This document shows, piece after piece, positions 1-64,000 of a DNA stretch of 64,000 nucleotides. Numbering within the stretch: position 1 is the stretch's first letter; every line of letters starts with the position of its first letter. The position numbers were made by a program, and so were the translations under genes. The stretch is from Tubulanus polymorphus (taxonomy: Eukaryota > Animalia > Nemertea). The notes under the pieces were generated by a model. It had not been told where the DNA came from, did no database searches, and saw only the letters and a list, made by a program, of their open reading frames with translations. The stretch covers positions 7,572,655-7,636,654 of the forward strand of contig NC_134033.1 in NCBI RefSeq assembly GCF_964204645.1, read 5' to 3'.

Positions 1-827
1 TTTGTTGCCGCGACAATTCTTTTTTTGGTTTTGTTGCCGCGACAATTCATTAATTTGGTTTTGTCGCCCGCGACAATTCAATATTTTGGTTTTATCGCCC
101 ACGACAATTCATTACTTTGGTTTTATCTCCAGCGACAATTCATTACGGGCTATTGTGTTCACTTTTCGTCCTTCCGTCCGTCCATAGACGGAATCCAGTT
201 ATTTTGGGAAGTTTTGAAGACGCTTCAAGGTAATGTCTTGATATTTGGTTTATACATGTACCTACCCTAGACACATCGTCAGCCCAAAAACTGGCATTCT
301 GAGAATCAAATCGAGTACAAATTAATTTATTACTACCAGTGATTTGGCTGCGGGCGTCAAGCAGTTAATTTAGTTTTACTAAGATAAATCATAAGTGTAC
401 CGGGGAGTCGTAGCGTGGAGTCGTAGGCCTAAACTAAACACGCCGAAGAGATATAGCGGAGAAAAGCTGTTATGTCGACGAGGTATCAAAATAAAACAAT
501 ATATTACTTTATTCGGCCGCGGCCCTCTATATCAATACCATCAATACTCTATATTTCCTACAGTACATACCGATCATTGTCAAATCCACAAGGTATTTAC
601 TAAATACAAGTATATAACACACTCCTATCCGTATGCTGGACTCATACTTGACATTCGGAGTAAGTGTTCGCTGTGGGGGAAAGGAGATCGTTCGCTGTGT
701 CGCTTGAAGTGTTTATCGAGTTTTACGCGACCTTAAAGCTTTAGTATGGTGGCTGATAAGATAAAAAAACACGAATATGCAAATGAGGGCGACATTACGA
801 CAAAACTAAAATAACGCAAGAAAACAA

Positions 828-2150
828 TGATTTTGATTTTGTCGCCCGCGACAATTCATTATTTTGGTTTTATCGCCCACGACAATTCATTACTTTGGTT
901 TTATCGCCAGCGACAATGCATTATTTTGGTTTTGTCGCCTTCGACAATTCATTATTTTGGTTTTATATTTTGTTTTTGTCGCCCGCGACAATTTTCTTTT
1001 TTGGTGTTGTCGCCCGCGACAATTCAATATTTTGGTTTTATCGCCTGCGACAATTCATTATTTTGGTTTTGTAGCGTGAGAAAATTCATTATCTTGGTTT
1101 TATCGCCCGCGACAATTCATTATTACTGTTTTATCGCCCGTGACAATTCGTTATTTTGGTTTTGTCGCCCGCGACAATTCATCATTTTGGTTTTGTCGCC
1201 AGCGACAATTGATTATTTTGGTTTTATCGCCCGCGACAATTGATTATTTTGGTTTTATCGCCCGCGACAATTCATTATTTTGGTTTTGTCGCCCCGACAA
1301 TTCTTTTTTTGGTTTTATCTCCAGCGACAATTCATTATTTTGGTTTTGTCGCCCGCGACAATTCTTGTTTTTGGTTTTGACGCCCGCGACAATTCATTAT
1401 TTTCGTTTTATACTTTGTTTTTGTCGCCCGCGACAATTTTTTTTGGTTTTGTCGCCTGCGACAATTCAATATTTTGGTTTTGTTGCCCGCGACAATTCAT
1501 TATTTTGGTTTTATCGCCCGCGACAATTCAATATTTTGGTTTTATCGCCCACAATAATTCATTATTTTGGTTTTATCGCCCGCGACAATTCATTATTTTG
1601 GTTTTGTCGCCCCGACAATTCATTATTTTGGTTTTATCGCCCGAGACAATTCATTATTTTGGTTTTATCGCCCGCGACAATTCAATATTTTTGTTTTATC
1701 GCCCGCGACAATTCATTAGTTTGGTTTTGTCGCCCGCGACAATTCAATATTTTGGTTTTATCACCCGCGACAATTCATTATTTTGGTTTTGTCGCCCCGA
1801 CAATTCATTATTTTGGTTTTATCCCCGCGACAATTCAATATTTTTGTTTTATCGCCCGCGACAATTCATTAGTTTGGTTTTGTCGCCCGCGACAATTCAA
1901 TATTTTGGTTTTATCACCCGCGACAATTCATTATTTTGGTTTTGTCGCCCCGACAATTCATTATTTTGGTTTTATCGCCCGAGACAATTCATTATTTTGG
2001 TTTTATCGCCCGCGAAAATTCAATATTTTTGTTTTATCGCCCGCGACAATTCATTAGTTTGGTTTTGTCACCCGCGACAATTCAATATTTTGGTTTTATC
2101 ACCCGCGACAATTCATTAGTTTGGTTTTGTCGCCCGCGACAATTCTTTTT
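828..2150. repeat. 31-bp tandem satellite (consensus TTATTTTGGTTTTRTCGCCCGCGACAATTCA); shorter runs at 1-142, 3561-3683, 5093-5398
   Basis: Direct tandem units; the 31-aa period of the spurious ORFs equals 3 units. Confidence 0.95.
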
Positions 2151-3560
2151 CAGTCCACTTGCGACTTTAGTCCCAGCGGGCTATTGTGTTCACTTTTCGT
2201 CCGTCCGTCCGTCCGTCTATAGACGGAATCCAGTTATTTTGGGAAGTTTTGAAGACGCTTCAAGGTAATGTCTTGATATTTGGTTTATACATGTATCTAC
2301 CCTAGACACATCGTCAGCCCAAAAACAGGCCCTGTCAGATTAAAGATGGCCGACTGGCAGCCATTGTTGTTTGCCAAAATCAGCACTTTTTAAACATTTT
2401 CGAAGTTTTCGTGGGAAATTTTGAAGACGCTTTGATCAAGTACCTTGATCTTTCGTTTATATTTGAATCTACCAAAGGCCCATCAGCATAAGAAAATTGG
2501 GTCGATCTGACTCAAGATGGCCGTCCTATGACCTTTTTAGTGCCCAAAAATGTCAATTTTGGCCAGAATTCTAGGTCCTGTAGCTCCCTACTGGTTTGCC
2601 ATTTCTCATTGCAATTGCTGATGGGTATTCCTTAGAGAGGGATATTTTATACCTTGGACAGGTATTTTTGATCAGCTAATTATGACGCAATTGGCGGCCA
2701 TCTTGGTGTCATCAGTACTCATTCGTAGGTGGGAAAAAGTTATTCCACATTAAATCGATACCTAAGCATATTGTGTTACTATATTCAATTAGAAAGTTGT
2801 AGCCCATAACGTGTTCTATGATTTTGGTGAGTTTCAAGGTCATTGGTTTTAGTATGTGGCCATCAGGGGGCGTTGAATAATACAATAACTTAGTATTTCT
2901 ATATTATATTTGTACCAAGGCATATTTTGTTACCATGATCAATTGCGAAGTTGTAGTTCATGACATCGTCTATGATTGTTGTGAGTTTTTAAGGACATTA
3001 GTTATTCCATATAGTCACCAGGGGGCGTTGAATAGTAGAAAAGCTTAGTTTTTCCTTATTAGATTGGTACCTAGGCATAGTTTGTAACCATGATCCATTG
3101 CAAAGTTTTAGATCATGACATCGTCTATGATTGTGGTGAGTTTTTAAGGACATTAGTTATTCCATATAGTCACCAGGGGGCGTTGAATAGTAGAATGGCT
3201 TAGTATTTCCTTATTAGATTGGTACCTAGGCATATTTTGTTACTATGATCAATTGCGAAGTTGTATTTCATGACATGTACTACAATTGTGGTGAGTTTTA
3301 AGGTCATGGGGTTTTGCATATGGTCACCAGGGGCGTTGAATAGTAGAATAACTTAGTATTTCCATATTAAATTGGTAACGAGGCATATTTCACAATCAAT
3401 TACAAAATCATAGCTGCTCACATGTTCTATGATTCTGGTGGGTTTCAAGGTCATTGGTTTTTGTATATGGTCACTAGAGGGCGTTGTGTATTGAAATTGT
3501 TAGATTGTTGAGCATTTGAAACCACTTCCCAAGTGAGCATGGTGTCCCTGGACCCCTAGT
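2151..3560 (+). mobile_element. Non-autonomous Helentron-associated (HINE/DINE-1-like) element, ~1.4 kb
   Basis: (GTCC)n microsatellite near 5' end, ~155-bp internal tandem units (GGGGCGTTGAATAGTAG), 3' end GGACCCCTAGTT, inserted in a T-run with no TSD seen. Confidence 0.7.
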
Positions 3561-3683
3561 TTGGTTTTATCGCCCGCGACAATTCATTAGTTTGGTTTTG
3601 TCACCCGCGACAATTCAATATTTTGGTTTTATCACCCGCGACAATTCATTAGTTTGGTTTTGTCGCCCGCGACAATTCTTTTT

Positions 3684-5093
3684 CAGTCCACTTGCGACTT
3701 TAGTCCCAGCGGGCTATTGTGTTCACTTTTCGTCCGTCCGTCCGTCCGTCTATAGACGGAATCCAGTTATTTTGGGAAGTTTTGAAGACGCTTCAAGGTA
3801 ATGTCTTGATATTTGGTTTATACATGTATCTACCCTAGACACATCGTCAGCCCAAAAACAGGCCCTGTCAGATTAAAGATGGCCGACTGGCAGCCATTGT
3901 TGTTTGCCAAAATCAGCACTTTTTAAACATTTTCGAAGTTTTCGTGGGAAATTTTGAAGACGCTTTGATCAAGTACCTTGATCTTTCGTTTATATTTGAA
4001 TCTACCAAAGGCCCATCAGCATAAGAAAATTGGGTCGATCTGACTCAAGATGGCCGTCCTATGACCTTTTTAGTGCCCAAAAATGTCAATTTTGGCCAGA
4101 ATTCTAGGTCCTGTAGCTCCCTACTGGTTTGCCATTTCTCATTGCAATTGCTGATGGGTATTCCTTAGAGAGGGATATTTTATACCTTGGACAGGTATTT
4201 TTGATCAGCTAATTATGACGCAATTGGCGGCCATCTTGGTGTCATCAGTACTCATTCGTAGGTGGGAAAAAGTTATTCCACATTAAATCGATACCTAAGC
4301 ATATTGTGTTACTATATTCAATTAGAAAGTTGTAGCCCATAACGTGTTCTATGATTTTGGTGAGTTTCAAGGTCATTGGTTTTAGTATGTGGCCATCAGG
4401 GGGCGTTGAATAATACAATAACTTAGTATTTCTATATTATATTTGTACCAAGGCATATTTTGTTACCATGATCAATTGCGAAGTTGTAGTTCATGACATC
4501 GTCTATGATTGTTGTGAGTTTTTAAGGACATTAGTTATTCCATATAGTCACCAGGGGGCGTTGAATAGTAGAAAAGCTTAGTTTTTCCTTATTAGATTGG
4601 TACCTAGGCATAGTTTGTAACCATGATCCATTGCAAAGTTTTAGATCATGACATCGTCTATGATTGTGGTGAGTTTTTAAGGACATTAGTTATTCCATAT
4701 AGTCACCAGGGGGCGTTGAATAGTAGAATGGCTTAGTATTTCCTTATTAGATTGGTACCTAGGCATATTTTGTTACTATGATCAATTGCGAAGTTGTATT
4801 TCATGACATGTACTACAATTGTGGTGAGTTTTAAGGTCATGGGGTTTTGCATATGGTCACCAGGGGCGTTGAATAGTAGAATAACTTAGTATTTCCATAT
4901 TAAATTGGTAACGAGGCATATTTCACAATCAATTACAAAATCATAGCTGCTCACATGTTCTATGATTCTGGTGGGTTTCAAGGTCATTGGTTTTTGTATA
5001 TGGTCACTAGAGGGCGTTGTGTATTGAAATTGTTAGATTGTTGAGCATTTGAAACCACTTCCCAAGTGAGCATGGTGTCCCTGGACCCCTAGT
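3684..5093 (+). mobile_element. Tandem duplicate of the 1.4-kb HINE (period 1533 bp), only in left arm
   Basis: Essentially identical to 2151-3560. Confidence 0.75.
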
Positions 5094-5892
5094 TTGGTTT
5101 TGTCGCCCGCGACAATTCATTATTCTGGTTTTGTTGCACGCAACAATTCAATATTTTGTTTTTGTCGTCCGCGACAATTCATTATTTTGGTTTTATCGCC
5201 GCGACAATTCAATATTTTGGTTTTAACGCCCGCGACAATTCATTATTTGTGGTTTTATCGCCCGCGACAATTCATTATTTTGGTTTTATCGCCCTCGACA
5301 ATTCATTATTTTTGTTTTGTCGCCCGTGACAATTCATTATTTTGGTTTTGTCACCGGCGAAAATTCATAATTTTGGTTTTGTCCCCGTGGTTTTGTCGGA
5401 ACATTAAGTTTTTTGGTCGAACAGTGTGGTAAGGTCGTTTTGGAAATTTACTCGGTCTGGTATATTTTGGATTACTGTGTATGTCATTTGTCAGGACATT
5501 AGAAGACGACTTAGGATACTACCTTGCGTGACTCCACTAGTTAGACCGACTTATTCCAAGATGAGGCGTTCCGTTGATTTCGGCTACAAGTTTTCGTTCA
5601 GATATAATGCTGAGCCATTTCGGCAACCTATCTTTGATACTGTTTCCTAATAGCCTTGTTTAGTAATGGCTGATGTTGTACCTTATCAAATGCTTTGTCG
5701 AAATCATAAAGAGTAATTATCGCCTAACAGTCGATTTTCCAGAGTCAAATAGGACATCAAGTCCAGTTGTCCATGGTTTCAAGAAGGTCTAATTGACTGT
5801 CTGTCGAGCTTCCTCTTATAAAACTGTGTTAACCATTGAACAGGATTCAAAGACTGTGCAGAAAACCCGTTATCGCTGCTTTGCAGCTATAT

Positions 5893-8800
5893 TTCTATAT
5901 TCATATTAAATCCTAATGAACTGCATAATATATTTAATCCTGATATAGCAACTTTTCCTTTCTGTGCAAAGGTTATCTTTTTATCCTTTGTAAATTTTTT
6001 AGTGCCATCTGCGGCATAGAATCCAATGAAGAACCACTTTCTTAAATTATTTTTTTGCATTTAATACATTATCTGGAACAACTATCTTTTCTTTTGTTGA
6101 AGTATTACTTTTCACTATTGCATGAATATAGAATTTGTCATTATATTTTATAGCAAAATCTTTAGGATTATTCACATGTATTCTATAACATTGCGATGAT
6201 TTCATAACATCTATGATTTTGAATGTTTTATGTGAATAAACTTCTTCACAGAATTTCTTAATTCTTTCTAATAATTTTAAGTCTTGATTGCATAAATACC
6301 AGCAATATTTATTACCCCAAACATAATTATACACACCTGCTGAACCATCTCCCATGAAAAATCCTTTGATAAAATATTCTTTTTCTTCTAATGTTTCGGG
6401 TTCTATGTTATAAATATTATCAATTATTTCATCAAATGACATATGATTCATTCTTTGGAAAAATCTTTTATGTAATAATTCGTCTCCAATATCAGTTGGT
6501 TTTATTTCATCACCATTTCGTTTAATTAAACTATGATCTTCTGTAACATCAACGAACCCTAATTTAGTTCTAACTCTATAGATTTTCTTATTTGTTTTAT
6601 GCTTAATAATATTCTTTAATTTTTTCCATCCATTTCTTGTCCATACATCCATTAATCCATTTATTTGTATTGATTCTTTTTCACCATATGAAATATAACA
6701 TTCATTTTGTTTTGGAATTATTTCTGAAATTCTTCTTATCAATATTTTATCATTACATTTTAATAATATTGGAATCAAAATATAATATTTCAATATGCAT
6801 TTCCCCAAAAAGTGGTTGTAAAACATTATAATAAAAATCATACATTAATAATTTTGATACTTCTAAAACAGTTGAACCAATTAATATAGGTTTATTAAGT
6901 TTCATTGACGTTCTTTTTAATTTAACTGCTGTTAAATAATCTTCAAATCTTTTATTTCCTAAATGTCTAGGACTTGATTGTAAATGTCTTAATCGTTCAG
7001 AATTATTTACTAATTCAATATCATTTCTATTTCTAATATTTTCACATGTTTTGCCATAAAAACTATTATTCATTAATTTGAAGAAATCTTTTTCAAAATC
7101 TGTTTTTGATATGGTTCTCTGTTGAGTATTAAAATCTATATATTTTTCTAACCACTTCGATTGATTAAATTCGATATATCTATGTACTTTCTTTAATTTC
7201 ATTCCTTGTTTTAGATAAAATTTTAACATTCTATAATGAACAATATAATTGTATTTATTATTTTGAGTAAGTATTAATTTTTCTGTAAAAACATGATCTT
7301 TCGGTTTTATTTTCTTCTGGTATTCACTTAAATAACTATCATCTACAGTTAAATGTTCTGGGCAATAAGGTAAGTTTCTTGTTTGAAACTTTATATTTTC
7401 AGGATATTCTAAATCAACTACAAGGAAATAACCAATTGGAGCTTCGTCTTCTAAACTCATAATTGCGCTTTCCCAGTTAGTTTTATCATCATTTTCAACT
7501 TCTGTTAATATAAAATTTTTATATGGTTGGGGTTGCATCATTGCCCAGCCATATAAATTATTGGCGTCAATATATAATAATTTGTATTCATCATTTGCTT
7601 TAAAATACCTATCTCCCATAACACCACTAATTCCACCTCTAATTGATTTTTCAAATAATAAAACCATATCTGGTTCTTTTAATAAATCTAATTCTACATT
7701 TGTATATTTTAAACCATATTGCCAGGTTAAACCAGGACTAGATTAGCAATAACAAGGATCAACATTAAAATGATTCAAATTAACTTCTCTAAATTTTTCA
7801 AATATGTCAGCCAATATCATAACATCTGATTTTAAATATAAATCAACTAATTCACCATGATTTTTCATCTTAAAATGGTTCCAAATATTTAATGTTCTAT
7901 TAAACACTTCGTCTTTCACATACTCCTCTTTTAATTGATCATAAAATTGATCTTTTAATAATTCTGTTACATTAAAATCATTGTGTGTTTTATAAAATGA
8001 ATAAGGAATTGCACCTTTATATCTCAATAATTTAAAATCTTGTTCATTTGGATAATAATATCGAGTTATAACAAAATCATTATCAACTAAACTTTTTGAT
8101 AAATTATCTAATGAACTTGCTAGAAATCTATAAGAATCTAAAAATCTAATGCAACCAAATTGAAATGAAACATAATTTTCAGATGTTTTAGCTAATAGTT
8201 TAAAATCATATTTTCTTACATTTACACCATTCATAGCATTATATTCTTCTATTTCTTGATTAATTGCGCCCAATTGTCCTGATAATTGTTTTATAAATAG
8301 ATGGGTATCATAGCCTGATAAATTATGAAATAATATTGGTACGAAATTAACTTTCTTAGCTTGTAAATTGCAATCTCCATGAGCAGCTCCACGATATTTT
8401 GAATTTAAATGATCATGATTTCTAACTTTTTTATCAAATGAATAAAAACGTTTTTCACAATAACAACAATGAGTTGCATAATTAAAATCAATTTCATCTT
8501 CTTTTGTCATAACTATTCTTTTATTTTTGTTTAATAATTTTGCAAAATCACTTTCTAATTCAATCATTTTATCACAAAAATCATTAACTACATTTTCACC
8601 TCTAAAAGAAATATATTGACTTTCATATAATTCGGGATAATTTGATTTTATATAAATTCCAAAAACAGCAGCTCTTTGATGAACTTTTTTAATTGTATTT
8701 ATAATTGGTGGGTCTTGTATTGTGTCTTCATTTAATTCATTTCCTTTATCCATTGATTTTAATAATTGCTTTTTGTTATATATTTCTTTTCTATCTTGAT

Positions 8801-10322
8801 CAGTTAATTCTTTATTCAACGATTCAAAATCTCCATAAATTACAAATGGAACAATATTCTTAAATTTATGATTAGTAAATTTCAATTTATAATCTTTTTC
8901 TGTTGGCATTATTAATTTGCAAAAATCTTTATTATCACATAATTCTTTATGTTTTAATAATGTATTCTCAGTCATAAATTTAGATAAACATTTTCTACAT
9001 AGATAAATTTTATGATGATGATCACTTTCTGTTCTAAAGAATAAATCAATTTGTTTTAACCACATATAATGTTCATGTTCATCTTTTTTGTAATATAACA
9101 AATCTATAGCATTTTCATCATAATAATATTCTGTTAAATATAAAGCTTCCAATGTATAATCTTTAATATTTTCACCTTTTGTCTTTGGTAATTGCATTAA
9201 TTCGAATACATTTATTTTTAAATTATTAAATTTTTCTATTTTAGAAATCATTTTTATAGTTACTGGATATTGATCAATTTTATATAATGTTTCATATTTC
9301 CGATAATCTGTTATTCTACAAACATTTTCCCGTGTTGGATGTAAGCAACTAATAATTGACCATAGAAAACATTTATTATCTTCATTTTGAACATTTATTA
9401 CTGCTTTTGTTGTAAATGGTAATTTAATATAAGATGATGCTTTAATATCCTTTTCTGTTGTAAAGTTTGAATCATTTTCAAACATTGTTTTACTTTTTGA
9501 TGTTTTATTTCTTTTTGTATTATAAACATTTAAATCTAAATATATAATTTCATTCAATGTTAAGCCAGAACCCTCAAAATATCTTTCTTCAATATGACGT
9601 TTAAATTCATTAAATATTTTTTCTAACTTCTCTTTTATTTGTGTTTTTGAAATTATTTCTTCAGAGTGTGTTTGAATATTATAATTCATTTTTTCTTCTG
9701 ACTTTATAAAACTTACTTTCCCAGAGATACTAATTTTTGGATATTCAACATCTGTTATCAAATCTAGTATTTTTTCTATTATTTCATTAAATGTACTATA
9801 ATCTTCTATTGTTGTTCCTTTAAAAAATCTAAATATAATAGCTGCAGGACCAATTTTAATTTTACTATGTAATGTTTCTAAAATTTCAATTGTATCTTTT
9901 ATTTCTAGTGAATCAATATAATTTCTAACATTTTCCATGTAAGGGTTATTTGAAATGGATTTAGTTTTTGAAGTTGGCTTTTTTACTTTTTGAGGTTTAT
10001 CATCAAAATAATCTTTTCCTAAAACATTATTACTCAAATTTTGATGGTGTTTTTGTGATTCGAGATGTCTATTATAATTCCTTTTTACTATAAATTCATT
10101 ACAAACTTCACATTTTATTTCATCCACATTCATATTTTCTAATCTTTCTTTTCTTTCATTGGAATTTTCTGGAGTTTCAAAATCTATTACATTTTTTATA
10201 TGATTTGCAGTTTTTTCATGTCGTGTTTTATTAGATGTATCGACGTATTTTTTACAATATGTGCAATAATATTGATCTTTATTAACATTATTGTTTTCTG
10301 GCTGGTGTTCATTCTCCCCCAT
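5893..10322 (-). pseudogene. Mirror copy of Polinton A pPolB with N-terminal part of intein
   Basis: ORFs 7743-10322, 6753-7667, 6047-6841; TAC>TAA stop at 7743; 17-bp deletion at intein start. Confidence 0.93.
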
Positions 10323-10337
10323 TTATTAGGGAAAAAA

Positions 10338-10407
10338 ATTACTTGTGGTGATGAGTGGTGTCTCGTCATCTCGTCCTCTGATCTGAAAGCCAACTTTTCC
10401 AATGACT
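10338..10407 (-). repeat. Mirror copy of Polinton A left TIR
   Basis: Reverse complement of 16220-16289. Confidence 0.9.
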
Positions 10408-10894
10408 TGCGTGTAAGGTATTAAGTTTGGTGCAATGTCAACATTTGAATAAAGTTTATCTAGATTAATTCCTAACAGTTTAGCCATAGGTTTTTTAACT
10501 AAAAATTTATGTTGTTCATCTTTATCTAACTTTATTCTTACTTTATTATTGATATCACTTTTTAAAAATTTAATTACAAATCCAGCAGCCGCGCCCATTT
10601 TTGCCCTAGCTCTTCTATTAATTTCTTGCGCTAATGTTTCTAAATTATATAATCCTGGTCTTATAAATATATGATACCATTTATCGGCATTTCTATCAAA
10701 AATCATAAACAATCTATGTTCAATAGATTTACCCGATATATTATAAAAAGAATTACATAAACTTATATTAACTAATTTTAAATCAACACTATCTAATTAA
10801 ATTCTCTATCTAATTGTACTAGTAAATTATAAGATTTATAATTTGTAAGTCTTCCAGAATCAACCAATATTCTGTATTCTTTTAATTCCGCCAT
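10408..10894 (-). pseudogene. Mirror copy of Polinton B penton N-terminal part
   Basis: Same protein as 15733-16219. Confidence 0.8.
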
Positions 10895-11099
10895 TTATTT
10901 TACATATTTTCTTATTCGAAATCTATTTCATGATGCCCTTTTTCATTCTTACCTTTGTATACGAAATAGAAATCCCCAGAACATAATTCTTCTAAATCTT
11001 CACTTGATAATCTATGAAATCTATCCGGTAAATATGTTCTGAATTTATATGTATTTCCTTTTAATCCTTCATATTCTAAGTGTATAACTAATTTATCTC

Positions 11100-13668
11100 T
11101 GAAACTCCTCCTCTTATAGATTTTTCAAATAATAGTAATTGATCTATATTTGTTAACAAATCCATTTTTTAAACTGTAAATTTTAAAAAACAATCGCATG
11201 TTAATCCTGGGCTAGAATAACAATGACAAGGATCAATATTGAAATATTTTAGGTTTACATCTCTAAACCTTTCGAATATATCGGTTAATAATAATACATC
11301 TGATTGTAGATATGAATCTACTAATTGCCCATGATTTTCTATTTTGAAATGATTCCAAATATTCAATGTTCTATTATATACTTCATCTTTAACATATTCA
11401 TTTTTTAATTCATCATAGAATTGTTCTTTTAATAATTCAGTTATGTTAAAATCATTATGATTTTTATAGAAAGAATATGGAATTGCGCCTTTATATCTCA
11501 TTAATTTAAAATCATCATTATTTGGGTAATGTTGTTTTAATATCTTTAATTCATCAAACTAATGATTTTGATAAGTTATCTAATGAACTATTTAAAAATC
11601 TATATGAATCTATAAATCTTAGGCAACCAAATTGGAATGATATATAATTCTCAGATGTTTTAGCTAACATTTTAAATTTATAAGTTGGTATTTTATCTTT
11701 TGATCTATTGAAATTTAATCTTTCTATTTCATTATTGATTTCTTCTATTTTATTACATAGCTGTTTGATAAATAAATGAGCATCATATCCTGATAGATTA
11801 TGAAATATAACTGGTACGAAATTAATTTTCTTAGCTTGTAAGTTACAATTCTCATGTGCAGCACCTGTAAACTTTCCGTTCAAATGATCATGGTCTCTTA
11901 CTTTTTTATCTTTATAATTAAATATCTTTTCACAATAATAACATTTATCTGCAAACTCAAATGCTTCTTTATCTTCTTCTGTCATAATTATTTCTTTATT
12001 TGTATTCAATAATTTACTAAATCTTATTTCATATTCAATTAATAGGTCACAAAAATGATTGATAACATTTTCATTTCTATAATGATAATATTCACTTTCA
12101 ATTAGTTCTGGATAATCAGATTTAATATATAACCCGAAAGCAGTAGCTGATTGATGAATCTTTTTAATAGTATTTGTTTTTGTGGTTCATCTGAAAAATC
12201 ATTTTCATTAGAATTTAATTTCTTTCTTTTATAATATATTTCTTTTCTATCTTGATCAGTTAGTTCTTTATGTAATGATTCAAAATCTCCATATATTACA
12301 AATGGAACTTTACTTTTGTAATCATATTTTTTGAATTCTAATATTTGATCCTTTTCATTTGGTAAAACTAATTTACAATAATCATGATTTTCACATAATT
12401 GTTTATGATTTAATAATGCACTTTCAGTTCTGAATTTATGTAAACATTTTCTACATAGATATATTTTATTATCAAAATCATTTTCTGATTTGAAAAATAA
12501 ATCGATTTGTTTAATCCACATATAATGATTCTCATAATATAATATATCTATAACACCATTTGAATCATAATCTTTTGATAGGTATAAAGGTTCTAATGTA
12601 TAATGTTTTATATTGTTACCTTTTCTATTTAAAAGGATAATTATCTATCTTATAATTATTTTCAAATGGTTTATAATGAGTTAATCTATAAGTATGTTTA
12701 TTATAATCTTCAACTGGGTGTAAACAACTAATTATTGCCCATAGAAAACATTTATCATCTTCATTTTGTACATTTATAACAGCATTAGTTTTAAATGGTA
12801 ATTTGATATAACTCGATGCTTCAATATCTGGTTCTTTATAATATGATACATTATTATCATATATTGGTTTCGATTTAGTTAACTTATTATATTTTGTGTT
12901 ATAAACATGTTAAGTCATAAATATTATTTCATCAAATATTAAACCAGATCCTTCAAAATATTTCTCTTCTATTTTAGTTTTTACTTCATTATAACATTTA
13001 TCTAATTTATCATCTATATGTTGTTTTGAAATAATATGTTGTGAATGAGAATTTATATTATATATTGGTTTATCTTCAGATTTTATAAACTTTACTTTAG
13101 AAGATATACTAATTTTAGGGTATTCAACATCAGTAATTATTTTTATAATATTTTTCATATTTTCTAAATGTTTTTTATTTTCTTCTAATGTTTTTCCTTT
13201 ATGAAATTTAAACTCGATAGCTGCTGGGCCAATATCACTTTTAAATGCTTCGGTTATCTCTATATCTTTTTTATTATCTAATGAATTAATATAATTTCTT
13301 ACATCTTCCATGTATGGTCTTTTATTGTTTAATTTATTTCTTATTCTTTTAATTGTCTTATAATTCTTATCGTTATCATTATCAAAATAATCCTCACCTA
13401 AAATATCATTATTCATATTTCTAATATGACTTTTAGATTTTAAATGTTCTTTATAATATCTTTTATCACTGAATGATTGATTACATGTATCACATTTGTA
13501 TGTTTCTTTTTCATTCTTTAATTCATCTAATTTAGTTTCTAATATATCATCTTTATATTCTAATTTCAATTTATTCTCTAAATGTGTTTTAGTTTTATTG
13601 TGTCTTGATTTTTGGGATTTATCTATATTGATATTACACGTTGGACAGTAGTACTTATTTGCTTCCAT
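11100..13668 (-). pseudogene. Polinton B pPolB, N-terminal ~two-thirds, frameshifted
   Basis: Zn fingers, KCFLWA, YGDFES, VRDHDH...AAH..CN, FHNLSGYDAH, YLQSDV; truncated after SIRGGVS. Confidence 0.92.
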
Positions 13669-14099
13669 TTTAATACTAAATTTTTTTTTTAAATTGATTT
13701 TAGAAGTTCAATGATTTAAAAACGTATTATTTCAATCACACTTTACTAACACTTTTAATGTTTAAAAATCTAACTCATACAAATATAAATATTGAAATAA
13801 TGTTTAAAATATATCTATATATCTATTCTATAAGAGCTTGTTAATTACTCGTTACTTTTATATTGAATAATCTATCAATTTATATGTTATTCATATGTAT
13901 AAATATTTTAAGAGTAATAGGGGTTTAGTTGGTTCAGGTTAAAGGTTGAATGGTCGAGTTCATTAAAAAATAAATATTAAAAGGAATTTAAAACTATAAT
14001 ATATTTTCATAGCCGTGTGTATTTTAGTTAAATAATAGAATAATTATTATTATTTGAATATATTTGATTATATGAATTTGTGTGTTGTAAATAAATCAA

Positions 14100-15332
14100 T
14101 TGGTGCGGAATTCTAGATATTGCAGATGATTCAGATAGTGGTTACTTCTTTGTTGTAGATTTAGAATATCCTGAACATATTAAATTTAAATCTAGAAATC
14201 TATCATACTGTCCCGAACATAAAACTGTAACTCATGAAGAATTATCAAATTACCAAAAAAGAATTAAACCCGAAAATCATATTCATACAGAAAAGTTAAT
14301 GGTAACTCAAGAAGATAAAAAATATAATTATGTAGTACATTATAGAATGTTAAAGTTTTATCTAAAACAAGGAATGGTTCTAAAGAAAGTACATAGATAT
14401 ATTTCATTTAGTCAATATAAATGGTTAGAAAAATATATAGATTTTAACACCAAACAGAGAACTAAAGCTAAAACTGATTTCGAGAAAGATTTCTTCAAGT
14501 TAATGAACAATGCATTCTATGGTAAGACTTGTGAAAACATTAGAAATAGAAATGATATTGAGTTAGTTAGTAATGGTAAAAGGATAAGGCATTTACAATC
14601 ATACCTAAGTTTTTAGGTAACAGAATATTTGATGAAAATTTAGCTGCAGTTAAAATGAGAAGAACATCAATGAAACTTAATAAACCAATCTATGTTGGTG
14701 CTTCAGTTTTAGAAATATCAAAGCTATTAATGTATGAATTCTATTATAACGTATTACAACCTCATTTTGGAGAAAAACATATAGAAATCTTATATTTTGA
14801 TATTGACAGTTTCATATTAAAGATAAAAACTAATAACATAACAGATGATTTAAAAACATTAAAACATCATTTTGATTTCAGTAATTATCCTAAAGATCAT
14901 GAATTGTTTAGCAATGATAATAAAAAGCGACCCGGTAAATTCAAAGATGAATTAGGTGGTGAAGAAATGATAGAGTTCATTGGTATTAGATCCAAAATGT
15001 ATTAATATAAAACTAAAGAACATGAAGCTAAAAAGTTAAAAGGAATAACCAAAAGTGTAGTAGAAAAGAATATTCATTTCAAAGATTACATCAATTGTAT
15101 ATTCAAAGAAGAAGTTAGAAACCATAAGATGAGATGTTTAAGATCTGAAGATCATGAAATGTTTATTGAAGAGATAGAAAAGATAAGTCTAAACCCATTT
15201 GATGATAAAAGATATATTTTAGATGATGGAATTCACACAGTTGCGTATGTTTGCAATTTAGATGAATACTTAAAATTTAAAAGAGAAGAAACAAAAGAGA
15301 ATGAGGTTATGAAAAGAATTCTAACGTGTTAA
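14100..15332 (+). pseudogene. Polinton B pPolB, C-terminal part, intein-free
   Basis: VVDLEYP, FFKLMNNAFYGK, YFDIDS, GIRSKMY, LNPFDDKR; frameshift ~14600 and stop at 15003. Confidence 0.92.
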
Positions 15333-15361
15333 TCAAATTTTAATAAAAATATGTATTATAA

Positions 15362-15715
15362 ATGGAGAGTAAACAAGCAAACAGTGAGAACAACAAATTA
15401 TTTCTAGATAGAATAAAAGATACTTCAAATGTCAAATCAGTAGATTATAAATTTAAGAAGTTAAAAGAATTAACAATCCATAAGAAATATCTAATTACAA
15501 ATATTGATACAGTTACTAACAAATATGGAGATAAATTAGTTATACACTTAGAATATGAAGGATTAAAAGGAAATACATATAAATTCAGAACATATTTACC
15601 GGATAGATTTCATAGATTATCAAGTGAAGATTTAGAAGAATTATGTTCTGGGGATTTCTATTTCGTATACAAAGGTAAGAATGAAAAAGGGCATCATGAA
15701 ATAGATTTCGAATAA
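15362..15715 (+). CDS. Polinton B small beta-rich protein, possibly OB-fold ssDNA-binding
   Basis: Intact 117-aa ORF after pPolB with TAAATG start; homolog at 46058-46384. The function is inferred. Confidence 0.55.
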   Translation: MESKQANSENNKLFLDRIKDTSNVKSVDYKFKKLKELTIHKKYLITNIDTVTNKYGDKLVIHLEYEGLKGNTYKFRTYLPDRFHRLSSEDLEELCSGDFYFVYKGKNEKGHHEIDFE

Positions 15716-15732
15716 GAAAATATGTAAAATAA

Positions 15733-16219
15733 ATGGCGGAATTAAAAGAATACAGAATATTGGTTGATTCTGGAAGACTTACAAATTATAAATCTTATAA
15801 TTTACTAGTACAATTAGATAGAGAATTTAATTAGATAGTGTTGATTTAAAATTAGTTAATATAAGTTTATGTAATTCTTTTTATAATATATCGGGTAAAT
15901 CTATTGAACATAGATTGTTTATGATTTTTGATAGAAATGCCGATAAATGGTATCATATATTTATAAGACCAGGATTATATAATTTAGAAACATTAGCGCA
16001 AGAAATTAATAGAAGAGCTAGGGCAAAAATGGGCGCGGCTGCTGGATTTGTAATTAAATTTTTAAAAAGTGATATCAATAATAAAGTAAGAATAAAGTTA
16101 GATAAAGATGAACAACATAAATTTTTAGTTAAAAAACCTATGGCTAAACTGTTAGGAATTAATCTAGATAAACTTTATTCAAATGTTGACATTGCACCAA
16201 ACTTAATACCTTACACGCA
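15733..16219 (+). pseudogene. Polinton B minor capsid (penton), N-terminal part, interrupted by Polinton A
   Basis: Colinear with 35274-36029 up to NLIPYT; frameshift ~15830. Confidence 0.8.
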
Positions 16220-16289
16220 AGTCATTGGAAAAGTTGGCTTTCAGATCAGAGGACGAGATGACGAGACACCACTCATCACCACAAGTAAT
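16220..16289 (+). repeat. Left TIR of Polinton A
   Basis: AGTCATTGGAAAAG...CCACAAGTAAT, complementary to 46694-46763. Confidence 0.93.
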
Positions 16290-16304
16290 TTTTTTCCCTA
16301 ATAA

Positions 16305-19300
16305 ATGGGGGAGAATGAACACCAGCCAGAAAACAATAATGTTAATAAAGATCAATATTATTGCACAGATTGTAAAAAATACGTCGATACATCTAATAAA
16401 ACACGACATGAAAAAACTGCAAATCATATAAAAAATGTAATAGATTTTGAAACTCCAGAAAATTCCAATGAAAGAAAAGAAAGATTAGAAAATATGAATG
16501 TGGATGAAATAAAATGTGAAGTTTGTAATGAATTTATAGTAAAAAGGAATTATAATAGACATCTCGAATCACAAAAACACCATCAAAATTTGAGTAATAA
16601 TGTTTTAGGAAAAGATTATTTTGATGATAAACCTCAAAAAGTAAAAAAGCCAACTTCAAAAACTAAATCCATTTCAAATAAACCTTACATGGAAAATGTT
16701 AGAAATTATATTGATTCACTAGAAATAAAAGATACTATTGAAATTTTAGAAACATTACATAGTAAAATTGGTCCTGCAGCTATTATATTTAGATTTTTTA
16801 AAGGAACAACAATAGAAGATTATAGTACATTTAATGAAATAATAGAAAAAATACTAGATTTGATAACAGATGTTGAATATCCAAAAATTAGTATCTCTGG
16901 GAAAGTAAGTTTTATAAAGTCAGAAGAAAAAATGAATTATAATATTCAAACACACTCTAAAGAAATAATTTCAAAAACACAAATAAAAGAGAAGTTAGAA
17001 AAAATATTTAATGAATTTAAACGTCATATTGAAGAAAGATATTTTGAGGGTTCTGGCTTAACATTGAATGAAATTATATATTTAGATTTAAATGTTTATA
17101 ATACAAAAAGAAATAAAACATCAAAAAGTAAAACAATGTTTGAAAATGATTCAAACTTTACAACAGAAAAGGATATTAAAGCATCATCTTATATTAAATT
17201 ACCATTTACAACAAAAGCAGTAATAAATGTTCAAAATGAAGATAATAAATGTTTTCTATGGTCAATTATTAGTTGCTTACATCCAACACAGGAAAATGTT
17301 TGTAAAATAACAGATTATCGGAAATATGAAACATTATATAAAATTGATCAATATCCAGTAACTATAAAAATGATTTCTAAAATAGAAAAATTTAATAATT
17401 TAAAAATAAACGTATTCGAATTAATGCAATTACCAAAGACAAAAGGTGAAAATATTAAAGATTATACATTGGAAGCTTTATATTTAACAGAATATTATGA
17501 TGATGAAAATGCTATAGATTTGTTATATTACAAAAAAGATGAACATGAACATTATATGTGGTTAAAACAAATTGATTTATTCTTTAGAACAGAAAGTGAT
17601 CATCATCATAAAATTTATCTATGTAGAAAATGTTTATCTAAATTTATGACTGAGAATACATTATTAAAACATAAAGAATTATGTGATAATAAAGATTTTT
17701 GCAAATTAATAATGCCAACAGAAAAAGATTATAAATTGAAATTTACTAATCATAAATTTAAGAATATTGTTCCATTTGTAATTTATGGAGATTTTGAATC
17801 GTTGAATAAAGAATTAACTGATCAAGATAGAAAAGAAATATATAACAAAAAGCAATTATTAAAATCAATGGATAAAGGAAATGAATTAAATGAAGACACA
17901 ATACAAGACCCACCAATTATAAATACAATTAAAAAAGTTCATCAAAGAGCTGCTGTTTTTGGAATTTATATAAAATCAAATTATCCCGAATTATATGAAA
18001 GTCAATATATTTCTTTTAGAGGTGAAAATGTAGTTAATGATTTTTGTGATAAAATGATTGAATTAGAAAGTGATTTTGCAAAATTATTAAACAAAAATAA
18101 AAGAATAGTTATGACAAAAGAAGATGAAATTGATTTTAATTATGCAACTCATTGTTGTTATTGTGAAAAACGTTTTTATTCATTTGATAAAAAAGTTAGA
18201 GATCATGATCATTTAAATTCAAAATATCGTGGAGCTGCTCATGAAGATTGCAATTTACAAGCTAAGAAAGTTAATTTCGTACCAATATTATTTCATAATT
18301 TATCAGGCTATGATACCCATCTATTTATAAAACAATTATCGGGACAATTGGGCGCAATTAATCAAGAAATAGAAGAATATAATGCTATGAATGGTGTAAA
18401 TGTAAGAAAATATGATTTTAAACTATTAGCTAAAACATCTGAAAATTATATTTCATTTCAATTTGGTTGCATTAGATTTTTAGATTCTTATAGATTTCTA
18501 GCAAGTTCATTAGATAATTTATCAAAAAGTTTAGTTGATAATGATTTTGTTATAACTCGATATTATTATCCAAATGAACAAGATTTTAAATTATTGAGAT
18601 ATAAAGGTGCAATTCCTTATTCATTTTATAAAACACACAATGATTTTAATGTAACAGAATTATTAAAAGATCAATTTTATGATCAATTAAAAGAGGAGTA
18701 TGTGAAAGACGAAGTGTTTAATAGAACATTAAATATTTGGAACCATTTTAAGATGAAAAATCATGGTAAATTAGTTGATTTATATTTAAAATCAGATGTT
18801 ATGATATTGGCTGACATATTTGAAAAATTTAGAGAAGTTAATTTGAATCATTTTAATGTTGATCCTTGTTATTGCTACTCTAGTCCTGGTTTAACCTGGC
18901 AATATGGTTTAAAATATACAAATGTAGAATTAGATTTATTAAAAGAACCAGATATGGTTTTATTATTTGAAAAATCAATTAGAGGTGGAATTAGTGGTGT
19001 TATGGGAGATAGGTATTTTAAAGCAAATGATGAATACAAATTATTATATATTGACGCCAATAATTTATATGGCTGGGCAATGATGCAACCCCAACCATAT
19101 AAAAATTTTATATTAACAGAAGTTGAAAATGATTATAAAACTAATTGGGAAAGCGCAATTATGAGTTTAGAAGACGAAGCTCCAATTGGTTATTTCCTTG
19201 TAGTTGATTTAGAATATCCTGAAAATATAAAGTTTAAAACAAGAAACTTACCTTATTGCCCAGAACATTTAACTGTAGATGATAGTTATTTAAGTGAATA

Positions 19301-20736
19301 CCAGAAGAAAATAAAACCGAAAGATCATGTTTTTACAGAAAAATTAATACTTACTCAAAATAATAAATACAATTATATTGTTCATTATAGAATGTTAAAA
19401 TTTTATCTAAAACAAGGAATGAAATTAAAGAAAGTACATAGATATATCGAATTTAATCAATCGAAGTGGTTAGAAAAATATATAGATTTCAATACTCAAC
19501 AGAGAACAATATCAAAAACAGATTTTGAAAAAGATTTCTTCAAATTAATGAATAATAGTTTTTATGGTAAAACATGTGAAATATTAGAAATAGAAATGAT
19601 ATTGAATTAGTAAATAATTCTGAACGATTAAGACATTTACAATCAAGTCCTAGACATTTAGGAAATAAAAGATTTGAAGATTATTTAACAGCAGTTAAAT
19701 TAAAAAGAACGTCAATGAAATTTAATAAACCTATATTCATTGGTTCAACTGTTTTAGAAGTATCAAAATTATTAATGTATGATTTTTATTATAATGTTTT
19801 ACAACCACTTTTTGGGGAAAAGCATATTGAAATATTATATTTTGATTCTGTAACAGCTGACACCCCAATATTATTAAAATGTAATGATAAAATATTGATA
19901 AGAAGAATTTCAGAAATAATTCCAAAACAAAATGAATGTTATATTTCATATGGTGAAAAAGAATCAATACAAATAAATGGATTAATGGATGTATGGACAA
20001 GAAATGGATGGAAAAAATTAAAGAATATTATTAAGCATAAAACAAATAAGAAAATCTATAGAGTTAGAACTAAATTAGGGTTCGTTGATGTTACAGAAGA
20101 TCATAGTTTAATTAAACGAAATGGTGATGAAATAAAACCAACTGATATTGGAGACGAATTATTACATAAAAGATTTTTCCAAAGAATGAATCATATGTCA
20201 TTTGATGAAATAATTGATAATATTTATAACATAGAACCCGAAACATTAGAAGAAAAAGAATATTTTATCAAAGGATTTTTCATGGGAGATGGTTCAGCAG
20301 GTGTGTATAATTATGTTTGGGGTAATAAATATTGCTGGTATTTATGCAATCAAGACTTAAAATTATTAGAAAGAATTAAGAAATTCTCTGAAGAAGTTTA
20401 TTCACATAAAACATTCAAAATCATAGATGTTATGAAATCATCGCAATGTTATAGAATACATGTGAATAATCCTAAAGATTTTGCTATAAAATATGATGAC
20501 GAATTCTATATTCATGCAATAGTGAAAAGTAAAAGTAAAAGTAATAGTTGTTCCAGATAATGTATTAAATGCAAAAAAATAATTTAAGAAAGTGGTTCTT
20601 CATTGGATTCTATGCCGCAGATGGCACTAAAAAATTTACAAAGGATAAAAAGATAACCTTTGCACAGAAAGGAAAAGTTGCTATATCAGGATTAAATATA
20701 TTATGCAGTTCATTAGGATTTAATATGAATATAGAA
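16305..20736 (+). pseudogene. Polinton A protein-primed DNA polymerase B (N-extein plus first ~297 codons of intein)
   Basis: ExoI YGDFES, ExoII FHNLSGYD, ExoIII YLKSDV, motif A YIDANNLYGWAM, motif B KLMNNSFYGK, YFD; 1-nt deletion ~19580. Confidence 0.95.
19847..20736 (+). other. Intein N-terminal part with LAGLIDADG homing endonuclease
   Basis: Block A SVTADTPI, block B VTEDHSL, FIKGFFMGDG and (after a frameshift ~20575) FFIGFYAADG. Confidence 0.92.
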
Positions 20737-21535
20737 ATATAGCTGCAAAGCAGCGATAACGGGTTTTCTGCACAGTCTTTGAATCCTGTTCAATGGTTAA
20801 CACAGTTTTATAAGAGGAAGCTCGACAGACAGTCAATTAGACCTTCTTGAAACCATGGACAACTGGACTTGATGTCCTATTTGACTCTGGAAAATCGACT
20901 GTTAGGCGATAATTACTCTTTATGATTTCGACAAAGCATTTGATAAGGTACAACATCAGCCATTACTAAACAAGGCTATTAGGAAACAGTATCAATGATA
21001 GGTTGCCGAAATGGCTCAGCATTATATCTGAACGAAAACTTGTAGCCGAAATCAACGGAACGCCTCATCTTGGAATAAGTCGGTCTAACTAGTGGAGTCA
21101 CGCAAGGTAGTATCCTAAGTCGTCTTCTAATGTCCTGACAAATGACATACACAGTAATCCAAAATATACCAGACCGAGTAAATTTCCAAAACGACCTTAC
21201 CACACTGTTCGACCAAAAAACTTAATGTTCCGATAAAACCACGGGGACAAAACCAAAATTATGAATTGTCGCCGGTGACAAAACCAAAATAATGAATTGT
21301 CACGGGCGACAAAACAAAAATAATGAATTGTCGAGGGCGATAAAACCAAAATAATGAATTGTCGCGGGCGATAAAACCACAAATAATGAATTGTCGCGGG
21401 CGTTAAAACCAAAATATTGAATTGTCGCGGCGATAAAACCAAAATAATGAATTGTCGCGGACGACAAAAACAAAATATTGAATTGTTGCGTGCAACAAAA
21501 CCAGAATAATGAATTGTCGCGGGCGACAAAACCAA

Positions 21536-22941
21536 ACTAGGGGTCCAGGGACACCATGCTCACTTGGGAAGTGGTTTCAAATGCTCAACAATCTAACAAT
21601 TTCAATACACAACGCCCTCTAGTGACCATATACAAAAACCAATGACCTTGAAACCCACCACAATCATAGTACATGTGAGCAGCTATGATTTTGTAATTGA
21701 TTGTGAAATATGCCTCGTTACCAATTTAATATGGAAATACTAAGTTATTCTACTATTCAACGCCCCTGGTGACCATATGCAAAACCCCATGACCTTAAAA
21801 CTCACCACAATTGTAGTACATGTCATGAAATACAACTTTGCAATTGATCATAGTAACAAAATATGCCTAGGTACCAATCTAATAAGGAAATACTAAGCCA
21901 TTCTACTATTCAACGCCCCCTGGTGACTATATGGAATAACTAATGTCCTTAAAAACTCACCACAATCATAGACGATGTCATGATCTACAACTTTGCAATG
22001 GATCATGGTAACAAACTATGCCTAGGTACCAATCTAATAAGGAAAAACTAAGCTTTTCTACTATTCAACGCCCCCTGGTGACTATATGGAATAACTAATG
22101 TCCTTAAAAACTCACAACAATCATAGACGATATCATGAACTACAACTTCGCAATTGATCATGGTAACAAAATATGCCTTGGTACAAATATAATATAGCAA
22201 TACTAAGTTATTGTATTATTCAACGCCCCCTGATGGCCACATACTAAAACCAATGACCTTGAAACTCACCAAAATCATAGAACACGTTATGGGCTACAAC
22301 TTTCTAATTGAATATAGTAACACAATATGCTTAGGTATCGATTTAATGTGGAAAAACTTTTTCCCACCTACGAATGAGTACTGATGACACCAAGATGGCC
22401 GCCAATTGCGTCATAATTAGCTGATCAAAAATACCTGTCCCAGGTATAAAATATCCCTCTCTAAGGAATACCCATCAGCAATTGCAATGAGAAATGGCAA
22501 ACCAGTAGGGAGCTACAGGACCTAGAATTCTGGCCTAAATTGACATTTTTGGGCACTAAAAAGGTCATAGGACGGCCATCTTGAGTCAGATCGACCCAAT
22601 TTTCTTATGCTGATGGGCCTTTGGTAGATTCAAATATAAACGAAAGATCAAGGTAATTGATCAAAGCGTCTTCAAAATTTCCCACGAAAACTTCGAAAAT
22701 GTTTAAAAAGTGCTGATTTTGGCAAACAACAATGGCTGCCAGTCGGCCATCTTTAATCTGACAGGGCCTGTTTTTGGGCTGACGATGTGTCTAGGGTAGA
22801 TACATGTATACACCAAATATCAAGACATTACCTTGAAGCGTCTTCAAAACTTCCCAAAATAACTGGATTCCGTCTATAGACGGACGGACGGACGAAAAGT
22901 GAACACAATAGCCCGCTGCGACTAAAGTCGCAAGTGGACTG
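21536..22941 (-). mobile_element. 1.4-kb HINE nested in a satellite unit
   Basis: Reverse complement of 2151-3560; 5' fragments recur at ~24650-24793 and ~26120-26263. Confidence 0.72.
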
Positions 22942-25900
22942 AAAAAGAATTGTCGCGGGCGACAAAACCAAACTAATGAATTGTCGCGGGTGATAAAACC
23001 AAAATATTGAATTGTCGCGGGCGACAAAACCAAACTAATGAATTGTCGCGGGCGATAAAACAAAAATATTGAATTGTCGCGGGCGATAAAACCAAAATAA
23101 TGAATTGTCTCGGGCGATAAAACCAAAATAATGAATTGTCGGGGCGACAAAACCAAAATAATGAATTGTCGCGGGTGATAAAACCAAAATATTGAATTGT
23201 CGCGGGCGACAAAACCAAACTAATGAATTGTCGCGGGCGATAAAACAAAAATATTGAATTGTCGCGGGCGATAAAACCAAAATAATGAATTGTCTCGGGC
23301 GATAAAACCAAAATTATGAATAGTCGGGGCGACAAAACCAAAATAATGAATTGTCGCGGGCGACAAAACCAAAATAATGAATTATTGCGGGCGATAAAAC
23401 CAAAATATTGAATTGTCGCGGGCGATAAAACCAAAATAATGAATTGTCGCGGGCAACAAAACCAAAATATTGAATTGTCGCAGGCGACAAAACCAAAAAA
23501 AAATTGTCGCGGGTGACAAAAACAAAGTATAAAACGAAAATAATGAATTGTCGCGGGCGTCAAAACCAAAAACAAGAATTGTCGCGGGCGACAAAACCAA
23601 AATAATGAATTGTCGCTGGAGATAAAACCAAAAAAAGAATTGTCGGGGCGACAAAACCAAAATAATGAATTGTCGCGGGCGATAAAACCAAAATAATGAA
23701 TTGTCGCGGGCGATAAAACCAAAATAATGAATTGTCGCGGGCGACAAAACCAAAATGATGAATTGTTGCGGGCGACAAAACCAAAATAACGAATTGTCAC
23801 GGGCGATAAAACAGTAATAATGAATTGTCGCGGGCGATAAAACCAAGATAATGAATTTTCTCACGCTACAAAACCAAAATAACGAATTGTCACGGGCGAT
23901 AAAACAGTAATAATGAATTGTCGCGGGCGATAAAACCAAAATATTGAATTGTCGCGGGCGACAAAAACAAAATATAAAACCAAAATAATGAATTGTCGAA
24001 GGCGACAAAACCAAAATAATGCATTGTCGCTGGCGATAAAACCAAAGTAATGAATTGTCGTGGGCGATAAAACCAAAATAATGAATTGTCGCGGGCGACA
24101 AAATCAAAATCATTGTTTTCTTGCGTTATTTTTGTTTTGTCGTAATGTCGCCCTTATTTGCATATTCGTGTTTTTTTATCTTATCAGCCACCATACTAAA
24201 GCTTTAAGGTCGCGTAAAACTCGATAAACACTTCAAGCGACACAGCGAACGATCTCCTTTCCCCCACAGCGAACACTTACTCCGAATGTCAAGTATGAGT
24301 CCAGCATACGGATAGGAGTGTGTTATATACTTGTATTTAGTAAATACCTTGTGGATTTGACAATGATCGGTATGTACTGTAGGAAATATAGAGTATTGAT
24401 GGTATTGATATAGAGGGCCGCGGCCGAATAAAGTAATATATTGTTTTATTTTGATACCTCGTCGACATAACAGCTTTTCTCCGCTATATCTCTTCGGCGT
24501 GTTTAGTTTAGGCCTACGACTCCACGCTACGACTCCCCGGTACACTTATGATTTATCTTAGTAAAACTAAATTAACTGCTTGACGCCCGCAGCCAAATCA
24601 CTGGTAGTAATAAATTAATTTGTACTCGATTTGATTCTCAGAATGCCAGTTTTTGGGCTGACGATGTGTCTAGGGTAGATACATGTATAAACCAAATATC
24701 AAGACATTACCTTGAAGCGTCTTCAAAACTTCCCAAAATAACTGGATTCCGTCTATGGACGGACGGACGGACGAAAAGTGAACACAATAGCCCGTAATGA
24801 ATTGTCGCTGGAGATAAAACCAAAGTAATGAATTGTCGTGGGCGATAAAACCAAAATATTGAATTGTCGCGGGCGACAAAACCAAACTAATGAATTGTCG
24901 CGGCAACAAAACCAAAAAAAGAATTGTCGGGGCGCGACAAAACCAAAATGGTGAATTGTCCAGGCGACAAGATCAAAATGGTGAATTGTCTCGGGCGACA
25001 AAACAAAAATAATGAATTGTCGTGGGCGATAAAACCAAAATAATGAATTATCGCGGGCGATAAAACCAAAATATTGAATTGTCACGGTTGATAAAACCAA
25101 AATAATGAATTGTCGCGGGCGACAAAACCAAAATATTGAATTGTCGCGGGCGACGAAACCAAAATATTGAATTGTCGCCGGCGATAAAACCAAAATAATG
25201 AATTGTCGCGGGCGACAAAACCAAAATGATGAATTGTCGCGGGCGACAAAACCAAAATAACGAATTGTCACGGGCGATAAAACAGTAATAATGAATTGTC
25301 GCGGGCGATAAAACCAAGATAATGAATTTTCTCACGCTACAAAACCAAAATAATGAATTATCACGGGCGATAAAACCAAAATATTGAATTGTCGCAGGCG
25401 ATAAAACCAAAATATTGAATTGTCGCGGGCGACAAAAACAAAATATAAAACCAAAATAATGAATTGTCGAAGGCGACAAAACCAAAATAATGCATTGTCG
25501 CTGGCGATAAAACCAAAGTAATGAATTGTCGTGGGCGATAAAACCAAAATAATGAATTGTCGCGGGCGACAAAATCAAAATCATTGTTTTCTTGCGTTAT
25601 TTTAGTTTTGTCGTAATGTCGCCCTTATTTGCATATTCGTGTTTTTTTATCTTATCAGCCACCATACTAAAGCTTTAAGGTCGCGTAAAACTCGATAAAC
25701 ACTTCAAGCGACACAGCGAACGATCTCCTTTCCCCCACAGCGAACACTTACTCCGAATGTCAAGTATGAGTCCAGCACACGGATAGGAGTGTGTTATATA
25801 CTTGTATTTAGTAAATACCTTGTGGATTTGACAATGATCGGTATGTACTGTAGGAAATATAGAGTATTGATGGTATTGATATAGAGGGCCGCGGCCGAAT

Positions 25901-27497
25901 AAAGTAATATATTGTTTTATTTTGATACCTCGTCGACATAACAGCTTTTCTCCGCTATATCTCTTCGGCGTGTTTAGTTTAGGCCTACGACTCCACGCTA
26001 CGACTCCCCGGTACACTTATGATTTATCTTAGTAAAACTAAATTAACTCCTTGACGCCCGCAGCCAAATCACTGGTAGTAATAAATTAATTTGTACTCGA
26101 TTTGATTCTCAGAATGCCAGTTTTTGGGCTGACGATGTGTCTAGGGTAGATACATGTATAAACCAAATATCAAGACATTACCTTGAAGCGTCTTCAAAAC
26201 TTCCCAAAATAACTGGATTCCGTCTATGGACGGACGGACGGACGAAAAGTGAACACAATAGCCCGTAATGAATTGTCGCTGGAGATAAAACCAAAGTAAT
26301 GAATTGTCGTGGGCGATAAAACCAAAATATTGAATTGTCGCGGGCGACAAAACCAAACTAATGAATTGTCGCGGCAACAAAACCAAAAAAAGAATTGTCG
26401 GGGCGACAAAACCAAAATAATGAATTGTCGCGGGCGACAAAACCAAAATGGTGAATTGTCCAGGCGACAAGATCAAAATGGTGAATTGTCTCGGGCGACA
26501 AAACAAAAATAATGAATTGTCGTGGGCGATAAAACCAAAATAATGAATTATCGCGGGCGATAAAACCAAAATATTGAATTGTCACGGTTGATAAAACCAA
26601 AATAATGAATTGTCGCGGGCGTCAAAACCAAAATATTGAATTGTCGCGGGCGACGAAACCAAAATATTGAATTGTCGCGGGCGATAAAACCAAAATAATG
26701 AATTGTCGCGGGCGACAAAACCAAAATGATGAATTGTCGCGGGCGACAAAACCAAAATAACGAATTGTCACGGGCGATAAAACAGTAATAATGAATTGTC
26801 GCGGGCGATAAAACCAAGATAATGAATTTTCTCACGCTACAAAACCAAAATAATGAATTATCGCGGGCGATAAAACCAAAATATTGAATTGTCGCAGGCG
26901 ATAAAACCAAAATATTGAATTGTCGCGGGCGACAAAAACAAAATATAAAACCAAAATAATGAATTGTCGAAGGCGACAAAACCAAAATAATGCATTGTCG
27001 CTGGCGATAAAACCAAAGTAATGAATTGTCGTGGGCGATAAAACCAAAATAATGAATTATCGCGGGCGATAAAACCAAAATATTGAATTGTCACGGTTGA
27101 TAAAACCAAAATAATGAATTGTCGCGGGCGACAAAACCAAAATATTGAATTGTCGCGGGCGACGAAACCAAAATATTGAATTGTCGCAGGCGACAAAACC
27201 AAAATAATGAATTGTCGCGAGAGACAAAACCAAAATAATGAATTATCGCGGGCGATAAAACCAAAATATTGAATTGTTGCGGGCGATAAAATCTAAATAT
27301 TGAATTGTCGCGGGCGACAAAACCAAAAAAGAAAAATTTCACGGGCGACAAAAACAAAATATAAAACCAAAATAATGAATTGTTGCGGGCGACAAAACCA
27401 AAATAATGCATTGTCGCTGGCGATAAAACTAAAGTAATGAATTGTCGTGGGCGATAAAACCAAAATAATGTATCGTCGCGGGCGACAAAATCAAAAT
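22942..27497. repeat. 31-bp satellite arrays alternating with a ~690-bp block (higher-order period ~1471 bp)
   Basis: Arrays 22942-24110, 24795-25580, 26266-27497; block copies at 24204 and 25675. Confidence 0.92.
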
Positions 27498-29919
27498 CAT
27501 TGTATTCTCGCGTTATTTTAGTTTTGTCGTAATGTCGCCCTTATTTGCATATTCGTGTTATTTATCTTATCAGCCACCATACTAAAGCTTTAAGGTCGCC
27601 TAAAACTCGATAAACACTTCAAGCGACACAGCGAACGATCTCCTTTCCCCCACAGCGAACGCTTACTCCGAATGTCAAGTGTGAGCCCAGCATACGGATA
27701 GGAGTGTGTTATATACTTGTATTTAGTGAATACCTTGTGGATTTGACAATGATCGGTATGTACTGTAGGAAATATAGAGTATCGATGGTATTGATAAAGA
27801 GGGCCGCGGCCGAATAAAGTAATATGTTCTTTTATTTTGATACCTCGTCGACATAACAGCTTTTCTCCGCTATATCTCTTCGGCGTGTTTAGTTTAGGCC
27901 TACGACTCCCCGGTACACTTATGATTTATCTTAGTAAAAACACGGTAAATTTGGTAAAGAAAAATAGGTATCGCTAAATTAACTGCTTGACGCCCGCAGC
28001 CAAATCACTGGTAGTAATAAATTAATTTGTACTCGATTTGATTCTCAGAATGAGAGAAACTCGCAGCTGATTCCCGGAACGACGATGTAGTGACACACGT
28101 CGATTTGTCGATGTTTACGGCTCGACAGTGCTTTTAAAATCTAAAGTAGTAAATTTCCTGTGTATCAGTAATATAATTTGATGAGGAAAATGGGTTACTG
28201 TTAAAATTAGTTTTTAAAAACCGCGACAGAATGTGCAATCTTTCGGTAATAAATTTGTTAATTTATGCTTGAATTGATAATCGATGTGATAAGAAACGTG
28301 CGGTAGATTTCGGAAAGACGACTTAGAAAAACATGTCGGCTCTTTGAATGGGGCTCAATTTTCGAAGTTTACGGCCCGACAGTGCTTTTGTAACGTTGAT
28401 TCTTCAAAATTCGCACGGAGTATTTGTAGATCGAACTGAGCTGAATGATATCAGACGGATTGTATCGGCAACAGCGGTAATGTAAAAAAGCCTATGTCCT
28501 TTTGACAAAAAATGTGTGGAAAAAAATAATAATAATAATAATAACTATAGCTGCAAAGCAGCGATAACGGGTTTTCTGCACAGTCTTAGAATCCTGTTCA
28601 ACGGTGGATTTCGACGAAGCATTTGATAAGGCACAACATCAGCCATTACTAAACAGGCTATTAGGAAACAGTATCAATGATAGGTCGCCAAAATGGCTCA
28701 GCAGTTATCTCTGAACGAAAACTTGTAGCCGAAATCAACGGAACGCCTCATCTTGGAATAAGTCGGTCAAACTAGTGGAGTCACGCAAGGTAGTATCCTA
28801 AGTTGTCTTCTGTTTAATGTCCTGACAAATGACATACACAGTAATCCAACATATACCACACCGAGTAAATTTCCAAATCGACCTTAACACGCTGTTCGAC
28901 CAAAAAACTTAATGTTCCAACAAGAAAATCTTGTTCGAATGAAAATAATTCTGTTTGATCGAACAATACGCTTTTTGCTTGAACCAAAAATTTTCTTCAT
29001 TCTGACAAAAAATGTGTTCGAATAAAAAGCTATGTTATTGTTGAAATGAAAAATTTTAAGTCCCGGCAAAAAAATTTGGTCGAGCGAAAACAACTTTTTC
29101 GAACGAATGTTTGAATGAAAACAATTCTGTTCGATTGAACGAAATACTTCATACTTTCGGTTTGGAGAAAAAATTTTTTTCAATATACTTGTTCGAACGA
29201 AAAACTTAATGTTCTGACAAGAAAATTCTGTTCAAATTAAAAAAGATTCTGTTCAATTGAACGATTGTTCGAACGAAAAACCTTTCGTTTGGACAAAAAA
29301 AAGTTTGTTCATGTTTGTTCTTACGATTTTTTCAAATTGGTTCAATCGTATAGAATATTATTGGTTCGAACGAAATAAATTTTGTTCCGACGAAAGAATT
29401 TTCAAGCGAAAGGTCTTTTGAACGAAAAAAAAGATATTTCTGGTGCTCCGCAGTAACTTAAAGCCGGATGTAGGTTGGTCTTGTGACACGATGCGATCCT
29501 CGCGTTGCATCGCAAGTTTCAGTGCAAGTCGGTTGCAATACGATTGTGTGCGACTAGTTTCTGCCAGTCGCAAGAGCGCGTCGGTTGGTTGTGACAGTCG
29601 TGTCGCGTCGCAGAAAGTAGAACACGTACGACTCCATGTGACTGGCGTTGCTGAAAGATGAGGACGCCAGTGATATGACGACTGAGTTTCAATTCGTCAA
29701 AACGTCACGTTGTGTCAACATATTTATGTTGACTTGATGCGATATATCGCGATATATCGACATAATTATGGCGACTTGTCGTGTTTGAACGCGACAACTC
29801 GAGGCCCTTTATCGCTTCCGTAGATCTTTCATTAAGTAGGATCACTTGAATGATCGCTTTAATATCACTTTAAAAAAAAAAGAATCTGCCAAAATGACCT
29901 TAATATTCGACACTATATG

Positions 29920-30336
29920 TACAGAAGCGATAAGGGGCCTCGAGATGTCGCGTTCCAACTCGACAAGTCGCCATATTTATGTCGACATACCGCGATATAT
30001 CGCGTCAAGTCGACATGAATATGTCGATATATCGTGACGTTTTGACGACATATTTCGTTTTCTCGACCATTTTCCTCGCGACAAGTCGACATATTCATGA
30101 CGACTTGAAACTCAGTCGTCATATTACTAGCGTCCTCATCTTACATTTAGACATGTCTTCAAATGACAGCTTGTCCCGTGGAAAATGAGCAAAAAAAGCG
30201 AGATTTGTTGTGAAAACGTCACGATATGTAGACATATTCATGTGGACTTGACGCGATATATCGCGATATATCGACATAAATATGGTGACTTGTCGAGTTT
30301 GAACGCGACAACTCGAGGCCCTTTATCGCTTCCGTA
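29920..30336. mobile_element. MITE-like foldback element; partial extra copy at ~29655-29822
   Basis: TIRs TAC(A/G)GAAGCGATAA(G/A)GGGCCTCGAG... of over 100 bp; flanks CTATATG/CTATATC. Confidence 0.6.
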
Positions 30337-30424
30337 CTATATCAGATTAATCGACTTCAAAATAGGCGAAAGCATAAGTCTTTATTACGTTATTAATTGG
30401 CCTAATTATTCAAAAGCTAATAAA

Positions 30425-31775
30425 GTGGGCGACAAAACCAAAAAATTAATTGTCGCTGGCGGTAAAACCAAAATATTGAATTGTCACGGGCGATAAAACC
30501 AAAATAATGAATTGTCGCTGGCGATAAAACCAAAATATTGAATTGTCGCAGGCGATAAAGCCAAAATATTGAATTGTCGCGTGGGACAAAACCAAAACAT
30601 TGAATTGTCGCGGGCGACAAAACCAAACTAATGAATTGTCGCGGGCGATAAAACCAAAATAATGAATTGTCGCGGGCGATAAAACCAAAATAATGAATTG
30701 TCGCTGGTGATAAAACCAAAATATTGAATTGTCGCAGGCGATAAAACCGCGACAAAAAAAAAATTGTCGAGGGCGATAAAACCAAAATAATGAATTGTCG
30801 CAAGCGATAAAACCAAAATAATAAATTGTCGCGGGCGATAAAACCAAAATAATGAATTGTCGCGGGCGACCAAACCAAAAAAAAAAATTGTCGCGGGCGA
30901 CAAAAACAAAATATAAAACCAAAAGAAGAATTGTCGCGGGCGTCAAAACCAAAATAATGAATTGTCGCTGGAGATAAAACCAAAGTAATGAATTGTCGTG
31001 GGAGATAAAACCAAAATATTGAATTGTCGCGGGCGACAAAACCAAACTAATGAATTGTCGCGGGCGACAAAACCAAAATGATGAATTGTCTCGGGCGACA
31101 AAACCAAAATAATGAATTGTCGCGGGCGATAAAACCAAAAAAATGAATTATAGCGGGCGATAAAACCAAAATATTGAATTGTCGCGGGCGATTAAACCAA
31201 AATAATGAATTGTCGCTGGCGACAATACCAATATATTGAATTGTCCCGGGAGATAAAACCAAAATATTGAATTGTCGCGGGCGACAAAACCAAACTAATG
31301 AATTGTCGCGGGCGACAAAACCAAAATGATGAATTGTCTCGGGCGACAAAACCAAAATAATGAATTGTCGCGGGCGATAAAACCAAAAAATGAATTATAG
31401 CGGGCGATAAAACCAAAATATTGAATTGTCGCGGGCGATTAAAACAAAATAATGAATTGTCGCTGGCGACAATACCAATATATTGAATTGTCCCGGGCGA
31501 CAAAACCAAAAAAAAGAATTGTCCCGGGCGACTAAAACAAAATATAAAACCAAAATAATGAATTGTCACGGGCGTCAAAACCAAAATAATGAATTGTCGC
31601 GGGCGATAAAACCAAAATATTGAATTGTCGTGGGCGACAAAACCAAAATATTGATTTGTCGCGGGTGACAAAACCAAATTAATGAATTGTCGCGGGCGAT
31701 AAATTCAAAATAATGAGTTGTCGCGGGCGATAAAACCGAAATAATGAATTGTCGCGGGCGACAAAACCAAAATTA
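30425..31775. repeat. 31-bp satellite array
   Basis: Same consensus as the other arrays. Confidence 0.93.
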
Positions 31776-33114
31776 TTGTTTTGTCGCGTTATTTTAGTTT
31801 TGTCGTTTTGTCATAATATCGCCCTCATTTGCATATACGTGTTTTTTTACGCATGGCCCTTATCAGCCACCATACTAAAGCCTTAAGGTCGCGTAAAACT
31901 CGATAAACACTTCAAGCGACACAGCGAACGATCTCCTTTCACCTTCAGCGAACGCTTAACCTAGTAGAGGCTAGAGGCTACTAGCCTATGTAGGCCTATG
32001 TATATGCGTAGGCCTAACATCCGGACAGATTGGTCGTAGGCCTATTGAATTTAACAACCCACCTAAATATCGTAAATTTTGTTTTGAAGTTCAATCCAAT
32101 GAGTCCGTTAATAAACGCAACAATTGTACTGTGTTTGTTTGATACAGTAAAGCTCAGTACCGGTAGGCCTAAAGCCGCGTCAAACTCGATAAACACTTCA
32201 AGCGACACAGCGAACGATCCCTTTCCCCCACAGCGAACGCTTACTCCGAATGTCAAGTGTGAGTCCAGCATACGGATAGGAGTGTGTTATATACTTGTAT
32301 TTAGTAAATACCTTGTGCATTTGAATATGATCGGTATGTACTGTAGGAAATATAGAGTATTGATGGTATTGATATAGAGGTTGAAGCCCGCGGCCGAAAA
32401 AAGTAATATATTCTTTTATTTTGATACCTCGTCGACATAACAGCTTTTCTCCGCTATATCTCTTCGGCGTGTTTAGTTTAGGCCTACGATTCCCCGGTAC
32501 ACTAAAGATTTATCTTAGTAAATACACGGTTAATTCGGTAAAGAGAAATAGGTATTGTTATACTAACTCCTTGAAACCCGCAGCCAAATCACTGGTAGTA
32601 ATAAATTAATTTGTACTCGATTTGATTCTCATGATGAGGAGAAACTCGCAGCTGATCTCCGGAACGACGATGTAGTAACACACGTCGATTCGTCGATGTT
32701 TACGGCTCGACAGTGCTTTTAAAATCTAAAGTAGTCAATTTCCAGTGTATCGGTAATATGATTTGATGAGGAAAATGGGCTATTGTTAAAATCACTGTTT
32801 GAAGACCGCGACTGAATTTGAAGTCAATAAATTAGTTCATTTATACTTGAATTGATAATCGAAGTGACAGTCGGCCTGCGGGTTGATTTCGGGATGACGA
32901 CTCGAAAAACATGTCGCCCCATTGAATGGGGCTAAATTTTCGATGTTTACGGCCCGACAGCGCTTTTGTAACGATGATTCGTGAAAAAACACGCGGGCTA
33001 TTTGTAGATCTCAGTGAGCTGAACGATATTATATGGATTGTATATGAAACAGCGGTAAGGTAACAAAGCCTATGTTCTTTTGGTAAAAATAGTGTGGAAG
33101 AAAATAATAATAAT

Positions 33115-33281
33115 AATAATCACGCGGATATCAATAGGGTTTTCTGTGAAATAACAGAAAACCCTAATAATAAGAAACACGCGAATCTCAATAGGGTTTT
33201 CTGTGATGTAACAGAAAACCCTAATAATAAGAAACACGCGAATCTCAATAGGGTTTTCTGTGATGTAACAGAAAACCCTAA
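33115..33281. repeat. Three 57-bp units, each carrying the Helentron terminal hairpin
   Basis: CACGCG at 33121, 33178, 33235; AGGGTTTTCTG-N8-CAGAAAACCCT. Confidence 0.85.
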
Positions 33282-33446
33282 TTAATTAAACCTAAACCAA
33301 ATTGTTTTAATTTAAGGCATGTAGAAAAAGAATTAACAGAAGAAGTTAAAGATTTATTTGAAATATATAACCCAACTGACTATGTTTATGATTTATCAAC
33401 AGATGATGGAACATTCAATTCTGGGTTCCCATTAATCCAAAAAAAT
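33282..33446 (+). other. Intein C-terminal part (blocks F and G)
   Basis: Manual translation ...DYVYDLSTDDGTFNSGFPLIQKN then TDS; not shown in the ORF track. Confidence 0.92.
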
Positions 33447-33902
33447 ACTGACAGTTACATACTAAAAATCAAGACAAATGACATAACAAAAGACTTAAAA
33501 ACATTAAAACATCATTTTGATTTTAGCAATTATCCCAAAGATCATGAACTATTTAGCAATGATAATAAAAAGATTCCTGATAAATTTAAAGATGAATTAG
33601 GGGGTGATGAAATGATTGAATTTGTTGGGATAAGAAGTAAAATGTATAGTTACAGAACAAAAGATCATGAAGCTAAAAAGTTAAAAGGAATAACAAAACA
33701 TGTGGTTGATAAACATATAGAATTTCAAGATTATATAAAGTGTTTATATAAATCAATTGTAATGAAACATAAAATGAATTGTTTAAGATCAGAAGATCAC
33801 GAGATGTACATTAATGAAGTTGAAAAAACTAGTTTGAATCCATTTGATGATAAAAGGCGTATTTTAGATGATGGTATAAAAACATTACCTTATGGTTATT
33901 AA
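33447..33902 (+). pseudogene. Polinton A pPolB C-extein
   Basis: TDSYILKIK...KFKDELGG..GIRSKMY...LNPFDDKR, open frame to the stop. Confidence 0.93.
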
Positions 33903-35215
33903 AACATAAAATCAATATCATCATACTCGAAATCACTAGTGGCTTCTTCATTTTCATTTAATTGTTCTTGTATAATTTGTTTAGGTTCTTCCATTTCATT
34001 TTTCTCATTTAAATAAAGTTCTATCTTGTATCACATTTCATCTCGCTCTCTTTGTTTCTTTTTGTTTGTTAATTCGTCAAATGGAATTATAATATCGATG
34101 TTTAAATAATTTACAATCTTATTTAAAAAGAATTCATAATTAATTGAATCTGTTATTCTATTTTCCAAATGATACATTAATATTTGTTTGAATATTTTTT
34201 TTATATTTTCCATATCTTCTTCTGTTAATTTAGGTTTTTCATAATAATAAATATAAATACATTTTCTTTTGTTTTGTGTTAAATGTTGACGGAATAATTG
34301 TTTTTATAATATCTTTTTTAGTTATTTCACCATTTTTATTTTCTATTATTTTCATTTTTTCAAGCCATTGCATATATTCTGGTGTATGATCTTCTATAGA
34401 AAATATTTAAAAAATTTCATCTAGATAATTTAATTTCGGTTCTATGAGAAAATTTCTAGTTTTTTCTTCACCCCATGAATTCTTTTGCCATCCACAATCA
34501 ACACAAAATAACACAGTACCTTCTTGTCTTAAGGTCGCATAACTACATTGTGGACATTTTCGTTTATAATTTATTGGTAATAGATCTTCATTAAGCTCCT
34601 GGTATTTTCTTACGTTTTCTTTATGTTTTATTGTTCTATTATGTAGATTTGAATTACTTGTTGTAATAATCAATTTACAATATTTACAATTATATGTTTT
34701 CTTGTTAATTCATTATATTGTTTTTCTAACTTTTCAACTGTTTCTTTATTATCTGGTAACGTTTTCTCATATTTTATTTTTCCTAATAAATTATTTTTTC
34801 TTTCATTGAATTCAGTTTCAAATTTATTAGAAATTTTATCTATATGTACTTTACGAAATTGATGATTCTCCCAATCTTCTATATTTTCAGGGCTATATTT
34901 TACTCGACAAGGCTCGCAGAAATGATCTTTTATATTATCCTTATCATAGAATAAGAAAGGTCTTTTCCAAATAACTTCAGGTTCAACTTCAGCAGAATTA
35001 CTATTACTTTCATTACTATCAACATTAGCCGTTGCACCATTAATTTTACACTTCTCTGAATGTTTTTTAACATAATTTCTTGAGAATAATTTATTACATT
35101 TTGGGCAGTTTAGTTTAGGGGGTTTATAATTTTCTTCATGTTTTTTCATATGTCGAGCCATATTACTTTTTCTTAGAAGTTCATCACAAATTTCGCATGC
35201 TATCTTCTCATCCAT
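33899..35215 (-). pseudogene. Multi-zinc-finger + poxvirus A2/VLTF3-like late transcription factor, ~435 aa reconstructed
   Basis: Joins ORFs 34670-35215, 34407-34673, 34031-34213 across two frameshifts and two stops; CPQC..CVDCG ribbon, NFLIEPKLNYL, IKKIFKQILMYHLEN, INYEFFLNKI. Confidence 0.75.
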
Positions 35216-35273
35216 TTATTAGGGAAAAAAATTACTTGTGGTGATGAGTGGTAATTTTTTTATGTTATAAATA
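35212..35273. promoter_or_regulatory. Back-to-back putative promoters of the VLTF3-like gene and penton
   Basis: 41 bp identical to the sequence upstream of pPolB (CCACTCATCACCACAAGTAA-T7-CCCTAATAAATG). Confidence 0.6.
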
Positions 35274-36029
35274 ATGGTAGAATTAAAAGAATACAGAATA
35301 TTTGTTGATTCAAGAAGACTTACAAATTATAAATCACATAATTTAATAGTTCAATTAGATAGAGAATTCAAGAATGGTGTTGATTTAAAATTAGTAAATA
35401 TAAGTTTATGTAACTCATTTTACAATATATCGGATAAAAGTTTTGATCATAGATTGTTTATGATTCATGATAAAAATATGGATAAATGGTATCATCTATT
35501 TCTAAGACCAGGATTATATAATTTAGAAACATTATCTCACGAAATTAATAGAAGAGCTCGGTTAAAAGTGGGTGAATCTGTTGGGTTTAACATTAAATTT
35601 AATAAAATTGATAGTACTAATAAAATAAGAATAAAGTTAACTAATGAACAATATAAATTCATAGTAAGAAAACCATTAGCTAAAATGCTAGGAGTTAATC
35701 CAAATAAAGTTTATTCAAATGTTGATACTACGCCAAATATAATACCTTTTACGCACTTCTATATTTATTGTAATTTAATTGATCCTACAAAAACATTCGA
35801 AGCAACTAAAGATACAATTTGTAATTCTAGTATATTAAATATTTTACCATTAAAAAATGTTAAACAATTTGGAACGCAAATAAATTATAATTTAGCTGAA
35901 TGTGATTTTAAACCTTGTATTCCACATTTCAATAATTTTAAATTAGAAATAAGAAATCATAATGGTTATTTAATTGATTTGAATAACTTTCCTGTAATTT
36001 ATGAATTAGTTATAAGATGTAAAGAGTAA
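35274..36029 (+). CDS. Minor capsid protein (penton)
   Basis: 251 aa, beta-rich, N-terminal IFVDS..N..F/L and C-terminal G.LIDLNNFP pattern; Polinton context. Confidence 0.75.
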   Translation: MVELKEYRIFVDSRRLTNYKSHNLIVQLDREFKNGVDLKLVNISLCNSFYNISDKSFDHRLFMIHDKNMDKWYHLFLRPGLYNLETLSHEINRRARLKVGESVGFNIKFNKIDSTNKIRIKLTNEQYKFIVRKPLAKMLGVNPNKVYSNVDTTPNIIPFTHFYIYCNLIDPTKTFEATKDTICNSSILNILPLKNVKQFGTQINYNLAECDFKPCIPHFNNFKLEIRNHNGYLIDLNNFPVIYELVIRCKE

Positions 36030-36045
36030 TTCTTTCACTATATAA

Positions 36046-36399
36046 ATGAATATAACTGTTGGACCGAGTATATGTTTTGGATTTGATTTTAAACGTGAGA
36101 AAGAAATGAAATTTAACATTAATGATGTAATTACACATATCAAAAATATTGCATTTTCTAATGAAACAACATTTGAGTATGAAACAACAATAGACAAAGA
36201 AACTTTAAATGTAGAAAAGATTACTAATTTAATTAGAGAATCTTTAAGATTTTATGAATTAGATGAAGATTTTATCATAGATGATATTAAAAAAATAATA
36301 ATTGAAATATATACAAATGAAACTAGTAATGAAATAAATGTTGAATTAATCATAAATAAGTTAACTAAATATTTTGAAGATAGTAATTTTTTTGATTAA
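36046..36399 (+). CDS. Polinton hypothetical protein
   Basis: Intact; homolog at 47053-47367. Confidence 0.7.
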   Translation: MNITVGPSICFGFDFKREKEMKFNINDVITHIKNIAFSNETTFEYETTIDKETLNVEKITNLIRESLRFYELDEDFIIDDIKKIIIEIYTNETSNEINVELIINKLTKYFEDSNFFD

Positions 36400-36402
36400 T
36401 AA

Positions 36403-36624
36403 ATGAGTGATAATAAGTGGATAATAACTGGATTATATAATGGCGCATTACTATCAGTTGGAACTGTTGGTTATTCAATGGTATTAAAAAAAGTATTTAA
36501 AATGGGAAGTGTTAATGTTGATAGATTTGATATAAATGATATTTTAAAATTAACATTAGCAGTTACTTTATCTAATTTAACTATTGATTATTTGGAAAAA
36601 CAAAAATATATTCCTCCCATATAA
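36403..36624 (+). CDS. Small two-helix hydrophobic protein
   Basis: Two hydrophobic segments; conserved in B. Confidence 0.7.
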   Translation: MSDNKWIITGLYNGALLSVGTVGYSMVLKKVFKMGSVNVDRFDINDILKLTLAVTLSNLTIDYLEKQKYIPPI

Positions 36625-36648
36625 ATGCATAATTTTTTTGCTAAATAA

Positions 36649-37071
36649 ATGGCTTCTGCAATTATAACTATTATAGGATCGGCAATTGTTAACGCTTTAG
36701 CATTTACTGGTGGCGGTTATTTATTTAAGCATATTGATAAAAATAGTTCATTAGGAGAACAAAGAAGACATAACTTAGCATTAGAGAAATACAATAAAGC
36801 AGCGGAAGAATATAGAGAAAAACGACAAAACTATATGGATTATATTAACAAGGAATTATATGATCAGAAGATTTCACATAGAGATTTTCAATCAGTTGAT
36901 GATGCAATGAGTTTAGATAACGCAGTAACCAATAAAGAAAAATTACATAAATACAAACCTAAATTATCAGATTATTATACCCCGAGTAAAGAACAACAGA
37001 AATATGAAATAATTTGGATTTTAGGTGGAACTGTTATTGTTATATTTGTAGCATATAAATTTACTTATTAG
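36649..37071 (+). CDS. Membrane protein (N- and C-terminal hydrophobic helices, central coiled coil)
   Basis: Intact; close homolog at 47613-48035. Confidence 0.78.
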   Translation: MASAIITIIGSAIVNALAFTGGGYLFKHIDKNSSLGEQRRHNLALEKYNKAAEEYREKRQNYMDYINKELYDQKISHRDFQSVDDAMSLDNAVTNKEKLHKYKPKLSDYYTPSKEQQKYEIIWILGGTVIVIFVAYKFTY

Positions 37072-37090
37072 TAATTTTTTTTCTAAATAA

Positions 37091-37525
37091 ATGGAAGATA
37101 AAGTTGATAGTATTGATATTATTCCTCATGATATAAATAAAACTAAATTAAAAATATATTTAGAAAAACAAATATTAGAATTTGAAAGTGACTTAAAGAT
37201 AAAAAAGAAAAAATATTTAAAAAGTAAAATTATATATTATCTTATTATTAGTGGTTCGGTTACAATTAGTTCTGTAATAACATTTCTAGCAATATTCAGT
37301 CCATCAACACCTTTAGCTATATCAATTGGTGTATTAGGATTAAGTTCAAGTGTATTAACTGGTATAAGTTCAAAATTATATATAAAAAGTAATAAAGAAA
37401 AATTTAAAACTAATATCAAAGAAATTAATAAATTGAAGAATACACTAGATTATATAATAAGTTTAAATGGTCATATAACAGTTGAAGAACGAGATAAATT
37501 ATTAAAAGAATTAATAAATTATTAA
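37091..37525 (+). CDS. Two-TM protein
   Basis: IIYYLIISG...AIF and LAISIGVLGL segments; truncated homolog at 48055. Confidence 0.72.
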   Translation: MEDKVDSIDIIPHDINKTKLKIYLEKQILEFESDLKIKKKKYLKSKIIYYLIISGSVTISSVITFLAIFSPSTPLAISIGVLGLSSSVLTGISSKLYIKSNKEKFKTNIKEINKLKNTLDYIISLNGHITVEERDKLLKELINY

Positions 37526-37541
37526 TTTTTTAATTAGATAA

Positions 37542-40177
37542 ATGGTAGATAGTTTTCCAAAAGCTTTCCAATATAATAAATCAATTAAATATAATATTCC
37601 AGCAATAGATTTTAATAAATATATTACATATAGAAATGAAGTTTTAGATTCATTAACTAATTTAGAAATTTATGTTACTGAAACTAATAATTTTAATGCA
37701 AAGATGGAAAATATATTTCATGTATATTTAATTAATTCTAAGAAATTGAAAGATGAAAAACAACGGTTATTAAAATCTAATATGAAGTATTGGCAGAACC
37801 AATTAATTTTGCTGTTTATTGTGCAACAACAGGATGTGGAATTAGTTGGAATGATCATTTGAATAATTCTAAATATAAATTAATTCAAAGTTTATTTAGA
37901 TTTCATACATACTTTCAAATCAGAATATTAAATGAATTAGAGTGCGCTTTACCAGGATCTAGGTATTTTAAAGAATTAGATAATAATATTAATTTATCAA
38001 AGTTTTCTAAAATTTGTAATGAATTTAATATAGATATAAATAATTCTGATTTTAGAACAAAAATTGGAACAATAAGATCACTTCCTTGCCCTAAAAAGAT
38101 TGCAGAATATTGTGCACTTCCCATACCATCTAATAGTTTGTATAATATCTATAGTAATAAATTAGGTTATGGTAAAATAGAAACTAAGGATTTAGAAACA
38201 TTAAATTTCAATAAATTACCGACATTTTATGATAATTTAAAACAAGAAAACAATAATGGTTGGGTTTATTTCATTTTAGAAAATAATGAAGGTTTTACAA
38301 AATCAGGTATACAAAGAATAAATCAATCTATTAGAACTTATTTGATATGTATTTTAGGTGCGCAAGTTGAAACAAGATCCCCAATAATTGGAAATTTAAA
38401 TACATCATTTGATACACAGAAACAATTCAAAGTATTATTTGAAGATTCTATTCATAATGATAAAAATAGATCGATTCCAGAAAACATTGTAAGATATCAA
38501 AATTATTTAGATAAATCTCAACAACATTTGAGTATGAAACAACAATAGACAAAGAAACTTTAAATGTAGAAAAGATTACTAATTTAATTACAGAATCTTT
38601 AAGATTTTATGAATTAGATGAAGATTTTATCATAGATGATATTAAAAAAACAATAATTGAAATATATACAAATGAAACTAGTAATGAAATAAATGTTGAA
38701 TTAATCATAAATAAGTTAACTAAATATTTTGAAGATAGTAATTTTTTTGATTAATAAATGAGTGATAATAAGTGGATAATAACTGGATTATAAGATGTAA
38801 AGAGTAATTATTTCACTATATAAATGAATATAACTGTTGGGCTGAGTATATGTTTTGGGTTTGATTTTAAACATGAGAAAGAAATTAAATTTAACATTAA
38901 TGATGTAATTACACATATCAAAAATATTGCATTTTCTAATGAAACACCATTTGAGTATGAAATAACAATAGATAAAGAAACTTTAAATGTAGAAAAGATT
39001 ACTAATTTAATTAGAGAATCTTTAAGATCTTATGAATTAGATGAAGATTTTTAAAATCGATGATATTAAACAAATAATAATTGAAATATATACAAATGAA
39101 ACTAGTAATGAAATAAATGTTGAAATAATCATCACTAAGATAACTAAATATTTTGATGATAGTAAATTTTTGATAAATAGATGAGTGATAATAAGTGGAT
39201 AATAACTGGATTATATAATGGCGCATTACTATCAGTTGGAACTGTTGGTTATTCAATGGTATTAAAAAATGTATTTAAAATGGGAAGTGTTAATGTTGAT
39301 AGATTTGATATAAATGATATTTTAAAATTAACGTTAGCAGTTACTTTATCTAATTTAACTATTGATTATTTGGAAAAAACAAAAATATATTCCTCCCATA
39401 TAAATGCATAATTGTTTTGCTAAATAAATGGCTTCTGCAATTATAACTCTATTATAGGATCGGCAATTGTTAACGCTTTAGCATTTACTGGTGGCGGTTA
39501 TTTATTTAAGCATATTGATAAAAATAGTTCATTAGGAGAACAAAGAAGACATAACTTAGCATTAGAGAAATACAATAAAGCAAATAATGAAGGTTTTACA
39601 AAATCAGGTATACAAAGAATAAATCAATCTATTAGAACTTATTTGATATGTATTTTAGGTGCGCAAGTTGAAACAAGATCCCCAATAATTGGAAATTTAA
39701 ATACATCATTTGATACACAGAAACAATTCAAAGTATTATTTGAAGATTGGAAAATCATGTAATAAATCTCATGTAAGACTAAATTATTGTATAGGCCCTA
39801 ATCTATTAATCATTTCTAATGATTTAGTACTAAAGATGGGAAACATAATTGGTTACAATAATATAATTAAAACTGCAACAATAAATAATTCATTTGGATT
39901 AAATAATATAAATAAAAAGATTATTACCGCTCCAAAATTAATGGAAGGTGAAAAAAATAAAAAACACATTCAATCAACAGAAACTAAAACTAAAAATATT
40001 AAATTGCATAATGATTCTAAAATAAAAGATTACAATACATCAGAAAATATAAAAACTGATAATATTCAACATGATATAATTAAAACTGATAATGATAATA
40101 AATTCCATGAAAATACTAAATTAGCTTTAACTTGTACAGGAATTGTTATAGGAGGAATATTATATTTTAAATTTTAA
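37542..40177 (+). pseudogene. Polinton hypothetical gene with C-terminal TM, interrupted by duplicated segments at 38521-39760
   Basis: Frameshift ~37795; frame resumes at KSHVRLNYCIG via ATAAATCTCA homology. Confidence 0.65.
38521..39760 (+). repeat. Mosaic internal duplication of 36009-36802 and 38281-38447
   Basis: Degenerate second copies of the 36046, 36403 and 36649 genes. Confidence 0.85.
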
Positions 40178-40193
40178 TTTTTTTATTATATAA

Positions 40194-41652
40194 ATGGATG
40201 TAGAAGGTGGAGAAGATATTGGAATGGATCCTTTAGATGAACCTGGTATAACTGATGAACAACAACCTGATTTTAGTGAAACAAGTTTTAATGACGGTAA
40301 TGAGTCAGGATATAATAATAATTTAAATATGCCTGATTATATTAAAAATGCAGAATCACAATTAAATCCTGAAAATTTAGACCCAGATTTAGTAAAACAA
40401 GATTTAGATTAATTTAAACAAAATACCTAAATAAGAAGATTTAATTGAAAAATCTAAACTTAACATAAATGATGAAGACGTAGGACTTTTAGCAGATCAA
40501 TTAAAATTTCTAGATAATGGTAAATGTTATTATCGTTTGAAAGATGATTATTATGTTGATATCACTTATAAAAATAATAAAAATAAAATATTATCAGAAT
40601 CAACTTTAGAAAAATTAAAACCAGATAGAATTAAAAGAATAAGTAATAGTAATGAAATAACTGATGTTACACAAAAAGAAAGAGATGATAATATAGACGT
40701 ATTTAAACAAAAAATTAATGAATTATTTGAAATAATCAAAAAGAAATCAGAAGCAGAAACAACTTCTGAACAGAATATAACTTCCAAAACTAAAAAACTT
40801 AAATCAAATAAAGTTCCAATTGAAAAACTTTTACCGAATGGATTAATTGATGCAACAGATCAACAGTTAGAAGATTTAAATAACATATTTTCTGATGAAG
40901 CAATTAGAGAAATTAAAAGTATAAGACTTGCATCTGATAAAATTGCGCATGATAAAAGTATAAGAGATTTAAAAATTAGAACTTTAGAAGATGAATTATT
41001 TAAATCAAGAAAAGAATCGGAACAACTAAAATTAGATAGAGATAATAAAGTTATTGAAGAAATCGAATTTAAAAAAAGAAATGCATATTTAGAAAAAGAA
41101 ATTGATGATTTAGAATATAACATAGAATTACAAAAAGAAGAAATTAAATCATTAGTAAAATCATATGATTATAATATTAATAGATTAAAAGTTATTTTTA
41201 AAGATTTATTGATAAAACCAAATTCTGAAATATCATTGAAAGATAGAATAAAGTTATTATTTAAATTAGAAGGAATAACAATTCTTTCAATTCTAACAGC
41301 TGTAACTATATTATTTACAACAATTGGTTTAGCAATATCAAATGCTTTAAAATCTACTCCTACTCCAAATAAACCAGATAAACCCCCAGATAATAATTCT
41401 ATACAAGATAAAGTTAATGATGGTTTAAAGAAATTAGCAAAATATTTATGGGAACTATCTAAAAAATCTGCTGCAGCTTTACCCGGAGTTATTGCATCAA
41501 TTGTTGGTTTTATATTGAAATCTGCAGGAAATATTCTTAACTTTGCTGCTGAACATTATTTTATTTTTAATTACAGTTGTAAGTGCTATTATTTTTGGGC
41601 TAGTGAATATGATATCAAAAGATATCAAGTAAACATAATCAAAAATAAATGA
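40194..41652 (+). pseudogene. Acidic/coiled-coil protein with C-terminal hydrophobic helices
   Basis: ORFs 40194-40412 and 40537-41652; TAAATG start. Confidence 0.65.
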
Positions 41653-41672
41653 TAAATTTTTTTGTTAAATAA

Positions 41673-42920
41673 ATGAGTGGGAGTTATATAAGTCCTTCTA
41701 AGATTTCTAGAATATCTAATGCTATTAAAGCAGAAAGATCACATCATGTAATTACTCATAATCCTTCAAATATTAATCCCGATGAAACTTTATATGTTAG
41801 AATTCCTAGATTAACACAAAATACTTTTTATGTTCCAAATAGTATTTATTTATCAGCTGATATAAAAGTAACCGGTCATGATAATAATTATGTTGTTGAT
41901 AATGTTGGGAGATATTTGATTAAAAAATTAACTATAAAGATTGGTCCAGAAACAGTTTTCTCATTAGATGATTATAATTTATTTGCACATTATAAAGATT
42001 TATGGTTAACTAAAGAAAATAGAAATAATATGATATTTCAAGGCATCCAATCAGAAATCCATAATAAATTAAGATCAGGAGCTAATGACGCAATAGTAAC
42101 TCGTGCCACTGATAATTTGATTAAAAAGATTTATGGAAGCAAATATAAAATTCCATGAGACTTTGAATTGATAAATAATAATGCACCTTTATATAAATAT
42201 GTAATTCAAGAAGATATTATATTTGAGATAACATTTGCTCCTGTAAATGAAATTGTATTATCTAGCGTTGTTAAAGATATGGGTTATAAATTATCAAATA
42301 TATGTTTAGAATATGACACAGTAACTAATGAAAATATTGCTAGCACAATTCAAACTCAATACAATCAAGGATTTTCATTATTATATGATTATATTGATAA
42401 ATTTAAAACTGTAACTATTAATGCAAATGATGAAATAATTAATGAGAATATTAACTTCCCAAGAAGATCTATTAAAGGTATATCAATATTTTTTACCATT
42501 GCAACATATTCTAATGACGCAATAAATGTTGATAATTATTATAATCCTGAAATAACAAAAGTAGAAATAACTATCGAAGGAATAGCAAATAAAATATTTT
42601 GTCAAGGAATGAGAATGATAGATCAGTGGCCAGAAATTAGAAAACATTTTATGAATGAAAAAGTAACATCATTTGAAAATTGTAATATTAATCAAATTGA
42701 TTATTATACCGGTAATAAATATGCATTATGGTTAGATTTTAGAACAACAGAGGATAATTCATTACATGGTTCTGGAAAAAAACTACAAAACACTAAAGAT
42801 GGAATACAATTATTCATGACAAAGAATGAAGGAATCAAAAATTTCAAAATGCACATTTATATTATATCTGACGCACAATTAAATATTGTAAATTCACAAA
42901 TAGATAGTATTCAATATTAG
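41673..42920 (+). pseudogene. Major capsid protein (double jelly-roll), single in-frame stop at 42156
   Basis: ~415 codons in one frame, NPSNINPDETLYVRIP and C-terminal YIISDAQLNI; upstream of integrase and ATPase. Confidence 0.8.
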
Positions 42921-42950
42921 AAATATAAAGTTAAAATTAACGATATATAA

Positions 42951-44083
42951 ATGGGTGGTAAAAAAACTCCTAATACTAAAGAACAATATTTAAGAAATTT
43001 ATATTACAACCCTGAGAGTTCGGTTGCTTATTCTTCTACTAAAAATATATGGCGTCAAGTAAAACAAGATAAATTAGATAAGATAATCCCACAAAATTTA
43101 GTTAAATATAAAGATATAAATGAATTTATGTTAGAACAACCAACATACACAACACATAAAAAAATTGTTAGAAAATATAAAACTCGTAAAACTATGGTAA
43201 GTTATGTAGATCAACAGTGAGTGGCAAGGAGATTTAATTGATATGAAAAATGTTAAGAAAGATAATGATGATTATTGGTGGATACTGAATATAATTGATA
43301 TTTTTAGTCGTTATGTATGGAGCTTCCCACTTTATAGAAAAGATGCTGTACAAACATCAAATGTTTTAAGAAAATTTCTTTCGGATGATAAACTAAAACC
43401 AGAAAAAATACAATTCGATGATGGGAAAGAGTTTGATAATTCACTTGTTCATGAACTCTTAGATAATCATAATATTAAACATTTTTCAACAAAATCGGAT
43501 AAAAAAGCAGCAGTTGTTGAACGATTTAATAGAACATTAAGAACAAGAATGTGGAAATATTTTACAGCAAATAATACTTTTAAATGGATTGATGTTTTAC
43601 CACAATTGATAGAAGGATATAATAATTCTTATCATTCTTCTATTGGAATGAAACCTATTGATGCTAGAAAACCTGAAAATGCTGAAATTGTTTGGAATAA
43701 TTTATATGGAGCATTTCTTGTAGATTATTTTGGTCAACCTAAATTTAAAGTTGGTCAAAATGTTAGAATTTCTAAGTATAAAAAGATATTTGACAAAGGA
43801 TACGATCGAAATTTTACTAGGGAAATATATAAAATAAAAAAAGGTAATAACAACAAAACCATATGTCTATAAATTAGAAGATTTAGATGGTGAAGAAGTT
43901 GATGGCTACTTTTACGAAGAAGAATTAAGTTTAACTACTGAAAATCTAGAACAAGAATATAAAATTGAAAAAGTATTAAAAACAAAAACTATTAAAAGAA
44001 AAAAATATTCTTTAGTAAAATGGGTTGGATGGCCAGATAAATTCAATGAATGGATATTATCAAGTAAAATTAAAAATATATAA
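42951..44083 (+). pseudogene. Retroviral-type (rve) integrase with C-terminal chromodomain
   Basis: WQGDLID, QFDDGKEF, VERFNRT; YKIEKV...VKWVGWP..FNEW; frameshifts ~43220 and ~43840. Confidence 0.93.
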
Positions 44084-44692
44084 ATGAATAAGGAATTATT
44101 TATATTTGAGCCTCATAATATGTTAATTTCTGGCGTAACAAATTGTGGAAAAACTTATTTTATATTAAATTTATTAGAAACTGTTTATAAAAACTATTTT
44201 GATAATATAGTATTATTTTGTCCAACATATGAATTTAATCAAACTTATGATAGAAATATTACTAGAAATAATAAATTTATTATATTAGATCCTAAAACAG
44301 TAAAAGAAAATTTAGATAATTGTATAAAAATAGCAATTGATATTTATAAAGGATCAAATACATTATTCATTATAGATGATTGTGCTAATCTACATGATTC
44401 AAAAGTTAGAGAGAGTGAGTTATGCTATTTAGCTTTTTCTGGCAGACATTTTGGGATAACAACTTGGGTTTTAAATCAAAAATATAATTCAATTGTTAAA
44501 GACTTTAGAGAAAACATTAGATTTCTAGTTTTATTCTTCAATAAAGATAGAAAATCGATGAAAAATGCACTTGAGGAAAATGATATTATTCCACATGATT
44601 TACATAATGAATATATGGATAAGTTGAAAAATATTAAAAGATCAAAATTACTATTTAGATTACAACACCCATTTAAATATGAATTTATTTAA
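44084..44692 (+). CDS. A32/FtsK-like DNA packaging ATPase
   Basis: Walker A GVTNCGKT, Walker B FIIDD, GRH, LNQ. Confidence 0.93.
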   Translation: MNKELFIFEPHNMLISGVTNCGKTYFILNLLETVYKNYFDNIVLFCPTYEFNQTYDRNITRNNKFIILDPKTVKENLDNCIKIAIDIYKGSNTLFIIDDCANLHDSKVRESELCYLAFSGRHFGITTWVLNQKYNSIVKDFRENIRFLVLFFNKDRKSMKNALEENDIIPHDLHNEYMDKLKNIKRSKLLFRLQHPFKYEFI

Positions 44693-44694
44693 AT

Positions 44695-44970
44695 TCAATT
44701 AGCTTGTTAATCTAGTTGAATTCTATTTACATTCTAGTTGAATTCTAGTTATTGGTAGTTGTAACAAAAATCAACTAGATTTAACAATATTTTAACTAGC
44801 TTGTTTATCTAGTTTAATTCTAGTTACATTCTAGTTGAATTCTAGTTGTTAGTAGTTGAAACAAAAATCAACTAGATTTAACGAGAAATAAACAAAAACA
44901 ACAATATTTCAACTAGCTTGTTAATCTAGTTGAATGCTAGTTACATTCTAGTTGAATTCTAGTTGCAACA
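44695..44970. repeat. CTAG-rich intergenic tandem repeat (3 units of ~95-117 bp)
   Basis: CTAGTTGAATTCTAGTT units; diverged copy at 48340-48505. Confidence 0.8.
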
Positions 44971-44996
44971 TCACAACTAATTTTTTTGTTATATAA

Positions 44997-45602
44997 ATGG
45001 TAGGTGAAAAGAAAATAAAATCTAAAAATGGTGATGTTCCAATTGAAAAAACTTTAGATGATTTAGGAATAACAGAAAACAAATTAATTCCAGATAATGG
45101 TGCTTTAAATAATGTTACAACAAATAATAATTATGAATATCATCTTTATTGTAAACATCAATTAGAAATATTAATAGCATCTGGAAAATGCAAAAATTTT
45201 GTCGGTAAAAATTTAACTCATAATGAATTAGATACAATGAAATCAGATGAAATTATTAGATTATTTAAGATTTATGAAGCCGCGAGAACAGCTGTAATTA
45301 ATGACGCGATATCAGAAAATGTAGTAAAAGGTTATAGTAAATTATGTAATTATATACTACCAATTGAAGATGAAAATAGATTATATTCCGATTTAAAAAA
45401 TGATTATTTAGTTATGACTGAATTAAATAAATGGATTGGATATTTATCATTTCAATTAGGTGGATTTATGACATTATTATCAACTGGGGTTATAACATTT
45501 TCAAATAGTGAAAGTAAAAATATTTCTATAATAAATGAGCGAGGTGGAAGAAGTGAAGGAATTAACTGTGAAGAAAAAACCGAGAACTCAGAAACAAATT
45601 GA
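44997..45602 (+). CDS. Polinton hypothetical protein
   Basis: Intact 201 aa, TAAATG start, 5' end conserved in B. Confidence 0.72.
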   Translation: MVGEKKIKSKNGDVPIEKTLDDLGITENKLIPDNGALNNVTTNNNYEYHLYCKHQLEILIASGKCKNFVGKNLTHNELDTMKSDEIIRLFKIYEAARTAVINDAISENVVKGYSKLCNYILPIEDENRLYSDLKNDYLVMTELNKWIGYLSFQLGGFMTLLSTGVITFSNSESKNISIINERGGRSEGINCEEKTENSETN

Positions 45603-45870
45603 ATGGTCTCGGCAATTAGGAATTAAATCACAAGAATATAAAAAAGCTGTAAAAGAAAAAAATAAGTAATAAAAATGTTAATAAAAATGGTGAAAATATT
45701 GTTATTTCTACTCCTTCTAATGATAGAATATTTGATAAATGTTTATATTTTACAGTTGGATTTGTAATTGTATTCATTTTGATTGGGCGTAATTGGTATA
45801 AGAAATCAAATAAAATTTATGATATTAATAATTCTGAAATTCCAAACTTGACAATAAAAAAATGGATTAA
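45535..45870 (+). pseudogene. Small basic protein with TM segment, frameshifted
   Basis: MSEVEE...RTQKQIEWSRQLG then CLYFTVGFVIVFILIG in a shifted frame. Confidence 0.5.
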
Positions 45871-46057
45871 TATTTTAGAAAAAAAGCAAAAAAATAATTT
45901 TTTTTAATTAATTGAATATTAATTGAATATCACCATGTGGGTGCCATACGGCACCATCTCACTACTTTTGTCTATCTATGCGGAGCAATTAAATTGTCCA
46001 GATAAGTCATTTCGGATTCTAGATATTCATTATTTTTATTAATTTATTTTTTTAAAT

Positions 46058-46384
46058 TTAATCAACAATTTCTAAATCATGATGTCCATCTTCATTTTTT
46101 CCATGATAGATTATTTTAAATCCTTCTAAATCTTTTAATTACTCTGTACTCAATGAAACCCATTTATCAGGTAAACATACTTTAAATTCTCGCGATGTAC
46201 TAACATTACAGTAGCTTAAATTAGCTGATACTTTCTTTCCATATTTAGTTTTTATCTTTTCTAATTTCAATATTTTATGTTCAATTTCTTTTGTAACATC
46301 AACTAACTTTTTTATTTCAAATTGTTTTTTTGCTGGTTTTATTCTGTTATTTATTGTTGCTAAGAATGCTTTTCTATCTCCCAT
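46058..46384 (-). pseudogene. Polinton A homolog of the 117-aa putative SSB, premature stop at 46139
   Basis: TKYGKK...LPDKW...YHGKNEDGHHDLEI aligns with NKYGDK...LPDRF...YKGKNEKGHHEIDF. Confidence 0.7.
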
Positions 46385-46693
46385 TTATAAGAAAAACAAA
46401 TTACTTGTGGTGATGAGTGGGGATTACTTCCCCCTGTATATAACAAACACGCCATTAACCGTTCTCACCCAAGCCACACAGCATCTATTTATCTGGGGAC
46501 AGTTGACACGCAATCACTGTACTACAGTAATAGCACACGCGTTAATAACCGTTCTCAGTAGAGACTCACTGTATCGATCTATCCACGCGCAGCTGTTGTT
46601 ACGCGCACTCACTGTATATGTGTACCACAGAGCAATCGTCCGTTCTCACTAGAGCCTAGCTGTGATGAGTGGTGTCTCATACTCAATTGAATT

Positions 46694-46763
46694 ATTACTT
46701 GTGGTGATGAGTGGTGTCTCGTCCTCTCGTCCTCTAATCTGAAAGCCCACTTTTCCAATTACT
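46694..46763 (-). repeat. Right TIR of Polinton A
   Basis: Ends ...TTTTCCAATTACT followed by TSD CACGCA. Confidence 0.93.
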
Positions 46764-47036
46764 CACGCATTTTTATATTTATTGCAATTTAATTGATCCT
46801 ACAAAAACATTCGAAGCAACTAAAGATATAACTTGTAATTCTGGTTTACTAAACATTTTACCATTGAAGAATGTTAAAGAATTTGGAACGCAAATAAATT
46901 ATAATTTAGCCGAGTGTGATTTCAAACCGTGCATTCCTCGTTTTAATAATTTTAGATTAGAAATTAGAAATCACAATGGATACTTTATTGATTTTTCCCT
47001 GTAATTTGTGAATTAGTTATAAGATGTAGAGAGTAA
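46764..47036 (+). pseudogene. Polinton B penton, C-terminal part
   Basis: THFYIYCNLIDP... continues the frame broken at 16219. Confidence 0.85.
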
Positions 47037-47052
47037 TTTTTTCACTATATAA

Positions 47053-47367
47053 ATGAATATAACTGTTGGCCCGAGTATATGTTTTGGGTTTGATTTTAAA
47101 CATGGTAAAGAAATAAGAATTAAACTAAATGATGTAATTACTGATATAAAAAGTAAATCATTTAACAATGCATCAATGATTAATAAAGAAAATTATAATA
47201 TAGAAAAAGTAATTGATTTAATCAAAACGCCTTTAGAATATTATGAATTAAATGATGATGGAATTATTGATGATATTAAAAACATAAGTAGTAATGAAAT
47301 AAATGTTGAAATAATCATCACTAAGATAACTAAATATATTGAAGATGGTAATTTTTTTGATAAATAA
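47053..47367 (+). CDS. Polinton B homolog of 36046-36399
   Basis: MNITVGPSICFGFDFK shared. Confidence 0.7.
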   Translation: MNITVGPSICFGFDFKHGKEIRIKLNDVITDIKSKSFNNASMINKENYNIEKVIDLIKTPLEYYELNDDGIIDDIKNISSNEINVEIIITKITKYIEDGNFFDK

Positions 47368-47588
47368 ATGAGTGATAATAAGTGGATAATAACTGGTTTA
47401 TATAATGGAGCCTTACTATCAGTTGGAACTGTTGGTTATTCAATGGTATTAAAAAAGTATTTAAAATGGGAAGTGTTAATGTTGATAGATTTGATATAAA
47501 TGATATCTTAAAATTAACATTAGCAGTTACTTTATCTAATTTAACTGTTGATTATTTAGAAAAACAAAAATATATTCCTCCCATATAA
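47368..47588 (+). pseudogene. Polinton B homolog of 36403-36624
   Basis: 1-nt deletion in A-run ~47455. Confidence 0.7.
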
Positions 47589-47612
47589 ATGCGTAATTAT
47601 TTTACTAAATAA

Positions 47613-48035
47613 ATGGCTTCTGCAGTTATAACTATTATAGGATCGGCAATTGTTAACGCTTTAGCATTTACTGGTGGTGGTTATTTATTTAAGCATATTG
47701 ATAAAAATGGATCATTAACAGAACAAAAAAGACATAACTTAGCATTAGAGAAATATAATAAAGCAACAGAAGAATATAGAGAAAAGAGACAAAACTATAT
47801 GGATTATATTAACAAGGAATTATATGATCAGAAGATTTCACATAGAGATTTTCAATCAGTTGATGATGCAATGAGTTTATATAACGTGGTAACCAATAAA
47901 GAAAAATTACATCTATACAAACCTAATTTATCAGATTATTATACCCCAAGTAATGAACAGAAGAAATATGAAATAATATGGATTTTAGGCGGAACTGTTA
48001 TTGTTATATTTGTTGCTTATAAGTTTACTAATTAG
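47613..48035 (+). CDS. Polinton B homolog of 36649-37071
   Basis: Intact 140 aa. Confidence 0.78.
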   Translation: MASAVITIIGSAIVNALAFTGGGYLFKHIDKNGSLTEQKRHNLALEKYNKATEEYREKRQNYMDYINKELYDQKISHRDFQSVDDAMSLYNVVTNKEKLHLYKPNLSDYYTPSNEQKKYEIIWILGGTVIVIFVAYKFTN

Positions 48036-48054
48036 TAATTTTTTTGCTAAATAA

Positions 48055-48220
48055 ATGGATGATAATATTGATATTATTCCTCATGATATAAATAAAACTA
48101 AATTAAAGATATTTCTAGAAAAACAAATATTAGAATTTGAAAATGACTTAAAAATTAAAAAGAAAAAATATTTAAAAAGTAAAATTACATATTATTTGAT
48201 TATAAGTGGTTCGGTTATCA
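48055..48220 (+). pseudogene. Truncated Polinton B two-TM gene at inversion breakpoint
   Basis: Matches the 5' part of 37091. Confidence 0.7.
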
Positions 48221-48502
48221 TCTAGTGTTAATTTTGTTTCTGTTATACCTAAATCATCCAAAGTTTTTTCAATTGTAACATCACTATTTTTAGATTTTAT
48301 TTTCTTTTCACCTCCCATTCATATAACAAAAAAATTGTGTTGTTGCAACTAGAATTTAACTAGAAGGTAACTAAAAATATAGTAGGTTTACAAGCTAGTT
48401 GAAATATTGTTGTTTTTATTAATTTTTTTGTTTCAACTACCAATACCTAAAATTTAACTAGAATGTAACTAAAAATATACAAGATTAACAAGCTAGTTGA
48501 AT

Positions 48503-49001
48503 CTAAATAAATTCATATTTAAATGGGTGTTGTAATCGAAATAGTAATTTTATTATTTTTCAATTTATCCATATATTCATAATGTAAAGCATGTGGAAGT
48601 ATATCATTATCAAGTGCATTTTTCATTGATTTTCCAGAGAAAGCTAAATAGCATAACTCACTTTCTCTAACTTTTGAATCATGTAGATTAGCACAATCAT
48701 CTATGATAAATAATGTATTTGATCCTTTATAAATATCAGTTGCTATTTTAATACAATTATCCAAATTTTCTTTAACTCTTTTAGGATCTAATACAATAAA
48801 TTTATTATTGCTAGTAATATATCATAAGTTTGATTAAATTCATACGTTGGACAAAATGATACTATATTATCAAAATAGTTTTTATAAACATTTAGTAATA
48901 AATTTAATATAAAATAAGCTTTCCACAATTTGTTACACCAGAAATTAACATATTAGAACATTATTGAACATAGGTTCAATTATAAATAATTCCTTATTCA
49001 T
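48503..49001 (-). pseudogene. Polinton B packaging ATPase, internally deleted
   Basis: FIIDDCANLHD; GRH region missing; frameshifts. Confidence 0.88.
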
Positions 49002-50114
49002 TTATATATTTTTAATTTTACTCGATAATATCCATTCATTGAATTCATCTGGCCATCCAACCCATTTTACTAAAGAATATTTTTTTCTATTAACAGTTTT
49101 TGCTTTTGATACTTTTTCAATTTTATATTCTTGTTCTAGATTTTCAGTAGTTAAACTTAATTCTTCGTCATAAAAGTACCCATCAACTTCTTCACCATCT
49201 AAATCTTCTAATTTATAGACATAGGGTTTTGTTGTTATTACCTTTTTTATTTTATTTATTTCTCCAGTAAAATTACGATGCATCCTTTGTCAAATATCTT
49301 TTTATACTTAGAAATTCTAACATTTTGACCAACTTTAAATTTAGGTTCACCAAAATCATCTACAAGAAATGCTCCATATAAATTATTCCAAACAATTTCA
49401 GCATTTTCAGGTTTTCTAGCATCGATAGGTTTCATTCCAATAGAAGAATGATAAGAATTATTATAACCTTCTATCAATTTTGGTAAAACATCAATCCATT
49501 TAAAAGTATTATTTGCTGTAAAATATTTCCACATTCTTGTTCTTAATGTTCTATTAAATCGTTCAACAACTGCTGCTTTTTTATCCGATTTTGTTGAAAA
49601 ATATTTAATATCATGATAATACAAGAGTTCATGAACGGATGAATTATCAAATTCTTTTCCATTATCGAATTGTATTTTTTCTGGCTTTATTTTACCACCT
49701 GAAAGAAATTGTCTTAAAACATTTGATGTTTGTACAGCATCTTTTCTATAAAGTGGGAAGCTCCATACATAACTACTAAAAATATAAATTATGTTTAAGA
49801 TCCACCAATAATCATCATTTTCCTTCTTAACATTTTTCATATCAATTAAATCTCCTTGCCACTGTTGATCTACATAACTTACCATAGTTAACAACCAACA
49901 ATTTTTTTATGTGTTGTATATGTTGGTTGTTCTAACATAAATTCATTTATATCTTTATATTTAACTAAATTTTGTGGGATTATCTTATCTAATTTATCTT
50001 GTTTTACTTGCCGCCATATATTTTTAGCAGAAGAATAAGCAACCGAACTATCAGCGTTGTGATATAAATTTCTTAAATATTGTTCTTTAGTATTAGGGTT
50101 TTGTTTACCCCCAT
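49002..50114 (-). pseudogene. Polinton B integrase with chromodomain
   Basis: ORFs 49256-49894 and 49002-49283. Confidence 0.92.
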
Positions 50115-50144
50115 TTATATTTTGTTAATTTTAACTTTTTATTT

Positions 50145-51270
50145 CTAATATTGAATACTATCTAATTGAGAATTTATAATATTTAATTGCGCGTCAGATA
50201 TAATATAAATGTGCATTTTGAAATTTTTGTCTCCTTTTTTCTTTTTCATGAATAATTGTATTCCATCTTTAGTGTTCTGTAATTTCTTCCCAGAACCATG
50301 TAATGAATTAACCTCTTTTGATCTAAAATCTAACCATAATGCATATTTAGTGCCGGTATAATAATCAATTTGATTAATATTACAATTTTCAGATGATTTT
50401 ACTTTTTCATTCATAAAATGTTTTCTAATTTCTGGCCACTGATCTATCATTCTCATTCCTTGACAAAATATTTTATTTGCTATTCCTTCAATAGTTATTT
50501 CTACCTTTGATATTTCGGGATTAAAATAATTATCAACATTTATTACACCATTAGAATATGTTGCAATGGTAAAAAATATTAATATACCTTAAATAGATCT
50601 TCTTGGGAAGTTAATAATTGTCAATAATTATTTCATCATTTGCATTAATAGTTTCAGTTTTAAATTTATCAATATAATCATATAATAATGAAAATCCTTG
50701 ATTGTATTGAGTTCGAATTATGCTTGAAATATTTTCATCAGTTACTGTATCATATTCTAAACATATATTCGATAATTTATAACCCATATCTTTAACAACG
50801 CTAGATAATACAATTTCATTAACAGGAGCAAATGTTATCTCGAATATTATATCTTCTTGAATTGCGTTTATATAAAGGTGCATTATCATTTATCAATTCA
50901 AAGTCAAATGGAATCTTCTATTTGCTTCCATAAATCTTTTTTATCAAATTATCTTTAGTATTAGTTATTATTGCATTATTAGCTTTATGATCTTAATTTA
51001 TTATGGTTTTCTGATTGGATGCCCTGAAATATCATATTATTTCTATTTTCTATTTCTATTTTCTTTGTTAACCATAAATCTTTATAATGCATAAATAAAT
51101 TATAATCATGTAATGAGAAAACTGTTTCTGGTCCAATCTTTATAGTTAATTTTTTAATCAAATATCTCCCAACATTATCTACAACATAATTATTATCATT
51201 ACCAGTTACATTTATATCAGCTGATAAATAAATACTATTTGGAACATAAAAAGTATTTTGATTTAATCTC
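50145..51270 (-). pseudogene. Polinton B major capsid protein, 5'-truncated
   Basis: Closely similar to 41810-42920, with frameshifts. Confidence 0.82.
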
Positions 51271-51274
51271 TATA

Positions 51275-51572
51275 AATCTGACTTGTTCCTTATTGGGAGA
51301 TGAATTCTCAATAAGTAACGAAAATTGAACCGGTAAAGACGAAAATCTGATTAAGGAACAAGGAACAAGTAACATGTTACTTGTTCCTTGTTGGGAGATA
51401 AATTCTCAATAAGTAACGAAAATTGAACCGGTAAAGACGAAAATCTGAATAAGGAACAAGTAACATGTTACTTATTCCTTGTTGGGAGATGAATTCTCAA
51501 TAAGTAACAAGAAAATCTGAATAAGGAACAAGTAACATGTTACTTGTTCCTTATTGGGAGATGAATTCCCAA
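51275..51572. repeat. Short tandem repeat with palindromic core
   Basis: AAGGAACAAGTAACATGTTACTTGTTCCTT x3; perfect 36-bp palindrome at 51520-51555. Confidence 0.85.
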
Positions 51573-51593
51573 TTTCTTATCACGATTTAAGGA

Positions 51594-53132
51594 ATGACAG
51601 TACCAAAACTTGAGCTAATGGCTGCGACCATCGCGTCACGTTTATGCCATCACGTACAATCGTCAATTAAAGCTGCCATAAATGCCGATCTTGATACATA
51701 TTTATGGAGTGACAGTATGATTGTTTTGGGTTGGTTGAAATCGGACAAAGTCTTACCTTTATTTGTTGCAAATAGAGTGAAGGAAATCAAAACATTGACA
51801 CAGGCACGTCTAATGGAATTATTGTCCTACGGCTGAAAATTCTGCAGATTTATTAACACGTGGGTTGACAGCGGAATAATAAAATTCCAGTAATTGGCTT
51901 CAAGGTCCTGAACTGATCACTGATGAAAAAATGAGACCTGATTTTCAAGTAAATTGCAGTGCATCATTTGTCAACACTTGCGATATCAGTTCTGAACCTA
52001 TAAATGTCACATCCTTTCATGCTCCAGAACTATTAATCGAGAAGGTTGTAGATATAGATAGATTTTCCTCTTATCAAACTTTGTTGAACGTTTCAGCTTT
52101 AGTCGTACGCTTTGTTAGAAACTGTAGGTCTCAAAAGATCGCACGAGTTTTCGGAGATTTGAAAACCGAAGAGATCAATGATGTAGAATCAATATGGTTG
52201 AAAAAGTGCCAAGAAAAGGAATTTTCTGATATATTTCTATTCCTTTCTGGCAAATTAAAGAAACGTCCGTCCATAGCATCTCAGTTAAATTTGTTCTTAG
52301 ATGAACGAGGTATAATCAGGTGTAGAGGACGAATGCATCATTCAAAATTACACTATGAATGTAAACATCCAATTCTATTTATTACCAAAATGTTGCGAAT
52401 TATCCAGTTTGATAATTAGAGAAGCTCCCATTGACGTTTATCATTTCGGTATTGCATCAACCATTTGCAAGATCCGAGAACGAGTCTGGATACCGCAAAT
52501 TCGTCAAACGGTCAAATCGTACTTACGAAAATGTATCGTATGCAAGAAATTTTGTTGTAAGCCGTTCAAACTGCCAGATGCGCCTCCTTTACCTGCTGCC
52601 AGAATCAACGAGGCTCCTCCATTCTATAACTGTGGAGTAGACTATTGCGGTCCTCTGTTTGTACGTGATAATTCGAAATACTACATATATCTTTTCACGT
52701 GCTCAGTAACGAGAGCCGTGCATTTGGAGATTGTCAAGTCGAACTCGGCTGAGGATTTTATGTATGCTTTTCGCAAGGTCGTGGCCCGACGCTCCGTGCC
52801 AAGGAGGATCCTCTCCGATAATGCGTCTAACTTTGTTGCAATTTCCAAATTTATTTCCAAGTATCTCTCAGAGAAAAGAATTGAGTGGAAGTTCATTACG
52901 AAGCGAGCTCCTTGGCACGGAGGGTTTTGGGAAAGATTAGTTGGACTTACCTAGGCTGCACTTAAAAAGGTTATAGGCAAAGGTATTCTTTCGTACGACG
53001 AGTTGATTACAGTTGTGACCGAAGTTGAATGTACACTAAACAATCGTACGTTATTGTATGTATCGTCTGATCTTTATGATGGTGTAACCTTAACCCCATC
53101 TCACTTATTGTGTGGCAGGAGAATTGTGTCTA
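51594..53132 (+). mobile_element. BEL/Pao LTR retrotransposon pol fragment (RNase H-like region, integrase), decayed
   Basis: TVPKLELMAA, WSDSMIVLGW, FVANRV, GVDYCGP, SDNASNF, PWHGGFWERLV. Confidence 0.93.
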
Positions 53133-53134
53133 AT

Positions 53135-53310
<176 letters not shown>

Positions 53311-55759
53311 TTAAAAACGCCCACTTAACGGGACTTACATATGAGACCTGCAAATCGGGCCCTAGTAGAAGGGCATGTTTTTGAGCTACCAATGAAAGTC
53401 AAATCGGTATAAAACCACCTGAAGAGACGATGTATCACTTCAGTTAGTCGATGTATTGCTTTCCCTTTATGAAAATGACTTTTCCTTTCAGACCGATTTT
53501 TTGGGCCTGTCCCCGTAATCCCTTTGGGTCTTTAACCCTTTCACACCTAAAATTTTTTATTAAAAAAAAAATATTAAATTTCCGTTAAATCATCATCAAG
53601 CTAACCATAACACCCCCGGCAGAGAAATGAACAGATTACATATTCTATTGCAGTTTACAAAATTACTCGGCCAATTTAAAAGGAAAGATGGTATCATTAT
53701 CTTAGCCTTAGAGATCCTTAGACCAACGAAATGATTAATGATGAACTAGTTAATTTTGGGCTTGGGTAATCTAAATAAAATGCCGCTGACACATAATGCA
53801 AGATTGCTGAGAATTCACAAAATGTTAGTAGAGGCTAAATTTGTCACGTAAGAAAAATCATATCGTGACGTTGGCATACAATGGTGCGCGCCGATTGGCC
53901 GTTCCATCACGCAAATGCTTTAAAGGTGCGGCCGGAACTGCATCCGAAAATAATCTGCATCCCAATTGTATCTCATTTTGGAGTTGTGTCATGCAGATAT
54001 ATGTAGCCTATATACTTTAGTGTTACCCCTTTGTCCTGATGCTGTTTCATTGTTTGAGGCCATATTTTATACGGAAATATTATTTTGCAATTAAATGGAG
54101 TGATAATTATTTAGATCGTAACTTTTATGCTTTCTTTTTCTTCTATTTCGTTTTTCATTGGTCATCGTTCGTATCAAAGCTTGCTCAATTCGAATCGGTC
54201 TATCCCAGCTTGAAGCCAAAATAGATGCTGGTTCAGTCGGATTAATTTGTTTTTTCACCCATTTTAAGAAAATTTGACTATATCGAACGTGCAGGTATCT
54301 GGATCCAGGAAATCTGGGTAGCCGCTCTATTTTTGTGGCGGTACCGAATTGGCTGCAACGTGATTCCATTGCAGTTTTGATTCATTCATCGCTGATTTTG
54401 TAATACAGTCTGGAACAATTCTAGAGGCCAAATGCTCACAGTACTAACAGTGCTCACAGTTGATACTTTTTACTGATTCAAGGGGACCACAGACTTGTCA
54501 GTTTAAAACCAGTAACCATGGGTAGTGTATAAACATATAATGATTAAACATTATTTTTTCCAACAAATTTACAAAATTTTACTGTGTGCAATGGAGAAAT
54601 GCAACAATTATTGTGAGTACATTATTGCCTTTCTCTTTTCGTTAAATTTTAACATATGGATAAGTGCAAAAAGTGCAAATATTGAAGTAATGCTCTCTAA
54701 TAATATGATTTGTTGATCGCGATCATGTATCCGTAGTCGCGATAGCTTTAAATTAGATGAAAGTGGCAGAAATCCCTTAAAATAAGTGCAATATCATCAA
54801 TATCAATATAATATCGATATCATCGAGCCAGATTCATCTTACGAAAATGGTACACGTGTAATTGTAAATGAAAATACACGTGTAAAATTGGCCCAATTTT
54901 ACACGTGTACTTTATCCCAATTACACGTGTACTTCATCCTAATTACACGTGTATTACACGTGTACTTCATCCAAATTACACGTGTACTTCATCCTAACTA
55001 CACGTGTAGTTCATCCTCATTACACGTGTATTTCATCCTGTATTACACATGTACTTTATCCTAATTACACGTGTATTACACGTGTACTTCATCCAAATTA
55101 AACGTGTACTTCATCCTAACTACACGTGTAGTTCATCCTTATTACACGTGTATTTCATCCTGTATTACACATGTACTTTATCCCAATAACACGTGTACTT
55201 CATCCTAATTACACGTGTATTTCATCCAGTGTTGCACGTGTAGTTTATCCTAATTACACGTGTATTTCATCCAATATTACACGTGTCTTACACGTGTACT
55301 TCATGCTAAATACATGTGTCTTTGATTGCCATTTTTTGTTGAATTCAAATCAAACCACCATGTGAGGAAATCTCCTTAATCTATGTGCTGTTTAGAATGA
55401 ACACTCAAGAGATTCACATTTTCCATACTAACTGATTTATTCATCTTCATAAATTTTATAAATTTTTGAGTAATTGCATGTCTTATGTTGGCCTCTTTAG
55501 CACCCTTCTCCTTTCGACATTGTTCTGAAATGATAACCATTTGAAAAAAATTAAGCAAAAGTATACAATGATTTCTTTACGAGGATAAATAAATCAACTT
55601 CAGCTGCTTGGGATGATGATTAAATTATATAGCTTTTTCTAACAGTCTTCTGCATATAACAGCTAAGTTTTTTCACTCTTAATGACTTGATTTTAAGCCA
55701 TATGGTGAAATGCTTGACAATCTGGAAATTTCAATGTTCAACGCCACCTGATGAAAAAC

Positions 55760-56505
55760 AAGGGGTCTAGGGACACCATGCCTGTATGGTTACGAATGCT
55801 AAACAATCAACATAATGAAATAGAAACAGGACATTGAAACTCACCACAATCATAGAACATGTCACAAGCTACAATTTTACAATTGATCGATGTTATAATG
55901 TATTCATAGGTACCAAAATAAATTAGACAAATTGTATATAATTCAATACTCAACTCCCCCTGGTGGTGAGAACAAAAACCTGGGTAACCCCAATTCCACA
56001 TGAGGTGAATACTACAACAGTGGTAACAATTATCAAATATCAAGACTGTAAGTCAAAACCTGTCGATATTTTCCTTCAAAAACCTTCTTCTATCTACGAA
56101 TGAGAACTGATGACACCAAGATGGCTGCCAAATGTGTCATGCTTGACTGATCGAAAAATCTGTCTCGTATGTTTTAGATTGTTAAGAAATGTATACCCAT
56201 CACAAATTTCAAAGGCAAAAATGACCTTTTTGGGTACAAAAAAGGTCACATGATGGCCATCTTGTGTCAAGATGGCCATCTTCATCTTCAAAATCTCCTT
56301 TGAAAACTTCAAAAAATAAGTGATGATTTTGGGGAACGAAAATGGCCAATGCAGTTGGCCATCTTGATTCGGACCAGTTTTGGGCTGAAGACATGTCTAG
56401 GATAGATACGTGTGTAACTTAAATATCAAGAGTATTAAAACTTCCCAAAATACTGGATTCCATCTACAGACGAACAAAGGGTGAATGCAATAGCCCGCTT
56501 GCTTG
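55760..56505 (-). mobile_element. Diverged relative of the 1.4-kb HINE
   Basis: Shares AGGGGTC.AGGGACACCATGC, ACTGATGACACCAAGATGGC and AACTTCCCAAAAT.ACTGGATTCC blocks. Confidence 0.65.
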
Positions 56506-59239
56506 GACTTACGTCTCAAATGGGCTAAAGCTGGGGACACATTAGGCAATTTCGTCGAGCACTTAAGTTGTGCAACGAAATCGTCGGTAAAATCACCTAG
56601 TTTGTCAGGGTCTGCGCCGACTGAATCGCCCGAATCCAACACGTCCTGCGACTGAATCACCCAACGCATCAGGCCACTGTGATTGTTCGCCTTGAGCGCC
56701 ATATTAAACGTTAAACCCTCCCCTTTTCTGACCAAGTGCCCTTTTGAATCACAGGTGAAAAATTCCACCCTATGATCAAAGTGCACAAACCCCATACAAC
56801 CGTTTCACACAGGGAGACCTGTATTGACTAGTGCCCTTTTCATAAGAGCTGAACCCGCGTTCTTCCAGCTTGGATCCGCCCCTGTAAAACAACAACAAAT
56901 GAATGCTAGCCATTATATATTGAATTCATGTACTTACGTATTATTTAGCTGACCCGGTTTGGGTCCAACTTTTTTCCTCATGGAAGACTTTCATTGCGTC
57001 ACATCCAGTCCAATGCCTTGACAATTAGTTCTTCTTTTTAATGAGTGGACAACAGCATGCATGCACCCAACAGTATTAGGTTTTCCGACTAATCAGCGTA
57101 TGGCAGCAGCTGTTGTATCATCCAATAGTGAGTAGGCATCCTAAAATGAGAAGAATTTACAATGCTTACGCTATAATCTTTGCTAAAACCATTCCGACGC
57201 TCATATAATATATATTGTAAATACCTGATTTTCATCACGCTGTCGTTGTTGAGAAATCAGTGGAGAATTGAAGGCTCTCTCGCGCTAACATCGTTTTCCA
57301 ACAATCCCCCAGTGGACACATTTTTAAGCCAAAAAAACGGGACACATTTTTAAGCCAAAAAAACGGGAATTCCAATTTTATAGTGTCTGTCCTTGGATCA
57401 ATTCTAATTGGTGTAGAACCTATAAAGTTTGAAAAAAATGGTCAAGAATTGATTGCACTAATGTCGTTTTTGCCCCCAGTCGAAACTCCGACAGCGACCT
57501 AATTTCATGTCCAGCATACAAGTTTAATGGCGATGATGGGCGCACAACAAAATCTAAATGACCCTGCGGTTTTTAGATTGGATGCATAAACACCAAAGAC
57601 ACTCCGTTTTTATCCCTCACAATTGGAATGATCATTTACAATTTTTTCACCGGACATTCAATCATTTAAGGCCTACTAATACTATGCTAACTAATTCAAA
57701 TTCAATTCAATACTAGGTCATGTTGCTTTTCATTCCAATAAACATATCCTTTTAGTGACCTATAAACCTTTACTTTACTACATAACAATAATCATACCTG
57801 AACAATCCACAACGCGTCCTTTATACGCGGGATAATAATAAATGGCCTTCGACTTTTTTGTTCTTCCACTTCCATTCCAATCCATTCTAATGAATCTAAT
57901 TCAATGATCCATTCAATGATCCACTATGTGTTTGACCTCAAACAAAGAAGCAGTGTCACTTTCGGCCCAGTTGTCAATGATCCCCTTTTATGGACTGATT
58001 GTCATCCATTATTGCGTTTCGCAATCATTATGAGAATAGAATAGATCGTGAAAACCTGTGAAAACGTGTCAATATGGTTGCCACCGCGCAGGGGTGCTTG
58101 GGAGTTTGATTGAAATAAATTATTTAATTATTAATAAGTTTTATGTCTGCATTTTAATTCTATTAGAATTAAAAAATAATCGTGTTAAGTGATATTTAAT
58201 TAGCAAAAATTACTTATACTAAGGGTTATTATGAAGCTAAGGCAAAATCAATTAAGTAAATTAAAAATAACGATTCAGTGAAGAAATGACGCTCATTTTA
58301 ATATACGCTGTATTATAAAAATAGACAAAAAGGTGCATGAATAAGGCCTCTAACTATTTAATTCAACATTTAGATGAGATTATTTTGTCTAGGTGGTTTT
58401 TCTGTTGATGAAAACCATTTATCTAGAGCTTGTCAGTTCGTCAGTGAGGTTTTCATTTTGGTAGTGTTCCAAAATGGAAGACAAATAACACAAAGATGCG
58501 CTTTTTAGTGGAAAATTACCCGTAAATATCGATATACACCAACCGAATTCGTCTTTTGCAAGCATGGAGTTTGAAAAAGAAATTGCAAGTAAAAAGGCCA
58601 GTTAAAATACGCGAGTAGGCCTACATGTTAAACATTTGAAGGTAAGATCATTTTAAATGTAAGCAAATCAAATTGACTTTATTGGTCCTTATCTGTATCA
58701 ATATCAATAAACATGTATATTATTGGTTTGACAGTTCAATAAAGTTGACAGGACAAACAAGAGACATGGAGAATTATGCAATTGCATAGGTCAATTGTTA
58801 GGTTAATGTTAATGTTGTTAGTTGATCTTTTAATCCAGGTCCGATCTGGTATGTTATTGTTATGCATGAGGTTTACTGTTCATCGCAACAATAGGCTACA
58901 AAATCGCTAGCTGGAAATCAACCTACGTCGTATAGGCCTACTGTAGCCTTAAGTTCTATATGGGTTCTATTTGGGAATAATTTAATCTCAAATTACTTTT
59001 TGTTTTGTAGATGGTAATATGTTGCTAAATGATGGACATTTCGATTTTTCAAGAAGTTGATTTTGAGAAACTGGAAGATTTAAGAATTGAAAATGGCCAC
59101 AATCCACCAATAATGCAGACAATGGTTATGACAACGTAAGTTAGTAATACAGTGCCTTATGACTAAAAATGCAATCTTAATTGCCAATCTACTCATCCGA
59201 TATGAACTTGACCAATCACAAAAATGTTTAATCTGTTTT

Positions 59240-59700
59240 GCAGCCACAGCTCATTGATGGAAATAGATGATCCTCTCCACACAAATGCTGAGGTGAACCA
59301 TCGTGGGGCTGTTACTACTATTATGGCGTTCTCCCTCAAAGCTGGATCCACATCAACTGTTTTGACTGGATTGTTGGATCAGTTGAATTTACTGTTACTG
59401 AGAAGCGGTTCTACGCAGTTCTAATTAGCCTATTTTCAAAAGATTTTCTCTATGTCCGGAGGTGAACAAATATTACTGCCCTGTATATAAGACATTATTC
59501 AAAAAACTGCAGGTATGATACAAATGTTCATTATGTGTTATACAGTATGATAAGGCAACATTAGAGGAAAAAGGACATTTTTTTGTGTACATGCCCGTTA
59601 ATGAACAACTGATAAGACTCCTCGGCTAAGAAGAGCTAGCTAGCAAAATTAATGAATGGGCCTACAAGGACAGCAGAACACTTCGAGCTGGTGACAGCAA
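59240..59700 (+). pseudogene. Possible EnSpm-type transposase N-terminal remnant
   Basis: DDPLH..AEV...IMAFSLK...LLDQLNLLL, KYYCP, FVYMPVNEQL in broken frames. Confidence 0.4.
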
Positions 59701-62700
59701 TATATTCAACATTTTTCATAAATAACATTGTAATTCGGGGCTTGGGCAGTCCCCTAAGCCTCTAGTTATCTTGATAATAAATGAAAAATATCCAAAATTT
59801 TTTGTTCAGATCATGATTTTTGTGAAACAGTTTTTGGATTTATTCAAGGGGCAACAAAGACATGTGCTTCATTCATACAGGATCCAATCTAGTCAATACA
59901 GGACAAACAACATGACTTTTTTGACACGGCATCCTGGAAAAAACTACTAAATGAGGATCAAACAATTAAAAAGACAGGAGATTCCTTCAATTCCTCGAAC
60001 ATTACATGCACAATCTTACTTTTAATAAAATCATGTGAAGCTAAATGATGTAATTACAAATTTTATTGCAGTTTACAAAAGTGACCAATTATGAGAAACA
60101 AGGTACATGTATAATTTTTTAGCCTAGTACATGCATCCAGATTGCACGTGTATTTCAGAAGCCACATATGAATTTACACGTGTTTTTAAAATACACGTCC
60201 TAAGTTACACGTGTATTTCAAAATACACGTCAAAAGTACACGTGTAATTTCATATTACACGTGTATTTAGCTAAATACACGTGTACCATTTTCATAAGGG
60301 ATATTCGTTATGCGACCGGTTGACGATTTTGTTATACAAATATGCTGTTTCATGTATTGTTCATTTTGATGGAAAAGGTATGGCTGATTTATTAATGGAT
60401 AGACAAATAAATGAATTTAGACTCGGATATTGCGAAATAAGTCGACGCTTTCGTAACAAATATATACTCCACACTAATCTGATACAGTATTAGTGGGTCA
60501 TGTTTTTATACGAAACTGATCCATAGGACCATTACACACACACACATACACACACAGTCCCTCGAATATTGGGTTTTCAATGTGTTATAGCCCATTGCAT
60601 GCCATTCCACATGATAAATAGAACGACCATTTGAGACCTGGACTCAAGCACCAGCAGAGAATTCGTGGCACGACAGTCCTTATTGGGTCTTGTATAAAAC
60701 TTAAATAGCATACCGGTATATCGGGTACCCGGTATATGATTTCGAGACCAACAGAACGGTGTGTTTCCTTTGTAATAGTCATCTCCATACACCCCCGATA
60801 CACAACCAGCCTCGCACCCTCCGATACACCACCGGCCTCGCAAACAGCCGACGCTTTTCAAAGATACCGAACGCGAACGCCTAGCTACTCGATCAGGGAC
60901 GTGCCACCTGCGACCGTAAAGCGACATGCCGCACCAATAATTGAATAACCCAAGACGCCATAATAAATGTTATTCTGCATTTAAGGGGGGGAGTATCAAA
61001 TTAGTCCGAATTGCAAACAGCAGCATTTTGTTCTGAGGCACAAATACGGTGATATTTAAAGCAGTTGGGATTTTCTGTGTACGGGCCACATGCAACAAGA
61101 ACAAGTTTGAGTTTGGTCATATATGAGCTGTCCAATTTAAGTTGTTGTAAGCATAGCCCTTTGACAGTGAAATGCCACAATAATAACCACTGAGATAGTC
61201 TTAGCTAAAGGATTGCTTAATAGATGTCGAATAAACACTATAATCCGTGTATACTGTAGATAAATGAAGAAATCCTACACTTCAAATTTAAAATTATACG
61301 ATCAAATTTATTACTATGAAACCACAGCCATCATCAGGTGGAATGACCAGAAAAACAAGTGTTTACGGTAGGCGGCCGCACTGAACCAGGCAGGTTTTTT
61401 TTCATGAAAGTTGCCCAGTAAACGGATTTAAACAAATCTAAATCTTCGATCCAATTGAACCATTTGTTTTCGATTTTGATGAAGTTTTGACTCAATAGTA
61501 TCAATCGTATACCCGGTACCTAAGATGACATTTTCATTACCAGGCGGATCTAGGAAATTTGGAAGAAAAGAAAATGTATTTTTAAAAAAATTAGCTCTTA
61601 TGGCATCTAGAAAATTGGTCAAAGTGGTCAAAATTAGCTCTTATGGCCTCTAGAATTCATCTAAGATGTGAATATTTAATCACGAATCCCCGATGTCGGC
61701 TGTGTATCCTGATATTTACATAATTTTATATATATTCATATGGTAGACTTTACTTACCTATTGGGACCTATATGGTTTCATACTAAAACTTATATATTCC
61801 ATAGATTTAACAGACTTATTGGGTGCCTCAAACTGCGGAAACATTATGTACAGGTCTATTGGGTCATCACCTTATGAGTCCCAAGTTTGAACTGCTTATT
61901 CAAATTAGTAAATTAAACATTATTTCGAGTCAAAGTTTAATTGTTGTGACGACCCAGAAGTGGTTCTAATCTCTTAACAATTACAGTGATGGAGCTGTCG
62001 TCATAATGACGATCACCTAATCGGATTTTACAATCTTAAAATTTCGTCTTGTACGTTTTCTGTAGCGCAGGTGATCAAGTCTTAGGATCAACTTCATTGT
62101 AACAAATGATTTCAAATATCAGAAGCCCAATGCGTTTAATGATTCAATTAAATGGTATCGTGCTGATTGGATGAAAGTTGGGGTAAATCATTGTATTGTG
62201 ATCTTATTCTTTTTGAATTGGTCATTGGTGGTCAATGGTCAATTTATGAATCTTCAATGGCGAATCTTTTCTAGTTTCACACCAAACACGGTATATCGTT
62301 CTCATGTTCGTGAAATTGTAATTCGTCAGTAGTGGTCAGTGTTGGTCAGCTTATGAATTTGCAATGATGAATACTTGGTAGTTTGTAAACAAACATGGCT
62401 TGAGAAATTTCCGGTATTCGAAGTCTGAATCGTTCAGACTCGGGGATCATATCTCAATTGGTCAGTTTCTGACCATCACGGTGTCAGCATTGTGGTCGAT
62501 AGCTTATATGAAACATTTGTAGATAACCAACGAAGGGGCCCAAAAGCACAAGCCAATTTCCAGTGATGTGATCCAAAAAATGCCCTACTGAAAAAAGTAG
62601 TCTCTCAATTGTACGAAACCAAATCGCACAGGAAAATTAATTTAGAAATTGTCGACTAGTAGCCACAGGCACTGGTTTTTTCTACGTAGTCTCTCATTTC

Positions 62701-64000
62701 ATATCATAAGATTTCCCCCGTTTCAAACTGTTGAGTTTATGAGATAATATTAAACAGACATATTGGGGCCCTCAGTAATAACTAATATATTTCTTTTGAT
62801 ATTTGTACCTATCTGTTGGGTCCATCAAACAGTTGGTTTTCTGTAGTAACTAATATATATCACATGATACATGATTGTACCGATCTTTTGGGTCAAATAT
62901 GGTCTTATATCAAACTTATACATTCCGATACCCATATGGAAGACTTTAATAGACCATTTTAAGTGGTTTCCTGTGAAATAATTGTTTTATTTTCTGTTTT
63001 CACGGTACTGCATTGGCATAATCCAAGAGAATGGAAGGGATGTATGGATTCATGTAATATGGCATATTCAAGTGCCGCTGCATATCCACATGGAAACGTT
63101 TGGCAATGTGAGGAAGTTCCTGCACTGTTCCTTCCTTTGAATTCACCAAATTACTAAATCAACTCAGCATAGTCATCAATATACATGTAGTTTATCCTTC
63201 AAAATCGAAGAGTGCTTGCGCATACACGTAGGCCTTAATCCTAATTCCACTATGTCTTGTATTATCGAAACCTATATCAACCCCATCTGACAAAGTTTAA
63301 ATCAAACTTTGTCAGAAGGGGTTGAGAATTGAATAGGTTTCAATTGTTATCATTGGCTAATCGGGATCAGTTCAATTTTGATCTCATGTTTGTCTATACA
63401 TCAATAATTAGGAATTATCCAAGTTTAGCGCAGTCTAATGTGTATACGGTTCCTAGAAAAATCAAATCGATATTTGGGTAAAGCCTGTGAATTTAACACA
63501 AACACTTGGATTATACATCATTATAAGTTTATTTGGAATCTTTCTCTTTTTTATAATTTTCTTTGTCAGCATTTTAGTGGCTTCGTCCAAAAGTTCACGA
63601 TTAGGCATTCTGTTGGAACGAATGCAAGATCGTATGAAATATTTTATCTTCATCCGATGACCAGCGCCTTCGTGTTTTCATTCTGCCTATTAAAAGAAAG
63701 AAAATTCATTTATTTCTATATTTGGTTTAGGTTAAAAAATGATACTTTGTTTCTCTGCAGCTGCCGGGAAATAGTGTAAATTCCAATAAAATTTGTAATC
63801 AGTTCATTTCTATAGCTGCAGGGTCTATAATTGTATGCCTGATAGTGATTAGAAAAATAATGTACTGGGTAGATAGGCTGCAGGGTAAATTAACTTTAAG
63901 CTAGGTAGAACGGAGAAACAAGGTATCATTTTGTCCCTTAATTGACCAATTTGAATACATGACCCGTCAAATTATATAAAACATACGTGCACAGTCAAAG

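Follow-up and report, generated by a model that had tools for sequence, protein, structure and literature searches.

Which RNA polymerase once read the Polinton that lies in this stretch of the Tubulanus polymorphus genome (the window, 64,000 nucleotides in all)? The element is a genuine Polinton with both ends, at 16220 and 46763, flanked by the 6-bp target-site duplication CACGCA (TSD) and bounded by 69-bp terminal inverted repeats (TIRs) identical at 65 of 69 positions. Together with these ends, it has the hallmark genes of the group: a protein-primed PolB (pPolB), an rve integrase, a packaging ATPase, and a major capsid protein (MCP). As the original prediction stated, motif and Pfam searches detect no RNA polymerase in the element, nor was a pox RNA polymerase subunit found at this locus. 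The features of the element and its surroundings are as follows.

11103..16219, strand not assigned: left part of sibling Polinton B, with a rearranged intein-free pPolB, an OB-like gene and the first half of a penton-like gene
16214..16219, +: left target-site duplication CACGCA, within the penton-like gene of sibling Polinton B
16220..16288, +: left TIR, 69 bp, terminating in the 20-bp motif (16269-16288) that adjoins the pPolB promoter
16305..19846, +: pPolB N-extein, with a zinc-finger N-terminus and PF03175; frame change near 19580
19847..20739, +: N-part of the pol-c intein (YFD/S...), HINT and LAGLIDADG; frame change near 20540
20740..33287, strand not assigned: 12.5-kb insert, 39% GC, with 31-bp and 155-bp satellite arrays
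33288..33446, +: C-part of the intein, ending ...FPLIQKN
33447..33902, +: pPolB C-extein, beginning TDS
33896..35215, -: zinc-finger and VLTF3-like gene, disrupted by a pair of frame changes and a pair of stops; a copy of the 20-bp motif at 35232-35251
35274..36029, +: probable minor capsid (penton) protein; its start and one other are the two that do not have ATAAATG
36046..38545, +: group of five genes, small or conserved, every start ATAAATG, including one for a 2TM protein resembling SLATT (37091-37525) and another, broken, that recurs in other Polintons (37542-38545)
38520..39748, +: internal duplications of 36010-36801 and neighbours
40194..41652, +: broken coiled-coil/membrane gene, with counterparts in L025 and L036
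41673..42920, +: MCP, one internal stop, 36-37% to L025, L026 and L036
42951..44083, +: chromodomain-bearing rve integrase, interrupted by a stop and a frame change
44084..44692, +: A32-like packaging ATPase with an uninterrupted frame
44997..45904, +: two more genes, starting at 44997 and 45535, both with ATAAATG; the second is broken
46079..46384, -: orf81, broken by a stop; 20-bp motif at 46401-46420
46695..46763, -: right TIR, with the 20-bp motif at 46695-46714; 65/69 to the left TIR
46764..46769, +: right target-site duplication CACGCA
46764..51269, strand not assigned: right part of sibling Polinton B, an apparent inverted MCP-INT-ATPase block with ATAAATG starts as in the element

The element is a dead copy, because its intein is split by the 12.5-kb insert, with almost no intein residues missing, and stops or frameshifts interrupt most core genes. 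It had been described as complete, which does not hold given the insert, the many breaks and a protease that was not found: an adenain-type maturation protease gave no Pfam match and no tblastn match using the ORFs of 105 loci, and could be lost or too divergent. The element is nested in a sibling Polinton B. Its GC content (23.5-24%) had been thought to set it apart from its flanks, but the flanks are Polinton B and equally AT-rich (23-24%), and only the distal host DNA and the insert reach 36-39%. AT richness is thus a trait of the lineage.

The core genes are recognized at different strengths. The broken pPolB matches PF03175 (E 3e-17), the broken integrase PF00665 (E 1e-10), and the ATPase Pox_A32 (E 3e-13); the MCP matches Capsid_N weakly, and ATPase and MCP are 36-41% to those of other Polinton loci. 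The minor capsid candidate scores 0.97-0.98 in the Atlas to viral clusters including Sputnik V18/19 (26% share), with recognition below threshold. The modeled fold of the orf81 family weakly resembles single-strand binding proteins of the OB-fold type (Z no higher than 5, pLDDT 60). Alignment scans with the ATPase, the VLTF3 domain and the OB-like protein found no relatives in viral contigs.

The start sites carry most of the information on transcription. ATAAATG opens 14 of the 16 non-duplicated genes listed in this analysis (earlier counted as 14 of 15), against 36 of the element's 738 ATGs (binomial P about 5e-17). An upstream core accompanies it: a TAA stands exactly 13 nt before TAAATG at 12/16 starts versus 2/43 non-start sites, and the two-part pattern of TAA and TAAATG occurs 26 times in the window where 4.65 are expected. 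This layout agrees with that of vaccinia late promoters, which the available part of PMC5294985 gives as a T-rich core, a 5-7 bp spacer and TAAAT(G/A). The second predicted motif, of 20 bp, has four exact copies in the element, two of them in the TIRs (the left one also serving as the pPolB promoter) and the others preceding the VLTF3-like gene and orf81; a fifth copy lies in a duplicated arm. In close relatives it is absent at up to 4 mismatches, with two unrelated chance matches. TTTTTNT and AATAAA were set aside as evidence, the former being depleted equally in the lineage and controls and the latter in neither.

The start motif is a trait of the lineage. TAAATG-type starts are found at 8 of 9 ORFs in the close relatives L014, L015, L017 and L018, which represent three distinct elements with three contigs from one assembly, and at 16 of 376 ORFs in 98 other Polinton-type loci, or 8 of 111 in the 30 AT-rich ones. 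The upstream cores of the relatives are A-runs or T-runs, recalling the vaccinia intermediate/late promoter pair. L026 has a capsid module in common with the element, but uses AAAATG starts. The motif can arise more than once, because TAAAT-like initiators occur in yeast linear plasmids and L009, on a distant pPolB branch, has TAAATG at 4/4 starts. The exact promoter pattern was also seen at 18 loci in viral contigs, none with at least three TAAATG starts, and these are taken as chance matches.

The gene at 33896..35215 likely encodes a VLTF3-like factor of the giant-virus transcription-factor type, as judged by several sequence comparisons. Its C-terminal region in the window matches PF04947 below the cut-off (E 4e-4, 20.5 versus 25 bits), 28 of 30 Atlas matches are Pox_VLTF3 clusters (0.93), and the protein is collinear, in an alignment from end to end, with two giant-virus VLTF3 proteins (26% and 19%). 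In addition, L014 has an intact homologue in the same position, which gave no PF04947 match in a Pfam search. These lines uphold the gene's predicted presence. A two-sequence profile scored the domain at only 10.9 bits and the whole protein below zero, a level attained by 120 of 500 shuffles; word-index homologue searches returned zero matches or the query alone; the single-sequence fold of the domain was unusable (pLDDT 38). The A2L zinc-ribbon (PF08792) has no match in the gene or the intact homologue, and nothing found ties this copy to poxvirus A2. PF04947 was absent from the six of 37 control Polinton records that were searched, too few to test a linkage of VLTF3 to TAAATG. The step from VLTF3 to a pox-type helper is weakened, because VLTF3 has already been reported in the absence of RNA polymerase, both from stony-coral polintoviruses (PMC11131425) and from mriyaviruses and ariadnaviruses, viruses presumed to be nuclear.

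The pPolB intein is genuine, with HINT and LAGLIDADG homing endonuclease domains at the pol-c site D/TDS, a Ser start, an Asn end and Thr at +1; its penultimate residue, like that of many relatives, is Lys. The claim that it was picked up during poxvirus co-infection fails, because its nearest kin are Polinton inteins and the tested viral hosts match Pol delta best. In the intein tree it groups with eight other Polinton pPolB inteins (99/98), a clade nested among inteins of Pol-delta-like viral PolBs. Pol delta was the best match for 4/4 tested viral host polymerases near the clade, and no poxvirus polymerase was among the matches listed for them; pox polymerases are represented in the PDB. 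These sequence relationships suggest long residence of the intein in Polintons and give no sign of a poxvirus origin. Polinton polymerases harbor a clade of HINT/LAGLIDADG inteins, in two pPolB groups, that apparently came from giant-virus PolBs; literature searches found no description of such a clade.

Several known systems resemble the element in part. Polintons/Mavericks (Polintoviricetes; Alpha adintoviruses, Starrett et al., PMC8502044) share PF03175 pPolB, rve integrase, A32 ATPase, MCP, a likely penton, TIRs and the 6-bp TSD, whereas the element differs in its near-universal TAAATG starts, its pol-c HINT/LAGLIDADG intein and its undetected protease. VLTF3-bearing polintoviruses and PLVs (stony corals, PMC11131425; bioRxiv 2026.06.19.733378; Tetraselmis PLVs) are likewise Preplasmiviricota elements with a VLTF3 homologue and without RNA polymerase, but the element's VLTF3 is fused behind zinc fingers and accompanied by a pox-type start motif, which the available portions of those reports do not describe. 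Entomopoxvirus-associated PLVs (Barth et al., PMC11296320) are Polinton-type and proposed as poxvirus hyperparasites in animals; unlike the element, they come from occlusion bodies and their helper is known, rve was not detected in AHEV_PLV1, and the main text does not mention promoter, VLTF, TAAAT or intein. Mavirus/EMALEs, Sputnik and Gezel-14T are integrated or small dsDNA parasites whose genes carry the helper's promoter motif, but with protist hosts, Imitervirales helpers and other motifs, and with experimental demonstration. Yeast virus-like linear plasmids pGKL (PMC6211774) are AT-rich and have pPolB, a TAAAN initiator and poly(A) leaders, but encode their own RNA polymerase and have no capsid or integrase. 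Giant-virus PolB pol-c inteins share the identical site, the Ser start, the Asn end and LAGLIDADG, whereas that of the element lies in a protein-primed polymerase, in a clade of 9-10 Polinton inteins.

We favor, at about an even chance, a decayed copy of a virophage-like Polinton lineage read by a helper's RNA polymerase, the helper being a large DNA virus of the cytoplasm that has a pox-type initiator. The observations behind this reading are integration with a 6-bp duplication, the motif in the element and its close relatives, the VLTF3-like gene, the absence of RNA polymerase and the breaks. Virophages and PLVs are documented to borrow helper promoters. In the proposed course of events, naked linear DNA would reach the helper factory, either after excision or during helper infection. 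The helper polymerase, likely aided by the lineage's own VLTF3-like factor, would initiate inside TAAAT and prepend a poly(A) leader, which would explain the T at -3 and the lack of space for a 5' UTR. All genes, pPolB included, would use the late-type start, since the element packages no early machinery. The 20-bp motif might be a binding site for the zinc fingers fused to VLTF3. The intein may have come into Polinton pPolBs at an earlier time, a Pol-delta-like polymerase of a giant virus being the likely source, and have been kept, lost and re-gained among Polintons thereafter. Of the helper-dependent hyperparasite first proposed, the promoter grammar and the VLTF3-like gene stand, as lineage traits; the pox-derived intein and the AT contrast do not.

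An autonomous nuclear virus or transposon, read by host RNA polymerase II with its zinc-finger VLTF3 as activator and a lineage-specific core promoter converged on the pox layout, is unlikely but deserves serious weight. Nuclear DNA is where the element integrates, possession of a late factor of its own suits autonomy, L009 suggests a separate origin of TAAATG, and VLTF3 without RNA polymerase has precedents in presumed nuclear viruses and coral polintoviruses. However, the motif overlaps the start codon and places T at -3, where other Polintons mostly have A, and its TATA-like box 8 nt before the ATG leaves no space for a Pol II start. The established TATA-to-start spacing of Pol II precludes a start with the box in that position.

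The helper could instead be a non-pox giant virus of Megaviricetes type whose late promoter resembles TAAATG by chance, the same group having given the intein and perhaps VLTF3. This is improbable: the nesting of the intein among Pol-delta-like viral PolB inteins and the alignment of VLTF3 with two giant-virus-bin proteins speak for it, but TAAATG starts are rare in two giant-virus bins (3/23 and 2/29, 5/52 together), most TAAATG relatives have no intein, and the late motifs of mimivirus, CroV and ASFV differ, according to the available part of a review. Slighter still is the chance that the motif is unconnected with a helper and acts at the RNA level, by stop-start coupling on polycistronic RNA, or is the by-product of an intergenic spacer copied in an AT-rich element. 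In its favor, the genes lie close together, TAA doubles as the stop codon of the preceding gene at INT/ATPase, and at two other genes the -19 TAA does so; against this, the motif opens pPolB, the VLTF3-like gene and orf81, first or divergent genes with no upstream ORF, its upstream core keeps a fixed spacing, and it is rare in the AT-rich control Polintons.

A stronger form of the helper-dependent reading, which we hold only tentatively, is that this animal Polinton lineage consists of genuine virophages of poxviruses, which sit integrated in the germ line, are woken by a pox-type virus new to this host, and are read at TAAATG by a polymerase that their own zinc-finger VLTF3 steers. If so, unseen helper viruses could be read off from the start-codon motifs of endogenous Polintons. 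Separately, the Polinton intein clade bears the trace of past contact between Polintons and giant viruses. The pox-type start motif predicts a pox-like virus in the host. These findings bear on whether animal Polintons are autonomous or helper-dependent, a question that the lineage-wide motif makes testable.

Element A, the decayed Polinton under study, interrupts the penton-like gene of its sibling, Polinton B, which resumes on either side. Its terminal inverted repeats (TIRs) are 69 bp long (65/69 identical), and it carries pPolB, an rve integrase with a chromodomain, an A32 ATPase, the major capsid gene and, likely, a penton gene. The core genes, the TIRs and the CACGCA duplication agree with the original prediction of a complete Polinton, but an insert splits the intein, no protease was detected in the element, and stops or frame changes break pPolB, the intein, the VLTF3-like gene, the capsid and integrase genes, and three others. 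As had been claimed, no RNA polymerase was found in element A. Without the insert, the element is ~18 kb long.

16220..46763, element A, flanked on both sides by CACGCA
11103-16219 and 46764-51269, Polinton B, rearranged by inversions, intein site empty
20740-33287, 12.5-kb insert (39% GC) interrupting the intein of element A, with 31-bp and 155-bp satellite arrays and a 57-bp repeat at its right end
35215 to 33896, minus strand, single broken gene: 181-aa zinc-finger ORF and VLTF3-like stretch
51594-52954, BEL/Pao retrotransposon remnant, right of Polinton B

Two close relatives of element A, the loci L014 and L018, have ends like those of A (about 163-210 and about 195-245, respectively), AGTAA... 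and then a doubled AGG-CGAG repeat. Since these ends adjoin non-element flanks, L014 and L018 are integrated copies too. The AT richness, thought to be extreme relative to the flanks, is no boundary of element A (23.5-24% GC) because Polinton B has a like GC (23-24%); distal host DNA is higher, at 36%. The close relatives of A have 21-23% GC. Positions 1-11099 and 15528-about 26400 form a large inverted duplication, ~99% identical with indels, either true or an assembly artefact, which includes the left part of A and of the insert. By eye, a putative reverse-transcriptase fragment lies inside the insert near 20750-21130. BEL/Pao elements are not known outside animals, and the remnant right of Polinton B thus makes an animal the likely host.

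The intein of element A occupies the pol-c site, as predicted, with a Ser start, an Asn end and a LAGLIDADG domain. Its best matches are inteins of other pPolBs (up to 62%), followed by family B polymerases. In a tree of the unbroken N-terminal 228 residues (56 of 209 rows, two assigned to Polinton by likeness alone; bootstrap not fully settled), it pairs with the Polinton intein P0001 (95/86) within nine Polinton inteins (99/98), to which a tenth attaches weakly (90/31). This clade is nested among RNA-primed PolB inteins. The grouping speaks against the proposed uptake during pox-like co-infection, as do four viral host polymerases from nearby tree rows: for each, Pol delta is the best match, and the matches listed include no poxvirus polymerase. 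In the pPolB tree, the intein distribution requires at least four changes. A single clade of carriers was rejected, the nearest kin of A (L014, B and L018) have an empty site, and three carrier groups show a broadly similar branching order in both trees. At the DNA level, B resembles A at 72-92%, which places an occupied and an empty allele next to each other. An intein of A's clade in P0005, a pPolB of the other Polinton group that is absent from the extein tree, suggests a jump between Polinton groups. By sequence comparison, the intein history fits one old giant-virus entry, then loss and homing among Polintons. Related inteins appear in topoisomerase II-type proteins (P0047, P0063, P0092, P0102 and P0109; precomputed Pfam). 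We found no description of a HINT/LAGLIDADG intein in a Polinton in the literature searched, on which supplements may bear; PMC10748475 gave 0 matches for intein, and passages of PMC11071308 merely suggest intein invasions as a source of endonuclease insertions.

ATAAATG is found at 14/16 gene starts of element A vs 36/738 ATGs across it; the 14 starts predicted are thus present, but among 16 non-duplicated genes, listed by hand, rather than 15. Upstream lies TAA at -19 to -17, followed from -16 to -10 by a T-rich stretch; PMC5294985 describes this layout for vaccinia late promoters. The integrase and ATPase starts have A-rich cores instead. The pattern of TAA and spaced TAAATG occurs 26 times in the window vs 4.65 expected. 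In the relatives L014, L015, L017 and L018 (pPolB 62-72% identical), TAAATG starts 8/9 ORFs of at least 150 aa. These are three elements, not four, because L015-L017 are one; L014, L015 and L018 come from one assembly. Among 98 other Polinton-type loci, it starts 16/376 ORFs (8/111 in the AT-rich subset of 30), in a pool excluding L009, L016, L019 and L106-L108 and with first-ATG calling that includes some spurious ORFs. L009, on a distant pPolB branch (38% GC), has TAAATG at 4/4 long ORFs, so the motif may have arisen a second time there; it also shows an apparent protease-integrase fusion. Other Polinton groups (L001, L002, L004, L006) seemingly have their own fixed start-codon motifs (TATAAAA, TATCT). 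The separate 20-bp motif, with four exact copies in A, was not found in the close relatives and is therefore specific to A. The lineage could not be told from controls by its termination and polyadenylation signals.

The C-terminal part of the zinc-finger gene in A (X at a stop) matches Pox_VLTF3 in Pfam at E 4e-4, below the cut-off. At the corresponding position, L014 carries an intact homologue of 697 aa, which gave no Pfam VLTF3 match. For its residues 320-520, Pox_VLTF3 clusters are 28/30 Atlas matches (0.92-0.93), and one cluster among the three best consists largely of Preplasmiviricota; end-to-end alignments to two giant-virus VLTF3 gave 26% and 19%. A two-sequence profile gives weak support, for the domain only. 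On these comparisons we accept the gene as a probable VLTF3 family member. This bears out the predicted VLTF3/A2-like factor as to family, but Pfam, Atlas and alignments indicated no poxvirus source. VLTF3 in polintoviruses is already reported in PMC11131425, PMC8502044, bioRxiv 2026.06.19.733378 and bioRxiv 2025.10.09.676808, and poxvirus-associated PLVs are described in PMC11296320. Polintons, their VLTF3 and promoter borrowing are already known. A lineage-wide TAAATG grammar in Polintons was not found in the literature searched, which covered Polintons, entomopoxviruses, promoters, and late transcription factors with helpers.

A motif overlapping the start codon, with T at -3 and a core at fixed distance, would most plausibly act as a promoter with its initiator inside TAAAT. 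Yeast linear plasmids are described in PMC6211774 as having an initiator in a TAAAT-type motif, as in poxviruses. An RNA-level or neutral origin of the motif is the least probable account; TAA falls at exactly -19 to -17 in 12/16 starts vs 2/43 non-start TAAATG sites. A non-pox giant virus as the helper is slightly less improbable; TAAATG starts number 3/23 and 2/29 in two giant-virus bins. A phage-like control record has 0/22. We regard as unlikely, though more credible than either, that host Pol II reads the element, aided by the element's own VLTF3. Two virus groups presumed nuclear, mriyaviruses and ariadnaviruses, are reported to have VLTF3 and no RNA polymerase. Since element A has no RNA polymerase, transcription from such a promoter would depend on a helper. 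Helper dependence has been shown for the promoters of Gezel-14T and mavirus; for A it is an inference. The favoured reading, at roughly even chances, is that the lineage of element A was transcribed by the RNA polymerase of a helper virus with a pox-type initiator.

Follow-up and report, generated by a model that had tools for sequence, protein, structure and literature searches.

A broken LAGLIDADG intein at the pol-c site of a Polinton DNA polymerase, from a Polinton-specific clade of likely giant-virus origin

The stretch of DNA analysed here (64,000 nucleotides, hereafter the window) carries a broken LAGLIDADG intein at the pol-c site, within motif C of a Polinton's family B DNA polymerase of the protein-primed type (pPolB). 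From our point of view, this intein quite probably belongs to a Polinton-specific clade that is likely derived from giant viruses and likely kept by homing between filled and empty copies. This reading builds on the position and motifs of the intein, on intact relatives, on one clade with a giant-virus sister group and on filled as well as empty alleles, all of which are observed.

Results

The pPolB and further Polinton genes were found at the following positions:

16305..19846, + strand: N-extein of the pPolB (translation; PF03175, E 3.4e-17, above cut-off)
33447..33902, + strand: C-extein of the pPolB, beginning with TDS, i.e. Thr+1 and the catalytic Asp of motif C
41673..42920, + strand: probable gene for the major capsid protein, interrupted by a stop (Capsid_N, E 0.0024, under cut-off)
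43210..43872, + strand: retroviral-like integrase (rve, E 1.2e-10)
44084..44692, + strand: A32-type packaging ATPase (Pox_A32, E 2.5e-13)

The N-extein comprises zinc fingers, an exonuclease, an endonuclease-VII/HNH-like insert and motifs A and B and ends with the residues YFD, and the C-extein is 84% identical to amino acids 1182-1331 of the intein-free polymerase P0417. The protein-primed PolB, together with rve and Pox_A32 within one low-GC block, represents a set of Polinton/Maverick hallmarks; a Polinton protease was not matched among the 41 window ORFs scanned with Pfam. The Polinton region comprises at least two element copies, rearranged and nested, with large mirror repeats. That the mirror repeat could be a palindromic polymerase-only element was rejected, as host repeats lie inside both arms.

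Six-frame translation placed the N-terminal junction at YFD|SVTADTP, with Ser1 at 19847. The parts of the intein and the sequence that splits it are:

19847..20736, + strand: intein N-part with Ser1, TEDH and LAGLIDADG motifs 1 and 2 (TIGR01445, above cut-off)
20093-20104, + strand: block B, TEDH (six-frame translation)
20264-20293, + strand: LAGLIDADG motif 1, FIKGFFMGDG (six-frame translation)
20596-20625, + strand: LAGLIDADG motif 2, FFIGFYAADG, in a frame different from that of motif 1
20737..33281, no strand: 12.5-kb host-type insert splitting the intein (GC 0.39 vs 0.23-0.26)
33282..33446, + strand: intein C-part with block F, VYDL (VYDLSTDDGTF), and the end LIQKN|TDS

Three window pieces match the intact 354-aa intein of P0001 over amino acids 1-227 (62% identity), 248-300 (72%) and 302-354 (64%), where E is 2.6e-94 for the first and second pieces jointly and 3.8e-16 for the third. 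This excludes chance and bears out both the coordinates and the length of about 350 aa given in the original prediction. The predicted identity as an intein is further supported by the match of the N-part to TIGR01445 (intein_Nterm; 33.6 bits vs a curated cut-off of 24.5). Pfam Intein_splicing and LAGLIDADG_3 also match the window pieces, but under cut-off. The residues of a class 1 intein, namely Ser1, TxxH in block B, the terminal Asn and Thr+1, are all present as foreseen, and both LAGLIDADG motifs contain their catalytic acidic residues (GFFMGDG and GFYAADG). Likewise, the assignment to the pol-c site holds, with the insertion at YxD|TDS and other pol-c inteins as closest kin. The penultimate residue is indeed Lys instead of the usual (not required) His, but this is no special feature: His occupies the position in five of the eight full relatives, and Mimivirus has Lys there, as do 92 of the 214 inteins extracted. 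As such, penultimate Lys is common in the pol-c allele family and was rejected as a distinctive trait.

The intein had also been called full-length, which is true of its content but not of its frame. The window gene has no open frame: the extein frame breaks near 19580-19610, the intein N-part breaks near 20530-20580, and the 12.5-kb repeat insert follows at 20737-33281, so that this copy of the intein is dead. The insert contains 31-bp and 155-bp tandem arrays, with a high-copy repeat leftmost and 57-bp palindromic repeats rightmost, and read depth rises at its left end from about 120 to over 6500. No target-site duplication of more than 5 bp was found at the insert, and its ORFs showed no domain by Pfam. 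Visual inspection had suggested a LINE-like motif near 20910-20980, but this was likewise dismissed, since it had no Pfam match.

Two further copies of polymerase sequence lie upstream:

3560..11099, - strand: inverted duplicate of 15528-23065 (98.9% identity over 7557 bp)
14098..15257, + strand: second, different pPolB copy with an empty intein site (79% nucleotide identity)

It had been proposed to repair the intein from the left arm. The arm is the 98.9% inverted duplicate, including the insert junction, and is itself broken; it was rejected as an independent copy, since it duplicates the break. It holds the 5' part of the pPolB, the intein N-part (at 5890-6772; a 17-bp gap falls where the intein begins) and the beginning of the 12.5-kb insert, and its Polinton part differs from the original by 29 substitutions and five gaps over 5213 bp. 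The second pPolB copy, the 5' part of which is inverted at 11094-13659, reads YFD|IDS across its empty site (14801|14802). In reads of the same species label, the intein is multi-copy: depth is about 243 in the intein and 303 in the extein. Immediately ahead of the junction it reaches 471, and half of the reads at this point agree in their letters with the empty copy that the window itself contains.

Beyond the window, 14 other pPolB clusters carry an intein at YxD|TDS, seven of them uninterrupted with 337-354 aa. Intact in-frame inteins are present in P0001, P0004/P0270/P0275, P0005, P0006, P0305 with six members of its cluster, P0444 and P0445. Although the intein lineages of the pPolBs are mutually only 46-66% identical, Ser1, TEDH, both LAGLIDADG Asp residues, the terminal Asn and Thr+1 are kept in all eight tabulated full relatives. 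PF14890 was above cut-off for P0005 and P0305 and PF14528 in six of the seven intact pPolBs scanned. For P0275, an AlphaFold model (pLDDT 81-98 across the intein) predicts a fold like that of known homing inteins, with TliVMA, PhoVMA, PI-PkoII, PI-PfuI and PI-SceI as best structure matches (best E 2.5e-16). These share with the model a predicted Hint and two-motif LAGLIDADG fold, but only 10-15% identity, and stem from other host proteins and organisms.

In a single metagenome scan, 32 loci were found, of which 29 are of the RNA-primed type, as judged by junctions or best match, two are weak and one (L001, 4.2 kb) is a pPolB; the latter has no gene context. Viral contigs scanned with P0001, the intein alignment and P0006 gave no relative, and a scan of viral contigs for the junction pattern gave four loci, all RNA-primed PolBs, three with GVMAG labels. 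No relative was found in the scans of prokaryote genomes.

In a tree of 49 inteins, all 12 pPolB rows form one clade (support 100/100), with 13 inteins of RNA-primed PolBs as its sister (98/83). The loci of the sister type have giant-virus neighbours, namely minor capsid P11, ribonucleotide reductase and ubiquitin hydrolase, and the inteins of this group end in GFPLIVKN. A FastTree of 168 rows also recovered the pPolB intein clade (support 99), but with a different set of three RNA-primed PolB inteins as nearest sister, so that the exact donor is unsettled. Both trees are unrooted and were midpoint-rooted only. The suggested jump from an RNA-primed viral PolB is upheld insofar as giant-virus RNA-primed PolB inteins are the sister group of the Polinton inteins; it would be old and common to many Polinton lineages rather than specific to this element. 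Going by these trees, the Polinton inteins are likely derived from giant-virus polymerases. The resemblance to Mimivirus is also real (43% identity to the window N-part), but Mimivirus is not the sister lineage. Its PolB (P0516) reads YGD|SVTGDTP…IVKN|TDS with an intein of 351 aa.

Filled and empty intein alleles coexist among Polinton polymerases. Among the best 120 pPolB relatives, three are filled, 86 are empty and 31 do not cover the site. In the extein tree, six of eight filled rows have an empty sister tip, although thinning of this tree within each state favours such pairs. An in-frame insert with exact boundaries separates P0270 (filled) from P0273 (empty), with flanks that are 99.5% and 100% identical, as it does the window from P0284/P0417 and from its own empty copy. 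Compared with six empty members of its own cluster, P0305 differs at 8-9 positions within the 20 aa surrounding the site vs 14-56 positions over the other 885-1171 aa (Fisher p 5e-6 to 1e-10). Judged by this pattern, the divergent tract looks as homing would leave it. Its best matches are the empty alleles of its own cluster, with no donor traced, and selection for resistant empty sites would hence explain the tract too.

The host flank, outside the Polinton, contains one recognisable element:

51591..53311, + strand: BEL/Pao retrotransposon remnant (Peptidase_A17, E 4.1e-5; Integrase_H2C2, E 8e-11)

BEL/Pao retrotransposons are mostly animal, and together with the repeats this remnant points to an animal genome as the likely host.

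Discussion

In intact copies, splicing is predicted from the conserved residues and the fold to begin with an acyl shift at Ser1, helped by the block B Thr and His, and to proceed by attack of Thr+1 and cyclisation of Asn. This would restore YxDTDS, without which the polymerase should not work. Within the same family, the endonuclease may cut a further copy whose site is empty, and repair templated by a filled copy would transfer the intein with some flanking codons. As to its origin, one old capture can be imagined in a cell that held a giant virus and a Polinton together; such a capture is possible because YxDTDS is common to RNA-primed and protein-primed family B polymerases. The copy in the window presumably decayed, was then split by the host-repeat insert and subsequently underwent partial inverted duplication.

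An unlikely alternative to homing is that the intein was captured once, long ago, and has since been passed on passively by vertical descent, with precise loss on many occasions; it would still splice but no longer home. Among window-type polymerases, the intein tree indeed follows the polymerase tree at similar depth of divergence (64% intein vs 59% polymerase identity for the window and P0001; 66% vs 67-70% for P0005 and P0305), a pattern that fits long vertical descent no less than homing restricted to close relatives. Placement of P0006 outside the other pPolB inteins, as their sister, is moreover not rejected by the AU test (p 0.18). Unused homing nucleases are expected to decay, however, and both nuclease motifs are intact in all eight full inteins, with no complete nuclease-less intein among the pPolB matches. 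Passive descent would further require many exact losses (86 empty vs three filled), and it sits poorly with an intein in P0006 that is 46-49% identical within a polymerase that is 22-31% identical, as well as with the concentration of differences at the site in the P0305 family.

A donor other than a giant virus, i.e. an unsampled source or transfer from Polintons to giant viruses, seems quite improbable to us. The midpoint rooting, the long pPolB branch (0.54), the short sister link (0.068) and the 60 of 266 matches that have no assigned host class leave some room for it, but the inteins of RNA-primed PolBs are far more numerous (196 vs 10 of the 266) and diverse and surround the pPolB clade, and the unusual C-terminal GFPL motif is common to the Polinton and the giant-virus sister inteins. 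It is also rather doubtful that the element is as described and the host a protist or fungus. The window has no host gene, and Beta-like PolBs occur beyond animals too (PMC8502044); against this stand the BEL/Pao remnant in the flank, the arrays of satellite sequence and a repeat whose read depth exceeds 6500-fold. An assembly chimera of giant-virus DNA and a Polinton, which the rearranged window with its large mirror repeats might bring to mind, can be dismissed almost entirely: this junction recurs in 14 further clusters, drawn from JGI, ENA and NCBI, and the independent intact copies among them refute it. The closest relatives of the intein also sit in pPolBs, its base composition is like that of its extein, and read depth is unbroken from extein into intein.

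Given a Polinton-specific, giant-virus-derived intein, an allele already known among inteins has moved into protein-primed polymerases and reached at least 15 clusters of Polinton sequences. This would be direct evidence, at the level of sequence, that genes have passed from giant viruses to Polintons. The matched filled and empty alleles provide material for a study of homing in a multi-copy nuclear family, and it should be kept in mind that pPolB trees and annotations can include a 340-aa insert in motif C. More tentatively, and with somewhat more doubt than belief, one could speculate that a homing intein derived from giant viruses reached animal nuclear genomes by way of Polintons, is multi-copy there, still spreads from filled to empty copies and has crossed between two deeply split pPolB types. 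If so, an animal genome would harbour a true intein together with a natural nuclease drive that is site-specific, and the intein would document, at the molecular level, that giant viruses shared a cell with animal-type Polintons.

The pol-c intein of Mimivirus PolB (Ogata et al., 2005, PMC549080) shares the YxD|TDS site, Ser1, Asn and Thr+1, the block B Thr and His, the LAGLIDADG nuclease, a length close to 350 aa and the KN end; over 215 aa, identity is 43%. It resides in the RNA-primed PolB of a lytic giant virus, whereas the present host is the protein-primed PolB of an integrated multi-copy element. The inteins that Klebsormidium, Tetrabaena and Hondaea have in viral-like DNA polymerases on their nuclear scaffolds (Gallot-Lavallee et al., 2023, PMC10710043) are comparable in that an intein enters a eukaryotic nuclear genome within an integrated virus's polymerase. 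The hosts in that work are algae and a protist, however; neither Polintons nor animals are mentioned in its main text, and its section 8 reports no integrated family in which filled and empty alleles occur side by side. Fungi, some protists, chloroplasts and giant viruses are the hosts listed by a survey of inteins in eukaryotes (PMC5784728), which, in the part covered here, names no animal nuclear intein and no Polinton.

In the open-licence PMC and bioRxiv literature, as far as its text was covered, no description of an intein in Polintons was found, in agreement with the original prediction, bar one speculative sentence in Krupovic et al. (2024, PMC11071308), which suggests that the nuclease inserts of Polinton pPolBs result from intein invasions and which now becomes a testable case. 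Those HNH and VSR inserts (Jeong et al., bioRxiv 10.1101/2023.08.22.554363; Krupovic et al., 2024) resemble the present intein as nuclease domains within Polinton polymerases. The passages covered here describe no splicing domain in them, whereas the present intein is a complete Hint module with LAGLIDADG nuclease and interrupts a catalytic motif. The pPolB of the window also has an HNH-like insert, at another place than its intein.

Polinton and intein in the window

The AT-rich block of the window (GC 0.20-0.29), which lies between stretches of repeat-rich DNA with a GC content of about 0.39, codes for a protein-primed family B polymerase (pPolB; PF03175, E 3.4e-17), an integrase of the retroviral type, a packaging ATPase of the A32 type and a weakly matching capsid (Pfam, 41 ORFs scanned), and can therefore be assigned to a Polinton/Maverick. 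The capsid-integrase-ATPase block is present twice (41808-44442 and 48634-51269, inverted to each other, 92% identity), and 35751-37262 recurs at 46765-48217. Further features are:

15362-15715: small ORF upstream of the pPolB
10326-10796/15831-16301: small ORFs upstream of the pPolB
11094-15257 (5' part -, 3' part +): second pPolB copy, centre of the large mirror repeat, 62-79% related, motif C YFDIDS

By eye, the ORF at 15362-15715 resembles a small DNA-binding protein; it has no Pfam match. BEL/Pao elements are mostly animal, and the BEL/Pao remnant, the satellites and the very high-copy repeats of the window make an animal host quite probable; the 64 kb contain no host genes.

In translation, SVTADTP begins at 19847 directly after YFD and splits motif C of the pPolB, followed by TEDH, two LAGLIDADG motifs, a 12.5-kb insert and VYDL…LIQKN/TDS (slash, intein boundary). 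Since the N-part exceeds the TIGR01445 (intein_Nterm) cut-off and three window pieces (62-72% identity) cover an intact 354-aa homologue (P0001), the original prediction of an intein of about 350 aa was correct in coordinates, length and nature. The intein in a Polinton pPolB is real; the window's copy, however, is incapable of yielding a product, because the frame is broken in the extein (near 19580-19610) and in the intein (near 20530-20580), and because the intein harbours the insert (20737-33281), which consists of tandem arrays and high-copy repeats. The right end of the insert (33108-33282) carries 57-bp repeats with a palindrome, and its left start (20735-20800) a very high-copy short repeat that has a 10-bp motif in common with them. 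As the left arm (3560-11099), a 98.9% mirror of 15528-23065, includes the insert junction, it was duplicated after the intein had been broken. One contig of sequencing run X1, inspected by eye, runs on from 20732 into sequence like the start of the C-part (24/27 letters); the insert must therefore be absent from one or more further copies.

Relatives of the intein

With the N-part as query, 169 proteins among 1294 candidates (best 120 taken further) and 1715 representatives (best 150 taken further) were matched; P0299, P0305, P0444 and P0445 were gained via searches with the extein and with the P0305 intein. The 266 distinct proteins among the matches listed comprise 196 RNA-primed PolBs, 10 protein-primed ones and 60 without an assigned class. 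The identical pPolB site is occupied by the intein in at least 14 clusters (90% identity); it is uninterrupted (337-354 aa) in 7 of 14 and fragmentary or broken in the rest. All eight full inteins tabulated keep Ser1, TEDH, both LAGLIDADG aspartates, the terminal Asn and Thr+1, with His (5), Lys (2) or Ser (1) as penultimate residue. The penultimate Lys that had been singled out is indeed present in the window, but it is nothing unusual, as KN ends (92) stand against HN ends (82) among 214 extracted inteins. The AlphaFold model of the related protein P0275 (42-row alignment) is confident across the intein and finds homing inteins as best structural matches (TliVMA first, E 2.5e-16).

Filled and empty sites

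Among the best 120 relatives of the window's polymerase, the site is filled in 3, empty in 86 and outside the coverage in 31; P0284, the nearest among the matches listed (81%), is empty, as is the window's own second pPolB copy (79% identical, site between 14801 and 14802). An extein tree of 30 rows, for which filled and empty rows were thinned separately (a procedure biased toward filled/empty sister pairs), implies 8 changes for 8 filled rows, with an empty sister tip for 6 of the 8. Nine members of a 121-member cluster were examined (5 filled, 1 empty, 3 short of the site), and the flanking residues of empty P0273 and filled P0270 are identical at 398/400 and 169/169 positions. In the 136-member cluster of P0305, with contigs of up to 1 Mb, the 15 members listed include 7 filled alleles, 6 empty ones and 2 short sequences; filled and empty alleles differ at 8-9 of 20 residues around the site versus 14-56 of 885-1171 elsewhere. 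Such a distribution of differences would be left by a co-converted tract or by empty sites that resist the nuclease, and either reading would imply an active nuclease; a donor of the divergent tract was sought in this cluster and none was traced. Empty alleles of the P0305 cluster (P0409-P0416) show three target sequences (YFD/TDA, YGD/TDA, YTD/CDS), a variety suggestive of escape from the nuclease.

In raw reads of run X6 (about 12% of the run), which bears the window's species label, mean depth is 303 for the extein and 243 for the intein; immediately ahead of the junction it reaches 471, and there half of the reads have the letters of the window's empty copy. Since a depth of 243 would be single-copy only for an 8-Mb genome, the intein is presumably multi-copy in the X6 source.

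From our point of view, these alleles are best read as an old capture, after which the intein survived in every single lineage through repeated homing and loss. Splicing is predicted to follow the standard class 1 route and to restore YxDTDS, so that the insert would cost the element little; the LAGLIDADG domain would cut empty sites of sister copies, and repair would then copy the intein in. The main rival is passive inheritance with repeated loss of the intein. Recent long-range spread is disfavoured because, for polymerases of the window's type, the intein phylogeny matches that of the exteins.

Origin of the intein

An unrooted tree of 49 inteins contained 12 pPolB rows (four N-part only, the window's included) and 36-37 others from 135 clusters of 300-400-aa inteins (26 best-scoring and 11 spread, Mimivirus included). 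The pPolB inteins form a single clade (support 100/100), whose sister comprises 13 RNA-primed PolB inteins (98/83), mostly with GFPLIVKN-like ends, as expected from the jump out of an RNA-primed viral PolB that had been proposed. Sister-type loci have giant-virus neighbourhoods (4 loci, 39 ORFs scanned), and 3 of 4 viral-contig matches bear a GVMAG label. The Mimivirus PolB has the same pol-c allele (PMC549080), on a different branch from this sister. A 168-row FastTree again recovers the pPolB clade (99) but with another nearest sister, and the donor is therefore given as a giant-virus PolB intein, with no named virus. From the nesting in the unrooted tree we infer a direction from giant virus to Polinton.

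The exteins of P0006, a further intein-bearing pPolB, and the other pPolBs are 22-31% identical versus 46-49% for the intein, which would favour lateral movement or a second capture. Its intein clusters with those of the window and P0001 (99/92), and an AU test did not reject a placement outside the remaining pPolB inteins (p 0.18). Judged by Pfam scores, P0006 appears Alpha-like and the window's pPolB Beta-like in the terms used in PMC8502044.

Relation to published work and further observations

In the open-licence full texts of PMC and bioRxiv, no description of a Polinton polymerase with a Hint-domain intein was found. Nuclease inserts of pPolBs have been speculated to stem from inteins (Krupovic et al., 2024; PMC11071308) or were described as HNH and VSR (Jeong et al., bioRxiv 10.1101/2023.08.22.554363), and the word "intein" is absent from the adintovirus paper (PMC8502044) and from a preprint of 2026 that deals with small DNA viruses. 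Inteins are reported from viral-like polymerases encoded on scaffolds of algae and protists (Gallot-Lavallee et al., 2023; PMC10710043) and from viral polymerases of giant-virus families and unclassified viruses (Green et al., 2018; PMC5784728); the relevant passages of PMC12220804, PMC13768754, PMC3671162 and PMC5718144 treat them only in general. The novelty thus lies in a known intein allele in a host-protein class and element without a description in the literature covered, together with population evidence that suggests mobility.

P0444 (VSSD/) and P0445 (VASD/) lack the motif C Tyr before an intact intein. Closely related inteins reside after a D residue in type II topoisomerases (PF00204/PF00521; P0047, P0062, P0091, P0096, P0098), a non-allelic site for this intein family. 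P0295, a Polinton-type pPolB filed under Sulfurimonas sp. in UniRef, is probably eukaryotic contamination of a bin.

Follow-up and report, generated by a model that had tools for sequence, protein, structure and literature searches.

The window, by which we mean the whole 64,000-nucleotide stretch analyzed, contains AT-rich blocks (22 to 25% GC) inside a background of 34 to 39% GC with satellites. One of these blocks carries three minus-strand ORFs, 35215-34670 (181 aa), 34709-34407 (100 aa, in another frame), and 34303-34031 (90 aa, in the frame of the first), which a sequence-only reading had taken for the remains of a single gene. A HMMER search with the last piece against 1.84 billion protein representatives returned three proteins, P0004 (697 aa, E = 3e-19), P0005 (446 aa, E = 1.6e-9), and P0006 (P0006/P0009; 281 aa, E = 1.3e-4). 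P0004 and P0005 are single open frames to which all three window pieces matched in order. Consistent with this, tblastn of P0004 against the window gave collinear segments at 35212-34988, 34984-34697, 34703-34263, and 34270-33911 with 40 to 47% identity (linked E = 1e-61 for the last three segments), and P0005 was likewise collinear (5e-20). The three ORFs are therefore one broken gene, as had been proposed, and their interpretation as separate, unrelated genes was rejected on the strength of this collinear coverage, the intact relatives being single open frames. Each part predicted for the gene, namely four fingers, a Zn ribbon, a helical domain, and an acidic tail, was present (Table 1). The domain layout of P0004 and P0005 is four fingers, a C4 ribbon, and the helical domain. 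Since both are uninterrupted and match the window layout, the fusion of fingers to an A2-like domain is real and old rather than an accident of the window copy. The epithet "cryptic" given to the gene suits the decayed copy in the window but not the family, whose members P0004 and P0005 are intact frames. P0006 comprises the ribbon and helical domain only, has no fingers, and is missed by Pfam; its genomic context could reveal the state that preceded finger addition.

Table 1. Features of the VLTF3 gene and of the surrounding Polinton DNA, in window coordinates
Feature	Position	Strand	Evidence or remark
Whole VLTF3 gene: four zinc fingers, C4 ribbon, VLTF3/A2-like helical domain, acidic tail	33899..35215	-	Broken at four places
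Upstream element of VLTF3 gene	35213..35250	-	31-nt block with AA and T-run, then TAAATG over the start codon
Finger 1, C-x2-C-x11-H-x3-H	35138..35197	-	zf-C2H2 E 3e-4, under cut-off
Finger 2, C-x2-C-x11-H-x3-C	35048..35107	-	P0004 alike
Finger 3, C-x2-C-x14-H-x5-H	34844..34918	-	P0004 alike
Finger 4, C-x2-C-x11-H-x5-H, U1/matrin type	34623..34688	-	zf-U1 26 bits, cut-off 22
C4 zinc ribbon, counterpart of the poxvirus A2 N-terminal ribbon	34494..34556	-	Alignment
VLTF3/A2-like helical domain	33998..34460	-	Interrupted by breaks 2 to 4
Acidic tail	33902..33997	-	12 D/E and 1 K/R in 32 residues
Break 1, frame change	34690..34705	-	tblastn; 199/279 reads differ in length at 34696
Break 2, in-frame stop	34407..34409	-	271/285 reads differ
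Break 3, frame change	34238..34270	-	tblastn; 127/226 reads differ in length at 34242
Break 4, in-frame stop in last helix of domain	34031..34033	-	211/217 reads differ
pPolB C-terminal piece	33282-33902		Adjoins VLTF3 gene
pPolB copy	16287..19610	+	Two x11/x5 leader fingers; 31-nt upstream block as at VLTF3 gene
Major capsid gene	41655..42920	+	Capsid_N E 0.002; split by stop; AA-T-run-TAAAT motif at head
rve integrase with chromodomain	42951..44083	+	Pfam; frameshifted; TAAATG start, A-rich tract upstream
A32-type packaging ATPase	44084..44692	+	Pox_A32 E 2.5e-13; TAAATG start, A-rich tract upstream

The four breaks lay within about 10 nt of the positions foreseen for them (~34705, ~34250, 34407, and 34031). 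We scrutinized each in the raw reads of run X6, which come from another sample bearing the same species label, and most reads differed from the window at every break, length differences being undercounted near read ends. Programmed frameshifting, readthrough, and introns were rejected, as the reads of the other sample were mostly without the window's state at all four breaks. In this run the mean depth stood at 251 for the VLTF3 gene, 321 for the integrase, and 848 for the capsid gene, and at several sites only 2 to 14 reads lacked the common difference from the window. These read counts suggest that the genome carries tens of copies of the VLTF3 gene. Given the depth and the prevalence of reads that differ at the breaks, the gene is a regular part of one Polinton subfamily and the window copy is a pseudogene, while a capsid depth about three times that of the VLTF3 gene shows that several Polinton subfamilies occupy the one genome. 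No second copy of the gene was found in the window. A profile of the family recovered P0005 and P0006 again and nothing further, and a word-index protein search with the two downstream pieces found no match among longer proteins. Viral contigs queried with the pieces, the ATPase, the capsid, P0004, and P0006 yielded no usable relative locus; metagenomes gave one chance match, to a bacterial-type gene (L001), and prokaryote genomes no usable relative.

The AT-rich block around the VLTF3 gene is a rearranged, decayed Polinton/Maverick, with Pfam recovering hallmark genes for pPolB (E = 3e-17), the rve integrase (1e-10), the A32 ATPase (2.5e-13), and, weakly, the capsid (0.002). Long pPolB copies occupy 7743-20560. 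Two distinct pPolB types were discernible (regions 7743-13707, 14095-15332, and 33282-33902), their DNA being about 72 to 78% alike, and both have zinc-finger leaders of x11/x5 or x12/x5 spacing. The C-terminal part of pPolB at 19580-20560(+) and 6047-6844(-) carries an insert that resembles an intein (Intein_splicing E = 0.006) and includes a homing-endonuclease-like stretch. The large inverted repeats in the window are duplications and foldbacks. One foldback, centered near 13300 (window 1-26400), joins a pPolB block and flanking satellite to an inverted duplicate that is 98 to 100% identical, and may be real or an assembly effect. The regions 36010-39400 and 46738-51300 hold small genes duplicated internally in tandem, together with another copy of the capsid-integrase-ATPase block, decayed and partly inverted. 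A membrane protein of two helices, encoded at 37091-37525(+), weakly matches SLATT (E = 0.0035), and there is at 51591-53100(+) a decayed LTR-retrotransposon integrase region (Integrase_H2C2, rve), which we take to be BEL/Pao-like. The Polinton blocks are flanked (1-6000 and 21100-32600) by arrays of two repeats, a 31-nt satellite and a repeat of 155 nt. The ORF at 35274 had no Pfam match, and Pfam detected no cysteine protease among 25 ORF pieces and no RNA polymerase among the window ORFs scanned.

The ribbon and helical domain together are a homolog of VLTF3/poxvirus A2, as profile, fold, and language-model searches agree. The proposed search against Pox_VLTF3 did find a match to the window piece (E = 4e-4, or 4.5e-5 when trimmed) but one below the Pfam cut-off (20.5 versus 25 bits), and none of the three intact relatives, P0004 to P0006, matched PF04947, so that Pfam misses this family. 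For a finer comparison, giant-virus VLTF3 and poxvirus A2 loci were fetched, with three giant-virus and one poxvirus locus checked by Pfam, and profiles were built from 16 of 72 giant-virus and 12 of 23 full-length poxvirus proteins after near-identical ones had been removed; the window query was the read-through, with X at the breaks. Against the poxvirus A2 profile the window scored 29.3 bits, P0004 26.8, P0005 23.7, and P0006 7.5, where the best of 1,000 shuffles reached 18.0, the next 7.9, and reversed sequences fell below 0. Scores against the giant-virus VLTF3 profile (window 2.7 bits, P0004 1.2, P0005 4.9, P0006 -7.6) were inside the shuffle range. In hhalign, over about 190 columns that included the ribbon, poxvirus A2 reached 96.8% versus 93.0% for giant-virus VLTF3. 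These sequence scores place the window protein nearer to poxvirus A2 than to the VLTF3 of the giant viruses compared, a set that stops short of the asfarviruses, iridoviruses, egoviruses, mriyaviruses, and the VLTF3 of PLVs. Because a window motif served to fetch the poxvirus set, the comparison is biased toward A2; the fold search and the ESM Atlas, both of which are free of this bias, nevertheless agree with it.

BLAST aligned the window to one poxvirus A2 (L126) with 35% identity over 48 residues (pairwise E = 1e-8; E = 0.018 for the ribbon part only), overall identity to poxvirus A2 being about 20%. Three of the A2 segments that the sequence-only reading had quoted occur letter for letter in this protein, and it is there that the window segments align; the fourth segment falls across one of the breaks. 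The homology to VLTF3/A2 proposed in that reading is supported, and among the VLTF3 sampled poxvirus A2 is the nearer. A C4 ribbon stands just before the helical domain in the window, P0004, P0005, and P0006, and aligns to A2 positions 4 to 30. The ribbon had been predicted correctly, but its description as an added part fails, because poxvirus A2 carries an N-terminal ribbon of its own (PF08792) that aligns to that of the window, leaving the fingers and the acidic tail as the sole added parts. Among 16 poxvirus families around A2, A1 included, only A2 matched the window (1.7e-7), with one other at 0.012, and the A1 profile had no match in the six frames of the window. The tree that had been called for, against Poxviridae and other NCLDV homologs, combined four rows of the present family with the 12 of 23 full-length poxvirus and 16 of 72 giant-virus rows. 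It resolved three groups on long branches but not the placement of the family; its stems of 1.9, 5.3, and 8.5 are distances, and a three-group tree cannot show sisterhood.

Structure predictions concurred. The helical domain was modeled from the relative P0004 rather than from the window copy (pLDDT 68), and a fold search with this model placed entomopox and cowpox VLTF3 at ranks 1, 3, and 5 (TM 0.55 to 0.65). The cowpox match (TM 0.65, E = 8e-4) compares one predicted model with another. A VLTF3 or late factor was named in 14 of the best 20 rows, and rank 2 was a Moumouvirus protein with an unrelated name. With the P0005 domain, 27 of 30 ESM Atlas matches were Pox_VLTF3 (score 0.95), and Preplasmiviricota made up most of one cluster. 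A model of the full-length protein came out poorly (pLDDT 46), and its best viral match was again cowpox VLTF3 (E = 0.027). PDB sequence and Foldseek searches returned nothing significant.

We compared the DNA at the starts of the Polinton genes, taking the first ATG of one copy per gene kind with a clear start (n = 16) and omitting broken ORFs that had none. TAAATG occurred at 14 of the 16 starts versus 94 of 1,353 other ATGs in the same DNA (p = 2e-14); since three of the 16 share one upstream block, the starts amount to 14 independent ones. Upstream of TAAAT, T was found at positions -13 to -7 in 11 to 13 of the starts (at -10 in 13, versus 34%) and A at -15 and -14 in 14 and 15 of them, respectively. 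The register is fixed as AA, T-run, 6 nt, and TAAAT(G), and is common to 12 gene kinds, including pPolB, the capsid, and the VLTF3 gene, in the window regions 6000-20600 and 33200-51300. A rule based on this motif, derived from the same starts that it scores, had 18 matches in the 32.7 kb of Polinton DNA (6 of them duplicating a gene already counted; shuffled mean, 1.0), and all 18 lay 0 to 3 nt before an ATG at the head of a gene or of a broken duplicate, while the 31.3 kb of flank, which is GC-richer than the Polinton DNA, held none. At the integrase, the ATPase, ORF 15362, and the second pPolB type, the T-run is replaced by an A-rich tract, which may mark a second promoter class like the intermediate promoters of poxviruses. 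The 31-nt block before the VLTF3 gene is identical upstream of pPolB and near-identical upstream of ORF 46384(-), its sites being 35220-35250(-), 16270(+), 10357(-), 46419(-), and 46713(-). Because reads of run X6 branch at this block, it may mark a site of recombination or belong to a terminal repeat.

In poxvirus late transcription, initiation occurs within TAAAT and the message receives a 5' A-leader. TAAATG was present at 61 of 136 poxvirus starts (eight loci, orthologous and of mixed classes) versus 20 of 200 giant-virus starts, and the T-run of the sampled poxvirus starts, 54% of which have T at -10, was far weaker than that of the Polinton. In the available text of PMC11980589, the vaccinia late promoter is a TAAAT that overlaps the start codon, usually followed by G, and the tenth base upstream is a T with more T's around it; TAAAT(G) at 14 and T at -10 at 13 of the 16 Polinton starts match that description. 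From this pattern of letters we infer that the AA-T-run-6 nt-TAAAT motif acts as a promoter and that transcription begins within TAAAT.

The explanation to which we lean, at somewhat less than an even chance, is that a working A2-like protein would help the RNA polymerase of a coinfecting, poxvirus-like virus to start at the TAAAT promoters of the Polinton. We favor it because a late-type motif heads nearly all genes, there is one late factor, and neither a polymerase nor A1 appeared in what was scanned. A virophage-like Polinton would supply its own A2-type late factor, by which the polymerase and other factors of the helper would be drawn to its promoters; the ribbon and helical domain could act in a TFIIB-like manner, and the fingers would be accessory RNA- or protein-binding modules from the Polinton's own stock, not readers of sequence. 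Such a scheme would parallel the use that endogenous virophages make of giant virus late machinery, those elements having, in the part of PMC10945749 available, a single helper-type late motif and activity only upon infection. Beyond the gene, its homology, and the motif, we infer every step. The gene and the promoter are linked in one element family only, as P0004 to P0006 are known as proteins alone. A further step, that this animal Polinton lineage is the endogenous virophage of a poxvirus-like virus, having captured an A2-type factor from the side of the poxviruses, added fingers of its own, and brought almost every gene under promoters of poxvirus-late type so as to wake only on infection by such a virus, we consider doubtful.

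The closest competitor dispenses with a helper: the protein would be a private initiation factor for host RNA polymerase II in the nucleus, its ribbon and cyclin-like domain replacing TFIIB. Polintons integrate and are thought to be nuclear, and in a wide structure search 17 of the best 25 rows were cyclins, Rb pockets, or chains of TFIIB-family complexes (Z 5.2 to 6.1), identities that we in part presume. However, Z below 8 is not significant in this search, and the best row, a chain of a Pol II initiation complex (Z 6.1, rmsd 3.2, 89 residues aligned), was tied with unrelated ones. The promoters also argue against a private factor. Both the VLTF3 gene and pPolB are headed by the very motif that the factor must activate, and because the VLTF3 gene bears it, the Polinton would be unable to set off its cascade by itself. 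Were transcription to begin in TAAAT, a host-type message would, moreover, have almost no 5' leader. The weight that this account retains, unlikely but well ahead of those below, it owes to medusavirus, which expresses and keeps a VLTF3 without an RNA polymerase of its own (PMC8400408, in the part available), so that VLTF3 needs no viral polymerase.

It is improbable that the motif has nothing to do with the gene, serving as translation context or as punctuation of stop, terminator, and next start, with VLTF3 a passenger in some other role. The composition of the Polinton DNA, 22 to 25% GC, would be compatible with such an origin, and at 37542 and 40194 the AA before the T-run is part of the stop codon of the upstream gene. 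Against it, the register is kept where no same-strand stop occupies that position, namely at pPolB and at the head-to-head starts 35215/35274, and all 18 matches lie at starts. At the start at 35268, the distance from T-run to TAAAT is kept and the ATG comes 3 nt later; the T-run thus tracks TAAAT and not ATG, which fits a promoter better than translation context.

More improbable still is a decoy, an A2 mimic whose bulky finger arm jams or diverts late transcription of the helper and so protects the host. An identity to poxvirus A2 of only about 20%, the large added N-terminus, and the apparent retention of tens of genomic copies would suit it, and virophage defense offers a precedent (PMC10945749, in the part available), but the Polinton's own late-type promoters would be blocked as well, and the layout of ribbon and domain is fully kept in P0004 to P0006.

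Krüppel-type arrays consist of tandem C-x2-C-x12-H-x3-H fingers with short conserved linkers. None of the four window fingers has the Krüppel spacing, and fingers 2, 3, and 4 stand far apart. All four spacings are identical in P0004, the x11/x5 type of finger 4 also leads both pPolB types in the window, the fingers of P0005 passed the cut-off of zf-C2H2_jaz and reached zf-met, and in the ESM Atlas zf-met/JAZ clusters lay close to the N-terminal ORF, at a low overlap of features. To judge from these sequence features, the fingers look like accessory modules shuffled within the Polinton. That they instead read a specific DNA word in Polinton promoters and so tether the polymerase is very improbable, for although P0004 and P0005 keep all four and a 31-nt block is common to the upstream DNA of three genes, that block precedes only 3 of 16 genes, the spacings are non-Krüppel, the matches are of U1/JAZ/met type, pPolB carries the same type, and P0006 has no fingers at all. 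Of the earlier suggestion that added fingers redirect a helper polymerase to Polinton promoters, the helper polymerase is thus made plausible by the promoter evidence, and the DNA-reading fingers are not supported.

The transcription of animal Polintons, including any need for a helper virus, is an open question, and a late factor paired with a sharp promoter offers a direct handle on it, making the choice between host polymerase and helper virus decidable. If the helper reading is true, the virophage lifestyle extends from protists to animals and the kind of helper virus is named. No Polinton particles have been seen directly, according to the text available of PMC11131425. VLTF3 is called diagnostic for Nucleocytoviricota in the accessible part of PMC11253617, and its standing as a marker is weakened further by the present family.

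The presence of VLTF3 in polintons is already published. In the portions of these sources available, it is reported from coral polintoviruses (PMC11131425, citing Krupovic and Koonin 2016), MELD viruses (PMC8502044), Zephyrvirus VC123/126 and PLV clusters (bioRxiv 2026.06.19.733378), and Tetraselmis PLVs (bioRxiv 2025.10.09.676808), and the window shares with these a VLTF3 homolog inside a Polinton-class element. As far as those texts describe it, and the comparison is by description only, the published VLTF3 comes with no domain layout, finger arm, affinity to poxvirus A2, or promoter, and the supplement text of PMC11131425 and PMC8502044 has no VLTF entry. In the literature searched, which lay mostly outside subscription journals, we found no account of a fingered A2-like factor or of a poxvirus-type promoter in an animal Polinton. 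With the Group 2 Maverick-Polintons, as presented in the part of bioRxiv 2026.06.19.733378 available, the window element shares variable gene content, pPolB, the rve integrase, the A32 ATPase, and a SLATT-like gene (about E = 0.004), the cysteine protease being absent from the 25 ORF pieces; this likeness is one of gene content, the window element being rearranged.

Compared with poxvirus A2/VLTF3 (PF04947 and PF08792), termed a late factor in the text available of PMC11980589, the window protein has the same C4 ribbon directly before a helical domain of similar length (the approximately 190 columns that hhalign aligned at 96.8%) and a predicted fold close to the cowpox model. Its family differs, at that low overall identity, in about 200 to 320 additional N-terminal residues with four fingers and in the acidic tail. 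Unlike the complete poxvirus late system of A1, A2, G8, and polymerase, the window revealed no A1 and no RNA polymerase. The likeness to virophages is known from genes and motif, and dependence on a helper would follow from these by analogy. Endogenous virophages (mavirus/EMALE type 4, with the CroV late promoter; PMC10945749, in the part available) and the window element both integrate, both encode pPolB and an rve integrase, and both have a single late-type motif like that of a large cytoplasmic virus. In contrast to those virophages, the window element has a Polinton-type capsid module, probably an animal host, a poxvirus-type motif, and a late factor of its own.

Follow-up and report, generated by a model that had tools for sequence, protein, structure and literature searches.

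The window, by which we mean the whole 64,000-nucleotide stretch of Tubulanus polymorphus DNA that was analysed, contains a decayed and rearranged Polinton-like element, copy A, at 33300..46420 (approximate limits; 23.5% GC). On its plus strand lie the C-terminal remains of a type B DNA polymerase primed by protein (pPolB; 33282..33902), a frame that by reading resembles the pPolB pieces at 14655-15332, and a probable penton (minor capsid protein) gene (35274..36029), an assignment that is no more than a lead, the nearest clusters holding Preplasmiviricota and Nucleocytoviricota proteins as well as Sputnik V18/19 (0.97). Further along the same strand we found a double jelly-roll major capsid gene split over two ORFs (41673..42920; 73% to the capsid protein of the metagenome relative L121), a fragmented rve integrase gene with a chromodomain (42951..44080) and the intact ORF of an A32-like packaging ATPase (44084..44692; Pox_A32 E 2.5e-13). 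The gene set of Polintons (pPolB, rve integrase, A32 ATPase and double jelly-roll capsid) is therefore present, and in the relative L143 it stands on one contig. The predicted model of the L121 capsid protein matches PBCV-1 and iridovirus capsids at E ~1e-15; the capsid model is closest to NCLDV capsids, at 8-16% identity. Of terminal inverted repeats or a target duplication copy A has just a 17-nt repeat, at its rearranged ends. An adenovirus-type cysteine protease is absent from the scanned ORFs of the 11-12 kb contigs, which are partial genomes, no RNA polymerase was found among the scanned ORFs, and NCBIfam and PHROGs returned nothing. For the ATPase and the capsid, the only homologs that bear an organism name come from short contigs and are labelled Bartonella sp.; we regard them as host carry-over; the element's host is probably an animal.

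Almost every gene of copy A is preceded by the layout that the initial annotation had likened to a poxvirus late promoter: 13 of 14 gene starts read TAAATG and the fourteenth TAAATA, and these starts match the N-termini of the L121 proteins. The signal TAA-T7-N6-TAAATG (35213..35234, minus strand) stands head-to-head with the penton gene, whose own signal (35252..35276, plus strand) is T7-N6-TAAATA with the ATG 3 nt beyond, reading T7-N6-TAAATA-ATG as had been described. Further plus-strand signals precede a 117-aa ORF (36027..36048, where the 5' TAA is the stop of the upstream gene), a 73-aa hydrophobic ORF (36384..36405), a 140-aa ORF (36630..36651), a SLATT-like 144-aa ORF (37072..37093), a broken gene of a conserved 400-aa family (37523..37544), a broken coiled-coil/membrane gene (40175..40196), the major capsid gene (T7-GTTAAA-TAAATG, 41654..41675) and a conserved 200-aa gene (T7-GTTATA-TAAATG, 44978..44999). 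At the starts 42951, 44084 and 45535 an A-rich core replaces the T-run, these being the signals of the integrase gene (42932..42953), of the ATPase gene (44065..44086) and of the start at 45535 (45515..45537, the signal itself lying inside the upstream ORF), all on the plus strand. An inward-pointing gene at the right end has its signal on the minus strand (46382..46403). The ATAAATG heptamer was present at all 14 sites at which it had first been listed by the A of the ATG (the heptamer begins 4 nt before); two of these (35215 and 46384) read on the minus strand, and one more, 16305, is part of a further copy, C. The signal is found whatever the kind of gene, in front of capsid, polymerase, integrase and accessory genes.

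TAA occupied -3..-1 at 13/14 gene starts of copy A compared with 30/508 other ATGs (Fisher p 2e-14), ATAA preceded 13/14 compared with 16/508, and the composite T5+ N5-7 TAAATG was found at 8/14 compared with 0/508 other ATGs and 0/30 other TAAATG; a T stood at -13 in 12/14. All other ATGs and the starts of spurious ORFs served as controls, because TAA is impossible before in-frame internal ATGs. The signal is strongly enriched at gene starts and not equally frequent at the other ATGs. Across the whole window 14/14 T5+N5-7-TAAATG sites open an ORF, one of them an 11-codon broken duplicate. A pattern derived from the sites gave 16 matches against 0.07 in shuffles, a figure to be read with the pattern being post hoc, the shuffle including GC-richer flanks and several matches being duplicates.

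The relatives comprise 80 metagenome loci (ATPase identity 35-82%), and across them the signal is all-or-none per element. Twelve of the 80 are 'mixed'; by reading, where a start in them lacks TAA it is mostly an internal methionine of a broken copy, with true exceptions in L126, L158, L173 and L200. In a leave-one-out comparison TAA was found at 129/154 starts when the other genes of the locus mostly had TAA and at 15/84 when they did not; p values overstate independence, because the loci are related. At 33-38% GC, TAAATG was found at 11/11 starts in L143, 9/9 in L149 and 8/8 in L147. Chance, which the AT-richness of copy A might suggest, can in our view be practically dismissed: beside the counts in copy A, TAA precedes just 198/4964 non-start ATGs of the relatives, TAAATG is found at 88/90 starts of loci classed as TAA-type with 33-45% GC, and AT-rich L137 (20% GC) has it at 0/4 starts. 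Searches with ATPase, capsid, integrase or VLTF3-like queries gave no family members in IMG/VR or GTDB, and in a strict motif scan of viral contigs none of the matches listed, with at least 120 single-match stretches, had TAAATG at most starts.

Such a word could act not as a promoter but in translation or compaction, as an in-frame stop, through stop-start coupling, as a polyadenylation signal or as an early terminator. AATAAA or ATTAAA overlaps the ATG in 73/164 starts of the relatives, the upstream stop serves as the TAA in 15/164, and three genes of copy A have the upstream stop at -19..-17, as this explanation would have it. Against it, 59 of 61 head-to-head starts carry the signal, L132 and L133 having a palindromic two-way CAT-TTAA-ATG, and positions -3..-1 read TAG once and TGA never at 164 starts (in loci chosen as TAA-rich), whereas 47/135 true stops are TAG or TGA; before spurious short ORFs TAA was found in 65/1352, TAG in 35 and TGA in 32. 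Since head-to-head starts carry the signal and TAG or TGA almost never stand in for TAA, it is not accounted for by an overlap of stop and start, by polyadenylation or by termination. The earlier suggestion that the T-runs also fit TTTTTNT terminators was not supported, as TTTTTNT occurs in only 22/164 promoter regions of the relatives and also at head-to-head starts; its coding-strand depletion (0.52) is like that of other T-rich words (0.51-0.65), compared with 0.96 in other loci, so there is no specific TTTTTNT signal. A splice acceptor does not fit either, because YAG is found in only 35/164. We consider this group of explanations improbable, the more so as the second form of the signal, described below, lies at a variable 3-16 nt from the ATG.

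PMC11980589 describes the late promoters of vaccinia with TAAAT(G) spanning the start codon and, 10 nt ahead of TAAAT, a conserved T (position -13 in the TAAATG numbering used here); passages of PMC5294985 give a spacer of 5-7 nt. In a comparison with this published consensus text the spacing of our signal agrees within 1 nt, bearing out the likeness to vaccinia. At 157 TAAATG starts of the relatives, T stands at -14/-13/-12 in 87/69/73%, and TTT lies within -17..-11 in 99/157 compared with 37/184 non-start TAAATG. Family-wide the T-core is a shorter T-rich stretch peaking at -15..-12; the T6-7 run with a spacer of ~6 nt that had been proposed is the form of the AT-rich subclade to which copy A belongs (8/14 starts of copy A with T5+ and 5-7 nt). 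The T-rich core, the spacer and TAAAT(G/A) over the start are also those of vaccinia late and intermediate promoters as presented in portions of PMC11980589, PMC5294985 and PMC12917281, and the A-rich-core subclass resembles the intermediate promoters described there. Unlike in vaccinia, the signal sits on an integrating element of the 15-20 kb class with no RNA polymerase found, precedes all genes including that for DNA polymerase, and in the window's clade has an additional conserved TAA at -19..-17. One gene counts against the signal reading: outside the window's clade the conserved 400-aa gene has T at -13 in 0/20, its upstream DNA lying mostly within the ATPase gene. The fixed spacing of two parts, the independence from the upstream gene and the conservation up to 45% GC nevertheless support reading the sequence as a promoter.

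The TAAATG is missing from 25 of the 80 loci, which mostly have a T-core followed by TATA. TATA lies within 16 nt of 55/79 starts compared with 335/2859 other ATGs, and in loci of ~50% GC of 12/16 compared with 29/636; a T-rich core is found ~11-15 nt upstream at 27/55 of these starts compared with 49/335 others, and TATA-to-ATG distances range over 3-16 nt. A TATA box so close to the ATG would place the start site inside the gene. A single clade for the TAAATG type was rejected (p-AU 2e-44; 21 vs 12 rows). The p72 late promoter of ASFV has TATTT at -15..-11 and TATATA at -1..+5, and late genes of ASFV have TATA as their initiator and short leaders. These sister lineages, not the window's element, thus resemble ASFV and pacmanvirus late promoters as outlined in parts of PMC7458399, PMC5294985 and PMC11788076 (T-rich core, TATA initiator, short leader), and their motif fits the asfarvirus late layout within ~1 nt.

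One large-virus late-type motif, as defined by the published consensus, stands before most genes of the element, and the sister lineages have an ASFV-like one; the elements therefore probably rely for transcription on the machinery of some large helper virus. Our preferred explanation, to which we give close to an even chance, is that T-core plus TAAATG is a late-type viral promoter, that a poxvirus-like helper probably supplies the RNA polymerase which reads it, and that the element is virophage-like. No helper virus for the element was found. Transcription would start within the AAA and slippage would add a poly(A) leader, replacing the T at -3, which is a poor eukaryotic start context. The integrated copy would show little expression before infection of the cell by a matching helper, and wherever the initiator was swapped the element would have moved to a different helper, either pox-like or asfarvirus-like.

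It is rather unlikely that the helper was another large DNA virus that had evolved TAAATG independently of poxviruses. Iridoviruses have been reported with TAAAT/AAAAT motifs, we know of no poxvirus described from marine invertebrates and saw none among the entries that a literature search listed, and the BEL/Pao-like retroelement remnant that flanks the element on the host side (51594..52954, plus strand) has its best named relatives there, in Mytilus and Tubulanus (49-54%). Against this stands the fit of the T-core distance to vaccinia and of the second form to the sister order Asfuvirales, in each case within about 1 nt.

Known systems offer partial parallels to a poxvirus-like helper. Mavirus-like elements have type-specific promoter motifs, and in the accessible passages of PMC8547959 and PMC10945749 CroV reactivated none but the type that has its late motif; like copy A they are integrated, have pPolB, an rve integrase and one common late motif that differs by type, and they differ in the protist host, a virophage-type capsid with protease, the TCTA motif and a known, tested helper. 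Polinton-like viruses (PLVs) occur in entomopoxvirus occlusion bodies (PMC11296320, main text) and are small and proposed as parasites of animal poxviruses, as here, but the published ones differ in their genes, having a protease, L2 mu and a lipase and lacking rve, which argues against the helper reading; that main text contains 0 occurrences of 'promoter', 'motif' or 'TAAAT'. Animal Polintons with PLV-like capsids (the Nematostella type, and octocoral, hydrozoan and bivalve ATPases near Aquintoviricetes), compared by description, also have pPolB, rve and a SLATT-like gene, and their capsid lies outside the Maverick groups, as that of copy A may do; 'promoter' is absent from the searched passages of 10.64898/2026.06.19.733378, 10.64898/2026.10.13.758929 and PMC10120064. 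We found no prior report of poxvirus-type promoters on Polintons in the openly accessible papers searched, mostly their main texts. TAAAN initiators are also found in the yeast linear plasmids pGKL1/2 (in the text available of PMC6211774), which are pPolB elements with poly(A) leaders and which, in contrast to copy A, encode an RNA polymerase and a capping enzyme themselves and use an early-type upstream element; this counts against a helper, and short AT-rich words can converge.

Left of the penton gene, on the minus strand, lies a fragment of a disrupted gene that weakly matches the late transcription factor profile Pox_VLTF3 (34031..34303; PF04947, E 2.5e-4, 21.2 bits, below the curated cut-off of 25 bits; profile 82-155 of 168). 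A second fragment (34407..34709), in which a U1-type zinc finger is accompanied by a CxxC..CxxC zinc ribbon, probably belongs to the same gene, and a zinc-finger ORF (34670..35215) is likely its 5' piece. The TATA-type L140 has a candidate at E 6e-4 (19.9 bits, against the same cut-off), whose best non-self match is 34031..34303 (E 0.22). These data bear on the main rival reading, in which no helper is needed and the signal is read in the nucleus by RNA polymerase II of the host under the direction of a VLTF3-like factor that the element itself encodes; we regard it as unlikely while giving it real weight. VLTF3 occurs in small viruses (Mriyaviruses and PLVs) and also in large viruses that lack an RNA polymerase; together with the weak VLTF3-like gene this favours a host polymerase, and a nuclear phase is suggested by the chromodomain of the integrase. 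In the accessible text of PMC11131425, about half of 49 coral polintoviruses have transcribed core genes with no helper reported, and a subgroup of the expressed ones has VLTF3; this counts against a helper too, if they belong to the present family. On the other side, the VLTF3-like gene was seen in only 3/81 sequences, namely those of the window, of L140 and of L141, a near-copy of L140 (most loci are short), the factor gene and pPolB stand behind the same signal with no signal-less class of genes seen for first expression, and a 0-2 nt leader would presumably need slippage for translation. Coding strands show no avoidance of AATAAA (65 occurrences against 58.5 expected, 4.5 per kb), a weak point for lack of a host-gene control. 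Under a poxvirus-like helper, the VLTF3-like gene, itself behind TAAATG, would either assist or oppose late transcription by the helper. The conserved 400-aa protein was considered as a possible concealed polymerase or transcription factor; its low-confidence model (pLDDT 60) had no match below E 0.001 in Foldseek, a best Z of 3.7 and no atlas match, though it may yet have a known fold, and the 200-aa family has no clear PDB match.

The signal bears on the expression of animal Polintons and on a possible need for a helper. In protists promoter sharing is the main sequence clue to virophage-helper pairs; here it is seen in a family with probable animal hosts, in two forms matching two sister virus orders, and the signal gives a handle for finding helpers. 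As a more tentative extension, we hypothesise that an undescribed Polinton-like family widespread in animal genomes consists of virophages of poxvirus-like and asfarvirus-like viruses, which switched helpers repeatedly, each time converting all their promoters from one form, TAAATG or TATA, to the other; the promoters would then record unfound large DNA viruses of invertebrates and may hint at a virophage-type defence of animals against viruses. Should host polymerase II be the reader instead, a 15-20 kb element would steer it to poxvirus-type promoters.

The pattern is retained in the partial copy B (46720..51300), as first noted, with TAAATG at 6/7 homologous starts and TGAATG at the other. 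In copy C the signal precedes pPolB (16286..16307, plus strand), with an inverted duplicate at 10320-10341. The 17-nt repeat, possibly a remnant of a terminal repeat (35235..35251, minus strand), is found also before 16305, 10322 and 46384 and at 46714; the promoters at 16305 and 35215 are not independent, because they are identical copies beside this common repeat.

The TAAATG start signal of this Polinton-like family is real. The window DNA is satellite-rich (~38% GC) with three AT-rich islands (22-25% GC), which are decayed, rearranged copies of the element: copy A (roughly 33300..46420), with rve integrase, A32 ATPase and capsid genes, copy B (46720..51300), which is partial, and copy C, with pPolB at 16305. 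All ATAAATG sites of the initial annotation are present, its positions being those of the A of the ATG. The enrichment check gave TAA at -3..-1 in 13/14 gene starts of copy A vs 30/508 other ATGs; in the remaining one, penton, TAAATA stands three bases ahead of the ATG. At none of the 13 is this TAA the upstream gene's stop, and at one it directly follows that stop as a second TAA. The pattern is indeed kept in copy B, at 6/7 homologous starts. The T-run and spacer noted at many of these sites were counted too: a run of at least five Ts lies 5-7 nt before TAAATG in 8/14 copy A starts and at 0/508 other ATGs. At the ATPase, the integrase and some accessory genes, an A-rich core takes the place of the T-run, loosely resembling vaccinia intermediate promoters, on small numbers.

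Relatives were fetched with an ATPase profile, and we used the best 80 of at least 163 confirmed metagenome loci (at least 597 pattern hits), counting starts only where the N-terminus agrees with a homolog in another locus. Among these 80, 43 loci were TAA-type (TAA at 60% or more of a locus's starts), 25 had none and 12 were mixed. Since this split is circular, we left out one gene at a time: TAA preceded 129/154 starts when the locus's other genes mostly had it and 15/84 when they did not, and the background in the same loci was 198/4964 non-start ATGs and 65/1352 spurious ORF starts. The signal is still present at 33-45% GC and 41-50% ATPase identity. Upstream of TAAATG starts, T peaks at -15..-12, with G and C almost absent at -15..-13, and TTT occurs within -17..-11 in 99/157 starts vs 37/184 non-start TAAATG in the best 80 loci; this T-core played no part in classing them. 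Back-to-back integrase and ATPase genes can share palindromic two-way starts, CAT-TTAA-ATG or CAT-TTATAA-ATG (L132:1427, L133:1017, L130:1585), and in L143, L147, L149 and their relatives the ATPase and the conserved 400-aa gene share a head-to-head overlap of 13-43 nt, with the TAAATG of each lying inside the other.

For the 164 starts in the TAA-type loci of this sample, we asked what lies upstream. TAA was found in 59/61 head-to-head starts (many being the same two gene pairs across related loci), 55/59 tandem starts with a gap, 13/13 tandem overlaps and 15/16 starts with no close neighbour; it was itself the upstream stop in 15 starts (15/15 of that class), so that stop-start overlap does not fully account for the signal. 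At -3..-1 TAG occurs once and TGA never, whereas TAG or TGA make up 47/135 true stops. Nor did the proposed TTTTTNT terminators bear out, the motif occurring in 22/164 upstream regions with no specific depletion on coding strands. AATAAA or ATTAAA overlaps the ATG in 73/164 starts, and AATAAA is not avoided within genes. By these counts, stop-start coupling, termination, polyadenylation and splicing fail to explain the signal, and we regard any non-promoter role as very improbable.

The 25 loci without TAAATG have a second form, with TATA within 16 nt of 55/79 starts, at variable distance, vs 335/2859 other ATGs, and a T-rich stretch ~11-15 nt before it in 27/55 vs 49/335. In TAA-type loci, TATA falls in the same span in 40/164 starts, in part as TATAAATG. 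The two forms are interleaved in an ATPase tree of 66 rows, and constraining the 21 TAAATG rows together, among 33 of these rows chosen after the first tree was seen, was rejected (p-AU 2e-44), in a single gene tree that mosaicism could mislead. Each gene carries one two-part signal, across the whole element, and it is replaced as a whole between lineages.

Vaccinia late promoters are described with TAAAT, usually followed by G, placed across the start codon and 10 nt after a conserved T (PMC11980589). That T corresponds to -13 here, which is T in 12/14 copy A genes and 69% of relatives, with the peak at -14 (87%). The poxvirus spacer between core and TAAAT is given as 5-7 nt (PMC5294985), in the intermediate complex the viral polymerase is reported to read TAAA directly (PMC12917281), and salmon gill poxvirus genes have been annotated with TAAATG (PMC4542343). 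The African swine fever virus (ASFV) p72 late promoter reportedly requires TATTT at -15..-11 and TATATA at -1..+5; the initiator of ASFV late genes is described as TATA and their leaders as short (PMC7458399), and pacmanvirus late promoters as similar (PMC11788076). From the vaccinia and ASFV spacings, each of the two forms agrees, to about one base, with the late promoters of one of two sister virus orders. The likeness to poxvirus late promoters in the initial annotation is thereby sustained at the level of sequence, where layout and spacing appear to fit the published vaccinia consensus to about one base.

The two-part signal would be a promoter with its initiator lying across the start codon, and a slipped poly(A) leader would take the place of the T at -3, as described for vaccinia and for the linear plasmids of yeast (PMC6211774). 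Because polymerase, integrase and a factor-like gene all lie behind the signal, the simplest reading is that a polymerase from outside the element transcribes them. This parallels mavirus-like elements, whose types are reported to differ in motif and to respond only to the matching giant virus (PMC8547959, PMC10945749). We hypothesise, at close to even chances, that a putative pox-like helper reads the signal; another large virus in that role seems improbable. Counting against a helper, coral polintovirus genes are reported as expressed, with no mention of a helper. The element's own factor could work with the host polymerase instead, which we consider possible but rather unlikely. At 34031-34303 (-) there is a weak Pox_VLTF3 match, below the cut-off (E 2.5e-4), and a zinc-ribbon piece lies upstream of it; both are probably downstream parts of a zinc-finger gene starting at 35215 and broken near 34.7, 34.4 and 34.3 kb. 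VLTF3 is also matched weakly, and separately, in relative L140, where the candidate's best non-self hit among 2927 segments is the window piece (E 0.22). Some coral polintoviruses and Polinton-like viruses (PLVs) reportedly carry VLTF3. A zinc-ribbon ORF lacking a Pfam match (L142:4141-4746, homolog piece in L186) could possibly encode another factor. Promoter type and virophage strategy are both already known. PLVs have been found with entomopoxviruses, in a main text that holds no promoter analysis (PMC11296320); judged by titles and abstract openings, none of the papers listed for TAAAT with polintons or virophages concerns such a signal.

In the close relative L121, the capsid protein is predicted to adopt a double jelly roll fold, nearest to PBCV-1 and iridovirus capsids. 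Neither a cysteine protease nor an RNA polymerase was found among the scanned ORFs, which come from incomplete elements. Relatives also carry accessory deoxynucleoside kinase, Bro-N and VRR-NUC genes (L121:10340-10981, L198:638-1465, L198:160-609), kinds frequent in large DNA viruses, and a full T-run signal precedes the kinase gene. Family members P0054, P0074 and P0250, annotated as Bartonella sp. on short contigs, are likely eukaryotic carry-over in bacterial assemblies. In the window, 37091-37525 encodes a family-conserved, SLATT-like protein with two membrane helices and a weak Pfam match, for which an antiviral or exit role is possible. The C-terminal part of copy C pPolB has an intein-like segment at 19715-20560 (+) and 6047-6841 (-) (Intein_splicing E 0.004), and a long inverted duplication (6105-11099 vs 15528-20532, 99-100%) surrounds a more diverged pPolB copy, its arms reaching into flanking satellite. 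Satellite arrays of 31 bp and 155 bp flank the elements (1-6000 and 20600-33300), as does a BEL/Pao-like retroelement with named relatives in Mytilus and Tubulanus, which points to a probable animal host. Short imperfect CTAG-rich repeats occur at 44700-44975, downstream of the ATPase gene in the sole intergenic gap of any length, and recur in copy B. Finally, a 17-nt repeat at 16269, 10358, 35251, 46420 and 46714 lies immediately 5' of the signals of three different genes and is possibly a terminal repeat supplying a promoter at each end.
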